Source: Amphiscolops sp. MND2022
Taxonomy: Eukaryota
DNA length: 64,000 nucleotides
NCBI GenBank assembly: GCA_964187785.1
Contig: OZ076409.1
Span: forward strand, 17,672,001-17,736,000
Direction of reading: 5' to 3'
In this document: positions 1 through 64,000 of the stretch, one piece after another
Layout of the letters: every line of letters starts with the position of its first letter
Numbering within the stretch: position 1 is the first letter of the stretch
Program-made: the position numbers and the translations under genes
Notes under the pieces: model-generated
What the model was told of the DNA's origin: nothing
What the model saw: the letters and a program-made list of their open reading frames with translations, nothing else
The model's database searches: none

Positions 1-80
1 TGTGTCGGTACTAGTTTTGTTGTAATTTTTGATTTGGGTGTTATCGACGTCTGAGTTGCTAGGGTGTGTAGTTTTTCGAC

Positions 81-1040
81 ATGTTGGTTGTGATTCGCCT
101 GTGTGTTTCAGTTGTTGCAAAGTGTCCTCGTTTGTGTTCTGCTGGACGAGATCGGAACTTGTGGTTCGAGCAGGAGTTGGCTGTTTTCCTTCGAGAGTTA
201 TTGTGTCTGGTTGTCGAACCCTCATCGTTACCACCTGATTTTGAAGTCCTCGCCGTGTTGAAATTGCGACTGGGCGAGAGTAAGCCTGTTGACAAGGCCC
301 GGTTTCAAGTGCTGTTCGGCCAGTATTTCCGCTTCGACGTGGTCAACCAGAAGCCTTTCTTTTATAAAGAAGTGCAGAATTTCCTCAGGACTGTGTGCGA
401 GGCTTGTATTGGCGATTATGACCAAGGGTGGGTTAAGCACCTCAGCTTGTTGCCGCTGGATCCTTATGCTATTCAGTCGGTGTCAATGGATCGGCTGACG
501 GACATCCTTGTGGGTACACTTTCTGTCCTCAGTTTTGGAGATCTATGCAGAGGAGACCATGGTGCCATCATCTTACAGCAGTATCGCGAGGTAGTCAACT
601 ACTTCAAGCATCGATGGGAGTCCAATGCTTCGGTGGTGCCAGTTATTGACGATGCCATGTCTTTGTGGTTGTCATATCCTTCGTGGGACCGGTGCCAAGA
701 ATTCCGGGGCATTGTGGATATTCTTTTTGTGGGAATGCTCCATGATTCGTATGCTGCTTATTTTCAAGATGTAGGAGGCACGGCCCTCGATGACAGTATC
801 ATGCTGTCAAGTTTGAACATTATACGAAGCTGGATGTCGAGTGGTTTCGGCGGGCACTCTCGACGCTCGATGATTGGTTTCGTTAGACACTGTAGCACTA
901 CAGACATGCAGGTTTCTCGGTTAACCGATGAAGGCAGAGCTATTCCTTGGGACCAATTGGTTAAGAGGGGGATTGACGAACTACTTGGGCGCTGTGTCAC
1001 TGTTCTGGAGACGACTGGTAGTCTACCTACTCGCCCATGA
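81..1040 (+). CDS. Antisense accessory ORF (319 aa, unknown function) in the 3' internal region of the Gypsy element, convergent with pol
   Basis: Uninterrupted 319-codon ORF with protein-like composition. Its stop is 12 bp from the pol stop at 1053. The opposite strand has only short ORFs here, so it is not a shadow of pol. No recognisable domain. Confidence 0.65.
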   Translation: MLVVIRLCVSVVAKCPRLCSAGRDRNLWFEQELAVFLRELLCLVVEPSSLPPDFEVLAVLKLRLGESKPVDKARFQVLFGQYFRFDVVNQKPFFYKEVQNFLRTVCEACIGDYDQGWVKHLSLLPLDPYAIQSVSMDRLTDILVGTLSVLSFGDLCRGDHGAIILQQYREVVNYFKHRWESNASVVPVIDDAMSLWLSYPSWDRCQEFRGIVDILFVGMLHDSYAAYFQDVGGTALDDSIMLSSLNIIRSWMSSGFGGHSRRSMIGFVRHCSTTDMQVSRLTDEGRAIPWDQLVKRGIDELLGRCVTVLETTGSLPTRP

Positions 1041-1052
1041 GGGATGGGTGTT

Positions 1053-4000
1053 TTATAGGTTTCTGTTTTTCAGAAGTAACTGTTGAAGTGAAGGCGTTCC
1101 ATGTAATTCATGCATTAGGAAATCAGGGTACGTGGTAGGTTTTGGATTGTGTCTGAGCCCGTATCGAGACATGGTGTGTCGTGATGGCGCTGGAGGGCGG
1201 TCATTTGTTTGGTGTTCAGAATTGTTCATGCTAGCATTATCCGGTTGTGGTTCTTGTGTTTCAGCTTGGCTTTCAGGTATGGAGATGTTTTGATCAGATT
1301 CTATGTTTTGCCGTTCGTAGTAGATCATTCCATTGTCTGCGTGTAACTCTTCGAAGTTTGATTGTTCAGGTAATGCTTGTTGTGGCTGTTCACGGACATG
1401 ACCGGGTAGGTTATTGTCAAATAACTCCTGTTCGTTGAGGGCGTCGGGATCTTCGAAATATTGTGATGCATTGTCTTGAATGTCTTCGATTGGTGCGTTT
1501 GGCGTGATTGGGCGAAGCGTCATTCTGTGAACGCATTGGGTGCGAAGAGTGCCAATCTTACGTATGATGTAATTTGAATTTGACAAGACTTTGACCACTT
1601 TGTATGGGCCTTCCCACTTGAATTCCTTGAATGGAATTTTTTCAGATTGCTGAGACAGTTTTTTGTTTAGCAGGAAGGTGAAATCATTCACTTTCAGAGG
1701 TGAAGCTTGCGCTTTTCGATCGTAGTAATTCTTGTATTTGTGAAAGGCTTCGATTATGTTGTCATGTGTTTGTTGGAATTTTTTGTTCATGTTATCTAGT
1801 ATTCCAGTGACGTCAGTAGTGTTACGTTGTTCGGTTAATGGATTGCCAAATTTGACGTCAAGGGCATTGAACGGGACACGTCCGTGGAAAATTTCAGTGG
1901 GTGTGCATCGGATAGCCTGGTGGTAGGTTGTGTTATGGGCCATTACGGCCATGTTGACGTATTTGTGCCATTGTGGTGAATCAGCTGAGATGTTGATTTT
2001 GAGGATTTGTTTCAGTTTTTGATGGGAACGTTCAACCATCCCAATCGTTTGTGCGTGTTTTACAGAGGCATGTTCGATTTTTATACCGGCAGACTCCATC
2101 AGGAAGTTGAGCAGTTGAGATGTGAATGTCGTTCCCTTATCAGTTAAGATTGTTTTGGGTACATACGATGGCTGCGTAAAGATTTGCATGAGTGCTTCCA
2201 CGACCGACTTTGTGTCTGGTTTACGGATTGGTATTGCGAAGTGGTACCTAGAAAAGTAGTCGCATGCAGTGAGTATGTGTGTGAATCCGTTGGATGGTGG
2301 GAGTTCACCGACTAAGTCAATTTCTAGTATGTCTTCTGGTCCGTTGCAGGGGTCGTATATTTGTTGAAGTGGTGGTGTGATTGCAGCTTTTCGGATTGGT
2401 TTTGAGCGGATGCAGTCCTGGCAGTTCGAGACGTATTGCAGTACCAGTTCGGAGAAGTTTGGTGAGTAGTACCTTTTACGCAGTTCATGGAGCGTTACAG
2501 CCAGGGTGACCTTGTAGAGGGTCATCGTGCAGGGATTGAATGATTTTTCGAATGGTTTCAGGGGGAGTGACAATTTGTTTACACTTAATTTTACCTGTAC
2601 CATCAAAAAAATTCCTGTACAAAACGTTGTTCACTACTGCAAGTCTTTTTTGTTTTTAACTAGTTTTTGGAAAAACTGACTTTCAAAGTTCACATGATTA
2701 GGAAGGGTTTCCTTTTGGTTCAAAACTCTAATCATGCGTTGGATGTCAAGGTTTACGTGTTGATCCTGGATGATTTGAAACTCCCCATTGGGTCATACCT
2801 GGTTTACCACGTTGTCATGAAGCTTTCGTCTGAATCTGGTGAACTTCATCTAGTCATGTTGCCCTGTGATGATGGGTGTGATTTGATGACGGATGGTTTC
2901 TATCCTCTCGAGAAACTGTCCACTCGATTCGTTGCTGCACATGGGAACCTGGTCCAGGATGGCGTTGATGGCTTCATTTTGTTTGGTGGTGGTAGTGTGT
3001 TGGTCATCAGGTATGTATTCTTCTTCTTCTTCGTCCTGCTTGGGTGTTCTTGATGCCAGGTCGATCTCGACGTGGAAGACTGGTATCTCGTCGTTGAGTT
3101 CGAGGTGGATTCTTTCCTCTGGTCGTATGTCAAGACGAGACAGGTAGTCTGCAGCAGGGTTCTCAGTTCCCGGAACATGGGCAAGTACGAATTCGAATTG
3201 GAGCGTCTGATCGCAGTAATTCCATAGCTTCGGGGGAATCCGTTTAGACTGAAAAAATCGGGTCAGTGCTTTATTGTCCGTCATTACTATTGTTGGTTTT
3301 TTGACACCCCAGAGTATGTGTGCGAATTCATCGAATGCGAAATGCATCGCCAGGAATTCCTTTGCGTACATTGTTAGGGACATTTGGCCTTCCGTGAATC
3401 GTTGGGATCCAAATGATACTGGAGCGTACGTCTTCAGTGGTCCATCGTTTGTTTCGGTATAGTATCAGGAGGACATATCCTGCCGCATGCTCGCTGGCGT
3501 CGCACATTATAACAAGCTGTTTATCGGGTAACGGCAGACGCAGCGAAAGCTTCGCAGCTTTGGCAAGATTTTCGTTAATCTCGAAGATGATGTCCTTGTG
3601 TTGCTGGGTCAACTGGAATTTGACGTCTTTTTGGAGTAGTTTGTACAGTGGGGTGAGTTTTTCTGCTAGGCGTGGTATGCACTGCCTGTAGAACTGGACA
3701 AACCCGATGTACCTTTGGAGGGTTTGATCGATGTGGGCAATTTGATCTTCTTGAGGAAGTCGTCGATCTTGTCTTCAAGTGGGGCGACACCCTTTGATGT
3801 GATGCTTCTCCCGAGGAAATCAATCTGTGGGTGGCCAAACGCACATTTTGACATCGACAATTTCAGTCCTGCTTTTTGGATTTGTTGAAACACGGCTTCA
3901 ATGTTTGACAGTAGCTCATCTACAGTGTGGGCAGCAATTCCAATGTCGTCGACATATTGGGCACATTTATCCGCTTCCACCAGTGCATCAACGTTTTCTC

Positions 4001-5835
4001 GCACCGTGCTGTTGAATGCTGATAGGGATCGGTTGAGTCCTTGTGCCAGTCGTAGATAAGCAAAAGTTCGACTTCCAAAATTAAATGCCAAGAGTTGTAT
4101 GGATTGTTCATCCGCCATCTGCAAACAGTGGTACGCCTGCGAGCAATCCAGCTTGCAGAAGTACTTCTTCCCTGCCATGTGCTGGGCGGCGTCGGCGATG
4201 GTGGTGACTGGATGATTATGCTGGTTGTAATCATTTTTCAAGAGGTGATTGATTCTGCGCAGGTCTACAAGAATGCGAAGTTTCCCATTGGGTTTGCGCT
4301 GAGCAAATAATGGTGAGGAATACTTGCTGTACGGCAACGTCGTGATGATCCCGTACTCTTGCATCAGCGCTAGTTCGACGAGCAGGTCATCTTTGAGGTT
4401 GGTGGGTGTAGGTAAGCTCTGCGCGTAGACTGGTTCATCATGCTTCGGAGTGAGTTTGATTTAGAAGTCAGTATTGATGCCTATGTCGAGGCGGTGTCTG
4501 GCGAATACATTGTTGTACTTCACAAGGAGGTTCTCAATCTGTTGTTGTTCGTGCTCATTCAGGATTGAGTTTTCCCATTTGAAGTTAGCAAGGAACTCCT
4601 TGCGCTGTTGGTCGTCTGCTGTTGGGTCCAGTTTCTCTTCTTCACGGAGTTGAGTGATTTCGTCATATATCCGCCTTTCAATGCGGTTCAGCTTGGACGG
4701 GTCATCACATGTCTCCGGGGTTGGGAACCATCTGCGGTTGGTTTCAGTGCCGGGTTCCTGGAACAGCTGGATTAGTACGTTGTTGGCTTCGTCCGGGTAT
4801 TTGGTTATTAGTGTCATATGTTCGTTTGACATCGGTTGTAGGTTTTTTGCTTGGTTGGGAGTCATTATCTTGAAGGTGGCCACTGTCGTGTTCGGGTTGA
4901 GGGTAATTGTATGGCAGGTGAGGTTGGTGATCTGGACATGGCTTTTCTTCTCAGTGATTTGCGTTAGGGCGGGGGACACCAGTAATTGTGTCTTCCTTTC
5001 AAAGGCATGAATCCACTGTGCCCTGGATTGTCCCGAGGTCGATTTCTGCTAGGACGGGGACAATGATTTGGTGGTCCGGTTGTATGACTGTTTACTGTGT
5101 CGTTCGTAATTCGATCATCTGGATTTTGTATCGTCCTCTTTCTGGTTTTAGTTGCAGGGTAATGTCCGGGAACTTGACTACGTTGTTGGCAAGGTCAAGT
5201 GTCACTGAATACTTTTTGAAAAATGACATTCCGATCAAGATGTTACCCATGGTTGGAAGAATCATGAAGGTTTCCTCGAATACTTTACCTCCGATGAAAA
5301 ATCGAAGTAGTACCTGTTTCCGGACTGGGACGATGCTTCCGTTTGCGATTTGGACTTTGAAGTCCGGTGCTGGGTACTCTTCGAGAAGTGCGGCTGGGTG
5401 TGCAGACAGGATTCGTCTGAGTTCGTCCTCTGACATTGCACTTCTTATTGCTCCTGTGTCGAGGAGTCCGTGGTTCTCGTATTCTCGGAATTGCAATGGG
5501 ACGTACAACATCTTGTCCTTTTTGTTTAATTGGAGTGTTGCTGTTAACACCTGGATCGCCACGTCTTTCTTTTGGTTCATTGTTTTCCTTGTACAGTCAG
5601 TCGTTGTAGTCGAGTTAGAGTGCTGTTTGTCTTCTGTCGTTTGTAAGTTCACGTCCGTTGGTTCGGAGGGAGGGTTCACTTTGTTATTGGTTGTTTCGTG
5701 GGTAGTTGTAGTCATATGTTTCTGATCCTGCCGAAGATCAGTTGCCCGGTTTTTGTAGTTCTTTGTTTAGTAGTATTTGTTCATGTTGCGCACTTTGTTA
5801 TTGTAATAGTCAGTCGGATGACGTGGCTTCAGAAG
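1053..5835 (-). pseudogene. pol: Gypsy pol (PR-RT-RNaseH-IN), disrupted by several stops and frameshifts
   Basis: PR LLDTGA...ILIGMSF (5092-5715); RT SSPLFAQRKPNGKLRILVDLRRIN, KLDCSQAY, YVDDI (3666-4364); RNase H CDASEHAAGYVL, KEFLA, TDNKAL, NPAADYLSR (2850-3612); IN CQDC, IDLVG, TDKG, GMVERSH, WEGPYKV (1053-2606). Split over several frames, with in-frame TAA near 5767 and at 4461. Confidence 0.95.
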
Positions 5836-5841
5836 TTTTTT
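5835..5841 (-). promoter_or_regulatory. Putative -1 ribosomal frameshift heptamer A AAA AAC at the gag-pol junction
   Basis: gag ends CCA AAA AAC TTC TGA. The -1 frame (KLLKPRHPTDYYNNKVRN...) is the frame of the protease ORF, with one intervening TAA. Confidence 0.75.
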
Positions 5842-7029
5842 GGCTGGCTGGATGATCCTTCGGTGAATTCCTGTTGGTAGTAGTCGTCACTGGTTTGCTG
5901 TTGTTGGTCCCCTGGTGCAAGTTCGTTCATTTCATTTGCTGGGTAGGGGTAGTTGTGTGCTCTGCGGAAGTCACGTCGGAAGTCCCTGTTTTCAGTTGTG
6001 GTTTGCCTATTGTATGGCACGCTTCCGTAGGCGGAGGTTTGGGGTATTCTGTAACGGCAGTCTTTTGCGGAGTGACCTGTATAACCGCAAATTTGGCAGA
6101 CCAGTTTGGCATTGTATTTTGGTTGTGTTTCTGCGTTGTTGTTTTGCTGTTCGGGCTTTTTCTGTGCTTGTGAGTTGTTGTTGCCCGCTGCTTCGTCACG
6201 CAGTCGTTTTCGGCACTCAGCCCATTTGTGTCCGTAAATTGCGCAGTATCTGCAATTGCCATCGAATTTCTTTTTGATTGTTGGTCGTTCGTTTTCGTTT
6301 CTTTTCTGAACAACTGGCTTGTTTGGGACTTCTTGTGTCTGGATAGCTTGGTTGAACGGTTGGAGGAGTTGTTGATTTGGTAGTAACTGGGCATATTGGT
6401 ATCTTCTCTGGACGAATGTTTTGATGTCTTCAATGCTGGCATTGTGTTTTCCTGCAATTGCCAGTTCGTTTTGGAGCTGGATCGGTAATTTGGCAAACAG
6501 GAAGGTCTGGACAATTCCCTGTGCCTTTTCGCCGTAGGCTTGTTTGGCAATCTTTTTGTAATTGGCGAGGAAGGTACTGAATGACTCGGTAGTCGGATCG
6601 TATCGTAGCTGGTCGAATTTGAACTTCGAGACTTCTGAGAGTTCTTCCTTGGCGTATTCTTTTTTGAATGCCGTCAGTATATCTCTCAGTGTCGTTTCTG
6701 TTGTGATTGTCAAGGTTTGCCAAAACTCAATTGCGTCATCCCTGAGAAGACTCTGAAAGTAGTTGAGTTTTTGTTCTTCAGTGAGTTTGTGGGCATGTGG
6801 TCGTAAGTGGTTGAGCAATAAATGCTCGAATTCATTGTATTTGTCTCGATTTCCCTTGAATAGAAGTACTTGGGTCTGCAGGATTTTTGGTTGAGTCAAG
6901 GTTTCCCCCATTGCACTGCGGAGATGGTGGATTTCCGTCATCATATCTGCTATCTGCGGAAAACTTTCGTCACTCCTTGGTGTTCCGCTGGGTGGTGTTG
7001 TTCGAGATCCTGGTGGACGTGGGTTCGGG

Positions 7030-7042
7030 ACTCCTGTCACCA
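7030..7042 (-). promoter_or_regulatory. Primer-binding site TGGTGACAGGAGT (tRNA-Leu-like)
   Basis: Directly follows the LTR end ...CCGACA. One mismatch from the complement of a typical tRNA-Leu 3' end (TGGTGTCAGGAGT), compared from memory. Confidence 0.65.
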
Positions 7043-8177
7043 TGTCGGAACGACTGTCAGTACTTGTAGTTGCTGAATTTAGTCTGTTCCCCTCTCCATT
7101 AACGGAGGCAAACTGATTAGTTAATATAAGGACTATGCTGGTAAGGTCTCCGATTTATCTATTTATCTCATTAAATCGTTGGTCAATGCTATAATTACTG
7201 CTATTTTGTTGTCTAGTTAATACGTCGTCAGAGTCAAGGTCTACGATTTGGTCTCTGGATAAGATATCAGGGAAACTGGATTCACTTTCATTATCGCTTG
7301 ATCTGTCCATGTTTTCAGCTTCTAATTGTCTATTTTGACTACTTTGAGATCTAGTAGTTACCATGAAAAGTACGAAAGTTCTAAGTTGAATTGAAATGCG
7401 TTAATGTAATGCTAAGGATTGATAATTCGTAAGTAAGATAGTAGGCAACTTGTTCTATCAATAGTTACAATTCGTGAGTGACTTCGGTTTTACCCGATTG
7501 TGTAACTATAAAGGTGTGTCAGCACCTTTTTTTAGCCAATGACATTCGATTTACTAATTGCTATTTAATTGCACTTGACGACTGGTGGTTACAGCCGTGA
7601 CGGGTGATAATCGGCGTTTAATTATTCATGTTTGATCTAGTATGACCGCAAGCACCAGTCATTTTAGCACGCAATTGTCTCAATTACCTCTTAAACTGAG
7701 GCTTTACTACCGTGTATCCTTATCATCATGGTAACTGATTCAATTATCGTTTGGAGGTTAATTACTACAAGGCATTGTACAAATTGCTGATATAAATGAA
7801 TGAAATGTTGTTGTTATGAATGATCGAGTATTCTGGTAATACTTTACATGTAATATAAAAAATGGATGAAGAATGATTAAATGATGAACTATCACGATAG
7901 CTGATGACTGATTGTTCCAGTCTTATATGTGAGAATCACTTATGATGACTGAATATTTCAGTCTTGGTTTCTAACGATGCACAATAACATGAATGAATTT
8001 AGTATTGATGACTGTTAGTTCCAGTTGTTATATTTTCAACTGTATTGTTCGAGGAATAAATTACTGCAATGTATTTTCATGATGATCTGTATTTTAGGGA
8101 GTTTGATGTATGAATTAATATTTTAGAGTTCGTTTAGTTCCTTCATGCTTGGCGGGCATGACATCCGCCCTGCTACA
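7043..8177 (-). repeat. 5' LTR (~1135 bp) of the Gypsy element
   Basis: Minus strand begins TGTAGCAGG and ends CCGACA (TG...CA), then the PBS. The start resembles the TSD-delimited solo LTR (TGTCGCAGG plus a short GC hairpin). The partner LTR is not in the window, so boundaries are inferred. Confidence 0.75.
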
Positions 8178-8503
8178 TTTTTGCTCCATGTATGAAAATT
8201 GTTGTTGAAAATCATGAAAATGAAAAAATTCAACGAAGTGTTGTAAATATATATGACGTGCATGTGCTCATTTTCATGTTTTAGCATTCAAAAATTATAC
8301 AAAAACTTTTAGAAAAGTTCCAGAAAAGCACAAAACTTCAAAAAACAAAAGACAATTATATGGATTATTTTGTAGACATATAGTAGGCACATGTAGTGAA
8401 CACATTATAGAATGCATTTTGAGAAAACACTGGTTGTGGAATAAAGTTTCTTTTTCCATATACGAATTATGGGCGGAAAATACTAATTGTCGTACCCGTT
8501 TAG

Positions 8504-8668
8504 ACAAAACGAGGGTGGCGACGACAAGGAGTCATTGAGAGTGAAGAGTCCTTCGAAGGAGCTGAAGAGGATAGTGCGCAATCTGCTGGACGAAATCAAC
8601 GAGGGGCGAGAACAGGCCAAAAGAGAACCCATCACAGAAATGGCATTCCAGCCACTCAACAAAAACAT
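8504..8668 (+). CDS. Probable internal exon (N-terminal region) of the Cys-less pLGIC gene
   Basis: Branch-like TACTAAT at 8481, acceptor TTTAG|, donor AT|GTTAGT. GC-richer island encoding QNEGG...PLNKN. Its phase-2 end joins the phase-2 start at 17258 (AT+G = Met). Confidence 0.65.
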
Positions 8669-10084
8669 GTTAGTGTTAACAACTAAGTGTGAACAAATGG
8701 GCAGTGGACGTTTTCAGCATCTTCCTTTAGTGCTTCTGTCGAACCTTTGTCAAATTTTGTATTTGTCAAATTACAGGCATTTCTAGTTTGATTTTTAAAA
8801 AAAGATTCATACTTCCATTGAAAATACGGAAGATAACACGGAGTGTTTTGCTTTTCTGAAGAATCGATGAGATCACCTAGCCGCTGAGATTCTTTGTTGA
8901 AAAAGGAAATCTTTAGTAGAAGCTCGTTTTCAATTCTAGGAAATATTTTATAAGCATGCATGTATGTAAATTTCCACCCATATTTCAAATGGGAAAGGAA
9001 AATGTTTAAATCAGAATGTTTTTTTCCCAAAGTTTCAAATTTATATTCTAGTTAAAAGGGTTCACCCATTGAATTCAACTGACGTAAATTTAGTTGCATG
9101 CGATATTTTTTATAGAGATGTTTCGACTTTTTTTAGTTGACCCCAAAGACCCCATATGCCATTTTTGGCGAATTTTCGGGAGACTTCGTGAATTAAAAAA
9201 ATGAAAATCTCCAAAACGAAAAATCTTGTCCGTTGGACATTTGTGAAGAAATAAATGCTTTTATTTGATAGAAAGAAGTCTCAAATGGATACAAAAATAG
9301 CAAAAAATCCAATAATTTCCGGTTCTTGTAGTTTTTCATAAAATTGGTGACAATATCCGAGGGTTTGCACGGGTTAAAAGGTCCAAAACGTTCAAAGACG
9401 AAAGAACTGGCTATGCGATACACTTTTTAATGAGAAAGTTGCAGCGTCCAGAGTGACTCCAAATGAAACACTAAATCGCAGAATTTCGTTTTTCTTTGTC
9501 GTTTTTTATGTAATTTTTGTGTAGGTTTTGAAAGTTTTCGAAGACAAATTTTTGAAAACGTTCAAAAATTAATGAAATTGTTCTCAAGTAGGCGCACTGA
9601 AGAGATATCCGCATGCTAAGCGTCGTAAATTAGATTGTGATTTAAGCACCAAAAGAAGAATTCAACCCGGCAGTACGCCTTTCATAGGAAGTTACAATTT
9701 TCAAGGAAGAACAGTACCACAAATTGACTAAAACTAACTTTTGACTTTTTCGGGAAATTTTAGTGATATTTTTGAGCTTTTTCATGGGGTAGAATGGTGT
9801 AAATATTCACCATTGACTGAATCCGGTATCCAGTAGGCAGTTTTGAAGAGACCTCTGCAGTTTCTTTCCTGAGAACTGTTTCAAATTGCTCAAATGAGTG
9901 AAAAACGTCCAATATTTTTAATTTTTTGATTTTTAGTGACGTCATTACGATACATATGCCGCAACGAACCAGCAAGATCTTGCTAGTTCGATAAAAAGCT
10001 AATAGAAACGCGTTCTTATTTCTGATACGCGTTACGAGGTTTGCTTGTTACACTGTGAGATTTGGCGTTATGCGTAGTGATCAA

Positions 10085-10340
10085 AGTACAGTAAATGACT
10101 ACTTTACAATTACGTACTTTGACTGGTTTCCACTTCACACACGAAGACGGAAGTTGATTGTTTTACACATTATTCTGGGACACATTTTGACTAGAATTCA
10201 CTTTCAAAGTGAAAAACAATCAAAGTGTGAAAGTTAGTGATAACTTTGACTGTTTTCCACTCTGAAGGATTCGTCGTTTTCTTTCAAACCAGGTACACAT
10301 TTTGACTGGAATTCACTTTGGCAAAGTGTGTAAGTTAGCA
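10085..10340. repeat. Diverged local direct duplication (~120-bp unit)
   Basis: The series ACTTTGACTG(G/T)TTTCCACT ... CACATTTT(T)GACT(A/G)GAATTCACTTT ... AAAGTGTG.AAGTTAG occurs twice in tandem. Confidence 0.6.
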
Positions 10341-11319
10341 ATTTTATAAGGATATATGCTAATCGCATTAATCGGCAAATTAATTAAACGGTTTTGTTTA
10401 TAAAAAGATATAACACTTGGTAGATTAGGTATTGGTTGTCACTTGGTTCAGCAATAAAACAATTTGGTACTTAGCGTAATTAAAGGAGTTTTCTTTAAAA
10501 ATGGAATATGAATCAAGCAACGCCACTTTGTTGTTCATTCGAACTTCTATGCGTTTTCATAGTGCATTGGCAAGTTGTGAGCCTCAAAGTCATGTCGTAG
10601 TAGAACAGTTTGTGGCGAAAAATATTTCGCTTTTCAGTCTTAGTAATCGTAAAAACCCTTTTCAGTTGAAAAAAAAATTTGAATGAGGCTGATAATTTCA
10701 ATACCGAATTGCGATTATTAGTTTCAAACATGTTATATCACAAGACAGACTTTTCCGATGAATTATTCAAACCTAATTTTTTTCTGTCGATTTGCGATGA
10801 TTTTCCAACTCTGCAATTTTGAACACGGTATTCTTCGTTCTCTTGTTCCCAAGTTTTCCCCGAATTTCCTCCACAGCACTCCGTGTTTGTTGAGAGTTAA
10901 GGTTCAATGAGTTCAGATCAATTCAGAGAATTCCCGACAATCAGAAAGACTGTTTAGAAAAAACAGTTCTTAGAAAGCAAAGTTCGTTGGAAATACTACA
11001 AGTTATGAAGTTCCGGCATTCATGAAGGAATAGATGCTCAACTAAACTCTAACAAATATATAATGCATGGGAATTTCATTGAAGAAACCAGATTTTTATG
11101 GTTTTAGAGGGGTCATAGAGGAAACATGGCGCCCCCCAAGCACAGGGATATCTTCCGCCTTCATAGTCGACTATTTTAGTTGCGTGACTATTTTAGTAGA
11201 AGATTCTTCTTCTTCTTCTTCTATGTCAAAGACTAAATGCGTCACTATGCGGACTTTACAAGAATAAACATACGTCACTATGCGGGAATGAGATTCTGAG
11301 CATACGTCATACTGGAGCG

Positions 11320-11570
11320 AGTACTTATAAAATCAAGTACTTATAGTACTTATTGTCAAGTACTTATGAAAACAGTCAAGTAATTATAAACTCAAGTACT
11401 TTTTAAAATAGTCATGTACTTATAAATTAGGCAAGTACTCATAAAAATAGTCAAGTAGTTTATGGAGATTACTCCACAAGTAGTTGTTTGTGGAGATTTG
11501 GAAGAATTTGAAGGAAAAAACGCAACACAGATTATGATTTTCCTCCCCCCTTATATGCGGGCAGAAAATA
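11320..11570. repeat. AAGTACTTAT-type minisatellite plus a dispersed-repeat end
   Basis: About 9 degenerate AAGTACTT units. The following GGAAAAAACGCAACACAGAT.ATGATTTTCCTCCCCC.TTATATG recurs at ~52645-52690. Confidence 0.65.
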
Positions 11571-11599
11571 GTAAATGGATCTCAGTTAGACTGCCGCTG

Positions 11600-12000
11600 T
11601 GAATATAATGAGGAAAGTCTAGAAAAACATTGTGTTCGTCATGGGTCGACACTGGGACGGTTTCTGATTCTTTTCGTACAATAATGACTCGGAAGAAGAT
11701 CTCAATGAAACGAAAATTGAAATATTTGCTGATGAAACAGCGACATGCAAATCAGGATCCGATTATAAATTAAGACCTAAACAAAGCAGTGGATTGCTTT
11801 ACGTCTAGCAAAATGTTTTTAACTATAGGCAATTGTGAAGTAAAGAAACTTTTGGAGGAAATTCGAATCTCTTGATTAAGAAAGCGCAATTATTTTCCGG
11901 AAAATCCTGCAAATACTAAGCATTCAACATCTATCTCGATTGTAAGTTGCAAGACATCATCTTTGTGTTGAAAAGTTTAACGAGTGCTGCCGAATGGTGC
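11600..12000 (+). mobile_element. Highly decayed LINE reverse-transcriptase 3' relic
   Basis: Remnant motifs VRHGSTLG (GVPQGS-LGP-like, ~11633) and IFADET (YADD-like, ~11722). Confidence 0.5.
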
Positions 12001-13499
12001 ATTAAGTTCGCCACCTGTACCCTCGAAGATGTTTACCTATGCTCTTCCTTTCTACCGTGTTACTCCTATCATAATCGTTTTCAGAAACGGGGGCGGGGAT
12101 GTCTTGCATGGAGGGGGTGTCTTAATTGAGTCGTTCAGAAGCTTTGACGTTTATCACTAATTTCAGATCTAAAATTCAAATAATAAAGGCTTCTCTTTTG
12201 AAACGACGAACCTTAAACCAAGATTTTCATGTTTTTTGTTAGTAGACTCGGCTCATTTTCTACATGGTACGGTCGTTTTTTCTGTGAAAGGAAATAACGT
12301 CTCGTACTCTAAGGTTGCCATATTCAGAGATTCAGGATTTGTCTTACATTGGGAGCATGCCTTAAAATATTGGGAGAAACATTGTATCTACAACTAAGGT
12401 ATTATTTCACGAATACTCATTAGCTTTTTATCAAACTGTTGTACTGATTACTTCGATTCTGTTTGTTGACTGAATACGTTGCATTTTCATGGAAACGGCT
12501 GCCATTTATACGATTCGGTCAATCTTTGAGAATGGAAAGTGTGTCAAAGAAAAATATTACTTTGACAAATTTCATGCTTGAAATTCTCAGAAATTTTATA
12601 TTGTTCAAAATAACGAGATAGTATTCCCCCAGTATATGCCATATTGAATGAAGGAAAAATTTCTAGGATCAGTTAAGTAATGAAATTTCGGAGAAATCTT
12701 CAAACAGTGTAAAGTCTCAAGTGCAATTTTGCAAGGTGAAGGTGAAGCAATTACTCCTGGAATTGAAAAATCAAACAAAAATACATTCCAATATGATTAC
12801 ACCGTGGATGTTTCATTTCTTTGGTGAGTTTTGCAAATCTCAATTAAACAATGTAATCTTGACAAGAAAGAATGTTCTGATTATATCTGAGAAGATAGAC
12901 AGACTTCAAAATGATATTTGCTGTCGTCTTTTAATTTGTATTTTAATGCAATTTTGTGAAGCGACAAACACAAATTTTCTCTTTGAAAAGAGATTTTTCA
13001 TTTTCTCAGGTAATTGAAGAAACCTCCAATATGATTGAGTTTCATATAATCATTTTTCCAAGTAGAATTACGCATAGTCCCTTAAAACCTAAAGCAATGC
13101 AATCTTCATATCTGAAGGGTCCTTTTTCGGAAATTGCGGCACTGTGTGACTTTTGAAGAGAACAATTCTTTCCACCTAGATGTCTCATCTTCAATTTTAT
13201 TGCTCCTTTCAGTGAGAAAGAAAAAAGTCTTTTTTAGCCTGAAATTGTCTTTGCTTCGATTTTTCCAGCTTTTTAGATTTTTTTAAAACATTTTTTTCAT
13301 CAAATAGACTTTTTTTGGCCAGGTATTTGATACTATTTGTTTTCGAACTTGGGTTTTTTTTTCAAATTCAAGTGTCTTATATCCGTTTTCTGCTTTCCTT
13401 AGGTTAAAAATCTTTTTGTTATAAAAGTTTGCTCCAACCGATAGGATGATGTTGATGAGGACCGTTACAGACTCTATGTACAAGCCTCCAAAAAATCAA

Positions 13500-15700
13500 A
13501 GACGGTATGTCAAAAATTTTCCATGAGTCCCATATTTGACCATGAAAAGCTTTTTTCTTGCAGCAGAACTATGTGTTTCATTGAGTTGAGGCAGCTATTA
13601 GAACGACTTGGGGGTGCCTTAAGCCAGGCTGGAACTTTCTATTACCAAAACTTCAGTTTCTAACACACACTGATTTTTCGCTGAACTTTTCCATGTGACG
13701 GAGACTCTATGAACTTTTTTCCACATTCTGGAGCCTCCATGGTGGCTTTTTTCAAGAGTCACTTAGGCTTGGTCACACATTACGAACAACATTAGATAGG
13801 GCAACCCGTGCGAAACGAATGCGTAAGTCCTATATTCACCGAGATGTTGTGAATTCTTGAACTAATTATCAGAAACATAAGAGCTCCTATGTAGGGAAAA
13901 CGGAGAAAACACAAGGTGTTTTTCCGAATATTGTACGCGAGGCAATATATACAAGCCAAGAACAACAGAACATTTTATCAATGATAACAAAAGTGTTTAA
14001 GAGGAGTTTGAACGTTTGCTTTACAAACTCAGCGTCATACACAAGTTGTGGTAATCCTTGTAGAATATCCTTCTCTGTAGAAGTACTTCTGCGTGGCTTC
14101 ATCAGCTCCCTCATTTCGTTTATGGTCAGTCTGTATCGCTCCTTTGAGATGATCGCGATAACGCGCTTCATGGTGGCCCTCAGAGGGTCTTTAGTATTGC
14201 GAAAGTTTCGCAGTTATTCTATCATGTCGGCTCAACGTTCACTTTCGCTGCAATTTCTCGGGAACGATAACTTGTTGTTTCTACTTCTTGGGGTCCCAAG
14301 GCTGGCCAGTGACATGGTAGTCCCCACTGAGGAAGCAATAGACGCAGTATCTGATTTCAGCCGATGTTGAGTAGGTGCCCAACGTCACAGTATCGGCAGT
14401 AGCGTCATCACCAGCTGTTTCTTTTTCTGGTTCTAATTGGAAAGCTTCATTGACCTGGTTTTTGCTATTGGAAGCTGTCCTGAGGGCATATGCTTGGAGC
14501 GTTTCTGTGATGATTTCCCGTTGTCTCCCGAAATAGCTCCAATTGCTGAAACCTCCGACGGAGCAATGTAATGACGGTCCGAAGTTACTTCATTGTAACT
14601 TGTTTTGGATCAAAAATGCTCGCTGCGTCTTGCTGGGCCTGTCACGGATGTGGGTCTCTCAACATTTCGAAGTTTGTTTAGTCTACATTTCTTTCACTTT
14701 ATTATCAAGAAAATTGACATGAAAGCGAGTTCCAGGTATGTGGAACCATTGGAAACGATGGTTTCTTTTTCTGACTGTTTCTGTCAGTTTCGTCAGTACC
14801 TTCAAGCTGGGCAGGCCTTTGAACCTGCTTTTTTGACGAACCTTGGACTCGTTTCGGCCAAAAACTTTGTTCCGCTCCTAGTTCGCTGAAATTTCTCCAA
14901 AAGTTGTACTGAAGCTGACCTTGTGTGCCGGGTTTTATGTCGACGCATCCACTTTACGAACATTTTCAGTGTGGATAGCAGCTTCTGCATCGAACTTTGG
15001 GTATAATCGTTAGATTCTTGGAAAGTAGGAATGATTCCGCCAATGTTGGTGGCGTTTTTCAGTTGGTTGGTATCTCGGAAGATTTTTTAACGAACCATTG
15101 ATGAAACTACCCGATTTCGGTTCACAGAGTACTTACATAAAACCATGGTCAGTTCTGGATAGAATTCCGCGGACGAGTCCTTGTTTTTGACAGTTAGGAT
15201 AATATGCTCAGGAACTTCGTGCAAGTGTCATCTTGCGTTAGTAATTGGAGAGGACAGTTAACAGATTGAACCACCGTGATTCGAGGTTTGGTGAAAGGAC
15301 ATGAAAAAAATTTTGGTGGACATCTTCTAACTCGGGATGCATTTTTACTTACTGGCGAATTTGTTTAACCTTTAATTGCAAATCGTACAAATTCGGAAAT
15401 CGAATTTGCTACCCTGGGTAACCTTTTTCTTGGATTTTCTCCTTTTATGGATTCATTCGAGGTTCATTGTTTGGTCCTTGGCCGTCTGCATGGGGCATTG
15501 ATTTGACAGGAGAGACAGGTCCAAACTAAGATCATGCGCGAAACTTGTTTTCATTTGATGCATCTTTCGGATGTCTTGTTCCTGCATCTGTGGAGTCTGT
15601 TCTCCAACTTGAATCATGGCATCGATTGATGAGGTGTCCACACCTGTTGGTATTTGTTCGGAGGAACTCATATTGATTTTTGGAGGTCTTTGTTTTGTTT
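13500..15700 (-). other. Degenerate coding-like relic of unknown origin, probably transposon-derived
   Basis: GC-richer block with several broken minus-strand ORFs (13887-14171, 14802-14990, 15453-15671). No recognisable motif. Confidence 0.3.
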
Positions 15701-17257
15701 TGGTAGCGACTAATTGCGATTTTAAATGAGGATGATTAACAACAGACTGATTCTCACACGTCTACTCTGAAAGTGATTGTGAATGATTGAATAAAATACT
15801 ATATCAAAATTTCTTGAAGTTCTTGACTCTGGAAGTGTGAATGGATAACCAGTTAGAGTTAATACGCGTTTAAAGTGTGAAAATTCGCACCTTGCTAATT
15901 ACCAGAGTGGTGAAAACTGAAATATGTAATTGTAAACTTAGCTTCTCTGATGTTTCGAAAATCGCGAAATCTTTGAATTGGGGCTGAAAAATTCTAAGCG
16001 AGGAATATGCTCGAATGGGCCCCTACTGAAGCCTCATAAAGTGTCGAGTGCGAAAGTTTACTCTGTGAGCTGAAATGTCAGAAAGACTCCGTTTTTTGAC
16101 ACATAGAGACGCTATGTAGGATTTTGGAAAAGTATTTGAGTACACAGGGTCTTTAATCATCCTGTATCTGATTTTCTTTTCAGACTTGCCAGAACGAAGA
16201 ATTGAAAGAATTCAAAATTGTTGCGATGACCAGAGTTAAATCCTTCAACTCTCATTATCGGTAAAAATTGAATTCTTTCAATTAGTATCCGAAGGGGTGC
16301 CGATTTAAAAAAGGAGAACAGCTTTTTCGGGGTACACCCCGCGAAATTGGGAAATTAACTTTCTTCTTTCTCTTTTTCTACCGTTCATATAACGTATATC
16401 ACAAAAAAAAACCCGCTGATTGTGAATTTTTGACATCAGTTTCGTATGATTTTACGTTTCGCCTTAATGAGCGTGGGGTTCTCGTGTCTGCTAAGATTAA
16501 AACTTTGCATTTTACATTTGATCTTGAATGGCTGTTTCCTGTTATAACATTTAGCGCAAAGAAAATGCGCTTCATCCAAAATATTATCGTTTTTACGACT
16601 ATTTTTGGATGTTGTGAAGACGAAAACAAGTAAATACTTTTTCCTTATCCTCATGCGGAACTCTGTTTTCACAAGTGGATTATCCAGTTTTAAGATCAGT
16701 AGGGGCTTTCCTTTATCAAATATCCCGTTACATTTAATGGCAATCTTTTAAAGAATGATGGTGCCTGTCTTGCCTAAAGAAGTCTTTGCAGATTGTACGA
16801 GAAGTGTTGCAGTGCCACTGCGATTGGTGTTTCCAGGTCCTGTTAGACAGATGTCGTGATAAATATTGTTTTGTATGAAATTGTATTTTTCGAAATAAAT
16901 TCAACTCATGAAAAACTCTGGTGAGGAAACTTCGTGAATAAAGCTTTCGGTTATAACATATCTAGACTTTTGAGTGATGCTTTTGTTCAGCAAGGTTGTT
17001 CAAAACATTGCCGATTTGTACTCTATCAGTAAAATTATCTTCAGAAACCCAAAAGAAAAAGTTCAACGGCGAATTCTTTCAAAAGTGTTGAATTGGCGCT
17101 GTGTTTAGCACATGTTTCAGTTCGAATTATTCAGTATTATGGCCTTTTTGAAACAGAAGGATCTAATTAGTTTCAGACACGTTGAGCGAACCCTCTTTCC
17201 GTTTCGTAATACCAGAAACCTTCTGCCGAAATATGACGTCATAAGTGCATGTTTCAG

Positions 17258-17467
17258 GCGCAACTGTTCCTCAGCACGGACTGTGCACGTGATGTTTGCG
17301 TTTCTGTCCATATTCGACATCGAGACAAAGAGACAGCTGTTCACCACTGAGGTCGTGATCCAGGCACGCTGGGTGGAACCAGCTCTCAAGAAGAACGAGG
17401 TCGTTCATGGCACGCTGTGGAGGGACAAGTGTCCTTCTTACTTGAACATATGGGAGCCCAGATTAAG
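17258..17467 (+). CDS. Exon of Cys-less pentameric ligand-gated ion channel (LBD beta1-beta2 to loop A)
   Basis: TTTCAG| acceptor and AG|GTCAGT donor. VHVMFAFLSIFDIETKRQLFTTEVVIQARWVEPAL...IWEPRL fits the pLGIC pattern V.v.....I.dId...q.f........W.dp.L...W.P.l. Confidence 0.88.
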
Positions 17468-20169
17468 GTCAGTTTGAATCACAACCTAACTAAGTGACCT
17501 CAGATTCGGTATTACCTGAAAAATAATTTTAAAGTGTACGAACATCTGAAATCAGTTTCAAAGTTTATATACAACTAGGTTTACAGATCTAGGTGAATGG
17601 AGCATGGTGTAATGGTTACAGTACTCAGTCTGTATTGTGGCAGGTTCGCATCGGTCTAAACTCGCCATAATTTGACCTTGAACAATTTGATATTGAACAA
17701 GCGTAAAAGTCAATTTTATTTGGCAAGTTTTGAGACGTAGAATGAAAAGTTCAACTGAAAATGTTGATCGTAATTTCCACAAAACATGTAGATGACATCT
17801 TCCAATTTGATTTTCATTCAACATTATTTTTCGTTTCCCCGAAAAAAAAAATATTTTTAGATCAATCAATTTTTTTATCAAAATCAAAATGATGTCTTTT
17901 AACATCATAAAAGTAAGAAGAGGAGTATACAATAGTTTCAAACACTGTCATTTTTCGAATTATTGATTATTTGGGAAAATCCTGAAAATCCAATGTTATT
18001 CATCCATAGCGTAAAACGCATCATATTCTTCAGTGGATTCCCTTGTCTGAGTTTCCAGTGACATACCCAAACTTTTTCCCTAATTCTTCAACCAAATATT
18101 GGAATTAAGACAAAGAACAATATTCGAAGCGTCCATTCCAATCTTGTTACTCCAGTCTTGCTACAAACCTTGGGTTCCATTTAATTTTTGTAAAACCTAA
18201 ATACTATTCAATATTCTTCGAGGTACTTCAATATTTCTTATAAGCTCCATAAATTCCCCTTCATGGGTTCCTTAGTTGACGCTCTAAACTGCAACTCAGT
18301 CGAGTCAAGCCGGGACTTAAATTCATTTCGCGTCAAGTGTCTTTTGATTACTTGGCAACTTAAGCACTCCTCATTTTTGTCTACTTTTTGTCTACACTGG
18401 TATTAACATAGCTATTTCGTCTAGACATATCAACTACCATTGCAATAAACATGCGTGGTAGAATTACTCCGTGGAATCTCCTATTTCTACATGCGTAAAA
18501 GGCCAACAAACGCAAACGATACACAAAATATAAACTCTTATTTCGAAGCTGTGTTTAACAAATGTGAGCAAAAAATGGCATTTCAAAGACGTATACGTAC
18601 AAAGAACGACGACCGACTGATCTCAAATTTCCTTTCGGCTGTCTTTGTTCAATCGAGTTTTTAAATTAGTTTGTTCCTTTAGGTTCCTTTTGAAAACAGT
18701 CGAGATACAAAGGTACCGATGCAAAGATGAAAATTAGCTTTTTGTGAAACGTTTCAGAAATTTTTTTTTGAAAAATCGCTTCATGAAAAAAAAACACAAT
18801 TTCATCTTTTTCCAAACATATTCTTTTTTTTGCAGTTCGCAGGTTCACATGTAACGTCCACCGGCCTGGTGACCAAAAAATTACCAACAAATCGATCAAA
18901 TGTACCGCATAAGAATGGCAAGGTCGGCAGGTACATAAAATCAGTGAAGACGAAAAAAGTGAAAACACACATCCGAAAGCCCCAAAGAATATTCTAACAT
19001 AACAGCCCATTGAAACCCGAAAAGACTAGAATACACATCCGAAGATGCTGATGTAGCCCTACTTCGTGCAAAACTTTGTGATATTGCATACATTGCATAG
19101 AACATTCCGCAGGTCAGGGTCTCGTTGAGGCCTCGATTCTATGCTTCGTTGGCTAAATTGTGATTTATCGAATTGTATTTCTGGTGTTTGCAAATGTCTG
19201 ATGTGATAAATTATATATTTTCACCCAAAACAGCCAATTCAATGTAATTCAACAAATTACTGTTTTGGAAGCTCGGAAGTATTTGATTACGCTCTGAAAT
19301 CTTAGGATACGTTTTTACGTGCTCGAGGGACACTGTGACACTGTTCAAAATTCTCATTTTCCGTTTTTTTTTCAAAAATTTTTCAATGTCTCCAAAGGGT
19401 CCCCCTTCAATTTTGCAACAGGAAGGATGTCAGAAAATTTAGAAATTTCAAATGGTCCTCCTTTTTAGTGGCAGTTCGGTCGTTTGGGTTTTTCGAAAGT
19501 GTTTGGAACCTTTTTTGTGAGTTTTTTTCATTAAAAACGTCCTGATCATATTTTAGAACGTTTGCGTTTTTTCAGCCTTAGGCATAGCGCTGACTTGAGA
19601 CGTTTAGTTATTTAGTGGTTCTACTAGAGTTCGAGCATTCACAGGAATATATGTAAATAGTCACCCTTGTTTTAGTCGTCCTAGAAACGCATGTTAAAAT
19701 GCCAAAAATTGCAAGCGGCTTAGCACTTTCGAATTGTGTCTATGTAACGTCAGGCAAGGGACGTTGCAGAAGTTTTTGAAAATTTCGATCAAAAATTCGA
19801 AATGTGCGGTATCGAACAAGCACATTCAAGATGGCCGACCCGGCAGGTACGAAAACCGTAGAGGAAGCAAAATAAAGTCAAAAAACACCCCACCCCCACC
19901 CAGGAACGTGAATATCCGACATGTAATCACCCAGAAGGCGAGAGAATCAGGAATTGTGCCATCTGACAGCAAAAAGACAGGGTTTCGGCAGAAAAATGCC
20001 AAATGATACCATTGTGCCCCGAAGATGAGGAATGATGCCAGAGGCCAGACTGATGACCAACCCTGATCTGTAATGTTATTGCGGCTTATCCCTGTGTTTT
20101 ATCACCGTTTGCAGGTATTTGGTGATGTTCGATCTACAAGATCTGTATTTTAAAACTTATTCCCCAAAT

Positions 20170-20466
20170 ACAATGTATTTCAGTTAGACACCCTTTTGGA
20201 CCTCGGAAGTATGTAGGAGTCGCGGGAACTCGCTAGAAACCTTAGGATTCGTTTTTACAGGCTTGTGGGGTGTGTCCGGACTTTGAGAGTGCCGGCACGT
20301 CGCCTCGGAGCTCTAAGTAGAGGAGCCTTGTGGCCTTGGAGAAAGAAAAGGCCCCCTTGGAGACTATTTTGGGAACAAAAACTAGTGTTTAGGGATGTAG
20401 TAAGACAACGGTCTCCTGTTTAAGCACCCTAGGCATTTTCCCTCTTCCTAGATGTGCGCCACTAGC
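20170..20466. repeat. Dispersed MITE-like repeat; related copy at ~27290-27520
   Basis: Shared blocks GTGT.CGGACTTTGAG...GTCGCC.CGGAGC and GGAGAC.A.TTT.G.GAA.AAAAACT..TGTTTAGG..TGTAG. Ends GCGCCACTAG. Confidence 0.55.
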
Positions 20467-20613
20467 CGGGCGGTACTTTAATATTGTTTGGAGTGCCAAG
20501 ATACTCCCATGATTGGCCAAGTTTTGTCTCGAAAGACTTGCGAGTTGTTTTAGATGAAGATAATTTTTCCTCAAACTGAAAACTGGATTGCTTTCAAAGC
20601 CCCTGATAATGTT

Positions 20614-20767
20614 AGTTAATGAAATTTTAAAGCGAGAGATAATCGATGGTTCATGAAACCAGCAGAAATTTTGAAGACTTCTCCCAGCTGTCAAAACGAG
20701 AAGTCTTCAAGATTTTTGCTGGTTTCATGAACCTTCGATTATCTCTCTCTTCAAAATTTCAGTAACT
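20614..20767. repeat. Imperfect inverted repeat (~70-bp arms, short loop)
   Basis: GAGAGATAATCGATGGTTCATGAAACCAGCAGAAATTTTGAAGACTTCTC is mirrored by GAGAAGTCTTCAAGATTTTTGCTGGTTTCATGAACCTTCGATTATCTCTC. Confidence 0.9.
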
Positions 20768-20773
20768 GAGCAG

Positions 20774-20969
20774 TGTTGGATGAATTAGATTGTTGAAACA
20801 ATTTTTGAACTGAGCCATGAAAGTTATCGCTTAGTGAAATTTTTGATGAGAAACAATCAAATGTAAGAAATATTTCTTACATTTGATTGTTTCTCATCAA
20901 AAATTTCACTAAGCGATAACTTTCAGGGCTCAGTTCAAAAATTGTTTCAACAATCTAATTCATCCAACA
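20774..20969. repeat. Near-perfect 196-bp palindrome with no spacer
   Basis: 98-bp arms centred on AAGAAAT|ATTTCTT (20871/20872); one mismatch seen. Confidence 0.95.
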
Positions 20970-22496
20970 TTGTGCATTTTTTTTGAAAGCAGGAAATCAC
21001 TCCAGCAACTACGTGCATTGATATTAATTTCAATGTTATTTACCTAGGCTTTTTGCCCACAGCCAATTAAAAAACATAATTATATTTTAATCTCGTGCAT
21101 TCCTTTTTTGTTCCCCCGAGGACCATCCCTCAAAATCCCGATTTTGTCAGCTCTGAACCCTTTTGGAGACATAGTTTGGGAATGCATTACCATACATTAT
21201 ACAATAGCACCAGACAAGTGAATTCAGGAAAAAATGGCCTATTTTTTTGACACCACGTGAAAATGATTCACAAAAACACAAACACATGAAATAATTGCCT
21301 ATGGCAGGAAATTCATAACTCACGAATGCTAAAATTGCTTTTTAAAGGTTTGAAATCGCCATTAACATTTACAGCGAAAACAAGCCATAAAACACTTCAG
21401 CGACAAGTAAGGAAATTAAAATTCTTCTTTATCTACTACCTGGTAACCGACGAAAGCGCATTTTCATGTCATTTCTTTTATAGCTACCGCTTTCAACCCG
21501 TTTTTAATCACCAAGATTTTTTATAGACTTCCTTCTTTACGTGATCATGCTCAAATGCAACCAATCACATTAATTAGGCGTCCTTTCTTCGAACTTAAGG
21601 AGCCTGCAGAAATGCCAGAGCTCCTAGGAATTGAATTAATTTCCCCTTCCTCCAACGACCTTAAATTGGGTTAATTTTTCAGTCGATTTATCGTTTTAGA
21701 GGAAGCTGGTCTTTTAAATCACGGATACAACAAAACTCAACAAGTTTTGAAATTTCTAGTATAATTCATACACAATTTTCTGTGTTATTTTTTTGTCCAA
21801 TTCTTGCTTACAATTTTGTTTTGATTATTCTTTTGTTGAATTTTCTGATGATTTTCAAAAATTGAACAATATTAGACCAAGAAATGAATTAGGTCTTAAT
21901 CAGGTTAAGTCTGAACCTAGTCAGAAAACCTAGAATTGCATTACTAAAAGACTCCCCAGGGGGGCAAACAACTCGAAAAAGAAGTTTTTTATTTGGATGA
22001 TATAAGTACGAAATACATTCGATGGAGTACGCGAATGGGACTATTGAATCTACTGGTTGAGCACCTTGGAACCTTGCATGATTCAGAGAAACTTTTCAAA
22101 TAAAAGTCTTGATAATTTACTACATACAATAGGCTGGCTGGCTAACTTTATTGACGTCATGTCAAATTCAAATTCTTGTCAGTTCTTGTAAAATTTGGTA
22201 AAGTTGAAGAACATCATTCAGTGAAATGCAGTGGTCGGGAACTTCAGTTTGTAGACTGTTAGATTGTAAAGTTCGGATAATGAACTGCAGACTTTTTGGT
22301 CTTCGTGTTGTTTGAAAAACATGACATTGCAAAAATCTTTCTTGCTGTTTCAGACTTCTATGTAGGTAGGCCTTCTTCGATATAGATTCCGAAAAACTTC
22401 AAGAAGTTTTTATGCGAACATGTTTGCTGTAGAAAATCCGTTCGCGGGCCAAAACACCCTGAATTTTAGTTTACTTGGAGCTGTGTTTGATGATTT

Positions 22497-23111
22497 CTAT
22501 TTTATTTTTATTGCGGTTCCATAGGTGTCATGAACATTTAAACCAGGAAAATCATTGTCTGACTGATTCCCATCTTGTTCATTTCTTAAGCTGTTTTTTG
22601 CATTTAAGTTTCGCTGAACTTGGGAAGGCAGTTCCGGTCTCTCTGCCGGAACGTCCCATCCTTTTCTGGTCCCGTGTCCCGATCCGGCCATAATAACGTT
22701 TTGGATTTGAGGAAGTACCTGAGTACTTATCGCGTCACTTATGGCCCTCTGTATCTGAACACTCACAGAATTCATCATCTCATCCATTTCCCGTGAAATG
22801 CAGGAATTCAATTCACTTGACAACCTGTTAATCTCAGCACTAGAGTTGGCTGTAACTGAATTTTGATCATATTCGGTATTTGATCTAGGGTGATCATTTC
22901 TCTGATTTCTACTTACATTTCCATTTTCATTCTCAGATTCATTGCTTGCGAAGCTTCTAGACCTTCTAGGCAAGTTACTGTTCATACTACCTTCTCTCTC
23001 TCTTGCGTTAAAGTGATTTTCACCTAACATAATGTCTATGTTCTCGATATCTGACAGTATTTCGAGTCCTCTTGACTTTCTTGCCTTTTTCTGTTTTCTA
23101 GTAGAAGGCAT
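22497..23111 (-). CDS. LTR-encoded ORF (204 aa), probable Gag N-terminal leader, reading out of the solo LTR into flanking DNA
   Basis: MPSTRKQKKARKSR basic start, S/N/E-rich middle and an amphipathic helical segment. Crosses the LTR edge at GAC A|, the same register as gag in the full element at 7043. The last 9 residues come from the flank. Confidence 0.7.
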   Translation of the reverse strand: MPSTRKQKKARKSRGLEILSDIENIDIMLGENHFNAREREGSMNSNLPRRSRSFASNESENENGNVSRNQRNDHPRSNTEYDQNSVTANSSAEINRLSSELNSCISREMDEMMNSVSVQIQRAISDAISTQVLPQIQNVIMAGSGHGTRKGWDVPAERPELPSQVQRNLNAKNSLRNEQDGNQSDNDFPGLNVHDTYGTAIKIK

Positions 23112-24264
23112 TGAAACAATTCCGAATTAACAATGAATTATTCAATACGGAAAATAACAGCGAAACCGTTTGTAATTCAATCTTTACTAGTAGCGTCTCA
23201 AATGAATTGTGTCGCACTCAGGCCGAGTATCAGTATATATACTCATGAGGGGATGACATTCACATACTTTACATTACTAGTCAAGAAAAATGGGGTCATG
23301 TGATTTTTTACTTCACAGGGAATGTCCCGACAACTGCATATTATTAGGGGACATTTAGGGAAAGGCATTCAAAAGTCATTTGATCAAGACAGAGGTATCA
23401 AATCAGTTATTAACTAAGGCATCATATCAAAGCGTCAACAAATGCCTCCGCTCACATTCCTTACAGCGGAGTGTAGTGAAGGCACGTGCCGACACGAGTT
23501 ATTGAGAATGGAATGCATCATCACGTGTATATTGCTTCAATACAATCCAAATATATATGAGAACGCACTTTCATGTTAGAGCCGGATCAGGCCCAAAATT
23601 ATAAAATACACAGCTTTCAAAGAGACATGGTAAGATGGCCTTAATCGTCCATCTTTTTAGGTTAAGATTGTACAGACATTAAAGCGTTACAAATGCTTTA
23701 ATTTAGTTTCAAATCATGGAAAGTTAGCTCCGAGTAATTACTTGCTTAATTAGATAACAAAACACTATAATGCATGAATTGGCCGGAACCGGCCATTTGA
23801 CATGAGTACCAGCAAGCGTGCACTGTGTTAAGTCAAAAGGCCTTATTCGGCCATTATGTAATAAAAGCGCTAATAATTCAAAAGGAACGATATGATTGGC
23901 TGACAATGTACAGCAAGTTACGTCGCCGAGAAAGGACGTTTCCGCACTTGAACACGTTTCCTTCTCGCGATTAACTTGCTTGTTGTTTGTTATTGCATCA
24001 AATCAATCTTGCATTTCAATTCTATTCTACAGTAAATACATCAGCAAACTGATTTGGCCTATCCCAAATCGTAATATTAACAGACTAATATAAACTGCAA
24101 CGTATTGGAAAATGTAATGGTTTGAGGGCAAATATTGTTACTAAAAGTAAGTTTTGAAATACAAAATATACTTGCTCAAAATGTAGGCAAAGTTCCGGGC
24201 AATGTCTCCTGGCTTGTCGCTGTTGTCGTTATTAAAGTACCGTCACAGGCGGCAGCCTGCGACA
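22526..24264 (-). mobile_element. Solo LTR (1739 bp) of a Gypsy-like family
   Basis: TGTC...GACA termini with an exact 5-bp TSD ATAGG at 22521-22525 and 24265-24269. Confidence 0.9.
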
Positions 24265-27200
24265 ATAGGTTAGAAGAACATATTCAAACGAAGACTATGC
24301 AGGAAAAATTGTGAAAATAGACATCTCTGTGGTTACAATTATCCAACTATACTCATGATATAACGAAATTTGATCAATTTCTTCATTTGAGGAAAACAAT
24401 CTTCTGAGGTCAAGTTTTCCCGTTGAACATGAGTTTTTACATGAGTTGGAATCATTTTGCAGCAAATGTGTATTTAGCAATGACTTTCTTTTTGTGAAAG
24501 TCAAGGTTTTATACTTGTTTGTATTTTTTCTCAAAGGAGGTTCTGACACACTCTTTGTCACTAAAAATGCAAAGGAAGCAGTTTCGAATTTCTCTCTAAG
24601 GTGTCGTCTGAAACAAGTGTTTAATTTCAATTTTCTCAGTGTTTTCAGTTTTTTTCAACTGTTCCGTTTAGTTGGGAAAGACGAGAATTTTATGAAAAAT
24701 TTCCGTGAAGAAAAATTTGAGCATCGGAAGTGAAAACTTCACCTGGAACTTACTGTGGCAGAAAGTTTTTATTCACACTTTTATTCTGAACCACAGCTGT
24801 GATGCTGAGGAAAACGTTTACAACAATTGAAGTTCAGTCTTTCTCTGCAGTTCTCTGCAATTTTAAAACGTTCGCACTGCAACATTCATCGAGAAAAATT
24901 TTAAAGACGTCTTTTCAATTTTAGCGCTTCTAAAAACCTTCAAAGAATGACCTTTTTCAGACAGTAAAGATTTGCAAGTGCTGTCACTCAAAACTTAGAA
25001 TAGCGACTATGCTTCATCTGGAAACATGTTACGATGAGAGGAAAATCTAATTTTTTTTTCTGAATTTCTTTCTACTATTTTTTCTCGCAATTTTGTTGCA
25101 ATTAGTCAAAAACGAAGATTCTTCGACGTCACGAATTTTCTCGGGATTGAAATTGAAACATTTGAAAGAACTCATGATATGGAGGCTATCCATGTAAAAT
25201 AAAATTTCCAAATGTCAGTTGTTGTGAATATCAGTCATTTTGAAGCAACTGAACTTTATTAGTCAGGGAGAAAACTTTTGTCGGCAAGTGTACATCATCA
25301 TATATGATCTAGATGTTTTTTGTATGGAGGTCAACCCGGCTCCTCTATCGTTTTCACATTTTGTTTCCCTGGTTGGAATTGCTTGAACTTTTCACATGTT
25401 TTTGTATGTTACCGAGCAAATTTTCTTTGATTTAATAAAATTTTCAAAGAAACGTCCACACAAAAAAACTTCACTGATTCGATCAGGTTTCATTCAGACG
25501 CCGTTCAGGTTACGCTTCGCTTCGCAAATATTGGCAATTTATTCTCGAGTTTTTTTTGTTTTGGGGGCTCCTCTTCTAATAGTGTTTCAACTGCTTTTCC
25601 TGGTCAGGTCTTCCATTCTGTTGATAACCCAGGAAGGAACGATTTTGTTTTGAAATTCAAGTTTCGTCGATGGGCACCGGAAAAATCTGCGACGCAATCA
25701 AGTGGATCCTTGATACAGTACGGCATGTAAATGAGTAGAATGAGTTCATTATTCAATCAAATTTTTCAGCGACAAAAAATCTTTGATAGATAGAATCTCA
25801 TCTAATAGTTACCCTGCTGTTAAAACACACAATTTTTCAGCAATTTCGTCAAAACCTAATGGAGACATGTCATTTTCATTTTCTGCTTTTTAGGAAGATA
25901 TTTAATTGACTTTTCATGTTGGAATACGTCTATTTATGCTCTCAGAAATTCCAATTTAATGTAGAACGTCCTATTTCAAGTGTCTCTCAGTACTGAACAA
26001 TTATGTTTTCCCGTGTTTATTTTCCGGGGACTTTCCGATGCATACAAATTTCTCTTAGGATTGAATATGTTTCCAATTAAAGCTTGATTCCAGCTTCCAT
26101 TTAATTTCCGTTCCTTTTCTTTCCTGAGTTGTCGTCTCAGAAACTAATAACGCTGTTCGAATGATTTATTAGGAATTTTCCTCCAATGCCATTGATTTTC
26201 TATATTCAATTGAATAAGCTGAAAACGCTAAATAATACTCAGATAGTACTCAGTCAGAAGTTAGGATTCACATAATAAACATTTATTTCATTTCATATTT
26301 AAACATTTTCATTTCAAACATGAATATTTCATCTGTTTCAACTAACCGAATCGATTGATCAAAGTAGATACTTTTACTTTTTTGCTGATGAGTAAATCAG
26401 ACATTCGAAATTGTTTTTATGTTAGCATACTTGGCTGAGTAGTACGTTTTCGCTGATCATTTTCAAATAATCGAAAGCATCGTTCTTGAGTGCAATGTGA
26501 ATGTAGTGGAACTTATTGTATACTAGAACTTGAAACAAAACTAGATAGAAGATTTTCTGATAGAACTAGAAGAACATAATCGTTTTTTTTTGTATTTTCA
26601 TGAAAATCTTGGAAGAGTGTTGTAGGACCTAAACATACAAAAAGGGCCTGAGCTAGCTTACACGCTTTCTCGTGCATACTTGATATCTGTAGCTCCACCA
26701 TGGTAGCAATGATTGAAAATTGCAAAACTTTCTTCCAAAAAACACCAGAGTCGATAACTTTTTTCGAACAAAACACTCAAATAATTTAGACGTAACGGTC
26801 CTACATGTTCTCAGTTTCTGTTTGGTAGTGTTTCAAGTTTAACTGTCCCACCTGCCTCAAAAAATTTGTTTTAAAATCTTGATTAACTTCATGGTAAAGG
26901 TGGTAGAACTTTATTATGCAGTTTTAACCGTTATATGCAGTTTTGCAAGAACAGCCAGAGAGAGAACACACACCCTCTGTATCGTACAGAACACACCCGT
27001 GCAGTGCAAACTCGTGCCAGAGAAAGGGCAGAGACGTACTGTATAGCGACATCGACAGTGAATCCGCCCCAAGAATGCGCACACCCCCGAGTTTCGACAG
27101 TAGTGTTATTCAACTTTTGCATGGACTGTTCCGCAGCTCGAATACGTTGAGACCCCATTTCAATGTTTAACTGATAAATCTCTGCGCGTGTCTGTTTTGA

Positions 27201-28128
27201 TTTTTAGGTATTTGGAAATTTATGATATGTCAGATCCTTTATTTTTATCATAACTACCTAATATAGTGTACTTTAGCTAATTGCCGTTTTTAGACTTCGG
27301 AGCTATGCATGAATTCTCAGGTACGCCAGAAACACGTTTTTCGTTGCTTGTGGGACGTGTCTGGACTTTGAGTGGGGCAGCATGTCGCCACGGAGCGTCA
27401 AAATGAGGACTCTCCTCGACGTTAGAAAAGTACCCCCAGGAGACCACTTTTGCGAAAAAAACTGATGTTTAGGATTGTAGATAGACTATGGTTTTTGTTC
27501 AGGCAATCTAGATACTGTCCAGCGTGTTTTCCGTTTGCTGGACGTCAGGTTACAAACATGGCTAAACTCTCACAGTGGATAGTGTTTTCAACAAATGTCA
27601 CTGAATCATCTTGTTAATTTTTATATGTCTGCCGTTAGAAAAAGCATTTCGTATATTTTTAAACCATTTACCATACTAAACTTTCCTGTGTTTTGGCGGG
27701 CATAAAAAGTGGAAAAAAGTTGTAATTTTTTCCAGTTTGTAGCCCATTTTTCTTAGAAAGAAATGAAAACACATACGAAAATCAGTCTCCCTAAGAAAGT
27801 ACGGCGAGGATATAAGACTTTACCATCAAAGTTTCAGTCATTAAGTATGACGTCTTCGTTTTTCTGCCGAAAAATTTTGGGAGTTTTTTTTTCATTTTTC
27901 AAGTTTCATCCTGATGTTCTTAGATTTCAGAACGGAGTCAAAATACGGAGTCCATAGTTTCATAAATTGTTCAAAGAATTCGTACGCCACGTTTTAGCGT
28001 AATATTGACGAAAACTTTCTCTCAGCCTTGTTTTTCTGAGATCAATCAATAAAATGAATGGGATTAATGAAGTTGTCTGAATTTTTTCCAATTGGTCGCT
28101 CATCTTTCTCAGAACTGAAAATACATAC

Positions 28129-29637
28129 TGTTGACGATAAGCTCAAGCAAAAACAAAGTAGAGGAATCGAATGTTGTATTGATGAAGTGGTAATTGAAAT
28201 GTTTGAAGCAAACTGTTTTTGATAAAGGCTGTCACGCAAAGTGACTAAGGTTAGCAAGATTCAGATTAATGTTTAACAGGTATTGTTTACAAATAAGTCT
28301 ATGATCTTTAATATCTACCACATTTCCCCTTTTACGGGTTTTTACAATTTTTTCCTCAAATTTGAATGTTTAATTAATACAAATGTAAATGTTAATAGCT
28401 TTTACATTTGATTAGCACAACACAAATGTTAAGATTATACAACACGATTAAGCCTGTTTTGGTACAACTAAAATTTCTGCGGTTAGCAGGTTTGTAGTCT
28501 TTTTCTTCTATTCTGCTGTTGTTTTCGAGATCAGATCGATCCCATATCTCTTTGTTGGGACTCTCTTTCTGTCCAGTACCCAGTAGTGGCTGGCCATGGC
28601 TTCTCCACTTCCCATCGAATTGTTGCATTGATGGGGTTTGCGCTGTTCCCCGGGGTTTCTTCATTTTTCTTTTCTTTATCAGTTTCGGTTTTTATTTCAA
28701 AACCTCTTGTTGACTCATCACCTTTACAACCAAAATACAGGTTCGCTTTTTATGCTTGTTTTGGGGGTTTCACTCGAATGAGACTCGTACGCTTTTTGCC
28801 TTTTCACCCCCTCCCCGAAAGCTATGGCGAACTCTAGGGCTTGTTCCGGTTCTTTGGGCTCGGTGCAAAGTTTTTCTTGTACTTTTTTATTGTTCATGTG
28901 CAGAATGAACATATCTAGCACCAAAGTTGTCGATATTTCGCCCAAGTCACATTGTGCTGCCAATCCATTCAAGGCGTGCCAATACTGGTAGAGTGATTCT
29001 CCGGGTTGTTGGTATCTTGAGAAGAAACGATGTCGGTCTAGGGTGCGATTTCTCTTTTTCTGGAAGCATTCTGTACACAAATTTAACATCTCTCCTGCTT
29101 TGAGGTACCATAATGTAGTGTGTGGAAATTTATCTCGGAATTGCTTTCTCGCTGCGCCCCCTAACGATCTGTAAAGTACACTACCAAATTTCTTGTTTGC
29201 AGGGTCTTCGTCCAAGTCCCCAGTAAGGGCTCGAACCCTGGGACTTTGTTCGGTCACTTAACGTGTGAGCTTCGTGATGGATATTGAATATTTTGCCATT
29301 GCGGCAACTTGAAAGATCCACCCACTTGTCCCATTCCGTAGTTGGGTTTTCGTCTGCATCGTGCCAAAACACTGGGAGACCCACCAAATGTGTCAATGAC
29401 GAAGTCTGCACAGAAGAATTTTCTGAATTTGCTCGCAGCGCCATGTTGACGATAAGCTCAAGCAAAAACAAAGTAGAGGAATCGAATGTTGTATTGATGA
29501 AGTGGTAATTGAAATGTTTGAAGCAAACTGTTTTTGATAAAGGCTGTCACGCAAAGTGACTAAGGTTAGCAAAATTCAGACTAAGGTTTAACAGATATTG
29601 TTTACAAATAAGTCTATGATCTTTAATATCTACCACA
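28129..29637 (-). mobile_element. Non-autonomous mini LTR element (194-bp LTRs, gag-only, pol deleted), Gypsy/Mag-like
   Basis: Direct repeats 28129-28322 and 29444-29637 (TG...CA, 4 differences). PBS TGGCGCTGCGAGCA (tRNA-Ser-like) at 29443-29430. PPT AAAAAGGGGAAA abuts the 3' LTR. Flanks CATAC/CAGAG are an imperfect TSD. Confidence 0.92.
28724..29444 (-). pseudogene. gag: Frameshifted, truncated gag of the mini element
   Basis: WDKWVDL and RNRTLDRHRFFSRYQQPGESLYQYWHALNGLAAQCDLG...KVQEKL, a retrotransposon capsid-like Q..GES motif. Confidence 0.8.
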
Positions 29638-32600
29638 CAGAGAGTCTCCCTCAGACAGTACGGCAAGGATGTAGGAGAGTTTTTTTATCGTCAAGGTTTC
29701 CGTCATCAAATAGGACGCCTTCGTTTTGCTGCAAAATTGTTTTCATTTTATTCTTGCTCATTTCATCAAAAATTCCCAATCTGGAAAGTTTTCGTGTCTA
29801 TTACAATCCAAAGGGCGCAACTGTACATTAAGATACAGGACAAAATTTGTTTCATAAGAAATCTGAAGCCTTTGTATGAGAAAACGACCCTTAGTACCTC
29901 AAAGTTGCAAACAATTTTGGACAGTTTCCGACCGTTTACGCAACTCAATGTAGTGTGTTTGTCAATGAAGGATCCACAAAACTGAAAAATAAACAATAAA
30001 ATTTTAAGAACTTTTGAATAGATAATTTTGAAATTCTGTGAACTAGAAAATGTTCTGACTTGTTGAAAAATCTGTTGAAAATCTTTAAATAATATCCGAA
30101 GTACTAGAACAAACCGTTAGCTGCTTATAATAGCACGCTGGAGAAAAATCCGACGTTTTAGAAGAAGGAAGTGCCTGAATTGAATCAAAAAGTGTCTAAG
30201 TACTCTTATGTTGAAATAGAAGTTTTTCACAGACCGATGGTCTCACTGAAGTTAATGCTTATCAGAAAAAAGAAACAAATGTGAAAACAATTATCTGTTA
30301 TTTTCGGCAAACGTTTGGTGTAAATAATTTGTTTTCTTCACTTCATAGTGCACTGTCATATAGGAATAAACTACCAATTTCCGCAGATCTATAATTTATG
30401 TTTAGTCCTCATTTACTGAGCCCAAAGACCTGTAGTTCTCAGAAATGTGTTAACCGAATCCAATATTCCCAGAAATTCAATTGCCGTATTAAACTGTCCA
30501 AAAAACAAAATGCCCAGCAACCAGCGAGATATTTTCTGCCCCAAACTGTTTACAACGACATAAATTTGAGGCTCAAGAGCAGCACTATGAAAATGCGAAG
30601 AAGTCGAAAAGAAGTTTTGATGCATCTTAGCCCATTTTCAAAGGAAACACCACCTAATTTATAAATACGCCAAGTACCTATTTATTTTGTTGTCGAACTA
30701 TGTGGATACCAGTACCTAATCTACCGAACCAAATTTGTTGTTTTTTTTGCAGAAAACGTCACCAAAAAGGCCACAAATTGGAAACGTTTGATATTTTTGA
30801 CAATTTTGGTGTCATTTTGAGGATCATTTTAACAAGAAACTACAGATTTCTCTTCTAAAAATCCTACTGGATACCGAGATCAGTGGTTGTTGAATGTTTA
30901 TAACATTTTTATCCACGGAATAGCTCGAACATTGTACAAAAAACTGCAGACAAACGTCAAAATTGTTTCAATTTTTGGGTAAGCCCGAGGTTTTCTTCAT
31001 ATGTGGGTAAGGGCAAAAATAATTCTTTGGAAGACGTACTCCATAGCTAGTGATTTTGCTTGGAGCTTTTTGAATATTAAATATTTGACAAATAGGTCGA
31101 AAAAGAATGTTACATTTTCGAGTATGGTTTTTTTTTAGAATTTTTGCAAATAGATTTGTCCGGTATCTTTTTGAAACACTACCGGTAGCTACAAGATTCA
31201 ATCCTGAGCCTAGAAACTAAACATTCGGAAAGCGTCCGAAATTGGGACTAGCTTTTTGAACATTGACAATGTTGTTGGGACTACGTTGTCATTTCCGAGG
31301 AACTTTATTCCACTTTCTTCCTCAAATTGCGTTTTGAATACGTTGTTTATTCAACTTCAGGTCAAGTTCAATTCTTGAAACATTTTTGTGGATCGAACAA
31401 AAATTAGGATTAAGTTGTCACAAAACGTGCGCTTGATCGTTTTTCTCTATTTTGGGTAGTTCTGAGGCCAATTTTAATAAACCTTGCTCCTATAACCTCA
31501 GAAACGCCTACTGGAAACCAGTTTCAGTCGTTTCTGATTTTCTAAAACCAATGGATGCAGGGAAAATGCTCAAAAAATTACAAAAAACCGCATAGCAAGT
31601 CAAAATCCTGAAAATGCGGGTTTTCGCGACTCTTTCGTCGTTCTGAGGTAATATTCCACCGTAAAACTGTAAGCTTCTCTTAAAAGCGTGCTGCGAACAC
31701 AGTTTTATCATCTTGGGCATTTGAAGCTTTCATCTCACCAAATGTTTCTAATATCGAATGAAAAATCTCTCACATTGTGTAAATTTGACAGAGAGCTTGC
31801 AATTTTCCCCCTCATTTTGAGGCATTTCCCTTAATAAAAATCTGCAAATAATTTCTCTCTGAAAGAGCTCATATGAAACTTTTCAAAAAATCTACATCAG
31901 TCGCAAAAAAAGTTTTTGAAAGTTTTCGAAAAACGCTGCAATGTTCTTTTCGAAAACTCGTACCTCACAGCTAGTTGTTCTGTTTTTGAACAGTTTCGAA
32001 CTCATACCCCATGAAGTGTCACGGAAATTGCACAGAAAGCATCATTGTGTCGTATTTCTGTACATTTTCTTGATCAATTAGAGGCATTTTTCAATTTTAA
32101 ACTGCAAATAGCTCTCAACTGAACAACCAATTCTTTCCTTGTTTAACTATTTCAACGTTCTAATCTACGAAGTTTATCGAAAATTTGACAAAAAATGCAT
32201 AAACGCGACCTAAATCGTGAAATTGGAATTTTCGGTGTCTTCTTGAGGGATTTAAAAAACTGCACTTATCTCTCCACAAGAAACTACTGGACATCTGATT
32301 TTTTCCTTGTTCAACGGTGTTAGCTTTTTGTTCTACGAAATCTCTGGAAAGTTTGACAATGGCAATATAAAATCGTTGAAAGTTGGGACATTTCGGAATT
32401 TTGCATTTTTGGGTAGTTTCGGGGCCTTTTTTGACCTACTTAAAGAAATTCAAAAACCTTTACAAATACATATTGCACGAACTAAATTTGTATAATTTGA
32501 ATTTTATGAGTGACACTCTCTATTTTGAACTTAAAGTTGGATCCTAGCAAATTTTGTAAGAAAAAGAATGGTACAAAAAACGTTCAAAAACGTTTTGTAA

Positions 32601-32689
32601 ATATTTACCATTCCCATGCCTTTGTTGGGGGTGTATTTGCAAACCCATGTTAAGGCGTTTAATGCTTTTTGTACTTCATGACGACCTAA

Positions 32690-33213
32690 CCCTTGTTGAA
32701 ACTGCCTTAACTTTTTGCATGTATTTTATTGTTGGCAGCAACTTTTGTTCTGATTTTCTAAAACTCTTACGGAAACTTTCATGTATTTAACTTCTATCAA
32801 GTTGCTTGAAAGATTCACAAAAGTATTGGCGGCAATTTTAAGCCTTGAAGTTTTGCAGGTTTTATTAAGCAGCAGTTATCATTTTAAAAGCAAAGCAGTT
32901 GCTTTCGGATGGACCGCTAAATTAGTGCAAAACAACTTCAGTCGCGTAATGGACAGCAACTTAGCCTCATGTTCAACGCGCTATTTGAGAAGTGGTGATC
33001 ACGTCAGATGAGTAGTTGAGGAAACAAAGTGTGGATACCAAATGATCGTGTCGGTAATGTAGTGGAATGTGTTTTCAAATTTAATTGCAGTAGTGGAAAA
33101 TGCAGCGTAATGATTTACCATCCGAAGTTCACTGAATTTTCAATTTTTTTAAAAACAAACAGCCTGCAAACAGGCCTGCAGCATGTAAAAAGTTTCTGTA
33201 GTTTCAACTAGGA
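32690..33213 (+). mobile_element. Non-autonomous DNA transposon (CMC/EnSpm-like), family B copy 1
   Basis: TIR CCCTTGTTGAAACT...AGTTTCAACTAGG. Its reverse complement aligns along its length with 43600-44148. Confidence 0.8.
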
Positions 33214-36137
33214 AAGTTACTGTAAATTACAGGGATAAAACAGAGTAAAAAAATATTCTCTTCTTGCTCTTTGACATTCATTTTGCCCAAAAGTTTCCAA
33301 TTTTTCTGTTCCTCCAAGCGAGACTTTTTGAAACTCTCTGAGGTAATTTTAATGAGCCTGAGAAGACAAAAATCTTGTATACTTTTTGCTGACAATTATC
33401 TTCTACTGCTCAGTTTCTTTCCGATTCGGTCCCATCAGATACTCTATGGTAACAAAAAGCTTCAGACAGTTAATATCACAATTGAAGGCGCATTTTCAGA
33501 GCACGCATATGCCAAAAAATTCTCAGAGTCCCAAAAACTACCGATCAAACAAATCTTCCTTGATCAATTTTGAAGCCTTTCTTTACCTTTCACATTTACC
33601 ACTCTCTGGAAATGATCTCTTGAAAAATGAACAGTCACACTGTGGTAATTCCATTGAAACAATATTTTATGGAGTAAAAAGTGAATGATTTGCATTTTGT
33701 GATAATTCTGATGTGTAAATTCCAAAGGGGGACCTCTTCTGGAAAAGTGTTAGTCAAAGGTTAGAGATCCGATTCCAAGGTGCAAAATTCTTTGATACGA
33801 ACAACGGTTTTCGAGTTTTCGAGTTTTTGCATGCTAAATTTCGGAATATATCAAGCGTAATTAAAGCCAAGTGTTATAACTTCAGTTTGCTCCTATGAAC
33901 TTTAGGTCAATAGCTTATATAAAAAATAACATAAGGTTTGAAATGAATTTTACAGAAGTCGAGTATCTTCAGCTTTTTGGTAACCCATATGAAAGCCTTT
34001 CTTCAAGGATGAATTTTGGTTGTACCTTTAAAGCAATCCAAGATTGCAAAAATCTATTCAAATAAAGAACTGCTTGAAAGATTTGCCGATTGCTTCCATT
34101 TTGGAGTTGGGAATATTTGAAAGATCCACTTTTGAAGCTTTTATGATTTTAAACATCAATTATATAGGTAGCTTTTTTGAAATTTTTTGATAGTTTGTTA
34201 ATATGCAAGCAACACCTGATTGATCGTTTCTATTCAAAGACCTCAATTTGCCTTTTATAATTTGACAGAAAAAAGCTTCTAGATTGTTTTGATCCGATCT
34301 TTATCAAGTTTTCAATCAGGCATTTTGAATTTCTAAATAAACTCGATTTTGGAGAACCTTGACACTTCAAAACGTAGCTGTTTGGTTCCAGTTGTTTTAG
34401 CTGATGATCTTAGGCCACTTTTAGGATCGTAACGACTTTGATTTCGAACAATTTTCAAAACGCGAACCGTTCTTGAATTCATCTGAATTTCAACGAACTC
34501 GAGATTTTTTGACTCAAACAAATCAAGGATTTGACTAGAATTCATCCTTTTATGGAAATACATCAGATGCTAGTACTTTGAAAAACACATGACTCACGGG
34601 GACAAGTTTCCCCAAATGCCTGAAATACTCCCCACTAGACGCCGAACTATTTTTCATCTCCTCAAAATTTCCAATCAATAATCAAGCAGGCATTTTTTGT
34701 AGCACTTCCTGTGGTTCTGATGATGTATGATTGATCGATGCAATTAGCTAATTCAAAATCCTGAAAAATCAATAATTCAGCCAAGTTGGATTCGGTTTTG
34801 AGTGACATAACATGTTGAACAAACTAAATTATTCATGCCGGTGCAAAAGTGAAAGGAAGTCTGAATTTTTGCCAGTTGCAATTTGTAGGAATTTTTAATC
34901 AAAAGCATGACTGGCTCCATGACGCCCATTGCATCTTGTTTCTGCTTCTAAGGAAAATCACTGCATCTTCGATGTTTGCACTTATCTTTTCCATGATACA
35001 TCCATGTACCTTGGCGTATCCGTACAAAAGTATCCGAAACTCCATATTTGTATGTTTTGCGAGAAAACTTTTTAGCTCCCTAAAAAGAAATGTAATAAAA
35101 TAGGGATTTCCCGTTAAATTTTGAATGATCGGTGGCGCTAATTTTGTTGCAAATTAGTTCAAACTTTTATTTTTCTTCTCTAGTTATTCAGTTTCTTCAG
35201 GATTCGTTTTCTTTATCGGTTATCATGAATTTTTGGCAAAATACACAACTGTGAATTTTGTTTTCTTTCGATGGCACGAAAAAACTAAACCTTAAAATTC
35301 AATACACCATCTACTGTTCACGAAATTAATGTTATTGGGACATATACATTGTGTTTAATACCAAAAGCCTTGAAAAAAAAATATATTTTCCGTTCGGACT
35401 GACGATATTTTGGTCTTTTCATCTACTTGTCACAAAAATTCCCTCAGGATAACTTTTCCACAAAATAACCTTGAAAACTCTATGCCTCTTTGTAACAGGG
35501 GAAAATTACAGGAAACTAGCGAAGCAGGAAATTCAGAGGCAAAAGAATACGCCTAAATTTTCAAATCTACATCACTGAGAAGGTAGCAAAAAGTTGCTGC
35601 AATTTGAAACCTTTAGAGGGAGTATTATCTATATTCTTTTCTGAATCTAAAAGACAGACTCATGTCGCCACTTTTCATCAGGATGCAATAAAACGGAACT
35701 AAATGGGAGCCAAGGTGCCTTTAAGAAGGAGATTCATAACCTGCACTTAATGATTTTATAGAACAGTTTTCTACTAGTTGAGCAGAAATGTCTTCACGAA
35801 TATCGATTATTTTTGTTTCGCGTGATTGAATAACTCAGTGGACATTTGAAAAATGGACACAAATTCTTAATATGCAGACTCTTCCGCTCCTCGGATCCCT
35901 ATCGTGCTTTAAATATGAAGAATTCAAGTAAATTGGGAGACAATTTGATCCCAAAAAAACGAAAAATTTCGATTTGAAGTCACCAGTAAGGCTAATATTC
36001 TCTCCATATTCAAATACAAAACGAAAGAAGACAAAGGTAACCAAGAATAAACATGGTGCTATATTTTCGCCGTTTTATCTGGGAACATTCAGTATTAGTC
36101 AAGAGAACATTTTATATGAGAACCCAAGAACTAGTTT

Positions 36138-36433
36138 TTAGTCGGCGCTTTTAGAATAAAAGAGCCTGACTATTGCAGTCACTGTTTTTTTTCTATTTTT
36201 TTGGTTTTTCTTGAAGACAGACTGGAATGCGACGAAATTTTCGTTTAGTTTGCTCAACTAAACGAATATCTGGGAAACTCATCTAAGTTATTGCAAAGGG
36301 CCTCCTTTCATTTTTTACCTTTTACACGTAACATACAAAAACGGATGAGAATAAAGGGTCCCCTTTCTCAATTGTCTCCGGCGTTGTGAGACTTTTTCAT
36401 AAAAGTTTCTTAATGTCCTCGAAGGGTCACCCC
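36138..36433 (+). mobile_element. Helentron/DINE-1-like element 5' part, interrupted by an LTR element
   Basis: Starts TTTAGTCGGCGCTTTTAG...GACTA and carries the family core (GGCGTTGTGAGACTTTT, AAGGGTC). Confidence 0.6.
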
Positions 36434-37450
36434 TGTGAAATGCAGAGGCCAAACTGCCAATCACCAATTGCAGAACTGTCATAGTCTGAGAGCTGTCTAG
36501 TACTTAGGTACAAACAATTTCTAATTACTTCAATTATGCCTTGACCTGTTTATGTTAATGTGTTGTTGTATACCATTATACTTTGAGGATCCCATACACC
36601 ACAGTTGAATGAAAGTTCCATATGCTACACCGTTTTAACCTTAGAAATTGCGATCTTGACATGGCGCAGTAAGCAAGATTCACATCTCTTTTCACCAGGG
36701 TACAAAACCCTTTCATCACTAAAATCAACCACCAATGACCACCACAAATATCCGATTACCCTATCGAGAGGATACCGGACTCGACAGGAAGAACAATAAG
36801 CACCCAAAGAGTGGACCGAGACATTTCGGCATTACACATAAAAGTATCTATAATGTGGATATCAAACAAATATTGACGAATGATACGGTACGAACCGACT
36901 CCTTGGTTTCGAAAGAACCAGAGATCAAGCAAGACTCTATCGGGGGCGCAGGACCGTCAGCAATTGAAATATTCACCAAGGGAGAGTTTAGGACGAACCC
37001 AGAAACTATCAAAACCGACAAACTAATACAGTTATTTCGGGAATACTCTATGCTACTTGCCCAAAAGAAATAACTACCACAGCCGTGTTTGAGCAAAACA
37101 AGAAGACCACTAGACACCAGAAGAGCATTGAAAAAAATAATAACCTCAGAAAAAGCTGCGATTTCAGACATATAAAAGAGATCTCCTGATAACGAAATTC
37201 ATCACAAGCATTACTGACAAAAAGCTTCGAGAGAAAATAATCTGTGAAAAAACCATAAATTTGGAAACAACCGTAGACTTTGTTACTCAAAACAGCTACA
37301 ACCGACGACATAAACAATCTGCTAAACCACTCGCATTGGCAAAAGACAAAGAAATAAAACAGGAACCAATCCAAAAAATCAGGAACCAATCCAAAGAAAA
37401 CACCGGGAAAAACGGAAAACACCGGAAAGAAACAACGGAATTCTCATTTT
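36434..37450 (+). mobile_element. Truncated Gypsy-like element: LTR (~36434-36661), PBS and decayed gag
   Basis: TG...GACA followed by TGGCGCAGTAAGCA (tRNA-Ser-like PBS). Gag-like fragments GAGPSAIEIFTKGEF...LIQLFREY, LPKRN and LETTVDFVTQNSYNRRHKQ. The LTR start is a guess. Confidence 0.65.
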
Positions 37451-37734
37451 TCGTTTGATATTAGATTTTCTCAATATATGTCCACCAATATATTTTTTAA
37501 TACTATGCGAATTTTTGACGTTATGTCCGAAAAAAATGCGTTCCACTAAAGTTGAGGTTTAGGTTCAAAAATACTGTGTTGTATTCGAATATTGCGCTAT
37601 GTCCGTAGTAAATTAGGCTTTACTAAGGAGGAGGCCGAGGTTCTACCATGTCGTCAAAGTTGCATAAAAAACTATGAAGCACCCACGAAGAAACGAACTC
37701 TCTGTGAAACAAATATATAAACTTGCTCTGTTTA

Positions 37735-38944
37735 CCCTGGTCATTTTCCATGGAAATCCATGGATGAAGTAGACGTTCTCAAGGATGAATCATGCGATTC
37801 TGTCAGGCATTATTATCGACAACTCGGAACTTGGTGCAAAACTCCAGAGTAATTATGGGTGACATTGTTTCAAAACGTCACTACAGACAAACAGGATAAC
37901 CAATGGTGACTTTTTTTTTGCGAAATTAACAAAGCTATTAGCATTTGTTGTATACCGTGTATAACATTTAAAAAATTGAGCAAAACGGATTCAGTTATAA
38001 CATATTTGAGCTGTAATTCTTATGGGTTTGACAAAATAAAAGTAGTTAAAAATCAAAATAATCGCTTCGCGAAATGACGTGCTGAGACATTACGTAATTG
38101 AACAGGACCCTATCTGGTTCTTAGTTACTTCTTCCAGAAAAAAAATTGAACAGAACAACCCTTTCAGTTCTATCTTTACGAGCCTCCCATGATTGACCTA
38201 TCATGCAAATCATACTGTTTTCACATATGGAAACTAGCTGGCATACAAAAAACATCAAGTGTTCATGTCATGACTTCAATATGTTCCTTGTATGACTTGA
38301 ATGTTTTCCTTGAAAGAGTTTAGTAAAACTGTGATTATTTCTAAGAAACTTTTCGAATAGGAATGACTTTCGCCAGTTAAAGCTGAAGTTGGAGCCGGAG
38401 AACGCTTCATCTTGACCTTCAGTTTCGAAACATTGATGATTTTTGTGTACGCAAACTATTGAGAGGATGCAAAAGTATTCGACGTCTTTCTATATTAGCA
38501 TTAACTCTTTTGTTGCAGCTATCTCCCTTTTCAGGGAAATTTGTGCTTCGAACGAGATCAATTATGAAAAACTCAGCATCAGATACACCAAAATGGTAAT
38601 TGTGATGGTATTCTTACGTTTTTGATAAATATTGGTTAAGAAGCAGCCAACAACAAGTTCATCAACCTGGGCGTTAATTGGCTACGTTATGCTAATTTGC
38701 CATGTATATGAAACATTCAGTTCATAAAAGGATTATAACATGGGAACTTTTCGCTCCATAGCAGGAACATAGTATGGAAAACGCGTTTATCATAGAATGA
38801 CCATAGTGTGATCATTTTTGAATTGCATGGATTTGTTTTTTTGTTTGTGGGGTCTTGTATGACTGAGCTGTTTCACTGTTTCCATGAATCACCATATGAC
38901 GTTTCATGATATGAATGTTTTTTTTGTATGGAGGTTAACCCGGT
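37735..38944. mobile_element. Decayed CCC...GGG-type element(s) rich in CATG repeats; related ends at ~25130-25340 and 48478-48615
   Basis: CCCTGGTCA...CCATGGAAATCCATGG start. The TGTATGGAGGT(T/C)AACCCGG end is shared with 25321-25339. Confidence 0.4.
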
Positions 38945-39405
38945 TTCAAAGGTTTTTTCAATTTTTTTTACACTATGGTCCCTTTTTTAGAAAAAGACAT
39001 TGATAATTTTGAAATGACGTCGTACTTCCAGGATTTCTAGCCGTTTCTAGTTTGGTTGTTTCTAAATTTCAATTCCAGACGTCGGATGTCATAGTCCACT
39101 TCTTGAACGCAGTTTTACATCACATAAAAGTACATTCCTATACATACGTGCAAGTTTGACTAGTAAATGAAATAGTATTGATAACAAAAATATTTTAACA
39201 AGTACTTATTCGCAAAAAATATCCCAACGCCATTTTCAGTTGAAATATTTCCCTATATGATCCTAATGACCAAGAGATATTATTTTTGCTATTATCTTCA
39301 GCAACTCATATTGATTCACAAAACTAAAGGTTGCAAAGCTTTTTCGTGGGATTTCCTTGTGCCTTCCTGAGAAAACGGAAAAAGGGCTGTACCAATGCGC
39401 TTCTT

Positions 39406-40449
39406 CCCTAAGTTACAAAAATCACAACTCTTGCAAAATTCTTAAAAGAATTCTTGTAAGATGTTGTAAGAAAATGCATTTTTAGAATCTAACTCTTGCA
39501 AAAATCTTGCAAGATTTGCATTTTTCTGCTCTGAATGTTACAAAAAATGCATAAATCCGACCATTTTTTTTGCATTTCCTGCCTCAAAAAAATTGAACGG
39601 CTGCAAAAGAAAACTATCTGTACTCGAAAAATGACACAATTGCCCATATTAGAGCATCTAGATTTTATATTATCGGAATGCCTTATTTGCATCATTAGCA
39701 TTGTTTGATGTTATATTGTTGTAAAGCTTTCGCTTACAACATTAAAGCCCTGCGTGGGGTCAGTGCCTCTGAGAGAGCAATGTCCTCCATTCTCAGCAGT
39801 CTCATGACTAGTTGAAATGGGCTGGAGAAGAAATGAAACCGATAGTTGAATTTTGCTAGAATTTTCAGGGTTTTTATAGTTTTCAATATGACATTGCACA
39901 GGTGGTTTTGTAGTATTTTTACTGATTTTCTCCATCACAGTAGCTGACAGCAGGTTCGGGTTAGAACCGTTAGAAAGCCCTTGAAATGTATTTTCAATTG
40001 GTATCATGTTCATATTCCTATCATCATTAGCTGAAGAGTTCTCGGAGTTTTTGTCCGGAGTTTCATAGCTGGAATACGTTATAGTAATTTCTGGGGTAAA
40101 ATTGCATGTAAAATTTTCTTGCTCAAAATTAACAATTTGGAGCCTTTTGCTGGGATCCTGGGACAGTTTGTGCATTGTAAACGGCAACTGTGGCTGTTGT
40201 TGCTGGTAGTTTGATGATTTTTGAAGTTTTGGTCGAATTAACACATCACATTTTTTGTAAAAATTTCTTACCAAAAAAATGCATTTTTTGCAAAAATGTT
40301 ATCAGAATCTTGTAAGAAATGTTCGACATTGTAACAAATTTGCAAAATTTGCGATTCTTGTACAAACTTGTAAGATTCTTGCAAGAAATGCAAAGCTGAC
40401 GAGAATTTCGGAAGAATTTTGCAAGATTTGTGATTCTTGTAACCTAGGG
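39406..40449 (-). mobile_element. Non-autonomous DNA transposon (CMC/EnSpm-like), family A copy 1
   Basis: TIRs CCCTAAGTTACAAAAATCACAA / TTGTGATTCTTGTAACCTAGGG, subterminal TCTTGCAAGA repeats, 2-bp TSD TT. Confidence 0.85.
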
Positions 40450-42155
40450 TTGTTGATATTGAATAACTAAAATCGATTGAAAATTTTTCAGCAATTGATT
40501 GATTCTATTAGCCCAAGTATTGATTATTAATTTAGCGCATATGGTGGAGAGTTCCAAAAAAATTTTCCACGAATAAATGAAGGTTGAATTTTTCCAAAAC
40601 TCAAGACAAAATAAATCACGACTGCTCTCCATTTCAGTTTATCAATGCATCGATCAAACATTTGTTTTCTTGATTTTTTTTCTAATCCTAAAATTATTGC
40701 TCTTGGTTAAAATTCTAGTTTTTTCTTCTGTAATCTCGATTTAAATGGCCTTAAGGATTGAAATTCCAACTGCTTGAACTATTCTCATTTGAGAAAAAAA
40801 TAGATGCCGGTACGCAGCTTCATTTCCTCTTCAGACAGAAAAACATCGCTTTGTTTTCATAATTAATTTGAAACATTCTTCATCTTCTTAAAAGAAGCCA
40901 AGACAACACAGGCTCATTTCTAATTCATTTCAATACCATAGAGAGAACGATATGTTATATATACCGTTGAGAAGACACTGAGCTTAGAAAATAATCTAAT
41001 TTTAAAAAGTGGAATTTGGAGGCAGGAGCCGACTAAAGAAGGAATTGAATCACGGATTTTTTTCAGAGCGAACATTCTCAGTTGCTATCATAAATGTTGT
41101 TGTAAAATGCATGGATCATGCATGCAAGTTTTTCGTGTGATGAGTCACCTGCGATTTTCAGTTTACTTGCAAAAAAACCATCGATGTATCCTGTAAAATT
41201 TTAAACGCAACCTGAGGAAAGGTTGTTAGTGAGATTGCAACATCTGAGATGGCTCAAAAATAGTATTTTTGGGCAATTATTCGTCGATTTTTCGAGAAAA
41301 GGTGTCAAGAAACTGTTTGAATTACGTCATGATCAAAAGAATATGTCTGACAATCTATCTGCAAGGTACGTTCAGTATAGAAATCTGACTGGCCTTGAAA
41401 TTATAATAATGGTTATTGGATTCCGCCCGGCTACAGAAATATTTTCGTCAGAGATTTCTGAAGGTTCAAAATAATATTAAACTTCCTAAAATATAATAAA
41501 TGTGACATGAAATCCAATATAAATGTACCTGGATCGAAGGTGCTACTAATATTTCCAAAACGGTAGAACAACAATTTTACTTATTCTTACCCTCAAGATT
41601 GGTTGCATGGAAAAAGTGCAATTATGTATCATGGTGCAGTCATGTCTTTCATCCATTAATTCTTAAATGATAGTGAGTGAAAAGTGACTATCAATATGAA
41701 TAGTTTAAAAAACCCAAAAGTTTCGATATTTATGTTTGATTTTAATGCTTCATGCATATTTTTTCATGATTCAGAAACAGCGCTGTGGAAGGTTACGTAA
41801 CTATAAAGGAAGGCAACGTGTTGAAGATTTTTCTTGAAACCTTTTTTTTTGTTTTTAACATTTTTTTGAAATGTGAATTGACGATGTAAATGAACTCAGC
41901 ATATTTGAAAAAAAGTTTTCTAGCAAACAATGCTGTTTGCTCAAAAATTATATTTTATCATTTGCTTATACATATTTTGCAAGTTATTGCTCCACATATA
42001 TCAACTTCTGGTATTCCAAAACTACCAATTTTTCCCATTTATAATAAGCAACCGTTTTCATCGGAGACAGAATTAATTGAGTGCGCCGAATATTTGTATG
42101 ATGGCTAGCATTTCGATCTGCAGAATCTTCAAAATCATTATTGAAAGTGTCAGTG

Positions 42156-43061
42156 CCCTAGGTTACAAGAATCACAAATCTTGCTAAATTCTTCCGAAAT
42201 TATTGCCAACTTTACATTTCTCACAAGAATTTTACAAGTTTGTACAAAAATCGCAAATTTTGCAAATTTGTTACATTTTTTTACAAGACTCCGATAATAC
42301 TTTTGCAAAAAATGCATTTTTCGTAAGAAATGCTTCCAAAAAATGTGATATGTTATGTCGACCAAAATTTTAAAAATCATCAAACTACCAGCAACAACAG
42401 CCACAGTTGCCGTTTACAATGTACAGACTTCTCAGGATCCTAGCAAAAGGGTGAAAATGGTCAATTTTGAGCAAGAAGAAATTACATGCAATTTTACCCC
42501 AAAAATTACTATAACGTATTCCGGTAACCCACCACCAAACAACAATGCATTAATTTACACCAATGCAAAGGCAGCGTCTGACAGCTCAAATTACGACTCA
42601 ATGGGTAACTCTGGTTCAAAAATCGTTTCAAGCGACACACCCAATCTTGGAATCGAGCAAGTAAAGGGAAAAAACCCACTTCAGGAAAGTCAGTCTGAAA
42701 ACTATAATTCTACATCTCCAAGTGGTGAAAGTTCTGGAGCTATTACTGTTGCGAACTAAATGCATCGTACTACGCTTCTCAATTCTAGATGTTCTAGAGT
42801 AGAGAAGCTTTAATATGGGCAATTGTGTCATTTTTCCCGTTCAGATCGGTTTTTTAGCAGCCGTTTAATTTTTTGAGGCTGAAAATGCCATTTTTGTAAG
42901 AAATATGTCAGATTTATGCATTTTTTGTAAGATTCTGAGCAGAAAATGCAAATCTTGCAAGATTTTTGCAAGAGTTAGTTTCTAAAAATTCATTTTCTTA
43001 CAAGATCTTACAAGAATTCATGTAAGAATTTTGCAAGAGTTGTGATTTTTGTAACTTAGGG
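42156..43061 (+). mobile_element. Non-autonomous DNA transposon (CMC/EnSpm-like), family A copy 2, inverted relative to copy 1
   Basis: TIRs CCCTAGGTTACAAGAATCACAA / TTGTGATTTTTGTAACTTAGGG, 2-bp TSD TG. Confidence 0.85.
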
Positions 43062-43128
43062 TGCAAAAGCGAAACATCCATGATGTTCGGTTTCAAAAAT
43101 CGATGATTTTTACTGTTTTTTTTGTTAG

Positions 43129-43354
43129 ATTAAAAAATCTAGAGGAAGTGAAACGAGGGAGAGACGATAGGTGGTACGTAGTCAACTGGCCCCCCAATCA
43201 GGACTACGCGGAGATCATCTACAGACGCAAAGTGAGGGGCGCCTTCTACCAGAAGATGGAGTTGCAGCATTTCCCCGTCGACGTGCAGGCAATCAGTGTA
43301 CAGGTGAACACGGACCTCGACAACTCAGAAATATCACTCAAGGAGGATGACCAG
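43129..43354 (+). CDS. Exon of Cys-less pLGIC containing the beta6-beta7 (Pro) loop
   Basis: Poly-T TTAG| acceptor and CAG|GTAACT donor. The phase-2 join gives IWEPRLRLKN. YRRKVRGAFYQKMELQHFPVDVQAISVQV has the FPxDxQ motif without flanking cysteines. Confidence 0.9.
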
Positions 43355-43599
43355 GTAACTGATGACGTCACTGAATTTATAATGATTTCAACAGTTTGTT
43401 TGATCGTACGATACAAATGTTTGGGTGTTTGCAGATCGTCAGGGTTGTTCCAGTAAAACAAAATATAGTTCTCATTTTCGGTTCACAATTGAGCGCGTTT
43501 GAACCTTATTTGGGTTGTTCGTCGTACCTAAAATAGAAATAATAGTATATGTGGACGTAATCCTAAATAAATAGGGCGACCTAAATAAATAGAGCAGTA

Positions 43600-44148
43600 C
43601 CCTAGTTGAGACTGCAGGAACTTTTTACATGCTGCAGGCCTGCATGCAGGGTAATTGTTTATAAAACCTAGAAAATTCAGGGTAATTCAGGTGGTAAATC
43701 TTGTAGAATTACACTGCATTTTCCACTACTGCATTTAAATTTGAAAATAGATACAACATCATCACCGACACGACCTTATTGTATTTACAATTTGCTTTCT
43801 CAACTACTCATCTGATGTGATCACCGCGTCTCAAATAGGACGCTAAACATGACGGTATATTGCAGTTTATTAGGTGACTGAAGTAATTTTGCATTAAAAT
43901 GGCTGTTAAACTGAGAGCAATTTATTTGCTTTTAAAATTAGAACTGCTTCTTAATGAAACCTGCAAAACTTCAAGGCGTAAAATTGCCGCCAAAACTTTG
44001 ATGAATCTTTCAAGCAGCTTGATAAAAGTCGAATACAACAGGTAAATATTTTCTCATTAAAGTTTCCGTAAGAGTTTTAGAAAATCATAATAAAAGTTGC
44101 TGGCAACATTAAAGTACATGCAAAAAGTTCAAGAAGTTTCAACAAGGG
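43600..44148 (-). mobile_element. Non-autonomous DNA transposon (CMC/EnSpm-like), family B copy 2
   Basis: CCCTAGTTGAGACT...AGTTTCAACAAGGG, 2-bp TSD TA. Inverted homolog of 32690-33213. Confidence 0.82.
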
Positions 44149-44928
44149 TAGGGACAGTCGGACTAGAAGTGGACCTAAATTAATAACCAGTATAGCGCAC
44201 AGTGGACCAATTAGTGATGTCACAGGTATGAATGAAGTCAAGAGGTAATAAACCGGACTTATCAAGTATCGTCTAGTATAGTTAGAAAAGGGGTATTGAA
44301 GCAATGAGGACATGAGTCTGACAGTAACGTATTGCAATCTATTCGGTTAAGAAATGTAATGTAACGTGTTAAAAATACTTGTTTGAAGACACTCCTTCTG
44401 TCGCCTATCTGTCGCATTTCAATTTGCAGTCGGCGCTTTTTGAAGAAAACAACCAACTACAGCAGTTGTTTTTTTAAGAACATCGAACTGACAGACTTCT
44501 ATGAGCAATTCTAAGCAACTACCAAGTTCTAACTTAGTAACCTATAACTGCCAATTGACCTACAGGTTGAAAACGGGTTTCTTGAGGTCGGAGAAGCAGG
44601 AGTACATGGGTTCGAGTCTCGCATTAAACCGAATTTATTAATGCTTGCAAAAGTAAGGGGGAGACAAAAAGGGGAATTTTTGGCATTATGCGACTTTTTT
44701 CTGATTTTTTAAAAACCGAAATGTTCAGCAGAAACCTCATGCCCTAATGTTCAGCAGAAGCAAAACGTTCTTCGAGCATAGATGACCACTTTAGATGTTT
44801 TCGGCATCATGCGACAAACCGAAATTTAAAAACACGCTGAATTTATATGAAAAATTTGCCAAACTTTGTTTTTCTGTAGAGAAAAATCGTTTTCGGAGCC
44901 TTGAGGGTGAACTCTTTGTTCATTTCTG

Positions 44929-45575
44929 CCCGGGTCGACCCTCCAATGATATCTTAGTAAGATCTTGGCAACATCTTGCCAAGATCTTGGAAAAATCTTA
45001 GCTAAGATCTTGCCAAGATATTGCCAAGAATTGCAAGATGTCATGGTAAGATCTTATCAAGAGAGCCATGTTCTCAAGAAAAATTCTATTGAAAAATCTA
45101 TTTGACCAGAGAAAAATCTGAAAGGAAGTCAACAAAAATCAACATCTATGCAGATATACATTGTTAGACATGATTTTCTGTAAGCAAGGTATAAACTTTG
45201 ATTGAAGAGTCCTGATGCTGTTTATTTAGGGATTCACTGATTAAACTGTTCTATCAATTGCAAAACTGTCGCCTACAAAAGTGTCAGAAAAGCCTCGAGC
45301 TGAATAATTGCCCAAACCGGGACGAGTAGAAATAGTCGTTTTTGGGTGAAATGAGCCTTTATATTGAGTCTCGACTGCTCGTATCGAAGGTATAACGTTT
45401 TTTATAATCTTATAATTTTGTCCATCGTGATGAGATACGATGTTGGAATAATATAGTATCTTGGTAAGGTCTCAATAAGAATCTTGCCATGGGATCCATG
45501 GTTGCCAAGATGTATAAAGAATTTGGCAAGATCTTGCCAAGACAGCCAAGATGCTAGTAAGAGGGTCAACCCGTG
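44929..45575. mobile_element. MITE-like CMC/EnSpm-type element, family C
   Basis: TIR CCCGGGTCGACCCTC / GAGGGTCAACCCGTG, subterminal AAGATCTTG(G/C) arrays at both ends, 2-bp TSD TG. Confidence 0.8.
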
Positions 45576-45979
45576 TGATCCTGTAGAAATGATGAGTTTT
45601 CTTAGTGATAGTGGAAAAGACCTGCGGTTTTTCGGCTCTGTAGGACCTTTTTCCGGAAAAAAAAATCCATATAGTAAATGAGTACACCCCTCAGTTTGAT
45701 AACTAAGTTGTACTTTCAAAATTAGTTTTGCGAATTGAAAGCTCCTCGGCACTATGAGTTTTTATCCGAAGAAAGAACTTCCCAGAAATGATTTATCGTC
45801 AAAAAAATCGTCACAACAAAATTTCCAGTTGTCGTAAAAGTGGTTTCCGAGTCTTGAACGTATCATTTTGGGTATTCCAGTGCAAGTTTTCATTCTTCAG
45901 TCACTCTGAAGCGTCCACTTTTCAAATTAAATACTAAATTATGAGTGGCCTTTTGGTCAGGCCGTTAACTCATATTTCC

Positions 45980-46810
45980 AGGCCTGGTGACAGTGGCCTG
46001 AGGAGCAAGAGTACGTGGGTTCGAGTCCCACCTAAGCCAAATTTGTCTTACGCTTGCAAAGGTGTAGTATAGACCAAAGGGTCCCACCTTGATGTTTTTT
46101 TGTTTTTTCTTCCGAGATTTTGTTTCGCAATACTTGGTTCTCTCAAAGACCTCTTCGGTAATGTTTTGCTCCTTTCTGACAGTTGATAGTTTTCTCAATA
46201 GCAACTGTGCTAAAAATCTTCTTTTTATTAGGCACTGTGCGCATTTTCCTCGAAACTTTTTTTGCCAAAACCTTGATTTAAACAAATTTGCGAATTCGAG
46301 ATGTCTCCGTTAGGATTTTTGACGCGATGAGACGTTCTCAGAAAAAATTATTTTGTGAATGTTTTTCACGATTTATGTTTTTTGATATATCGAATTAGAA
46401 ATAAAGCGATTTTCGAATCGTATGGGTAACTCCTTCTGGTAAATTTTGGTGCTAAAAGTTTGATAAATCTTTCACAATAGTGTCCGTTCGCATCTGCAAA
46501 CACTTTCACTTTCCGCATTTCGAACTTTGAGTAGAGTCCTACTGGGGCAGTTTCTGGCTTGTTTTAATATTCAGTTGCGATTTCTAATGTTACAAGTGCG
46601 GGAGCAAAGTGTCCCCTTTCAGTTTTTTCGGCATTGTGAGACTTTTTTTGCGAAAAATTTTTAATGACTCCAAAGGGTCCTCCCTTCACTTTTTTTGATG
46701 TTTTGCGACAGAAATGTTGAAAAATCCTATAGGGTCCCCTTTTTTAGCGCGCCAGCGGGCCACGGCGCGCCAATTCGGTCCAATTTTTTGGTTTTTCGGG
46801 TACTGTAAAA
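45980..46810 (+). mobile_element. Cluster of Helentron/DINE-1-like fragments
   Basis: Family core (TTCGGCATTGTGAGACTTTT, AAAGGGTCC, GGCGCGCCAATT) and a GGCTTGTT 3' end at ~46563. Confidence 0.55.
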
Positions 46811-49800
46811 GGATTTGTTATCTGACTTGAACAAGCGAGCCTAAATTTGATTTTGTAGAACATTAGGTTTTCTCACCTCTATGTCATTTCACGTTATATC
46901 CCCAACTTTTTCTATTTCAAATTTTTCACGATGGCAAAATTCTTTTGCAGAATAGGCAAATCTACTGCATTGTATATATTGAAAATTTTTCGGCATTGTG
47001 AGACTCGATAATATTTTCAAAATACAAAAAAAAATGTTTTTGGTACCAAATTAATTTGTTCGTCAATGTCATACGGTGTCATACCGTGTCCGATTTATTC
47101 GGTCCATGCTGTGTCATCCACAAAACTGACAAGACCAAGTAGTTCTGAATTATTCTATTCATATTCATGTTGTCAAACTTACTTGCAACAGATAAATTTC
47201 TACTGAATTATTTTATCAGAAATTTGTTACTGTCATTTAGAAGTTTAGAAAGGTCTTTGTAAAGTGAAAATTTACACTTTACAAAGATATTTTTAACCAT
47301 TTTTCAAAAACGGTTAACCCTTTTTATTATCCCAGCTGAAATAGTAATGCTCGTTTTTAATCCTTCCATTATTTCGATCTTGCTTCTTGCAAAATATCAT
47401 TGTTCTAAAAGATGTAGCTCCTTTGGGCCTTTTTCAATCTGAAATATTTTCACAAAGGTTTGAAAACGGTGAAAAGCAACTACGCAGCACTGACTCGTGA
47501 CTTGAAAGCCATCTCAAGGAGAAGATGGTCAAGAGAAAAAAGAGTATTCGGAGATTATTCTGGCCCTTGGGAAAAACCACTTCTGAAGAAATCATCCTTC
47601 AGTGGGTTTTATTTTGAAAGAATGACATTTGAAAGAATTTGCGTCATCAAAAAGCATTCACGCGTGAAAGCGTTTTCCCAAAAGGGAAGAATTTCGGCAT
47701 GAAATAAATGTGACTGGAAGAAAAGAAACTAACTGAATGAACGTTAATTGTTTATTCAACAGTGATTTGCAAAGAAGATTTTTATATTATTGACAAACAT
47801 TGTTAGTTCGCTCAGGATTAGTTTAGATTAAAATGGATTGAAGTTACTCTAAAAGCTCGAAGAGTTCAAAGTTTCTTTAAAAACGGATAAATTTTTAATG
47901 TTGAATTATAATCAAGAATTATATATTGAAAATCTATTCCTTTTTGAAGAATCATTGAACTCTTAGAGATTTTAGAGTAACAAAAATTATTCAATTCATT
48001 TCAACCTTAATTCGAGCTGCAAAAAAAGTAACTTTTTCTGAACTCAGATGTCACGCTTGTTTGAATCTCAATTTTAATTTCCGACGTCATCTGGAGGTTT
48101 TAAATAATTCTAGAGTCAACTCGTTGAAAAATAAGTACTTTATCATTAACCATGTACTTTTAAGAACCCTGAAATCAGTTGTAATGATTGCCTTTGTAAG
48201 TGTAAATTATCAAACTCAAAGCTACCCTTGTACATGGCGTGTAATTTTCAAGTATTCGATGACGTCAAAATGACCTAAAGTTAGCTTTCGTGAAAAAGAA
48301 GAGTAGAACAAAAAATGTTCAGATACCAGATTGGCCTGTTTATAATCCACGTTTATAAAACATGGGAAAACTCCAATAAAAATCACAAGAAAAGATTCAC
48401 CCAATGTGAAATTAGGAAACCCTTGAAATATTGAAGGCAGTTTTGGCTATCGGAACGGCCCGTTTCAAATTTTTTAGCCATGGCTCATGGATTTCCATCC
48501 ATGATCATCCATGAGATCATGGCTACCATGCCAAGATCATGGAATGATTCTCGGCATGGTGGGTCCATGAATCATGGATGAATCATGGATGGAAATCCAT
48601 GAATGGTCAACCTGGGATGGAACGCGGTTAATGCAGTGACAGGAGTATTTGCCCTACCTTAACTCACAGCCTTTGAGTTTTAAGCAAGTCATTTATACCT
48701 ATAGCCTATATACCCATATAAATGACCAGCTATAGCTGGCTGATGTTGGCATGAAAAAGTAACGCCTTTGCCCGATGAAACTATAATCGAAAAGCAACCT
48801 TGACTTTTTTTCACTTTTTTGCTTTGACCAGTCGACCATTGCTTGACTTAGTTAAAAAATGTTCCAATGCTTGCTATAGGGGTGAAGTATTCAAAAGAAA
48901 AACAGATTCAGGGGAAATGAATTTTTTTGATGTATATTGATATTTTCCACAGTAGATACTCTTTTCAGAGAGGCTATTGTCTCAATTGGCGACAGTGTGT
49001 AACCACCTTGTCGCCACAGAAAATCTCGAGTCTTTGAAGTTAAGCAAATATTGTGTTCGAAAAGGTGCCCCTATATATTACATAATATTTGCATAACTTA
49101 ATGCATTTATAATTTTAGGTTTTCAGCGTCAGATTGATCGGCTATTCTTCTCATTCGCATGAAGAAATTAGTTTATATGTTCAAAGTTTTCATACATGAA
49201 AACAAGGGTTCTTTAGAGATGCAATTAAGTTGTGAAAGAATGTTCGAGAGATTGTGGAATTTTTGCTTTTGATTAATTAGTTTCATTGCATTCTTTAGGT
49301 GTGTGAAAATGCCCAATTATTTGAGAAACTTCGTCGAATGCGGAAAATCCCGAAATTTCGTCGTCAGAAATTTTGTCGTACTTCTAAACGTAACAACGTC
49401 GACTAATACAATTCATAGAACTAAGCGCATAATTTAATTGAAATCTTCAGAACAAGCTTCAATTTGACACTTCCATTGACGTCACTAACAGCAAGAGCAA
49501 AAATTAAATTGCATTCAACTAACCCAACAAGACAATTGCTAGGCAACAAGAAATTTCCCATTCCGAAATATATTAGCAACATAAACGTCACAAAGGCGAA
49601 AAATTTTCGAAAGTGGTCGGTATTTCAAGAAAGAAGAGTTTATTTGATTAGAGTCTTTGCATAAATACCGAAATACATACGAATTGACACAAAAGAAACT
49701 AATCTGGATTGGAAAAGAGCCTATTGACTCGCCAATGATTAAGCCCGGAAGAACCAATTTCATATAGTGTTTTACAATGATGTTCTGAAACGATTTTCGC

Positions 49801-50229
49801 CCTCAAAGATATTGCTTAAGTTAAACACTGCTACCCAAAAAACTTCAAAATCAGCATAATTTTTTTTCCAAAGTAATATGCAGAGAGAAAAGCTTGTTAT
49901 CGACTACATAGTTCGATGGACTACTTGTGATAAGCTTGTTTACTTGATAACGTGATAGTGTCCTCAAATCTATTAGTGTCAATTTTGCTTCCATTAACCA
50001 AATGTTGGTTAGACGGAGGAAATTTTCTAGGGACCGCCTTTTTAGAACAGTCCGACTGTATTGCACCGGCATGAATTTTTTCATATTCCATCGAATCCTA
50101 TGTGTTCCCATGCTACTGATCTGAAGCACTATGAAAAACTTAGGGGCTTCCAAACTAAGCTGCTTGAAACGCTCTTCGATGTTCTCAACAATGAAAAGTT
50201 CAAAAGTGTCAAGATTCCGTTCGTTCAAA

Positions 50230-51940
50230 GACAATGACATACGTATTTGAAGTGCTCATTGGAAAAAACTGCTTGCAAAATTCTTCGTTGCGCTTTTTCA
50301 GTTTTCGACGACTTTTCGTTTGCAGCAGTATTAGTATTAGTATTAGTATTCCACAACCAATTCTGGATCTTCACAAAAAAACTTTTATAAAATCATTAGA
50401 CGTTTTTGGGCATACAAAAGAACTAGACGATAAATAATGCAACTATATTATTGGAAATTTTTATATCGTAATCAATCATGATGTTGTCTCTGAAACGCAG
50501 CGTTATTCCCCTTAAGCACCTTGAAACTTGAACGCATTCGAATAAGGCAAACAATTGGCCTAATTAGAACTTTCACTGCGGTGACCGCATGCAGAAGCAA
50601 TTGTTTCGAATTTATCTTTGTTTATAAGACGTTTATTTGTTCCTACCTGATTGAAACAAAAAAACGTTTTGTTTTGAACCTATTTTCGTTGTATCATCTG
50701 CAAACATCGCGTTTATACAATTCCCTATACCCAATTGAATACCATAAATCACCAAATGAAAAAAATTGGGCCCAAAATTGTACCCAAAATTGAGCACAGG
50801 GGCACACCTTACCCATTTTGTTTTTTTTTGCAAAACCGGTTATAACTGTTGAACTGCTTACGATCTGAAAGATAATTTTTAACAATTTTGAATTTCGTCA
50901 TCCAAAGCCATAATCTAACAAATTGTTCAAGGAAGCAATGATCCAACCTATCACAAGTTTATTGCAAAGCAGTAAAGCAAGCCTGTCCTTGTGCGTTTTT
51001 AGCAATTTCATCACCAATGAATTCTTTTACTGCATCAACACAAGATATATTGTTTCTGAATCGATGATGCAGGTGAAAAATCAGATTATTTCTCTCGGTG
51101 AATTGTAAGAATCGTTGTGTAGGAGTTCATCAAAGACTGAACTCAAAAATTTTCAGCAGGCTAATTGGACGATATTTTCTGGGACCGTGTTTCTCCCCTT
51201 TCTAAAACAATTATACAACTTTGGCAGTTTTGAAATAATTTAAGGAATACACCTTCATCTATACCTTTATCAGTGGGAGGTTCGAGATGATGTCCAATAT
51301 TGAGAGAGCAGCATTTCATAACTTCATCACTGATCCCATCCTTTCCACAGCTTTTCTGGTTTTTCAATGCTGATATTCGTAACTTCGAACTCTCCAGTGG
51401 GTACAAGAAACAAAATTTCGTCACACAGTTTGTTGCCGGAAGTGACGCAGTTTTTGGTAGGCTGGATGATAATGATGACCCAATTGTTACAAACGGTCTT
51501 TCAAATCTTCTAATTTTAGAAGTTGATTGGGTTGCTGATCATTGTTTTTCAATTTGTGTTTTTTGCTTGACCATAGAGTGTTTAAAGTCAGATTGGCTGA
51601 CTGAGTTACCATTAGGTTTCACACGATTTTCAGCCGATGTCTTTTCGTAACTTTGCTAGGAAATATGTTAGGAAAAAATTCAATGCAGTGTGTCCTGTCA
51701 GAGTTTTTGTGTTCTTTATCATTGTCAGGTTTGAAACAATTTTTGTATCGAATGAATGTTCCTTGGTAAAATAAAGCAAACAGAAATTGATCACTGAAGT
51801 TAAAGGAAATGGGTTCAGTGCTAACCCCATTTTGGGGTTTCGTGTAATCATTGCAATTATCAGAAGTAAGCCTGACCCTTGTCGGTAATTCATTTTGTAT
51901 TTTAAAGTCATACGCTTCCAAGCGAGCTACATATTTCTTA
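50230..51940 (-). mobile_element. Decayed LINE (CR1/L2/Jockey-like) ORF2 relic
   Basis: PTRV...SDNC (APE end), ISALKNQKSCGKDGISDEVMK, DEGVF and MFADDT in the expected order on the minus strand. Confidence 0.75.
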
Positions 51941-51952
51941 TTCCAAGCTATT

Positions 51953-52300
51953 TTTAGTCGGTGGTTTTCGTAGAAAACGCAGACTATTGCAGTGACTTTT
52001 GTTTTATTTTTTAAGACCAACGAAATGACAGACTTTATAAGCTTTATATGCTGACTTGAACTAACACTAAATGCCACACTACTTGAGATAGAGGTTAATT
52101 AGGTTTTTTTGAGATCCCTTTTTACATTTTTCGCCACTATGCGACTTACCGGACCAAAAAAATTTTGAAAAAAATTTCGATTTTTTTTTCAATTTTTTCC
52201 TCATGCGGGTACTGTAGAAGAGAATACTTGACACTTCGAAGTCCTTTTGCTATTTTTGAGCCTTGGATATGGCGCCGACTTGGGCCGATCCCGGCTTGTT
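51953..52300 (+). mobile_element. Helentron/DINE-1-like element
   Basis: 5' TTTAGTCGG...GACTA and 3' GGCGCCGACTTGGGCCGATCCCGGCTTGTT. Confidence 0.65.
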
Positions 52301-52958
52301 AAAATATGGATCTCAAAGTCACCAAGAAGCAGTGTTTCACGGACCAAAGTCTTAAAAAATACAATGAATTCTTTATATGGCCTCCAAAATTGTTAATTTT
52401 GACAGTGTTTGGTCAATATTTTGAACATAGATTGTAAATTATTTTTTCACCTGTGTTGATAATTAAACTGTGGTATATGAACCTTGAAGGACACAACTTG
52501 GAAAGATAATCCAATTGCATTTTTTCCCGCATTATACCACATACCACTGAGCTAGGAATGAAGGACTTGACTATCCACTATCCACTACTTGACTTTTTTA
52601 GTTACTTGAATATTTATGGAGATCGCGGAGATTTGGCAGATAATGGAAAAAACGCAACACAGATCATGATTTTCCTCCCCCTTTATATGTGAGCGGAAAA
52701 TAAATAAGATAAATCCTCATTCGAGTTTTTGTAATTTTTCAAATTCAACTATGATAAACTGCAATCTTTTCTATTCTGTTTCAAAAGGGCTTTGAAGCAA
52801 ATAAGAGACTTACAGAACTCAATTGGTTAAAAAGAGAAAAGCAACTGAAAAGCGACTGCTCCTCTTGTTTGGGTTCATGTAAAAAGATTTTTCGCCAGCA
52901 TGTGATTGTTAAGCCCCGAGGATGAATAAGTCTATAAATAGAGTGCCTGCACATGTAT

Positions 52959-53396
52959 TTTAGTCGGCGCTTCATGAAGTGAAACGCGACTATCATAGTG
53001 ACTCTTTTTTCAATCCACAGGAACTGACAAAATGATTCTTGAAAGTTCTACGAAACTTCATGCTGTCAAATTGAAGCATTTGGTCCGGGGAACTGAACCA
53101 AAAAAGTTTTTCTTCTTTTATTCCGCGTAACATACAATACGAGACTAAAGGATCCCCATTTCAGTTTTTGTTTCGGCGTTGTGAGACTTTTTTTTTGAAA
53201 AATTTATAATGTCCTCAATTTTTTTGATGTTTTGCGGCAGAAATTTTGAAAATCTCAAAGCGTCCCACCTGGCGCGCCAATTAGGTCCAACTTTTGGGTT
53301 TTTTGGGTACTGTAAAAAAATACTTGACTTTTGAAGTCCTCTTGCTATTTTTGAGCCATTGATATGGCGCCGACATATGCCGTTCCCGCCTTGTTT
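52959..53396 (+). mobile_element. Helentron/DINE-1-like element
   Basis: 5' TTTAGTCGGCGC...GCGACTA and 3' GGCGCCGACATATGCCGTTCCCGCCTTGTT. Confidence 0.7.
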
Positions 53397-53699
53397 ACTT
53401 TTATTGGAAATTTCTTTTGGAAAACGAACAATTGTGTCAGAAGCAAAACAATCATTGTACCCCTTCCTTATTAATCCATTGAATTGACGTAAATTGAAAG
53501 TCGAATGAAAATATGAATATTGTTCAAGACAAATAAATGCAGACAATCGCGCCATTTTACATCCGCGTCTTATCAACGCCATCTGTTTGTTATTTTTCAG
53601 CAATAAAAATGACGAGCACCTAAAATGTCAGCATTACTCTTCTGAAACAAACGTTTAGTTTTTGGTAATGTGAAAAACGGTCATATGGCATTTCGTCAT

Positions 53700-54095
53700 T
53701 TAAACTTCAATCTCTGCTATTTCAACCGTTGCCATTTCAACCACTCACATTTGCAATTTCAACTGTCCGCAATTTCGACCTCAACTAATTTTGGCTATTT
53801 AATATTAATTCAGTTGAGCTATTTTTGAAGTACAATAAATACTAATGAATCAAACAGCCTTAACTAATGGTAATTATTCATGAAGAAGCCAAAACGTATC
53901 AAAACTGGCGTAAAAATTGTCACATTTGAATTTAGAAATGTGAGTTAAAACCACCGAAATAATTGTGTAACTTATAAGGATCCATTAGCGAAAATTGGTT
54001 TAGGTTGAAATTGCGGACGGTTGAAAATGCAATATGTTGAAATTGCGAGCGGTTGAAATTGTGAGTGGTTGAAATAGCATAGGATGAAATATCCT
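53700..54095. repeat. Foldback/MITE-like element with ATTTCAACC / GGTTGAAAT subterminal repeats
   Basis: TGCTATTTCAACC...GTCCGCAATTTC on the left is mirrored by GAAATTGCGGAC...GGTTGAAATAGCA on the right. Confidence 0.65.
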
Positions 54096-54280
54096 GACAC
54101 CGTGAGAAACGACGTAAACGAATGCTGAATTTCAAAGGCTAGTTGGGAGCCTGATTGGCTGAATCCTCATGAATTCGAACAAGGATTCATAATGCTTCAA
54201 CTACTCACACAGGCTGCTAGTTTCGAATGTTCTTCTTCACTTTTCGATTCCAGACAACATTTCTCTTTTGCTTTTGTTTT

Positions 54281-54776
54281 TTAGTCGGCGCTTTTCTTAA
54301 GAAAAGAGTCGACTATAGTCATGGCTTTTCGTCAGTGTTTTTGTTTCGTCAGTGGCTTTTCGTCAAAGACCACCTGAAGTGACCAAAATAGTTCTAACAA
54401 AAGTTCTACAAAATTTTGAGAAGACGCCAAATTGTACCTGTTGGCCCAAGGAACTGAACCAAAAAGGTTTCCCGCGTAACATACAATACCGGACGAGACC
54501 AAAGAGTCCCCGCTTTAGATTTTTTCGGCACTGTGCGACTTTTTTTCAACTTTTTTCCCATCAAAGAGTCCCCTTCATTTTTTTGGAGTTTTGCAACAGA
54601 ATGGATGTTGAAGAATCCCAAAGGGTCCTCCTTTTCAGTTTTTTTGGCATTGTGAGACTTTTTTTCAATTTTTTTCATAAAAAGTTCCAAATTCACCAAT
54701 ACGTCGACATTTTGAAGTCCTTTTGCTATTTTTGAGCCTTAGATATGGCGCCGACTTGGGCCGGTCCCGGCTTGTT
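54281..54776 (+). mobile_element. Most complete Helentron/DINE-1-like (HINE) copy
   Basis: Sub-TIR AGTCGGCGC (54283) / GCGCCGACT (54748), 5' stem-loop, 3' GCCGG-TC-CCGGC hairpin, CTTGTT end, T-rich insertion site. Confidence 0.75.
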
Positions 54777-55369
54777 TCTCTTTGCATGCACACTCGGAAC
54801 AACAATTGGCTGACAAATTTTTACCTGCTTGTCCCAAACTCTGCCGAGGTTAATAAAGAAAGGAGCGTATTTCTTCAATTTTGCCTCATAGAATGAAGAA
54901 AATCAAAAAACTTTGGAAGATGTCATCTACTATAGTAGTATTTTTTTGATTTTCTTTATAAAGACAACTTTCGTTTATTTAGACAATCATCAATGAAAGT
55001 CTTAACCGGAATTTGTTGTGAAAAAGACAAAAATTTATAACAAAAGTGAATAGTTTGAAAACCAAATGGATTATTCCGGCGTGACTGTGTAAAAAGATGG
55101 TTCTAATTCCATAACTTCGTCTTTCAAACGTTTTTTTTACTGTTTTATTCAGAGCTGTGTTCCCACTACCTAACTAATGGCAGGTTAATGAGCAAAAAGC
55201 AATATCCATCAAAGCTACTGACAGTGAAAGTTATCGCAAGTCCATTTCGGTTAATTGAGTCAATTTCGGTTAAAATCAGTGACTCCGAAAAAAAGAAAGA
55301 AAACGACCGTTTGTTGTCTCTCCTATGAGCCCTCATGAAACCATTGTCGGTTCTAGAGCACAATGAGGA

Positions 55370-56670
55370 ATTGCTGGACAAAAAATCAAAAATGGACTTG
55401 AAGTTTGTCTGTGGAGATGTTAATATAGATCTGTTGAATCTCGCATCTCGTGTTTTTTGGAAAACTTGATGAACTCACAAGGATTTGACTTGGTTAGACT
55501 GAGAGAGCCTACAAGGGATCCCTGATTGAAAGAAAGTGACATTCCCAGACCCGAAAGGTTCCGCACTAGATGAAAACATTCAGTATGAAGTGGACTTTAC
55601 AATCTCAAAAATATTTAACGAAACATGATCACTGTGAAAACTTCATAGTGACTCCTGATTAAAACTGTTGCGAGAGGTACATATGCTGAAAGATTTCTTG
55701 AAAGCATTGCAACAATACTCAAACAAGCAACAGAAGAAATATTTCCCGCTGAAAAATGAAACGACGCAAACACAGGACGTCATGGATAACAAATTGTATT
55801 AAAAGACACATCGCGATCAGGAATAAGCAACTGCCCAAGCAATGGAATGAAAGACGCAATGAAATTAGTATGGAACTTAGGATTGCTGAACGGAAGAATT
55901 TCGAAATACTATAGGTCGCACTAGTTCAGACGAATTTTTCAGAATACTAAAAAACCATGACAGGCGTCAACAATCAAGTGAAAAACTTCGTGCATTATCT
56001 TCTGATCCGTTTAACAATTATTCTGTGTTTTTTTTCTAGACCCAAATGATGAAGTTTCAAATAATATTGCGTCATTGGAATTCAAAAATTTTATTTTATT
56101 GGATAGTCAGATTTTTAAAACAAGCGGATCATGATGTTTTCGTTCTTTTTTGAAGAGCGCCATCATACAAATATATTACAAACTGTGTTTCCCCACAAGA
56201 TTCGAAATTTGAAAAGTTGTTACAAATATACAAAGGCGGATAAAAAATTATAGCAAGCAATTCCAGACCAGTTTCTAACTTGGGAAATCTACCAATACGG
56301 TTGGGGAAAATTATTCATTCGAAGGATTCCTATTTTTTTAGTCAATACGGATTCGAAAAAAAACTATTCAAGAATTCTTATTGCTTTGGGAAAATGCAAA
56401 CGAAGTGGTTAACTAAATTGAAGACCATTTTAACAATAACCAAACTGAAGACCATTTTGACATTTGTTGACTTCAGAAAAACGTTCGAATCTGTTGATCA
56501 TCAGGTTCTATTAACACATCAGTACCAGAGGTAAACTTATAATTTCAGGCAAATTGTTAGGAAGATAGACTTGAGTATGCGAGAAATGGAACAAATGTTC
56601 GAAGTCGAAACAAAACAAATATTGCGTCCCCCAGGGACCAATATTAGGTCATTTTTGCTTTTTGTTTTCT
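55370..56670 (+). mobile_element. Decayed LINE ORF2 relic (APE + RT)
   Basis: VCGDVNIDLL, REPTR, NSRPVSNL, FVDFRKTFESVDHQVLL and VPQGPILG in the expected order. Confidence 0.78.
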
Positions 56671-56886
56671 TACTGCTTCTGGAGAGCTTGAAAATCTGTT
56701 TTGAGAGTTACAATCTTTGAATTAGCATTTTGTCAAGAAGTTTGGTTTTGAGATACAACTGAATATGTCATAGTAATACTGGCTAGTCATAGTGTTATAC
56801 TTTAGCAATGGAAGAAAACAATGCACAAAAGTCGATGTTTTGTTTGCTCACTTGTTCAAAATTGTAGTCTTTTTTCCTTTGGGTTA

Positions 56887-57546
56887 AACAAGACGGGAAC
56901 GTCTACAGTCGGCGCTAAACCTAAGGCTCAAAAAGCCTAGTTTTCAAAATATGCGTCAGACAGTTTCATGAAAAACTCCTGTTTTCAAACCTCAGCCTCA
57001 TCGTTGATAAAACGCAATATAGATCAGATATAAAGCCAAAATTTCGGAGATAGCGCTTTAGTTCGGATATTACGAGGGGAGACTTCAATTAAATCGAAGG
57101 GTGGAGACAAAAAAAATAGTCTCATAGTCCCAAAATTGTAAAAAATGAACCCTTTGGATTTATTAACATACATTCACTTTCAAAATATTAAATAACTCGA
57201 AGGGGAGACCTTTTGGAGACTTAAAAAATCGGAAAAAGTGACACAGAGCCGAAAAAATTGATAGGGGGACCCTTTAGTCTCGTCCGGTTTTGTACCTTAA
57301 AAAAGTAAAAATTGAAAGCGGGGGCCTTTTGCACTAAGTATCTGCCGGCCGGACTTGGCCTCAGTAGTTTTAGTAGTTTCTGTGAAAATTGAACTGATCA
57401 GTGTGAGGTCTGTGGTCTGTAAAAAAAGTAAAAAAAGGTCACTGTAAAAGTCGGGCATTTTTCCTTAAAAGGATAAAGCGCCGACTAAAAAAGGTCACTG
57501 CTATAGTCGGACATTTTTCCTTAAAAGGAAAACGCGCCGACTAAAA
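56887..57546 (-). mobile_element. Helentron/DINE-1-like element with a duplicated 5' terminus; another 3' end at ~58055
   Basis: AACAAGACGGGAACG...AGTCGGCGC at the left. GCGCCGACTAAAA occurs twice (~57478 and ~57534) in a ~55-bp tandem duplication. Confidence 0.7.
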
Positions 57547-59849
57547 ATAAAGGGGGTACCCTTTGACAAAATGATTTTTTTTGAAAAAGATGCATAGTGA
57601 TAGTGCCGAAAAATTAGTAGGTCTTTTCAACAGGTATTGCAAAAACTCTCATCGGTTCCAAAAGACCGATGAATAACCAAAGATGTCACCAAATGCTTGG
57701 GAAATGGTTTTCTCCAACAGAAAAGTTTTAGGGGCAAATGCGCTGACTCCTAACTAGAGTACAAAATCACTTTTATCGCCGGAAAAACTGACCAGGATTG
57801 CGTTTATGCCTTCTCGTGTAGTCAGTGGTCTGGACAAATTCAGAATGTTTTCGATTACAATACCTTCAAATGTTCAATGTTTCCTTTAACCAATTACGTA
57901 GTGGTTTCAAAATCGGTAACATTGGACCCGAACAAGACACACAATAAACAAAAGGGTGATTATTGTGAATTTTTTTGGAGAATGATTTTCTAATTTCTAG
58001 TGCTGTAGTGCTATTGAATGCACTACGGAAATCGGGCGTTTTAAATTTTAATAAAACAAGGTGAGAACGTCTAAAGTCGGCGCTATATCTAAGGCTTAAA
58101 AAGCGCAAAGTTGCCCAGGACGTATTTATGAAACACTCAGAAAACAGTTTCGAGACACCCAAAGGGTGCTTTCAAGCTCGATAAGACTCGGAAACCACTT
58201 TTTCCCCAAGTGGGAACAAAAAACTTCGGATTTTACTTTTGGAAAATTATTAGGAAGATAAACTTGAGTATGCGAGAAGTGGAACCAATGTTCGAACGAT
58301 TTTATCATGAATTCGCAGATCTTTAAACTTTTGGCAATGGAGAGCTCGTTAGGCTCAGTTACAAGTAGATAAAACTGATGAATGCCTGTAAATCCCCCAC
58401 CAGATTCTGAAGCAAGCACAAAAAGGCTTGCAGAGTTTTTTGAAACAAAAAGCAAAAGCAATTCAAAAGAAGGAAAATTTTATTATAGGAAAGTATTTTT
58501 ATTATACTCTGAGTTCCTGTATCTTTGAGCTTCTAGGAAATCTTCCCACGGATTTCATAATTGAATCTTCAACTATGTTTTTCAATACAAATTTTCTTTC
58601 ATCATATTGTACTGCCCTTTGATAAGTGAAATCAATAAAATTCTTGAATTCTTTATACTTTCACAGCATTCTTCACTAAAATTGCCCTAATCAACCCAAA
58701 ACAAAGGTTCCTTTTCTAAGTGTTTTGTAGACTTTTTGTACCTTGCTTTGGCTTGAATAATGTCTTCAAAAGTTTTAGTGATTTGTATAACCTCTTTTGT
58801 TTCATACAGTGTGGAACGAAAATCTAAAAACACTCAATTTTGCTGACATAAAATTCAAAACGTAATTTTTTACATAAGCATTTGACACAAAAGTGCCAGA
58901 AGATAAACTTTCTTGGCAAATGTTTAATCAGATTTATAGGGTTTTTAAATGTTTTGAAATCAAACAATAATGATAAAAGTTATAAAACGTAGCTTATTTT
59001 TGACTTTTGGTATTTTCTGAAAAAAAAAGAAAAAAGAAAAAAGAAACGAGTTTCTTTTAGGCTTTTCTTGTTCCAGTCATAAAGACATCCAAGCAGTATA
59101 ATCGGATTTTTCATACATGAACAAATTCCTTTGTCCATTTCAATCAATTCATATAGTCTCAAAAGGCTTTAGATTCCAAAATAAATGTGGCGATCACGAT
59201 TAATGCCCAAAAAGTTATTTCCATTCCCTATCATCGAATAAAATCAATCCATAGTAGTTTTGCTGCTCATTAAATGACAGTTCAATGAAGAAGTAATGAT
59301 CCTGACATAACGGCCACCGCTCAAGTGACCTAAATCGGACCTGTCACCTGTTTCTGAAAACGTTTTTCGATTGCTTAAAAAACCCATTTATCCATGTTCT
59401 GATTCGGTTTTCGAAAGGACATCATTTATACCTTCCCACCGTCCAGCACCGTCTTTGCACATTGGAGGTACTTATAGAAGCTGTGGAAACTCTGAGGAGA
59501 AATGGTCTCCGCGACACGTACCTGTATTCTTTTCTCTCTGAATGATAATTCCCCGGTTAACGTAATCTAGAATTTGCCCAACCCCCCAGAAAAATATCAT
59601 CTTTGAATGAATTATATCAAAAGTACTTAAAAATAAATTTTCTAAACAGACTTTCCTTAACTATTTTGATGACGTCACACTTTCGATGACGTGTAATTTC
59701 ATACAATCAGATCCTAATTTGTGGCATTTTTTTCAGGGTTTTTCAAATATTCTCCGTGTGACGGAGAAAGGGAAAAAGTTCGTACATCTTGATCACGCTC
59801 CGTTGAATTGTTTCACAACAAAGTTTCAATAAGAAATCCTTTTCTTCAG

Positions 59850-59954
59850 AACTGTTCCATCATCTTCTGTGAAGCCTTCCGCAACGACCAGGAATGGAAG
59901 ATGTTCGAACACGTACAGATTCAAGAAGCTGGAAATTGGTCCAACGAGAACAAA
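59850..59954 (+). CDS. Exon of Cys-less pLGIC (beta8-beta9 / loop F region)
   Basis: TTTTCTTCAG| acceptor and AAA|GTTAGT donor; phase 0 matches the previous exon. Encodes NCSIIFCEAFRNDQEWKMFEHVQIQEAGNWSNENK with the pLGIC F....EW motif. Absent from the ORF track. Confidence 0.85.
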
Positions 59955-60051
59955 GTTAGTTTTTGTTTTTAGTGACCTTAGAAAACAATTTTTACCCACA
60001 CAGTACGGGTGTCGGGACAAACAAAGTTCGCAGAGGTTTGAAGCTAGGACA

Positions 60052-60560
60052 CCCGGGTTGGAAACCAATCGCAGTCCACCGGTGGTCACCGATGATCCAC
60101 CGGAGTCCCACCGGTGGAAAAGTTTTGATCCCACCGGTGGTCACCGAATGTTCCATCGGTGGTCACCGGTGGAAATTGATAAACACACCACTGGCCACCG
60201 ATGGCTCCACTGGTAATAAATCAGTAAAAATCCCAAGTTGGTATCCTTCCAGTATGATTTTGGGACTAATTCCATCAAAATACATGGTTTTAAATCTTAT
60301 TCTATCAGGAAAATCATTATAGCCCTTTTCCACCAAAATACACTGATTTTTAGGTCCATGAAAATACAGTGTTTTTAGATCTTAATTCATCAAAATACAG
60401 CGGTTTAGATCTTGTTCCATCAAAATACAAAGTTTTTAGATATTCTATCAGAAAGACATTTTCGGCCCTGTTTCAGCAAAATACAGTATATTTAGATCTT
60501 ACTCTATCAGAAAAACAATTTGGGTCCTTGTTCCACCAAAGCAGCGGTCTAAAAAGTCCT
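60052..60560. repeat. Minisatellite-rich transposon remnant (CCACCGGTGG units, then CCATCAAAATACA units)
   Basis: Starts CCCGGGTTG. Palindromic CACCGGTG units at 60076-60215 and ~30-bp units at 60240-60560. Confidence 0.6.
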
Positions 60561-60589
60561 ATAAAAACGAACGATTCGTTGAAAATCAA

Positions 60590-62330
60590 TGTGAAAATAC
60601 ATCCGGGGTCCATCAAAATCCATGTCAGAACCTCGGATAATTCAGTTTTTTTTAGCCTTGGCTGGTCAACTGAAACAGTTGACACTGGCAGGGCTACCGT
60701 CGAGCAGGTGCATGAATGAATAAGCCCCATTTAAAATGAAACAATCAAAGTTCCACAGAAATCATTAATCAAAACATTGATTCCCAAGTCTTCAAAACCC
60801 ACATCAGAAACATAAGAAGCTAATATATTTTCCAAAATTCGCCTGGAAAACTACAAAAAGCGACTGTGGAACGCTGACTAAAAGAGTACGTTCAGTGAAA
60901 AGTTTCTAGGATAAACAAACTAATAACAAAATGTATAATGATTTTTTGAACAGCTTTGAGAACCGTCAAAAAACATGTCAGGAGGTCAGCAAGTCTAATT
61001 TTTTGGTCACCACATTCCAATTGAGGAACAGCTCACTATAGCAGAGCTACCAAAGTATAGAAACCAGTGGCAAAACATTATGGGAAAGATAAACTAGGGA
61101 TGAAAGGTTGACATAAGGTTTGAAACAATTGAAGTCCATCGAAAAAAAAACATTTAAAAAACAAAAAATCCATTTTCTCTAGTTTTACCAGACCAACTGG
61201 GAAGCTTCTGAACCAGGCAGCGCTACTATTGAGCAGCATCAGAGAAAAACCCTACCCGTAACGAAACAAACAGTTACTCAAAAATTAATGTAAAATTGCA
61301 TGTGAAATTGTATCCGAGGTCCATCAAAATTCATATCAGAACCTCGGAAAATACAGTTTTTTTGGTCTTGGCTGGCCAACTGAAACAGTCGACACGGGCA
61401 GTGCTACCGTCGAGCAGGTGCATGAATGAATAAGCCCCATTTGAAATGAAACAATCAAAGTTCAACAGAAATCATTAATCAAAACATTGATTCCCAAGTC
61501 TTCAAAACCCACATCAGAAACATAAGAAGCTAATATATTTTCCAAAATTCGCCTGGAAAACTACAAAAAGCGACTGTGGAACGCTGACTAAAAGAGTACG
61601 TTCAGTGAAAAGTTTCTAGGATAAACAAACTAATAACAAAATGTATAATGATTTTTTGAACAGCTTTGAGAACCGTCAAAAAACATGTCAGGAAGTCAGC
61701 AAGTCTAATTTTTTGGTCACCACATTCCAATTGAGGAACAGCTCACTATAGCAGAGCTACCAAAGTATAGAAACCAGTGGCAAAACATTATGGGAAAGAT
61801 AAACTAGGGATGAAAGATTGACATAAGGTTTGAAACAATTGAAGTCCATCGAAAAAAAACATTTAAAAAACAAAAAATCCATTTTCTCTAGTTTTACCAG
61901 ACCAACTGGGAAGCTTCTGAACCAGGCAGCGCTACTATTGAGCAGCATCAGAGAAAAACCCTACCCGTAACGAAACAAACAGTTACTCAAAAATTAATGT
62001 AAAATTGCATGTGAAATTGTATCCGAGGTCCATCAAAATTCATATCAGAACCTCGGAAAATACAGTTTTTTTGGTCTTGGCTGGCCAACTGAAACAGTCG
62101 ACACGGGCAGTGCTACCGTCGAGCAGGTGCATGAATGAATAAGCCCCATTTGAAATGAAACAATCAAAGTTCCACAGAAATCATTAATCAAATCATTGAT
62201 TCCCAAGTCTTCGAAACCCACATCAGAAACATGGGAAACTGTTTTATTTTTCGAAATTCGCCTGGAAAGCTGCGAAAGGCGACTCTGAAACGCTCACTAA
62301 AGAGTACGTGCAGTGAAAACTCCTAGGGGA
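60590..62330 (+). repeat. Tandem duplication, period 710/709 bp, about 2.4 units
   Basis: CGAGCAGGTGCATGAATGAA occurs at 60701, 61411 and 62120; the intervening units are nearly identical. Confidence 0.95.
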
Positions 62331-64000
62331 GACACATTAAGAACAAAAAGTCATAAAGTTACCGACATTTAAATACCTGCCCAACTTGTCTTTAGTGTAT
62401 TCATTGTCTAGAGCCTGTTCACTTTTCTGTTAGAAAAACTAGTTATTAGAATACATTATTGAACTTTCACTCTTTCTTACACAATGCAACAAAAGCCAAA
62501 AACGCTTCTGTAAACCTGATCGTAATCAATAATCACTGTCTTCTTTTGTTTTAACTTTGATTGAATCAGTTAAATAACTACATTTTACCTAATACTTCGT
62601 TTCTTGATGTTCAAAATTAGACTGATTCGACTACACTTTTAGCTATATTTAGAAATTCTCGCTACTTTCAAACTTTCCGAAAATGTTCTTTTATGTTGAA
62701 AGATTGTTAAAGACATTTTCAGGATTCCTCGTGACAAACAAGAATGTAACATAACCTACTTGCATAAATGGATATTTTCCTGCCAATCATTCAATGTCTT
62801 CGATCAATATCATGTCTACTCCGGAAGAATTTGGAATTATAAAAAACTCCAGAAAAATTTCAAACCTAAAAGTTGCATTTTTATTTGTCTAAAGTATTAG
62901 CGATTTACCAGATCATTCCGAAAAAGACTTGATGGTTCAACTAAGTCTTTTCTAACCTTGTTCAACAATTCCTGAACAACAATTTTCTGACTTATATACC
63001 ATAATTTTCAAACATGTTTTTAAACAATGCATTGTTGTATTTGTATAATATTTTGAACTCTACAAAAGTCTCTTACACAGAAATTAAAGAACAAAGTTGG
63101 GATAGACATGTGATAGGTTTTTTTCTAACATTATTATTAATTTCTTTTAAAAAATTTAATTGTTTTCCCGTATTTTCCTAGAGCTAACACGGCTTTTTGT
63201 TTGATTTTTATGATTATTACAATAGGTAGTTCGTCTTATCTGTTGACGTTAATCGCTTTTATTTCTCAAAGGGTCCCTTGTAATGGATTTGCGGAATTAT
63301 GAATGCAGGTTGAAATAGTCCGCTCAACTTCCTCTGGGGGGGGGGGGTTGTCAGATAATGATAACTGCCCTTCAACAGAAATGGAAAAAACGCTATCCAT
63401 CAATGCGTATCACCTTTTTCCCGACTCGCTTTCCTGTGGCACTATTGTATGTTACATTGTCAACGATATTACAACGGACTGAGACATTTTGAAAATGATT
63501 TCAACCGAAATCATGTAGATTCTGTCGCGAGGTAAATTGGAGCATAAAAATTGTGTAGAATTTTGTGAGTAATTGAACATTCTACATCGATTGAAATATT
63601 ACGTCAATGGATGCTTGACTTCAAGCAATTTGGAGGAATTTCATGCTGAGTAGCTAACTGTCTGCATAAAATTTGGAATGTAATAATCAACACATTCAGG
63701 AGCGTGTTTTTGTCATGTTAGAGGTAAAGTGTAAGATACATTCAACCTGGGATGAAAAAGAAGGTAGCATCATGGCTTCATCTGTAAACGAGAGCCAAAT
63801 ATTTTTTTAGTTTTCCAAGGAGTTGAATTCTTCAGACTTATTTACATTCATCACCAAGATTCCATGGACCATGAAAGGAAATCCATAGAATATCTGTTAT
63901 TCGTTGATGCTTTTCCGTGAAACCAAATCTGAATATTACTCCAAGAAACCTATTTCAACAAAAAAGAGTAATTAATTCAATTGACACGTTGTTTCGTAAT

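Follow-up and report, generated by a model that had tools for sequence, protein, structure and literature searches.

Open reading frames on the strand opposite pol are known from plant Gypsy elements (Grande gene23, RIRE2, Retand TRP28/PF04195) and from the Botrytis element Boty; their origin and role are stated to be unknown, they show no similarity to other elements, and it has been urged that antisense as well as spliced transcripts be looked for (PMC7264820). The accessible part of PMC11963269 likewise describes TRP28 as a protein of unknown origin without similarity outside elements. A precedent for transposase-derived regulators that lack catalytic residues is provided by the accessible text of a recent preprint, where TnpA of Spm is described as derived from a transposase and devoid of the catalytic core (bioRxiv 10.64898/2026.08.24.746577); that text contains no mention of retrotransposons. 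The locus presented here is an animal Gypsy element in which an antisense frame of 319 aa had been noticed. What had been noticed is only the final exon, in truncated form, of an antisense gene that is conserved in a Gypsy clade and for which we predict seven exons.

The carrier element and its truncated antisense frame

The window, i.e. the whole stretch of DNA that was analysed, comprises 64,000 nucleotides (G000:C1:17672001-17736000). Its + strand contains, opposite pol, a stop-free frame of 319 aa from ATG81 to TGA1040, as described in a sequence-only reading of this DNA, and the pol frame ends at 1053 on the - strand, leaving a gap of 12 bp. No Pfam domain matches the frame; its neighbours are integrase, RNase H, reverse transcriptase, protease and gag in Gypsy order. 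The Pfam matches establish gag followed by pol in the order PR-RT-RH-IN, and a polypurine tract precedes the 3' LTR. The LTRs have TG...CA ends and are 97.9% identical, with 23 substitutions in 1,129 aligned columns. Because the second LTR was located upstream of the window and the 5-bp target-site duplication is the same on both sides, the frame lies inside one complete element, in agreement with the initial assignment. The reported disruption of gag and pol was also found, both being broken into several frames. The features of the element are the following:

C1:17667254, upstream of the window: start of the 3' LTR
G000:C1:17669196-17669430, + strand, upstream of the window: predicted exon 1
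C1:17669593-17669730, + strand, upstream of the window: predicted exon 2
C1:17669908-17670276, + strand, upstream of the window: predicted exon 3
C1:17670442-17671004, + strand, upstream of the window: predicted exon 4, with the zinc finger
C1:17671145-17671633, + strand: predicted exon 5, with an in-frame stop in the window copy
C1:17671753-17671963, + strand, upstream of the window: predicted exon 6
1..111, + strand: 3' part of predicted intron 6, containing ATG81 and ending in a T-rich stretch followed by its CAG acceptor (109-111)
112..1036, + strand: predicted exon 7, cut short in the window copy; helical, probably with homology to hAT-type transposases in their insertion domain and C-terminal part
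1036..1037: junction of a ~2.1-kb internal deletion; ~117 codons and nearly the whole spacer are gone, including its conserved structured block
1037..1052, + strand: spacer remnant, source of the accidental TGA (1038-1040) and of the 12-bp gap
1053..5766, - strand: pol with protease, reverse transcriptase, RNase H and integrase; frameshifts and stops in the window copy
5829..7376, - strand: gag with a zinc knuckle, first ~110 codons within the LTR; interrupted by a stop in the window copy
7043..8163, - strand: 5' LTR (TG...CA), aligned to the 3' LTR
8164..8168: 5-bp target-site duplication; its partner adjoins the 3' LTR and is thus located upstream of the window

The start of gag is located inside the LTR (window 7043-7376), so that the position of the primer site falls within the gag frame. 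Elsewhere the window harbors a 108-nt near-perfect palindrome (20614-20979), long nested inverted repeats around ~41 kb (32689-44149) and a ~710-bp tandem repeat (60647-62365). Upstream of the element in L031 (164-2402), short minus-strand ORFs resemble the genes of another mobile element.

The comparison with sister copies documents that the ends of the 319-aa frame are peculiar to this copy. Two sisters align to window positions 1-1036 and resume at 1037 after 2,084 or 2,157 extra bases, by which the window copy is accordingly short. Its TGA at 1038-1040 is spacer sequence joined by this deletion, which thus explains both the stop and the 12-bp gap. The sister frames extend ~117 codons further, into a basic, low-complexity tail, and are separated from pol by a spacer of ~1.8 kb. 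The distance between frame and integrase amounts to 2,454-2,904 nt in 99 of the 104 paired copies presented below; the 523 nt of the window copy are the shortest value of all. At the other end, ATG81 is situated inside predicted intron 6, and conservation starts past the acceptor at 109-111, which is kept in 24/24 copies. The window copy has a second lesion, the in-frame stop of predicted exon 5, at a position upstream of the window. The description of the frame as intact and tail-to-tail with integrase therefore applies to an artefact of the deletion, and the proposed formation of dsRNA with pol loses the 12-bp gap on which it was built. An antisense transcript need not overlap pol, because AATAAA is present in the spacer of 5/5 close lineages checked, which is weak evidence since these lineages are similar there; its complementarity to the full-length genomic RNA would persist in any case.

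A predicted gene of seven exons

The 3.7 kb between the 3' LTR and the frame contain six further conserved blocks on the + strand. We compared 24 copies from lineages with ~40-96% identity and found GT/AG at 280 of 288 predicted splice sites, the eight misses comprising one GC donor and seven single-copy sites that are possibly mutated or misaligned, whereas only 5 of 181 other intronic GT/AG dinucleotides are shared by 13 or more of the 14 lineages. The exon phases are compatible. Exon 6 has a length of 211 nt in 24/24 copies, exon 4 of 563 nt in 21/24 and exon 5 of 489 nt in 20/24, while intron lengths vary; predicted intron 6, which starts just upstream of the window, measures 148 nt. In almost every comparison, conservation is higher in the exons than in the introns next to them. 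On the basis of these alignments the antisense gene is very likely spliced. Its predicted introns would survive reverse transcription because the gene is oriented backwards; in sense orientation, they would be removed from the genomic RNA by splicing and then lost.

The order LTR, exons, spacer and pol was found in 18 of 22 stretches and in 8 of 10 newly fetched ones, and it is shared by lineages that are merely ~40% identical in exon 7. The stretches without this standard order retain exons 3-7, but they are interrupted or have no cognate pol. The summed exon lengths predict a product of ~1,090 aa. The tail encoded by the last exon is basic and contains NLS-like runs. An env-like gene was considered and rejected, given the antisense orientation and the lack of a clear membrane segment in eight last-exon proteins (maximal 19-residue hydropathy 0.98-1.67).

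Conserved non-coding signals

The interval from the polypurine tract to exon 1 contains promoter-like words that are kept in 6/6 and 5/6 lineages (L031:6480-6540), and we take them to resemble CRE/ATF and ETS sites. The earlier proposal of an antisense promoter near the 3' LTR thus gains conserved candidate words at the appropriate place, the promoter itself being a prediction. A conserved palindromic hexamer is located ~120 nt before the predicted start (L031 ~6975).

The spacer comprises a non-coding block of ~130 nt that is nearly invariant in 14/14 lineages (L034:5468-5618) and deleted in the window copy; 506 candidates for it were found in the genome. On the strand of the genomic RNA the block can be folded into hairpins in which 98% of cells are paired and covariation is seen for 6 of 40 pairs, a paired fraction that is inflated by the G/U-rich strand and a covariation count that is reached by 36 of 500 shuffles. 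A search of four loci against Rfam returned no match at E<=1. The block is possibly an export or packaging signal. In two lineages it is flanked by an inverted pair of 23-24 nt with a distance of 520 nt. A second conserved element is a 36-nt word directly after the donor of intron 3, which is kept in 14/14 lineages and ends in a second AG (L031:8177-8215); it possibly represents a micro-intron, an alternative acceptor or an autoregulatory site.

Linkage to integrase and purifying selection

At least 1,113 candidates for the last exon are present in the genome, from which 125 matches were scored. An integrase in antisense orientation lies within 6 kb of 104 of them and one in sense orientation of none (0/125), as expected for the predicted consistent position downstream of integrase on the opposite strand. 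Conversely, 103 of 117 close integrase matches are paired with the antisense gene. Among the 21 matches without integrase pairing, at least two have pol in the fetched loci. The possibility of a non-autonomous lineage with the antisense gene alone was discarded, as pol is present in 3/5 newly fetched copies of this lineage and the others are interrupted. The trees of gene and integrase retained five rows and contain no supported branch. Tandem clusters of last-exon matches on the same strand are found at C13:45783680-45791820 (four copies) and C3:56944802-56990771 (three copies) of G000, and several lineages comprise many near-identical copies.

Of the 125 scored matches, 100 contain no stop, and the suspected purifying selection is well documented. 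Between the lineage of the window and the next one, dN/dS is 0.04 in exon 4, 0.08 in exon 5, 0.05 in exon 6 and 0.06 in the core of exon 7 (dS 1.3-1.7), compared with 0.13 in the tail of exon 7, 0.15 in exon 3, 0.58 in the short exon 2 and 0.06 in integrase; in most of the deeper lineage pairs the silent sites are saturated. In the family of the window (25 of 29 loci plus the window copy, four having been left out for want of an anchor word), shared variants exhibit a pN/pS of 0.09, and singletons one of 0.56 with nine stops. As far as can be judged from sequence variation, the pattern is that of a gene selected during replication of the element and decaying after insertion. Neutrality of the antisense gene is refuted by dN/dS and pN/pS.

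Mosaic elements

The comparison of L034/L035 with L046/L047 and of L040/L041 with L044/L045 revealed pol segments that are 99-100% identical between lineages whose LTRs differ by 17-27%, implying recent recombination between them. The DNA of integrase and RNase H is 100% identical in one pair of lineages with antisense genes of 64-66% identity, and 99-100% identical in a second pair with antisense genes of 74-76% identity. The identity of the antisense gene follows LTR and gag, not pol. The apparent co-segregation of gene and LTR would be explained by linkage across the LTR as well as by a specificity of the protein for its LTR. Copies of one lineage followed by an inverted, partly deleted antisense gene of another lineage are present in L063, L070 and L238-L241.

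Probable ancestry in a hAT-type transposase

The sequence-only reading had proposed a single ORF of unknown family. Not only is the frame the last exon of a larger predicted gene, but an ancestry in hAT transposases can be detected. The 44 close relatives of the last exon are all unnamed and without a Pfam domain; a profile search expanded them to 199, remote ones included. Three relatives have best identities in the genome of <=48%, 28% and 27% and probably stem from other organisms. No Pfam family scores above its own cut-off in the antisense gene, and the zf-BED match of exon 4 (E 0.035) is below it. The finger of exon 4 together with a C-terminal transposase motif led to 80 metagenome frames, in the following referred to as the transposase family; in its strict form, the motif was found neither in the genome nor in viral contigs. 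The family has no Pfam hAT match, but it resembles Ac-type hATs in a profile comparison (94.7%), and its structure model (pLDDT 81) matches the fold of Hermes with an E value of 1.2e-10. It has 66 matches in the same genome, many of them broken. These resident relatives exhibit uninterrupted frames of 250-430 codons and a remote similarity to the antisense gene, whose introns may be later gains.

The profile comparisons covered exons 4-7 and placed their matches in colinear order along the transposase family. Exon 7 with its distant kin matches residues 439-641 (94.6%, E 6.6e-8, 192 columns), a score that depends on distant proteins known as proteins without genomic context; the close alignment without remote proteins reaches 74-84%. 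The finger of exon 4 corresponds to residues 33-67 (E 2.8e-4, weak probability of 41%), exon 5 to residues 178-263 at the start of the RNase H fold (E 1.8e-3, weak probability of 15%), and exon 6 has a colinear, non-significant match to residues 360-381 (E 0.54). The profile scores of 37, 32 and 71 contrast with maxima of 19, 19 and 21 in 20 block-shuffles, and reversed as well as Ac-type templates score at most 1.8%. Between the exons and the Ac-type hATs of this genome no match was obtained. The histidines of the exon 4 finger, by its profile match an N-terminal finger of the BED type, are kept in 13/13 and 12/13 rows.

Searches of the profiles of exons 7, 5 and 4 and of the transposase against the sequences of solved structures returned nothing significant, and the suggested fold check of the last exon was uninformative, its model being too poor (mean pLDDT 41.6) and without a fold match. 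Atlas matches, to be taken as leads only, reach 0.77 for one protein, and 0.90 (hypothetical) and 0.89 (ORC3) for a distant one. We found no longer, fused or pre-spliced relative of the antisense gene, and in 3/3 lineages scanned no inverted-repeat pair that is common to them and brackets the gene. Taken together, the profile evidence indicates that the antisense gene is very probably descended from a hAT transposase.

Probable loss of the catalytic residues

The catalytic positions are near-invariant within the transposase family. In the antisense gene, the position of the first D aligns to a gap, the column of the second D contains a hydrophobic residue and an acid in 0/15 rows, and the column of the catalytic E has E in 1/21 rows and mostly arginine. 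No cysteine of a CxxH motif was found in columns 100-107 of exon 5, a position that is extrapolated, and no RW motif in columns 5-9 of exon 6. Judging from these alignments, it is highly likely that the protein is catalytically dead. Acids are present two columns from the aligned catalytic E in 19/21 rows and, in roughly half of them, flank the column of the second D; conceivably the active site is shifted, which leaves a small doubt on the loss of catalysis. We do not classify the gene as a hAT transposase, since D-D-E, CxxH, RW and shared inverted repeats were not found at the places examined; it is likely derived from one.

Proposed function and alternatives

The reading that we favour, with slightly more doubt than belief, is that a dead hAT-derived nuclear DNA-binding protein regulates the transcription of its own element. 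The gene would go back to a hAT insertion in reverse orientation close to the 3' end of an ancestral Gypsy element; it would have lost its ends and its catalysis, and then been retained. It would be transcribed from its own promoter adjoining the polypurine tract, and the AATAAA of the spacer could end the transcript before pol. The protein would bind the DNA of the element via its zinc finger and act as a transactivator or anti-silencer comparable to Spm TnpA. A nuclear DNA-binding function is suggested by the retained zinc finger, the basic tail and the lack of a clear membrane segment. A bolder version, which we offer tentatively and with doubt clearly prevailing, regards the gene as a class II enzyme domesticated by a class I element. 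The dead, intron-rich hAT transposase would have become a sequence-specific factor that transactivates the LTR of its own element or counteracts its silencing, carried since before the split at ~70% integrase identity and probably across species, with gene-plus-LTR modules as specificity types between which pol is freely swapped.

The same gene of the same origin could instead act in integration. The dead transposase would then be a scaffold, bound to the ends of the cDNA or to chromatin at the target, by which the pre-integration complex reaches the nucleus or safe sites. The binding of DNA ends by hAT transposases as oligomers, known from the Hermes structures, and the basic NLS-like tail fit this role, and nuclear import has been proposed for the plant antisense ORFs (PMC7264820). 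It is nevertheless rather unlikely, as the pairing of near-identical integrases with strongly diverged antisense genes, presented above, argues against a tight co-adaptation. Less likely again is a Rev-like RNA-binding protein that recognizes the spacer block of the genomic RNA or its own word in intron 3 and controls export, packaging or splicing. The structured block and the intron 3 word, each conserved in 14 lineages, and a weak similarity between the finger of one related transposase and zf-U1 are in its favour. Yet the near-invariance of the block contrasts with a divergence of the protein down to ~40% identity, which better fits a host or Gag ligand, transposase ancestry suggests DNA, and both the pairing and the covariation of the block are affected by the reservations given above.

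A still-active transposase or nuclease, which would make this a hybrid element that also moves or cuts as DNA, would account for the apparent retention of all hAT regions, in order and at near-constant length, and for the acid near the catalytic E. We consider it very improbable in view of the aligned D1, D2 and E columns without a conserved acid, the missing CxxH (at its extrapolated position) and RW motifs, the lack of shared bracketing inverted repeats and the LTR ends and 5-bp duplication of the window element. It is equally improbable that the protein blocks competing hAT transposons in a dominant-negative manner, or that the gene is otherwise beneficial for the host: the relics of related transposases in the same genome could have been its targets, but their similarity to the gene is only remote, and the gene is conserved across replicating lineages, whereas its copies decay after insertion as seen from the singleton variants. 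The two lesions of the window copy and the regulation of some elements by antisense RNAs (PMC7264820) would be compatible with a neutral passenger, i.e. a decaying nested insertion, or an antisense RNA kept for silencing. The probability of this explanation is close to negligible given the low dN/dS of exons 4-7 at saturating dS and the frame-preserving exon lengths across lineages of ~40% identity.

Comparison with known systems

The antisense gene shares with hAT transposases of the Hermes fold the order of finger, RNase H start and insertion/C-terminal region. It differs by the catalytic columns that are not kept, the absence of terminal inverted repeats, ~240 extra N-terminal residues, a basic tail and its location inside an LTR element. 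The env genes of errantiviruses and Tor elements are likewise extra genes after pol in animal LTR elements, but they have sense orientation and encode membrane-anchored proteins. HTLV-1 HBZ, which is spliced, is a retroviral bZIP protein with a promoter in the 3' LTR and an unrelated sequence. Like the gene reported here in its proposed role, it is, according to the accessible part of PMC11963269, an antisense nuclear regulator encoded close to an LTR element's 3' end. The ORF3s of LTR elements from bdelloid rotifers are also extra genes after pol, for which neither a transposase nor an intron is described in the accessible part of PMC5408684. In the open literature as far as accessible (including PMC13547354 and PMC13524379; subscription journals, supplements, Repbase and Dfam lay outside the scope), we found no LTR element with an antisense gene that bears introns and derives from a hAT transposase.

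The closest resemblance in layout is to the antisense ORFs of plants, which also occupy the interval from pol to 3' LTR, oriented antisense, in most copies (PMC7264820). The Grande ORF has been shown to possess its own upstream promoter (PMC7264820), which is predicted here from conserved words. No Pfam match to TRP28 (PF04195) or another domain of plant antisense ORFs was obtained for the gene, and unlike them it has an animal host, as seen from 7 Wnt matches in the genome, six predicted introns, a product of ~1,090 aa and a traceable origin in a DNA transposon. An extra antisense gene that can be traced to a DNA transposase points to a route of nested insertion for which PMC7264820 and the accessible part of PMC11963269 contain no support. 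A reverse-transcribed element can keep a gene with six (predicted) introns if it is oriented backwards, and an ORF-based annotation would miss such a gene or report a short orphan ORF. The many diverged natural versions with exchanged pol make the specificity of the protein for its LTR testable.

The nearest functional analogues would be Spm TnpA and VANDAL VANC, accessory, sequence-specific regulators of mobile elements, a role that we infer by analogy for the antisense protein. Both serve DNA transposons of their own superfamily, whereas the gene reported here would have entered a retrotransposon from another class. If the reading as a regulator is true, transposase-derived control factors extend from the DNA transposons of plants to the retroelements of animals.

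Follow-up and report, generated by a model that had tools for sequence, protein, structure and literature searches.

What lies at this locus? The window, by which we mean the whole 64,000-nucleotide stretch of Amphiscolops sp. MND2022 that was analysed (contig OZ076409.1), carries a decayed copy of a Ty3/Gypsy retrotransposon. Its features are as follows.

8164..8168, minus strand: 5-bp target-site duplication GCGGA, repeated after the 3' LTR (flanks compared).
7043..8163, minus strand: 5' LTR, 1121 bp, with TGTC...GACA ends (end-to-end alignment with the element's own 3' LTR).
7365..7545, minus strand: putative promoter and leader, with a CCAAT-type box some 176 nt ahead of the ATG and no ATG in the last 180 nt (pattern common to sister families; presumed start site).
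7044..7364, minus strand: LTR-encoded N-terminal 107 codons of Gag (open in sister copies; dN/dS between subfamilies).
7341..7364, minus strand: codons 1–8, motif V-x-T-R-S, a candidate nucleosome acidic-patch anchor (motif count and predicted docking on host H2A–H2B).
7101..7196, minus strand: predicted amphipathic helix, about codons 57–88, the best-conserved part of the LTR segment (pLDDT 85–89 for residues 61–80; pN 0.05–0.09 for codons 61–90).
7155..7157, minus strand: stop codon at codon 70, private to the 5' LTR copy in the window (sister comparison).
7041..7043, minus strand: in-frame ATG formed by the last LTR base and the first two primer-site bases (sequence; the same in all families examined).
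7030..7042, minus strand: primer-binding site, 13 nt, tRNA-Leu, which also encodes Gag residues M-V-T-G (tRNA match).
5829..7043, minus strand: gag core of 404 codons, a capsid-like helical domain and two CCHC knuckles, open in the window copy (frames, Pfam and fold model).
5835..5841, minus strand: slippery heptamer before the gag stop (sequence).
1053..5766, minus strand: pol in pieces, with protease, RT, RNase H and integrase in Gypsy order, broken in the window copy (Pfam on window frames).
72..1040, plus strand: antisense open frame between integrase and the 3' LTR (frames on the window).

More antisense frames extend to the left of the window. The element's own 3' LTR also lies there, at G000:C1:17667254-17668375, preceded by a purine tract. 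It aligns to window positions 8163–7043 at 97.9%: of 1129 aligned columns, 8 of them past the LTR edge, 23 are mismatched. The right edge is thus at 7043, where the initial annotation had put it, while the left edge, claimed at 8177, is at 8163, 14 bp away. The alignment does not end upstream of 7364, as it would for a shorter LTR with a different primer site. The same end base is found in 13 of the 14 3' LTRs examined (own included) and in both intact solo LTRs; one 3' LTR is truncated at 7139. Among further elements of several families the 3' LTR ends at this junction in 16 of 20, 10 of 10 and 3 of 4, the misses being 3' LTRs that are absent, or only partial, in the DNA fetched.

The classification follows from the paired LTRs with TG...CA ends and a short target-site duplication, the tRNA primer site after the 5' LTR, the purine tract before the 3' LTR and the order protease–RT–RNase H–integrase. 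On the window frames RVT_1, RT_RNaseH, rve and Integrase_H2C2, of which the RNase H and integrase families are of Gypsy type, score above the Pfam cut-off; the protease match falls below it (E 5e-5). The RT homologues listed, at least 120, were unnamed sequences. The putative CCHC knuckles would fit Ty3/Gypsy (Metaviridae), with zf-CCHC on Gag below the Pfam cut-off, and so might the fold: Foldseek against the PDB returned no match at E<=0.001, and the best, if weak, was the Arc capsid domain (E 0.03). In young copies pol sits in the −1 frame relative to gag, and frameshifting presumably occurs at the slippery heptamer. DUF1759, a family associated with BEL/Pao, is just over the cut-off on Gag, yet the pol frames match RT_RNaseH, Integrase_H2C2 and Integrase_p58_C and no BEL family, and BEL/Pao was rejected.

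Where does gag begin? As the initial annotation had proposed, the ATG at 7364 lies about 320 bp inside the LTR, in frame with gag, and 107 codons precede the junction codon A|TG. Read from the sequence, the frame begins there, crosses the LTR end and continues over the tRNA-Leu primer site, 13 contiguous bases of which match the 3' end plus CCA of a genomic tRNA-Leu(CAG); the primer site is coding sequence. In 17 of 19 sister 5' stretches (from 17 elements, two with a duplicated 5' end) no further stop interrupts the frame between the stop upstream and the junction. Among the young copies compared, which were partly picked for long open frames, openness is not an unbiased count; their LTR edges were not preselected. 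The stop at 7155–7157, read from the outset as a plausible CAA>TAA change, occurs in none of these 19 sister stretches, nor in the 13 mappable of 15 3' or solo LTRs, the element's own among them. Stops between 7364 and 7043 are thus not general among the sisters. Shuffled sequence of equal composition was free of stops 48 times in 100,000.

Is the segment under selection as protein? Between five young subfamilies its dN/dS is 0.05–0.17 at dS 0.65–2.0, and in four of them the differences by codon position number 80/81/271. All 10 subfamily pairs align over its 321 nt with no gap, whereas the ~820 nt upstream contain 4–14 gaps, mostly frame-breaking, in those pairs. The other five frames hold 2–25 stops. 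Codons 1–18, which precede the second ATG, are themselves under selection (pS 0.26/0.64, pN 0.08/0.23), and the first six are among the most conserved. The same layout recurs in families with only 44–63% gag-core identity, whose LTRs measure 930 to over 1800 bp and contain 103–114 of the codons. The primer-site peptide stands at residue 95–125 in 74 of the 120 homologues listed, and in the sequences of more distant Gags at residue 114 (P0319) or 189 (P0383). Across codons 101–127 synonymous change drops from about 0.5–0.9 to 0.15–0.25. With the LTR edge, the open sister frames, this purifying selection and the conservation in distant families, the proposal that the LTR end and primer site encode Gag is well founded.

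Nevertheless the segment evolves far faster than the gag core, with identities between families of 15–46% against 44–88%. Constraint is weak in some comparisons: dN/dS is 0.59–0.97 among three close copies of one family, which differ by few changes (core 0–0.17), it is 0.38–0.59 when L066 is compared with L110/L112, and two older copies give 0.40. Between distant families dS is saturated.

The upstream sequence is consistent with a start at the LTR ATG. Over 11 LTRs, a set that includes six close kin and has no shuffle control, the 150 nt leading up to the start contain one ATG, compared with 52 in −600..−301, and a CCAAT-type box lies at −176..−202 in 10. An initiator-like AATTCAA before the ATG (9 of 11) was set aside, its distance being variable and the pattern fitted to the same LTRs. 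AATAAA or ATTAAA occurs near +197 in four of nine LTRs and is absent from the other five, so the candidate poly(A) signal is not placeable. Transcription would start no more than about 150 nt upstream of the ATG, which would put the coding segment in R/U5. U5 is defined as the RNA that comes before the primer site; with that site at about codon 108 of gag, all that precedes it belongs to the LTR. Each replication would then copy the coding segment into the 3' LTR as a by-product. We consider it very probable that Gag has the layout described and is translated from the LTR start codon.

How does this compare with known systems? Ty1 of Saccharomyces cerevisiae (Pseudoviridae, Ty1/copia) likewise has its primer site inside the GAG frame, in the portion of PMC4974528 available to us, and a short 5' leader and disordered Gag N-terminus before the capsid (bioRxiv 10.1101/2023.02.27.530227, in part). 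From a leader of 53 nt (PMC3592414, excerpt) and a primer site at nt 94–104, about 13 codons precede the primer site by arithmetic, compared with 103–114 here, which bears out the earlier remark that in Ty1 only a short stretch is involved. The likeness is one of layout, with the primer site within the gag frame and the gag start upstream of the LTR end, and not of membership. Ty1 is primed by initiator tRNA-Met, as Ty1/copia elements usually are (PMC8515867, excerpt), and has integrase before RT, whereas the present element has tRNA-Leu and RT before integrase; Ty1/copia membership was rejected on both counts. The Gag N-terminus of Ty1 is prion-like, while here it holds a motif and a helix. 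In Ty3, again from the available part of PMC4974528, the primer-site segments adjoin the UTRs, outside GAG. Two further contrasts with Ty3/Gypsy retrotransposons are that the element encodes about a fifth of Gag in its LTR and that the space ahead of its 3' LTR is taken up by antisense frames.

What might the LTR-encoded segment do? Ahead of the capsid it would form an acidic, disordered linker that bears an arginine-anchor motif at its N-terminus and a single amphipathic helix; in the fold model the capsid-like fold starts only near residue 174. The helix probably serves self-association. A protein-atlas look-up of the segment gave unnamed clusters only, at 0.91 and with a low recognition value, and was uninformative. 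The motif, overlooked in the initial annotation, reads V2-x-T4-R5-S6 in the window copy, an arginine anchor with a hydrophobic residue three positions earlier. Of the 74 homologues, 62 carry [LT]R[SN] within their first 20 residues (shuffles: mean 3.2, maximum 9), and most have the hydrophobic residue at −3, but not the TELRSG group. The 12 homologues lacking the motif include some that start downstream, and one group (P0049, P0053) is entirely without it; the P0053 group had no match in the genome at E<=1e-200.

The spacing matches that of the anchors of IE1 (M483/T485/R486/S487) and LANA (M6/L8/R9) as given in the accessible text of PMC9040877. The same source shows the features shared with HCMV IE1-CTD, KSHV LANA and the prototype foamy virus Gag CBS, namely an anchor arginine that has T or L immediately before it and a hydrophobic residue at −3. 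In a complex model, residues 1–8 on the host H2A–H2B patch scored 0.62, against 0.00 for the best of three controls; runs agreed in at least 46% of contacts, with partner pLDDT at least 47. Gag R5 is placed on host H2A E65 (canonical E61), T4/S6 on E68 (E64) and V2 on Y61/A64, the H2A and H2B residues used by the viral tethers; the confident contacts do not include H2A D94/E96 (canonical D90/E92). In calibration, 51 of 78 solved microbial pairs attained the mark, compared with 2 of 108 mismatched ones; for eukaryotic pairs the counts were 39 of 65 solved and 2 of 126 unrelated. Peptides and disordered chains fall outside this calibration, and the peptide fold is uncertain (pLDDT 48–49). The pass may be recall of solved LANA, IE1 or Gag–nucleosome structures. 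Unlike those viral tethers, whose foamy virus member, the CBS, sits in the C-terminal domain of Gag, the motif lies at the extreme N-terminus of a retrotransposon Gag, is LTR-encoded, and has its binding predicted. As with foamy-virus Gag, this Gag or the incoming particle would be anchored on chromatin, here by the motif, a proposal that we put forward tentatively, as nearly an even call.

Might the arginine motif instead be a nuclear-import signal or another short docking motif, in a Gag that still starts in the LTR? Short basic motifs are degenerate, basic N-terminal motifs of this type are common in Gags of Gypsy elements, and a model can pass through likeness to solved complexes. Yet the clade alternates IE1-like and LANA-like spellings with the hydrophobic-x-[LT]-R spacing constant, and the model puts the right residues in the right pockets. 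We regard a non-histone role as possible, though on balance doubtful.

Does the main structural Gag start at the junction ATG, with the LTR segment an optional extension from the upstream ATG, which leaky scanning would either use or bypass? The junction ATG, not remarked on in the initial annotation, is in frame and in strong context in every family examined (purine at −3, G at +4), while a pyrimidine occupies −3 of the first ATG in the window family and in the L094, L102 and L106 families. A capsid-like fold that begins so far downstream would also suit two isoforms. However, the LTR end and primer site force the junction ATG, so its conservation is uninformative; the 3–10 additional ATGs between the two would catch scanning ribosomes; and the high conservation of the first six codons speaks for a start in the LTR. 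Two isoforms are therefore unlikely.

What of the 3' and solo LTRs? The initial annotation expected a promoter plus an open N-terminal module pointing into flanking DNA, and structurally the module is there: 36 of the 41 ends examined keep at least 100 open codons that point into the flank. An active promoter driving a useful module would be the functional half of that expectation. One could suppose that the frame is kept because such LTRs express a shortened Gag, which would either restrict transposition or be fused to host sequence; Ty1 offers a precedent in its truncated-Gag restriction factor p22 (PMC4551931, in part). The read-through tails, however, are short and random (median 13 codons, range 1–187, n=35). 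The p22 of Ty1 is without the Gag N-terminus. Among older copies the 3' or solo frames are open in 11 of 15 against 17 of 19 for 5' frames, no better than passive decay, and continuity with gag accounts for the selection already; this explanation is very unlikely. An open frame in the 3' LTR is expected as a by-product, since U5 there is copied from the RNA 5' end at each replication, and the read-through is probably passive. Finally, the A-rich LTR might hold an open frame by chance or as a relic, as the segment's low complexity and poor conservation between distant families could suggest. This is refuted by the shuffle rate, a dN/dS near 0.1, the lack of indels and a length class that stays the same in families whose core identity is under 50%, and its probability is negligible.

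Taken as a whole, we think it likely that gag starts in the LTR, is likely translated from the LTR ATG and has its first eight residues, as modelled, docking on the nucleosome acidic patch. A bolder version, decidedly improbable in our view, would have a whole Gypsy clade encode in its LTR both a peptide that docks on histones and a helix that oligomerises, with an IE1/LANA-type anchor tethering Gag to nucleosomes, so that 3' and solo LTRs would be promoter-plus-tether cassettes giving mini-Gag competitors (copy-number control) or a nucleosome-binding N-terminus to host genes.

Literature searches of titles and abstract starts, with most subscription journals and repeat databases outside their coverage, found no paper on a Gypsy gag starting deep within the LTR; supplements of transposable-element surveys could hold such elements. 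A similar search (most subscription journals again outside coverage) found none on a retrotransposon Gag binding the acidic patch, and likening the N-terminal [LT]R[SN] motif to the IE1 and LANA anchors is new here. LTRs are treated as non-coding, in wording that the available part of the ICTV profile applies to Ty1/copia (PMC8515867). Gene models that place the start of gag downstream of the primer site would lose a fifth of these proteins, including their most conserved N-terminal motif. Where coding frame, integrase attachment site and primer site overlap, the sequence serves three uses, measurable in the drop of synonymous change across codons 101–127. If the motif does bind the acidic patch, a Gypsy retrotransposon would share a chromatin tether with herpesviruses and foamy viruses, and that tether would offer a cheap, direct test of how elements without a chromodomain reach chromatin.

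Does the gag frame of this element begin within its LTR? The leftward-pointing body of the LTR retrotransposon occupies 1–8163 (minus strand) of the window (G000:C1:17672001–17736000); its 3′ LTR lies 3.6 kb to the left of the window, and the full element measures 12.9 kb. Because the two LTRs are 97.9% identical, have TGTC...GACA termini and share the same 5 bp flank, we place the 5′ LTR as follows.

8163–7043, minus strand: 5′ LTR, 1121 bp, from the alignment with the element's own 3′ LTR, its ends and the flanking 5 bp.

This alignment bears out both the right edge at 7043 and the inclusion of ATG 7364 in the LTR, as the initial annotation had it. The LTR ends at the equivalent of base 7043 in 13 of the 14 3′ LTRs examined and in 2/2 intact solo LTRs. 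Just past the edge, 13 nt match the 3′ end of a genomic tRNA-Leu(CAG). A pattern search with this 3′ end returned 808 genome matches, mostly in tandem arrays, a long one of ~296-bp period extending over G000:C8:35595871–35648957 and beyond; of the dispersed matches, 1/4 was called a tRNA. Two retrieved stretches (L048, L049) carry partial LTRs, cut within or ahead of the LTR frame, in tandem arrays of 840-bp and ~1150-bp periods.

By structure the element is a member of Ty3/Gypsy: the Pfam matches in the window frames, namely protease (below cut-off), RT, RNase H and integrase, follow the Gypsy order. Since these frames are broken, the window copy is, as read from its sequence, dead. In young copies pol lies in the −1 frame relative to gag; slippery-type heptamers stand right ahead of the gag stop at 5835–5841 of the window and in the copies L050, L066, L094 and L106. 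Several antisense open frames lie in the interval from integrase to the 3′ LTR (window 72–1040, plus strand; L013 2111–5126, plus strand), one with a weak zf-BED match (E 0.035). Elsewhere in the window, nested long inverted repeats at 32689–44149 (arms to 330 nt, 78–96%) suggest an old fold-back or DNA-transposon structure.

From ATG 7364, 107 codons lead to the junction and continue without a change of frame into the 404 codons of the gag core, crossing the LTR edge and primer site as had been proposed. The single stop, at codon 70 (7155–7157), is private to the window copy, for the position is open in 19/19 sister 5′ stretches and in 13 of 15 3′ or solo LTRs, the 13 being those that mapped. 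The entire LTR segment is open in 17 of the 19 sister 5′ stretches; only 48 of 100,000 shuffles of it are stop-free. When the gag core was the sole query, the 150 scored matches included 15 identical-scoring copies whose frames run to 517 codons and 17 whose frames run to 533, in both cases far beyond the length of the core. We retrieved 34 further elements, partly picked for long open frames; their 3′ LTR terminates at the same junction in 16/20, 10/10 and 3/4, one with its final base changed, the five misses having no 3′ LTR, or a partial one, in the retrieved DNA. Families with 44–63% core identity keep 103–114 codons within LTRs of 930 to >1800 bp. The primer-site peptide falls at residue 95–125 in 74 of the 120 homologous proteins listed and, judged on protein sequence only, at residue 114 or 189 in more distant ones. 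We conclude that the Gag-coding LTR end is a real feature.

Is the segment under selection as protein? Among five young subfamilies its dN/dS is 0.05–0.17 at dS 0.65–2.0, and that of the gag core 0.02–0.05. It has no gaps in 10/10 subfamily pairs, against 4–14 per pair, almost all frame-breaking, in the LTR upstream; its other five frames hold stops. Constraint extends over the 18 codons preceding the second ATG. Synonymous change falls to 0.15–0.25 across codons 101–127, where the attachment and primer sites overlap the reading frame. Two results count against constraint: identity between families is 15–46% for the segment versus 44–88% for the core, a much faster divergence, and dN/dS among three close copies from one family is 0.59–0.97, on 4–17 changes. 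In L050–L058 pairs dS is higher in the segment (0.65–2.0) than in the core (0.3–1.3), a hint that the segment changes faster or that subfamilies have exchanged LTRs.

Where does transcription start? Summed over 11 LTRs, the ATGs upstream of the Gag start number one within 150 nt, 23 from 150 to 300 nt and 52 from 300 to 600 nt away. A CCAAT-type box lies at −176 to −202 in 10 of the 11 and at −195 to −210 in four more; the eleven include six close relatives, and the counts carry no shuffle control. ATG depletion and box position together suggest a start just upstream of the Gag ATG. A short Gag isoform might begin instead at the junction, where a second in-frame ATG has good context; this is possible but not favoured, because the LTR end and the primer together dictate that ATG, and 3–10 ATGs intervene between the two starts.

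The layout resembles that of Ty1, whose primer site lies within GAG (PMC4974528) and whose leader is 53 nt (PMC3592414). Ty1 thus has ~13 GAG codons before the primer site, whereas the window element has 107, about eight times more LTR coding sequence. The ICTV Pseudoviridae profile terms LTRs non-coding (PMC8515867), and a literature search of partial coverage found no Gypsy gag starting deep inside an LTR.

What might the segment do? The predicted Gag structure (mean pLDDT 58) is disordered over the segment save a helix at about residues 57–88; the core best matches, weakly, the Arc capsid domain. The Ty1 Gag N-terminus is a prion-like domain (bioRxiv 10.1101/2023.02.27.530227). At the extreme N-terminus, 62 of 74 homologues carry [LT]R[SN] (shuffles reach 9 of 74 at most, mean 3.2). 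The spelling differs by family, some having V-x-T-R-S and others L-R-S-G or L-R-N-G. The nucleosome acidic patch is contacted by IE1 M483, T485, R486 and S487, T485 and S487 sitting on H2A E64, and by LANA M6, L8 and R9 (PMC9040877); foamy Gag tethers through R540 (PMC6042332). Modelled with H2A and H2B of the same genome, window Gag residues 1–40 reached a score of 0.62, the best of three controls 0.00; runs agreed to 46% or more, and partner pLDDT was 47 or higher. This mark is passed by 51/78 solved versus 2/108 mismatched microbial pairs and 39/65 versus 2/126 eukaryotic ones, with peptides outside the calibration. Gag residues 1–8 are predicted to lie on H2A 57–68 and H2B 41–45 and 102–110, R5 meeting the E61 equivalent of H2A and T4/S6 the E64 equivalent. 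Since similar complexes are already solved and peptides lie beyond calibration, the model shows a likeness to acidic-patch anchors, not binding; we hypothesize that Gag may tether through this motif. The same partial literature search found no acidic-patch anchor in a retrotransposon Gag. A second candidate anchor, Y-x-L-R with the spacing of foamy Gag Y537/L539/R540, occurs in the integrase C-terminus of three families (window ~1140–1170, minus strand; pol tails of L066 and L106), and none was seen in the last 60 residues of L050 and L094 pol. Histone genes form a ~3.63 kb tandem unit on many contigs (L114–L119 and others listed).

Why should coding sequence sit in an LTR? U5 is the RNA from the repeat to the primer site, and by the established mechanism reverse transcription copies it into the 3′ LTR every cycle. 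Because U5 runs up to the primer site, Gag codons before that site lie in the LTR. The initial annotation saw 3′ and solo LTRs as open N-terminal modules facing the flank; openness holds, with at least 100 codons open in 36 of 41 such ends, and the frame meets a stop a median 13 codons into flanking DNA. These frames need no function of their own. With the primer site at codon 108 of gag, all preceding codons belong to the LTR and are recopied into the 3′ LTR at each replication cycle.

Follow-up and report, generated by a model that had tools for sequence, protein, structure and literature searches.

The window, a 64,000-nucleotide stretch of genomic DNA, carries four exons of a plus-strand gene that extends past it at both ends and comprises at least seven exons across 75.7 kb, with 572 codons in an open frame to a TGA stop codon and introns of up to 25.7 kb (Table 1). 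The initial annotation had joined these four exons into a gene for a Cys-less pentameric ligand-gated ion channel (pLGIC) covering more than 51 kb. The chain was confirmed at the coordinates of Table 1, with AG/GT ends, phases 2, 2 and 0 and a single open frame (the other two frames of the spliced chain contain stops), and it has been widened by one upstream and two downstream exons. The downstream exons have splice sites and encode the M1-M4 segments that the annotation had proposed to look for downstream.

Table 1. Exons and flanking intron portions of the channel gene (unprefixed positions are those of the window).
Feature	Position	Strand	Content	Support
Exon, upstream of window	G000:C1:17666664-17666891 (~5.1-5.3 kb before base 1)	+	N-terminal extension, amphipathic helix	
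Intron (13.6 kb), 3' portion	1..8503	+		
Exon	8504..8668	+	Charged N-terminal extension	Open, AG/GT; 50% GC vs 37% in following intron
Exon	17258..17467	+	First beta-sandwich (ligand-binding-type) strands	PF02931 match; 66% identity to P0010
Exon	43129..43354	+	Pro loop; FPVDVQ at 43271-43288	83% identity to P0010
Exon	59850..59954	+	Conserved Trp of family QEW motif	78% identity to P0010
Intron (8.6 kb), 5' portion	59955..64000	+		
Exon, downstream of window	G000:C1:17740570-17740825	+	Last strand, pre-M1 Arg, M1, M2	92% identity to P0010
Exon, downstream of window	G000:C1:17741810-17742339	+	M2-M3 loop to stop	68% identity to P0010

Junctions 17467^43129 and 43354^59850 are covered by the acoel relatives P0005 (source merc) and Convolutriloba macropyga XP_075239778, and a chance chain of exons was ruled out by the orthologue's coverage of both. 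Exon 8504-8668 is the least well supported of the four. Among 53 frame-compatible AG..GT candidates it ranked first by homology and third by codon score, and an open-frame scan over 116 kb placed its local score against orthologues (28+30) below that of the top-scoring frame (65) among 1123 background frames; it likely corresponds to a helix that the orthologue model shows at residues 110-129. This exon continues in phase from the newly found upstream exon, which was identified by a tblastn match to P0010 residues 1-37 (E 0.005, 364 kb searched), has AG/GT ends and enters exon 8504 in phase 2. The upstream exon has no in-frame ATG, which means that translation must begin in another exon farther 5' or at a non-ATG codon. 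Among 147 ATG-plus-donor candidates in the 95 kb upstream, none stands out as the start codon, and the three that would yield a signal-like start are all 32-33% GC, like intron DNA. The last exon runs in order through the M2-M3 loop, M3, a short acidic M3-M4 link, M4 and a basic tail of ~110 residues to the stop.

Judged by its sequence, this is an intact subunit gene, probably from an acoel worm, in the eukaryotic Cys-less (Pro-loop) pentameric channel clade, with pentamer assembly and gating as predicted properties. Profile, fold and the downstream M1-M4 exons all back the assignment to Cys-less pLGICs. Taken singly, exon 17258-17467 matches Neur_chan_LBD (PF02931; E 4.5e-06, 26.7 bits, cut-off 26) and the three remaining window exons match no pLGIC family profile; the orthologue matches PF02931 at E 1.8e-12 and, weakly, PF02932 at E 0.0037. 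As first noted, the loop cysteines are missing: Gln and Ile occupy the two positions around FPVDVQ, and 2 of 97 clade rows have Cys at one or the other. The gene carries the FPxD loop, the Trp of the QEW motif (present in 95% of relatives), the pre-M1 Arg, the M2-M3 Pro, a basic residue at M2 0' and the 9' Leu, all of which, with the loop as F/YPxD, appear as superfamily traits in Table 1 and the text of PMC4795631. The M1 proline, conserved at 77% in pLGICs according to that text and hence typical but not required, is replaced by Ile in the gene and occurs in 4 of 101 clade rows. Before M2, the gene has neither the GEK (cation) nor the PAR (anion) motif and reads Pro-Asn-Phe-Arg instead; the M2 residues that line the pore (0' Arg, 6' Thr, 9' Leu) and the coupling residues are strongly conserved across the clade. 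The fold was compared on the model of the orthologue, which matched the glycine receptor (GlyR) at Foldseek E 4.8e-21, RDL at VIA-align Z 26.2 (rmsd 3.2, 322 residues) and ELIC, GLIC, sTeLIC and 6v4a at Z 21-24. PDB searches returned no solved structure near the clade (best E 3.1e-10, matches 14-20% identical), and the best PDB chain by sequence, GlyR, scored 42.6 bits against 150-250 bits for phmmer matches inside the clade.

The closest relative is the orthologue XP_075239778.1 (LOC142335245, 'uncharacterized protein'), a 569-residue protein that shares the domain order and 86% identity over 270 core columns, and differs in its divergent N-terminal extension and tail; it is without annotated function. 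In our tree, whose outgroups were three nAChR-type and two prokaryote-like rows only, without anionic Cys-loop or named algal rows, the two join at 100/100 within a 39-row branch (95/99) that also holds Schistosoma mansoni A0A5K4EMP5 (E 1.6e-40), Aplysia, Biomphalaria, Brachionus and Adineta. Its neighbours there are mollusc, flatworm and rotifer proteins, and, in answer to the phylogeny that the annotation had called for, the gene groups with lophotrochozoan Cys-less channels apart from both kinds of outgroup. It is one of at least nine paralogues in the same genome. The initial annotation had called it an orphan with unknown ligand; that holds for the ligand only, since a close orthologue, at least eight same-genome paralogues and a clade already described in the texts of PMC4795631 and PMC9874803 mean that the gene itself is not an orphan.

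This eukaryotic Cys-less Pro-loop clade was described by Jaiteh, Taly and Henin in 2016 (PMC4795631), and schistosome members such as A0A5K4EMP5 are treated in PMC9874803. The gene has in common with them an FPxD loop whose Cys positions are taken by one polar and one hydrophobic residue, as well as the conserved Trp, pre-M1 Arg and M2-M3 Pro, whereas the schistosome channels carry Glu at M2 -2', where the gene has Asn (with Phe at -1'). The lists in the text of these two papers include no acoel member, and both assume the usual orientation there, presenting the clade's domain as extracellular; the term 'signal peptide' has no occurrence in the main text of either. The clade is known but unstudied, and the acoel genes extend it to Xenacoelomorpha.

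Animal Cys-loop receptors (GlyR, GABA-A/RDL, GluCl, nAChR) share the fold of the orthologue model, whereas the gene is without loop cysteines, M1 proline, long M3-M4 loop and GEK or PAR motif, and has a long basic tail after M4 and no signal peptide that we could find. Prokaryotic ELIC, GLIC, sTeLIC and 6v4a resemble the gene in their Cys-less loop and short M3-M4 link; they are exported, with a periplasmic domain and a short C-tail, unlike the gene with its long basic tail and no signal peptide found. The 6v4a channel carries an extra N-terminal domain. A prokaryote-like protein, P0029, begins with a signal-like segment and ends in a very short tail, and in a P0029-based scan of genome contigs for prokaryotic controls none of 90 pattern matches was confirmed. 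Secondarily Cys-less receptors (nematode lgc-34 type) are defined by nesting in the anionic Cys-loop clade and by a second disulfide loop ahead of M1; no Cys pair occurs in that region of the orthologue, and match scores favour the primary Cys-less clade.

The charged N-terminal extension proposed in the initial annotation is present and longer than first seen (at least 138 residues), and within the 138 residues found there is no signal peptide or membrane anchor. An h-region rule, a hydrophobicity rule rather than SignalP that one intron translation (L053) also passed, was passed by 1 of 113 relatives, many of them gene calls whose starts may be wrong, compared with six of nine first exons from Cys-loop genes in the same genome. 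Two of the 113 have a membrane-anchor-like stretch ahead of strand 1, and some have 600-1000 residues there. Four acoel genes are represented by 37 RefSeq isoform records, which gave 23 distinct starts; none of the 36 scored records (one that starts at strand 1 was excluded) was signal-like, and their best h-score, 1.33, stays below the threshold of 2.0. A search of 46 long relatives at E 1e-4, and of 20 of them at E 0.05, brought up no cytosolic domain joined to the channel; it yielded only DUF4706, PRC2_EED_ins and DUF7756, the latter two below cut-off. An Atlas search with the extension gave no lead (best 0.75).

The positive-inside rule, like signal-peptide biology, is well established. 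After removal of 60 of 162 rows, 101 clade rows were compared with 19 controls, all nAChR-type genes of one genome: the median number of Lys and Arg within 15 residues after M4 was 5 versus 1, and the median tail length after M4 was 54 versus 6. With the pre-M1 segment left out, the Lys/Arg bias toward the ligand-domain side was positive in 32 of 35 de-replicated relatives and in none of the 19 controls (31 of 35 versus 4 of 19 when taken per residue), and amounts to +5 in the window gene. Glycosylation sites numbered 33 against 21.1 expected in the M3-M4 loops, an excess that shrank to 7 against 4.1 after de-replication (p 0.12), and 73 against 88.7 in the beta-sandwich, a depletion that is gone after de-replication (39 against 34.5); the support that these sites first gave to an inverted topology thereby faded.

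Signal-like starts are rare and the Lys/Arg bias is reversed; the ligand domain is therefore likely cytosolic. We favour a channel that probably has no signal peptide and probably an inverted membrane orientation, its beta-sandwich sensor domain lying on the cytosolic side. M1 would then act as the first signal-anchor; the N-terminal extension, beta-sandwich, M2-M3 loop and post-M4 basic tail would remain cytosolic, and the M1-M2 link and short acidic M3-M4 link would be exposed outside or to an organelle lumen. Such an arrangement would account for the missing loop cysteines of the clade, because the cytosol is reducing. The pore would be built of five subunits, either all of this kind or together with paralogues, and would be gated via the usual domain interface, with a cytosolic signal (a small messenger, ion or partner protein) as trigger in place of a synaptic transmitter. 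To our knowledge, all pLGICs characterised to date sense signals from outside the cell. With slightly less assurance, we suggest that an upside-down pentameric channel family reaches from cnidarians to acoels, molluscs, rotifers and parasitic flatworms, senses cytosolic signals, expanded to at least nine genes in acoels and may represent an unrecognised second-messenger-gated class in animal sensory cells, absent from vertebrates; the sensory-cell role is a guess from second-hand planarian data. Searches of the literature outside subscription journals found no published statement of an inverted pLGIC, and those on Cys-less or acoel pLGICs found no claim of inversion (the supplementary alignment of PMC4795631 may hold acoel rows). 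If the inversion is true, the lack of a known ligand could arise because screens apply ligands outside, and experimenters are pointed to inside-out patches. Schistosome members are named as possible drug targets in the text of PMC9874803, and drugs against a cytosolic sensor would need to cross the membrane.

The main competing explanation, which we regard as unlikely but deserving of weight, is an orphan Cys-less channel in the conventional orientation, whose extracellular ligand domain resembles that of ELIC and GLIC, whose signal peptide lies on an unfound 5' exon or is replaced by an unusual route, and whose role is likely chemosensory or modulatory. The solved pLGICs matched by the orthologue model have this orientation, and no start exon could be singled out in the 95 kb scanned; the near absence of signal-like starts among the relatives and RefSeq records nevertheless counts against it, and leaderless export is hard to explain with up to ~1000 residues ahead of the domain. 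Topology need not follow from long C-tails and basic residues, and the domain holds two N-x-S sites (one also in the orthologue), but the charge bias is reversed relative to same-genome controls. The description in PMC4795631 and PMC9874803 also agrees with an extracellular domain.

Improbable, in our judgement, is an inverted subunit that forms no ligand-gated channel alone and serves instead as a scaffold, as an obligate accessory subunit, or as a pore that leaks or is gated by tension. The missing M1 proline would suit this, as would the loss of the glycine-site aromatic and Arg positions in a pairwise GlyR alignment, but the strong clade-wide conservation of the coupling residues and M2 pattern argues against it. 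Planarian homologues in mechanosensory neurons, reported second-hand in PMC9874803, would also be compatible with a tension-gated pore. Scarcely credible are a secondarily Cys-less anionic Cys-loop member, a pseudogene, and a gene recently acquired from an algal symbiont. Glycine and GABA-type receptors do give the closest PDB matches by sequence and by fold, as the first of these would predict, but the fold matches are just 14-20% identical. The 572 open codons and 86% core identity to another species rule out a pseudogene. Transfer through photosymbiosis, raised as a possibility in the text of PMC4795631, fits less well than vertical inheritance with acoel genes that cluster with those of other animals (95/99 in the tree described above), and the gene itself has introns to 25.7 kb and at least eight paralogues.

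Our analysis established that the window gene is a real gene. All four exons proposed in the initial annotation were recovered with AG/GT ends, a single open frame and phases 2, 2, 0, and its expectation of a ligand-binding domain was borne out by the second window exon, which matched Neur_chan_LBD (PF02931; Pfam, E 4.5e-06); each of the other three, taken alone, gave no pLGIC family match in Pfam. Searching with the Pro-loop exon returned P0005, a related protein whose cluster includes the Convolutriloba macropyga orthologue XP_075239778 (P0010, 569 aa), and both proteins span the junctions 17467^43129 and 43354^59850. With P0010 as tblastn query against the window and 200 kb downstream, two more exons carrying M1-M4 were found 3' of the window, where transmembrane exons had been anticipated. 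In addition, an upstream exon in the neighboring stretch L075 ends in the phase required by exon 8504. Joined, the seven exons comprise 572 codons with no internal stops; the gene is 75.7 kb or longer, and its introns measure 13.6, 8.6, 25.7, 16.5, 8.6 and 1.0 kb. The least certain exon is the first of the window, whose local score is lower than that of the top background frame; among 53 frame-compatible candidates, it ranked first by homology and third by codon score. No start codon was identified among 147 upstream ATG candidates, three of which would give a signal-like start, with intron-like GC. In the upstream exon, the codon aligned to P0010 Met1 is CTG and an in-frame ATG is absent, and a non-ATG start or a 5' exon not yet seen is possible.

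Features of the window gene, its surroundings and its paralogues. The window is G000:C1:17672001-17736000 of the 1.07-Gb genome; numbering outside it continues its own (genome position = 17672000 + coordinate), and C numbers are contigs.
Feature	Position	Remarks
Upstream exon	-5336..-5109 (G000:C1:17666664-17666891)	matches P0010 residues 1-37, E 0.005
Window exon 1	8504-8668	
Window exon 2	17258-17467	
Window exon 3	43129-43354	
Window exon 4	59850-59954	
Exon: pre-M1, M1, M2	68570-68825	92% to P0010 (tblastn)
Exon: M3, M4, tail, stop	69810-70339	68% to P0010 (tblastn)
LTR retrotransposon	1053-7154	minus strand
Open frames	22497-23126, 28724-29257	minus strand
Polinton-like element	~9.5-21.3 kb before window	G000:C1, L076 and neighbors
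Further Cys-less family genes	C7:30.75M, C7:26.47M	
Further Cys-less family genes	C5:47.44M, C5:35.81M	
Further Cys-less family genes	C3:26.72M, C3:25.19M	
Further Cys-less family genes	C12:57.12M, C12:22.21M, C12:22.30M	

P0010 matched PF02931 (E 1.8e-12) and, weakly, PF02932 in Pfam. The AlphaFold2 prediction for it (pLDDT averaging 70.9, mainly 70-96 over residues 161-510, with loop 325-339 low-confidence) displayed a beta-sandwich and four helices, with M4 prolonged as a long helix up to residue 528. This model, which is of the orthologue and not the window protein, matched GlyR (Foldseek E 4.8e-21) as well as RDL, GluCl, nAChR, sTeLIC and GLIC (Z 23-26), all at 14-20% identity. The Cys-less character claimed for the gene was upheld, as Gln and Ile stand at its two loop-cysteine positions, fitting the polar-then-hydrophobic pattern that PMC4795631 describes for Cys-less channels. 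When 1.84 billion representatives were searched, 3443 matched at E <= 0.001, the best 150 of which include the Schistosoma mansoni Cys-less channel A0A5K4EMP5 (E 1.6e-40; PMC9874803). In a tree of 58 rows and 274 columns (39 rows unnamed; three nAChR-type and two prokaryote-like outgroup rows), the window gene fell in a branch of 39 rows that also includes molluscs, flatworms and rotifers (95/99), within a nine-row branch containing all five acoel rows (100/100), and paired with P0010 (100/100; core identity 86%). The Atlas placed P0010 among eukaryote-only clusters (0.93-0.96). The window gene is a new member of the already described Cys-less clade, which PMC4795631 defines, describes as biologically undocumented and predicts to be expressed non-synaptically.

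Nine loci of the genome, window gene included, carry a Cys-less family M2 exon, and there is possibly a tenth gene; the paralogues match proteins of C. macropyga and Symsagittifera roscoffensis and are an acoel expansion of the family. Together with the 86% core identity to P0010, these matches make an acoel worm the likely source of the DNA. Alternative 5' ends are abundant in the acoel RefSeq relatives (11-13 isoform records per gene). The genome-wide pLGIC repertoire is very large (430 candidates, with all 150 that were scored matching PF02931), forms tandem clusters on C8, C4 and C7, and in many genes holds the membrane domain within one exon.

Charge distribution was compared between relatives and 19 single-exon Cys-loop membrane domains of the same genome (20 found; one discarded, its M4 mis-called). 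Four helices were callable in 102 of 162 rows (54 fell short of four helices, 3 lacked the pre-M1 Arg and 3 the loop), and discarding one tandem model left 101 rows, the window model among them. Two relatives, P0075 (Pinctada) and P0076, each contain two tandem channel units, possibly merged gene models. The 15 residues following M4 held a median of 5 Lys+Arg versus 1 in controls, the tail measured 54 versus 6 and the M3-M4 link 18 versus 96, and the M2-M3 loop was net positive in Cys-less rows and negative in controls. With the conserved pre-M1 segment omitted and relatives de-replicated at 45% identity, Lys+Arg bias toward the ligand-domain side was positive in 32 of 35 relatives versus 0 of 19 controls (per residue, 31/35 versus 4/19), and was +5 in the window gene. 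By the positive-inside rule, this bias argues that both termini are cytosolic.

Signal peptides were sought with an h-region rule (an uncharged 10-mer of mean hydropathy >= 2.0 within the first 40 residues), a crude one that an intron translation also passed. Among 161 aligned relatives, 113 were usable (Met start and >= 25 residues ahead of the aligned first strand); a single one passed, and two contained a membrane-anchor-like 19-mer. By comparison, 6 of 9 controls passed (of 30 same-genome Cys-loop loci, 13 matched from the Pfam model start and 9 of these had Met in range). Across four acoel genes, 37 RefSeq isoform records gave 23 distinct starts, with a top score of 1.33 once a record beginning at strand 1 was excluded, and the 138 residues found ahead of strand 1 in the window gene scored 0.95.

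These patterns speak against a conventional orientation, which we consider unlikely; other results are neutral or lean its way. The window gene's beta-sandwich contains two N-glycosylation sites, and no fused cytosolic domain was found in 46 long relatives. Before de-replication, glycosylation sites numbered 33 against 21.1 expected in M3-M4 links and 73 against 88.7 in beta-sandwiches; afterward, the links had 7 against 4.1 (p 0.12), and the beta-sandwiches 39 against 34.5. Since even in the controls the beta-sandwiches showed no significant enrichment (20 against 15.1), this test is of low power. Extracellular loops are often Thr/Ser-rich with several N-x-S/T sites. Long M3-M4 links with Thr/Ser-rich stretches and several such sites, non-significant once de-replicated, occur in P0082, P0090, P0135 and P0198 (flatworm and others).

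Judging from sequence, the window-gene product probably forms an inverted pentamer, its beta-sandwich cytosolic, whose pore would be opened by a cytosolic signal; the gene likely represents an inverted form of the pLGIC design in an animal. No published claim of pLGIC inversion was found in the literature searches. The loop Pro (100%), loop Asp (99%), M2-M3 Pro (99%), M2 9' Leu (97%) and pre-M1 Arg are conserved, the pre-M1 Arg and loop motif being entry filters for the rows scored, and clade-specific residues include an M1 Asn (100%) and, at M2 15', a Lys or Arg (99/101). This conserved coupling, together with the clade-specific residues, suggests a working gate in the Cys-less clade. Ligand and ion cannot be read from the sequence, because what we take to be the glycine-site positions are unconserved in the alignment to GlyR and the window gene's M2 region has no GEK, no PAR and no acidic residue at -1' or -2'. 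Two planarian genes that PMC9874803 calls homologues, gabrg1 and gabrg2, are described there, citing Ross et al. 2018, as expressed in mechanosensory neurons, with RNAi causing seizure-like movement.

Mobile elements were noticed in and near the gene. Two open frames within the window resemble retroelement gag remnants by eye, with no Pfam match. The LTR retrotransposon, inside the intron ahead of exon 8504, has Ty3/gypsy gene order (gag-like DUF1759, protease, RT, RNase H, integrase), its pol region broken across several frames. Upstream of the gene, the Polinton-like element encodes a double jelly-roll capsid-like ORF (E 2.2e-22), an rve integrase and an endonuclease VII domain, with an A32-type ATPase match below cut-off, and may lie inside the gene's first intron.

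Follow-up and report, generated by a model that had tools for sequence, protein, structure and literature searches.

An open reading frame (ORF) that begins inside a solitary long terminal repeat (LTR) and runs out into host DNA may be a chance opening, the remnant of a protein encoded by the parent element, or the beginning of a new gene. Such an ORF lies in the stretch of Amphiscolops sp. MND2022 DNA analysed here (64,000 nucleotides of contig OZ076409.1; hereafter the window). The minus-strand unit (22526-24264, 1739 bp) starts with TGTCGCAG, ends with CATGACA and has neither a primer-binding site (PBS) nor internal sequence attached (Table 1). Its flanks are essentially single-copy, the left one matching itself and one 50-bp stretch at 84% and the right one matching itself only, and together with the coordinates and ends they bear out the preliminary description of a 1739-bp TG...CA solo LTR between ATAGG duplications. 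In the host sequence around it, an exon of a ligand-gated channel was located at ~17.2-17.5 kb of the window. The ORF (23111-22497, minus strand) encodes 204 aa; 586 nt (195 codons and one A) lie inside the LTR, and the last nine residues (TYGTAIKIK) derive from the duplication and the flank. It is intact and leaves the LTR at GAC A in the same register as the element at 7043, as had been described. Very probably, an abundant Ty3/gypsy family, its Gag frame running from 195 codons inside the LTR through the primer site, left this unit as a young solo LTR, and the copy is likely an unselected remnant that is still unbroken.

Table 1. Features of the solo LTR and of the neighbouring element used for comparison (positions in the window).
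Feature	Position	Strand	Basis
Solo LTR, 1739 bp, TG...CA	22526..24264	-	Nearest LTRs in full-length elements are 96% identical
Target-site duplication ATAGG, downstream side of the LTR	22521..22525	.	Flank comparison
Target-site duplication ATAGG, upstream side of the LTR	24265..24269	.	Flank comparison
Conserved LTR 5' end with self-complementary stretch	24241..24264	-	3475 exact genome matches to 25-nt pattern
TATA-like box, 130 nt before ATG; putative promoter, U3/R boundary probably just downstream	23234..23241	-	Positionally conserved at -150..-110
LTR-encoded Gag N-terminus, 195 codons, in putative R/U5	22527..23111	-	In frame with Gag in parents; dN/dS 0.09 between lineages
Residues 1-32: basic patch (7 K/R in residues 1-15) and conserved SD..N.D.M.G motif	23016..23111	-	dN/dS 0.02
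Residues 85-143: long amphipathic helix; in the model, a parallel trimeric coiled coil	22683..22859	-	AlphaFold2 helix; dN/dS 0.06; trimer score 0.44 vs best control 0.01
Read-out through the duplication into the host flank, 9 codons, then a stop	22497..22526	-	Equals family median
Neighbouring element, for comparison: Gag leader borne by its LTR, 107 codons with one in-frame stop in this copy	7043..7364	-	Frame from MVTTRSQ
Comparison: tRNA-Leu PBS of neighbouring element, read as Gag (MVTG)	7030..7042	-	PBS match

The 1.07-Gb genome holds a large family related to this LTR, with at least 40 DNA matches and at least 150 protein matches, and the first 25 nt of the LTR have 3475 exact matches in it (control 0). 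Many of the family LTRs lie in pairs ~14 kb apart, and many 1738-codon pol frames occur among the 150 protein matches listed. In full-length elements, the end of the 5' LTR directly adjoins TGGTGACAGGAG, the PBS, which is complementary to a tRNA 3' end over a 12-nt match; the tRNA end pattern has 923 genomic matches (control 0), and one of the six loci scanned was called tRNA-Leu(CAG). The LTR frame crosses this tRNA-Leu primer site (GAC A/TG GTG, the slash marking the LTR end) and continues as HD/MVTG into a Ty3/gypsy Gag of ~570 aa, reaching the capsid and two zinc knuckles in one frame from the LTR ATG. It is open through the PBS in 18 of 20 5' copies picked by protein match and in 16 of 25 5' LTRs picked by position, with a Gag of 562-577 aa in 7/20 of the protein-picked copies. 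Because the same frame crosses the PBS into Gag in full-length parents, the ORF of the solo LTR is the N-terminus of Gag, and the parents that had been predicted, in frame from the LTR through the PBS into capsid and zinc knuckles, are present in the genome. Pfam searches matched a zinc knuckle and DUF1759 in the parent Gag (both below cut-off) and protease (below cut-off), reverse transcriptase (RT) as well as integrase within pol, in PR-RT-IN order, the closest PDB structures to the RT being those of foamy virus and Ty3. The top ESM Atlas match for the capsid was a Ty3_capsid/Arc-like cluster (0.95), and Foldseek on the Gag model (whole-Gag pTM 0.28) gave weak matches to the PNMA2, HERV-K and Arc capsids (best E 0.014). 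At the end of gag, the heptamer A AAA AAC, which we take to be a -1 slippery site, was found in 5/5 copies checked.

Between lineages, the LTR ORF has a dN/dS of 0.09 (dS 0.73, dN 0.067; 362 non-independent pairs of 40 copies at 10-22% divergence), and third codon positions account for 65% of the differences in these pairs. The most constrained parts are residues 1-32 (0.02) and residues 85-145 (0.06), and the internal, capsid-side Gag of comparable pairs gives ~0.05, close to the value of the LTR part. Inherited ORF lengths of 568, 586, 592 and 643 nt, common to both LTRs of an element, keep the frame in 13/13 pairs. Judged by its codon substitutions, the LTR ORF is a real coding sequence under strong purifying selection between lineages and, with a dN/dS of ~0.09, not the product of chance.

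The same layout recurs across the genome, which has 7449 matches to the junction ACA/TGGTGACAGGAG (control 1). At 23 of the 30 first-listed junctions, at least 100 in-frame codons follow from an upstream ATG (range 103-215), the other two frames being open for at most 82 codons. Fourteen junction Gags fall into five capsid groups, with identities down to 26%; the capsid tree took these 14 of the 30 junction proteins, L118, L127, L130, L131 and truncated ones having been missed by the motif filter. In the element at 7043, the LTR frame from MVTTRSQ at 7364 has one in-frame stop at codon 70 in this copy, and its sister L116, with an 89% identical protein, is open. Both families thus have the layout, which confirms the earlier claim of a second family with an LTR-encoded Gag leader, and the little similarity noticed between the two leader peptides also stands, none being detectable between the leader families by BLASTP (best E 0.69) or profile-profile comparison (probability 0.3%). 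By eye, most leaders seen have a basic tip and one amphipathic helix. As read from frames and capsid groups, the LTR-encoded Gag head is clade-wide, being shared by the 7043 family as well as by five or more capsid groups. Metagenomes yielded 2 loci from 591 candidates, and the locus L228 shows this layout too, with 128 codons and an identical junction; it was rejected as an occurrence in an unrelated host, since it resembles P0138 and may come from the same host lineage. Among the viral contigs, 0/74 candidates had the layout.

Most long-leader families have a TATA-like box 110-150 nt ahead of the ATG, at a distance of 688-776 nt from the LTR end; several short-leader families lack one at that position. 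The RNA would start ~25-30 nt after this conserved box, and the available part of PMC6844567 adds nothing on the start. R and U5 would then together span ~660-750 nt, with a leader of ~100 nt, and the LTR ATG would be the first start met. RNAalifold gave no consensus for a hairpin around the TATA box, although one is favoured by single folds and by an arm-swap test. AATAAA is absent from the window LTR and reaches at most eight matches in any 50-nt bin among 36 distinct leaders, and the LTR ORF has neither a stop codon of its own nor a conserved poly(A) signal. During reverse transcription, the stretch encoding the Gag head would be copied into both LTRs, and LTR-LTR recombination would then leave solo LTRs with the promoter and the Gag head and without a stop codon of their own.

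In the AlphaFold2 model (whole model pTM 0.28), the LTR-coded part is disordered except for a long helix at residues 85-143. Modelling of residues 82-146 in three copies gave a parallel, in-register bundle with a score of 0.44 (best of three controls 0.01), at least 94% of contacts agreeing between runs and with a pLDDT of 76. The mark used for the trimer, calibrated on two copies only, was reached by 21/30 solved microbial homo-pairs and 0/23 single chains and, in eukaryotes, by 17/29 homo-pairs and 0/30 single chains, with 1/7 for those without an older solved relative. The peptide is indeed basic and helical, as first described, in that a basic tip is joined by a predicted helix modelled as a trimer. 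The LTR-coded part may be a matrix-like domain, made up of the basic tip and, set between disordered linkers, a predicted coiled-coil trimer; it would help Gag to oligomerise, and the trimer model lends some support to such a domain. No usable match to the leader was found in the ESM Atlas, and Pfam gave weak, scattered matches, the best to YpjP (10/28 members, E 0.001). A database search returned 2077 matches, of which all 120 listed are unnamed records, 55-91% identical, and the best 150 matches of a search against 50% clusters were uninformative on other taxa.

Any difference between an element's two LTRs dates from after its insertion. In 24 such pairs (14 of 20 picked by position and 10 picked by DNA match), 29 synonymous and 114 non-synonymous changes, 6 stops and 12 frameshifts were counted, giving a ratio of 1.05 (p 0.92 against neutrality), a neutrality measured in paired LTRs and not in solos; the six position-picked pairs dropped either lacked an identifiable LTR end or ATG or combined LTRs that did not belong to one element. 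Protein-picked LTR pairs gave 0.64 and were discarded as biased by selection on protein similarity. Among 80 LTR starts taken by position, 15 of them unclassifiable and one internal, the frame is intact in 6/15 solos, 16/24 3' LTRs and 16/25 5' LTRs, so that in this small sample of solos (n=15) no excess of intact copies was found relative to the other LTRs (32/49, Fisher p 0.13; 0.13-0.18 overall). A nearest-neighbour test of private changes by LTR class (solos 0.23-0.33, 5' and 3' LTRs 0.21-0.26) was rejected as confounded, the neighbours often belonging to other subfamilies. The window copy itself has one synonymous and six non-synonymous private changes, three at residues common to 0/85 other copies, and the chance of an intact frame after seven substitutions is ~0.43 (0.12 disruptions per substitution). 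Read-out tails have a median of 9 codons in 63 intact solo or 3' copies, whereas random flank gives 14. Given these tails and the neutral chance of intactness, selection is not required to account for either the intact frame or the read-out. Two ideas are accordingly not supported, namely selective retention of the ORF in solo LTRs, as intact solos show no excess over other LTRs and the post-insertion dN/dS is 1.05, and the earlier suggestion of chimeric ORFs, in so far as meaningful ones are meant, given the short tails. Purifying selection after insertion at a fixed locus, as for a domesticated gag gene of the Arc/PNMA type, was not found. By the substitution counts, the LTR ORF decays neutrally after insertion, and the single solo copy is itself ordinary and adds little.

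Intact solos might nonetheless act on the family if solo and 3' LTRs were transcribed and made a Gag head that co-assembles with full-length Gag via the coiled coil, damping transposition with a dose that grows with LTR number. Each LTR keeps the TATA box, the leader and the ORF, the modelled trimer of helix 82-146 (0.44 against 0.01) would provide the contact, and a rough extrapolation from 3475 LTR starts, ~16 in 100 of them solo and 6/15 of these intact, suggests a few hundred intact solos. We regard this as unlikely, however, as intact solos are not in excess and LTR pairs decay neutrally, the 3' ends of such transcripts would depend on the flank for want of an own stop codon or conserved poly(A) signal, and the family is still young and abundant. 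A precedent is copy-number control in Ty1, where, according to the available text of PMC4974528, a self-encoded truncated Gag (p22/p18) disturbs particle assembly and restricts transposition; p22 is N-terminally truncated and comes from an internal mRNA, whereas the putative fragment here would be an N-terminal head from LTR promoters. On the trimer model, a dominant-negative fragment is structurally plausible, without support from selection. The broadest version, in which a whole Ty3/gypsy clade codes a trimer-forming Gag assembly domain in a 600-750 nt R/U5, each 3' or solo LTR would offer a promoter together with a Gag head, and hundreds of intact 3' and solo copies make a trans-acting poison of particle assembly, a copy-number brake that strengthens as solos accumulate, is likewise improbable.

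Gag might instead be translated mainly from the Met at the LTR/PBS junction, the LTR frame giving a longer second isoform or a cleaved accessory piece. The motif M-V-T-G at the junction is invariant in 24/24 aligned Gags, but an ATG at this point follows necessarily from the LTR end CA and the PBS TGG and, for some rows, also from the search pattern, so that the invariance carries little information. The weak correlation between leader and capsid divergence (rho 0.28) and the leaders of distant families, which are not alignable, would also fit such a start; on the other hand, no stop separates the leader and capsid parts, the upstream ATG lies ~100 nt after the probable RNA start, and constraint on the leader almost equals that on the capsid side, which makes a main start at the junction quite unlikely. 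Given that weak correlation, the leader and capsid halves appear to have been reassorted, but all regions are mosaic; no special role of the first strand transfer emerged from the divergence comparison, and, contrary to prediction, U3 did not follow the capsid more closely than did the leader. Recruitment of the window ORF as a host or chimeric new gene is hardly credible: the frame is open and the insertion site unique, but only nine codons are host-derived, private changes are six non-synonymous to one synonymous, and the chance of intactness after seven substitutions is ~0.43.

In yeast Ty1 (Ty1/copia, Pseudoviridae), about 14 codons precede the PBS. The available text of PMC4974528 places this PBS inside the GAG ORF, at RNA nt 94-104, with Gag translation beginning before the primer site, a position that leaves at most ~30 codons upstream, whereas the family here has ~100-215 with a folded domain. 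Ty1 thus resembles the family in having the PBS within the Gag ORF, as the layout in miniature; it uses the initiator Met primer and has the order PR-IN-RT, in contrast to the tRNA-Leu primer and PR-RT-IN found here. By primer and domain order, the window family is Ty1-like in layout but not a member of Ty1/copia. By codon count, its LTR-coded part of Gag is several times longer than that of Ty1, and holds a selected domain. Retroviral LTR ORFs, such as MMTV sag, HIV nef and foamy virus bel, also code for protein in the LTR and are left behind in solo LTRs, as in the window family; these are separate accessory genes located in U3, whereas the window ORF lies downstream of the TATA box and is fused to Gag. 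With animal Ty3/gypsy elements (Metaviridae) the family shares TG...CA ends, a 5-bp duplication, a tRNA PBS, a gag with CCHC knuckles and the order PR-RT-IN. Unlike them, its Gag starts deep in the LTR, and the polypurine tract before the 3' LTR is absent in 20/24, with a pyrimidine-rich tract and CCCGCAG-like bases instead, while 4/24 end in GGGGAG. Animal Metaviridae LTRs have a conserved AATAAA and a weak TATA according to the available text of PMC3601003, and the window family is the reverse, with the TATA box conserved and AATAAA not. A search of published papers, of partial coverage, found none on a long LTR-encoded Gag in gypsy elements.

The usual assumption of a short, non-coding R/U5 is broken by this family. 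About a third of Gag lies in both LTRs and would be copied as part of the first strand of DNA in reverse transcription, a strand that would measure some 700 nt. Annotation of Gag from the Met at the PBS overlooks a domain under strong selection, and at LTRs many spurious genes of 200 aa will be predicted by gene finders. In this family, selection acting during replication stands in clean contrast to the drift that follows insertion, and the family also offers a testable route by which self-limitation through Gag fragments may operate.

In 20/24 copies, no polypurine tract was found in the last 30 nt before the 3' LTR (for example in the copies at loci L032, L186 and L188), and a pyrimidine-rich run with CCCGCAG-like bases, the sequence of which resembles a splice acceptor, lies directly 5' of the 3' LTR in 20/24 copies. 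GGGGAG is retained at this edge in four of the 24 copies, all of them from sister subfamilies. The stretch of approximately 6 kb leading from pol to the 3' LTR carries antisense ORFs, for which Pfam searches returned no convincing match. Tandem elements with one internal LTR in common occur at four places (L007/L034, L003, L088 and L223), the common LTR having the 3' junction on one side, ahead of it, and a PBS directly behind it. At locus L133, protease-like sequence is reached in frame at most about 60 codons past the PBS, and capsid is apparently missing from the sequence of this copy.

Genome-wide, 923 tRNA-Leu-like 3' ends match the primer. A tandem array of such ends lies on G000:C8 and extends beyond the interval listed below, and most of the 100 matches listed sit in this array.

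Other features of the window include two degraded retroelement pieces, a ligand-gated ion channel exon, and an inverted duplication which may consist of gene exons.

Coordinates of features in the window and at other loci
Feature	Location	Strand	Remarks
Antisense ORF, pol-3' LTR region	L031:8652-9623	-	
Antisense ORF, pol-3' LTR region	L032:2755-5258	-	
Antisense ORF, pol-3' LTR region	window 81-1040	+	
Degraded retroelement piece	window 13981-15700	-	antisense-type ORF; PBS-like site at 14650
Ligand-gated ion channel exon	window 17109-17477	+	Neur_chan_LBD, E 3.5e-6
Inverted repeat enclosing TATA box	window 23200-23270	-	
Self-complementary LTR nt 1-24	window 24241-24264	-	
Degraded retroelement piece	window 28724-29257	-	gag-like fragment; weak Retrotrans_gag match
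Inverted duplication	window 32689-33212 and 39406-40449 vs 42156-44149		
tRNA-Leu-like array	G000:C8:35587000-35638200		

The LTR start is self-complementary, and these 24 nt are common to subfamilies with an otherwise diverged U3. Further into the LTR, an inverted repeat encloses the TATA box, with equivalents in the copies at L119, L181, L203, L205 and L211. RNAalifold gave no consensus fold for this repeat; folding z was -2 or lower in 14 of 26 leaders. In an arm-swap test, own arms paired more strongly, at -17.2 kcal/mol as compared to -12.6 kcal/mol for swapped arms (0/10000 permutations), kinship being uncorrected in this test. The inverted repeat around the TATA box is possibly a 3'-end RNA signal.
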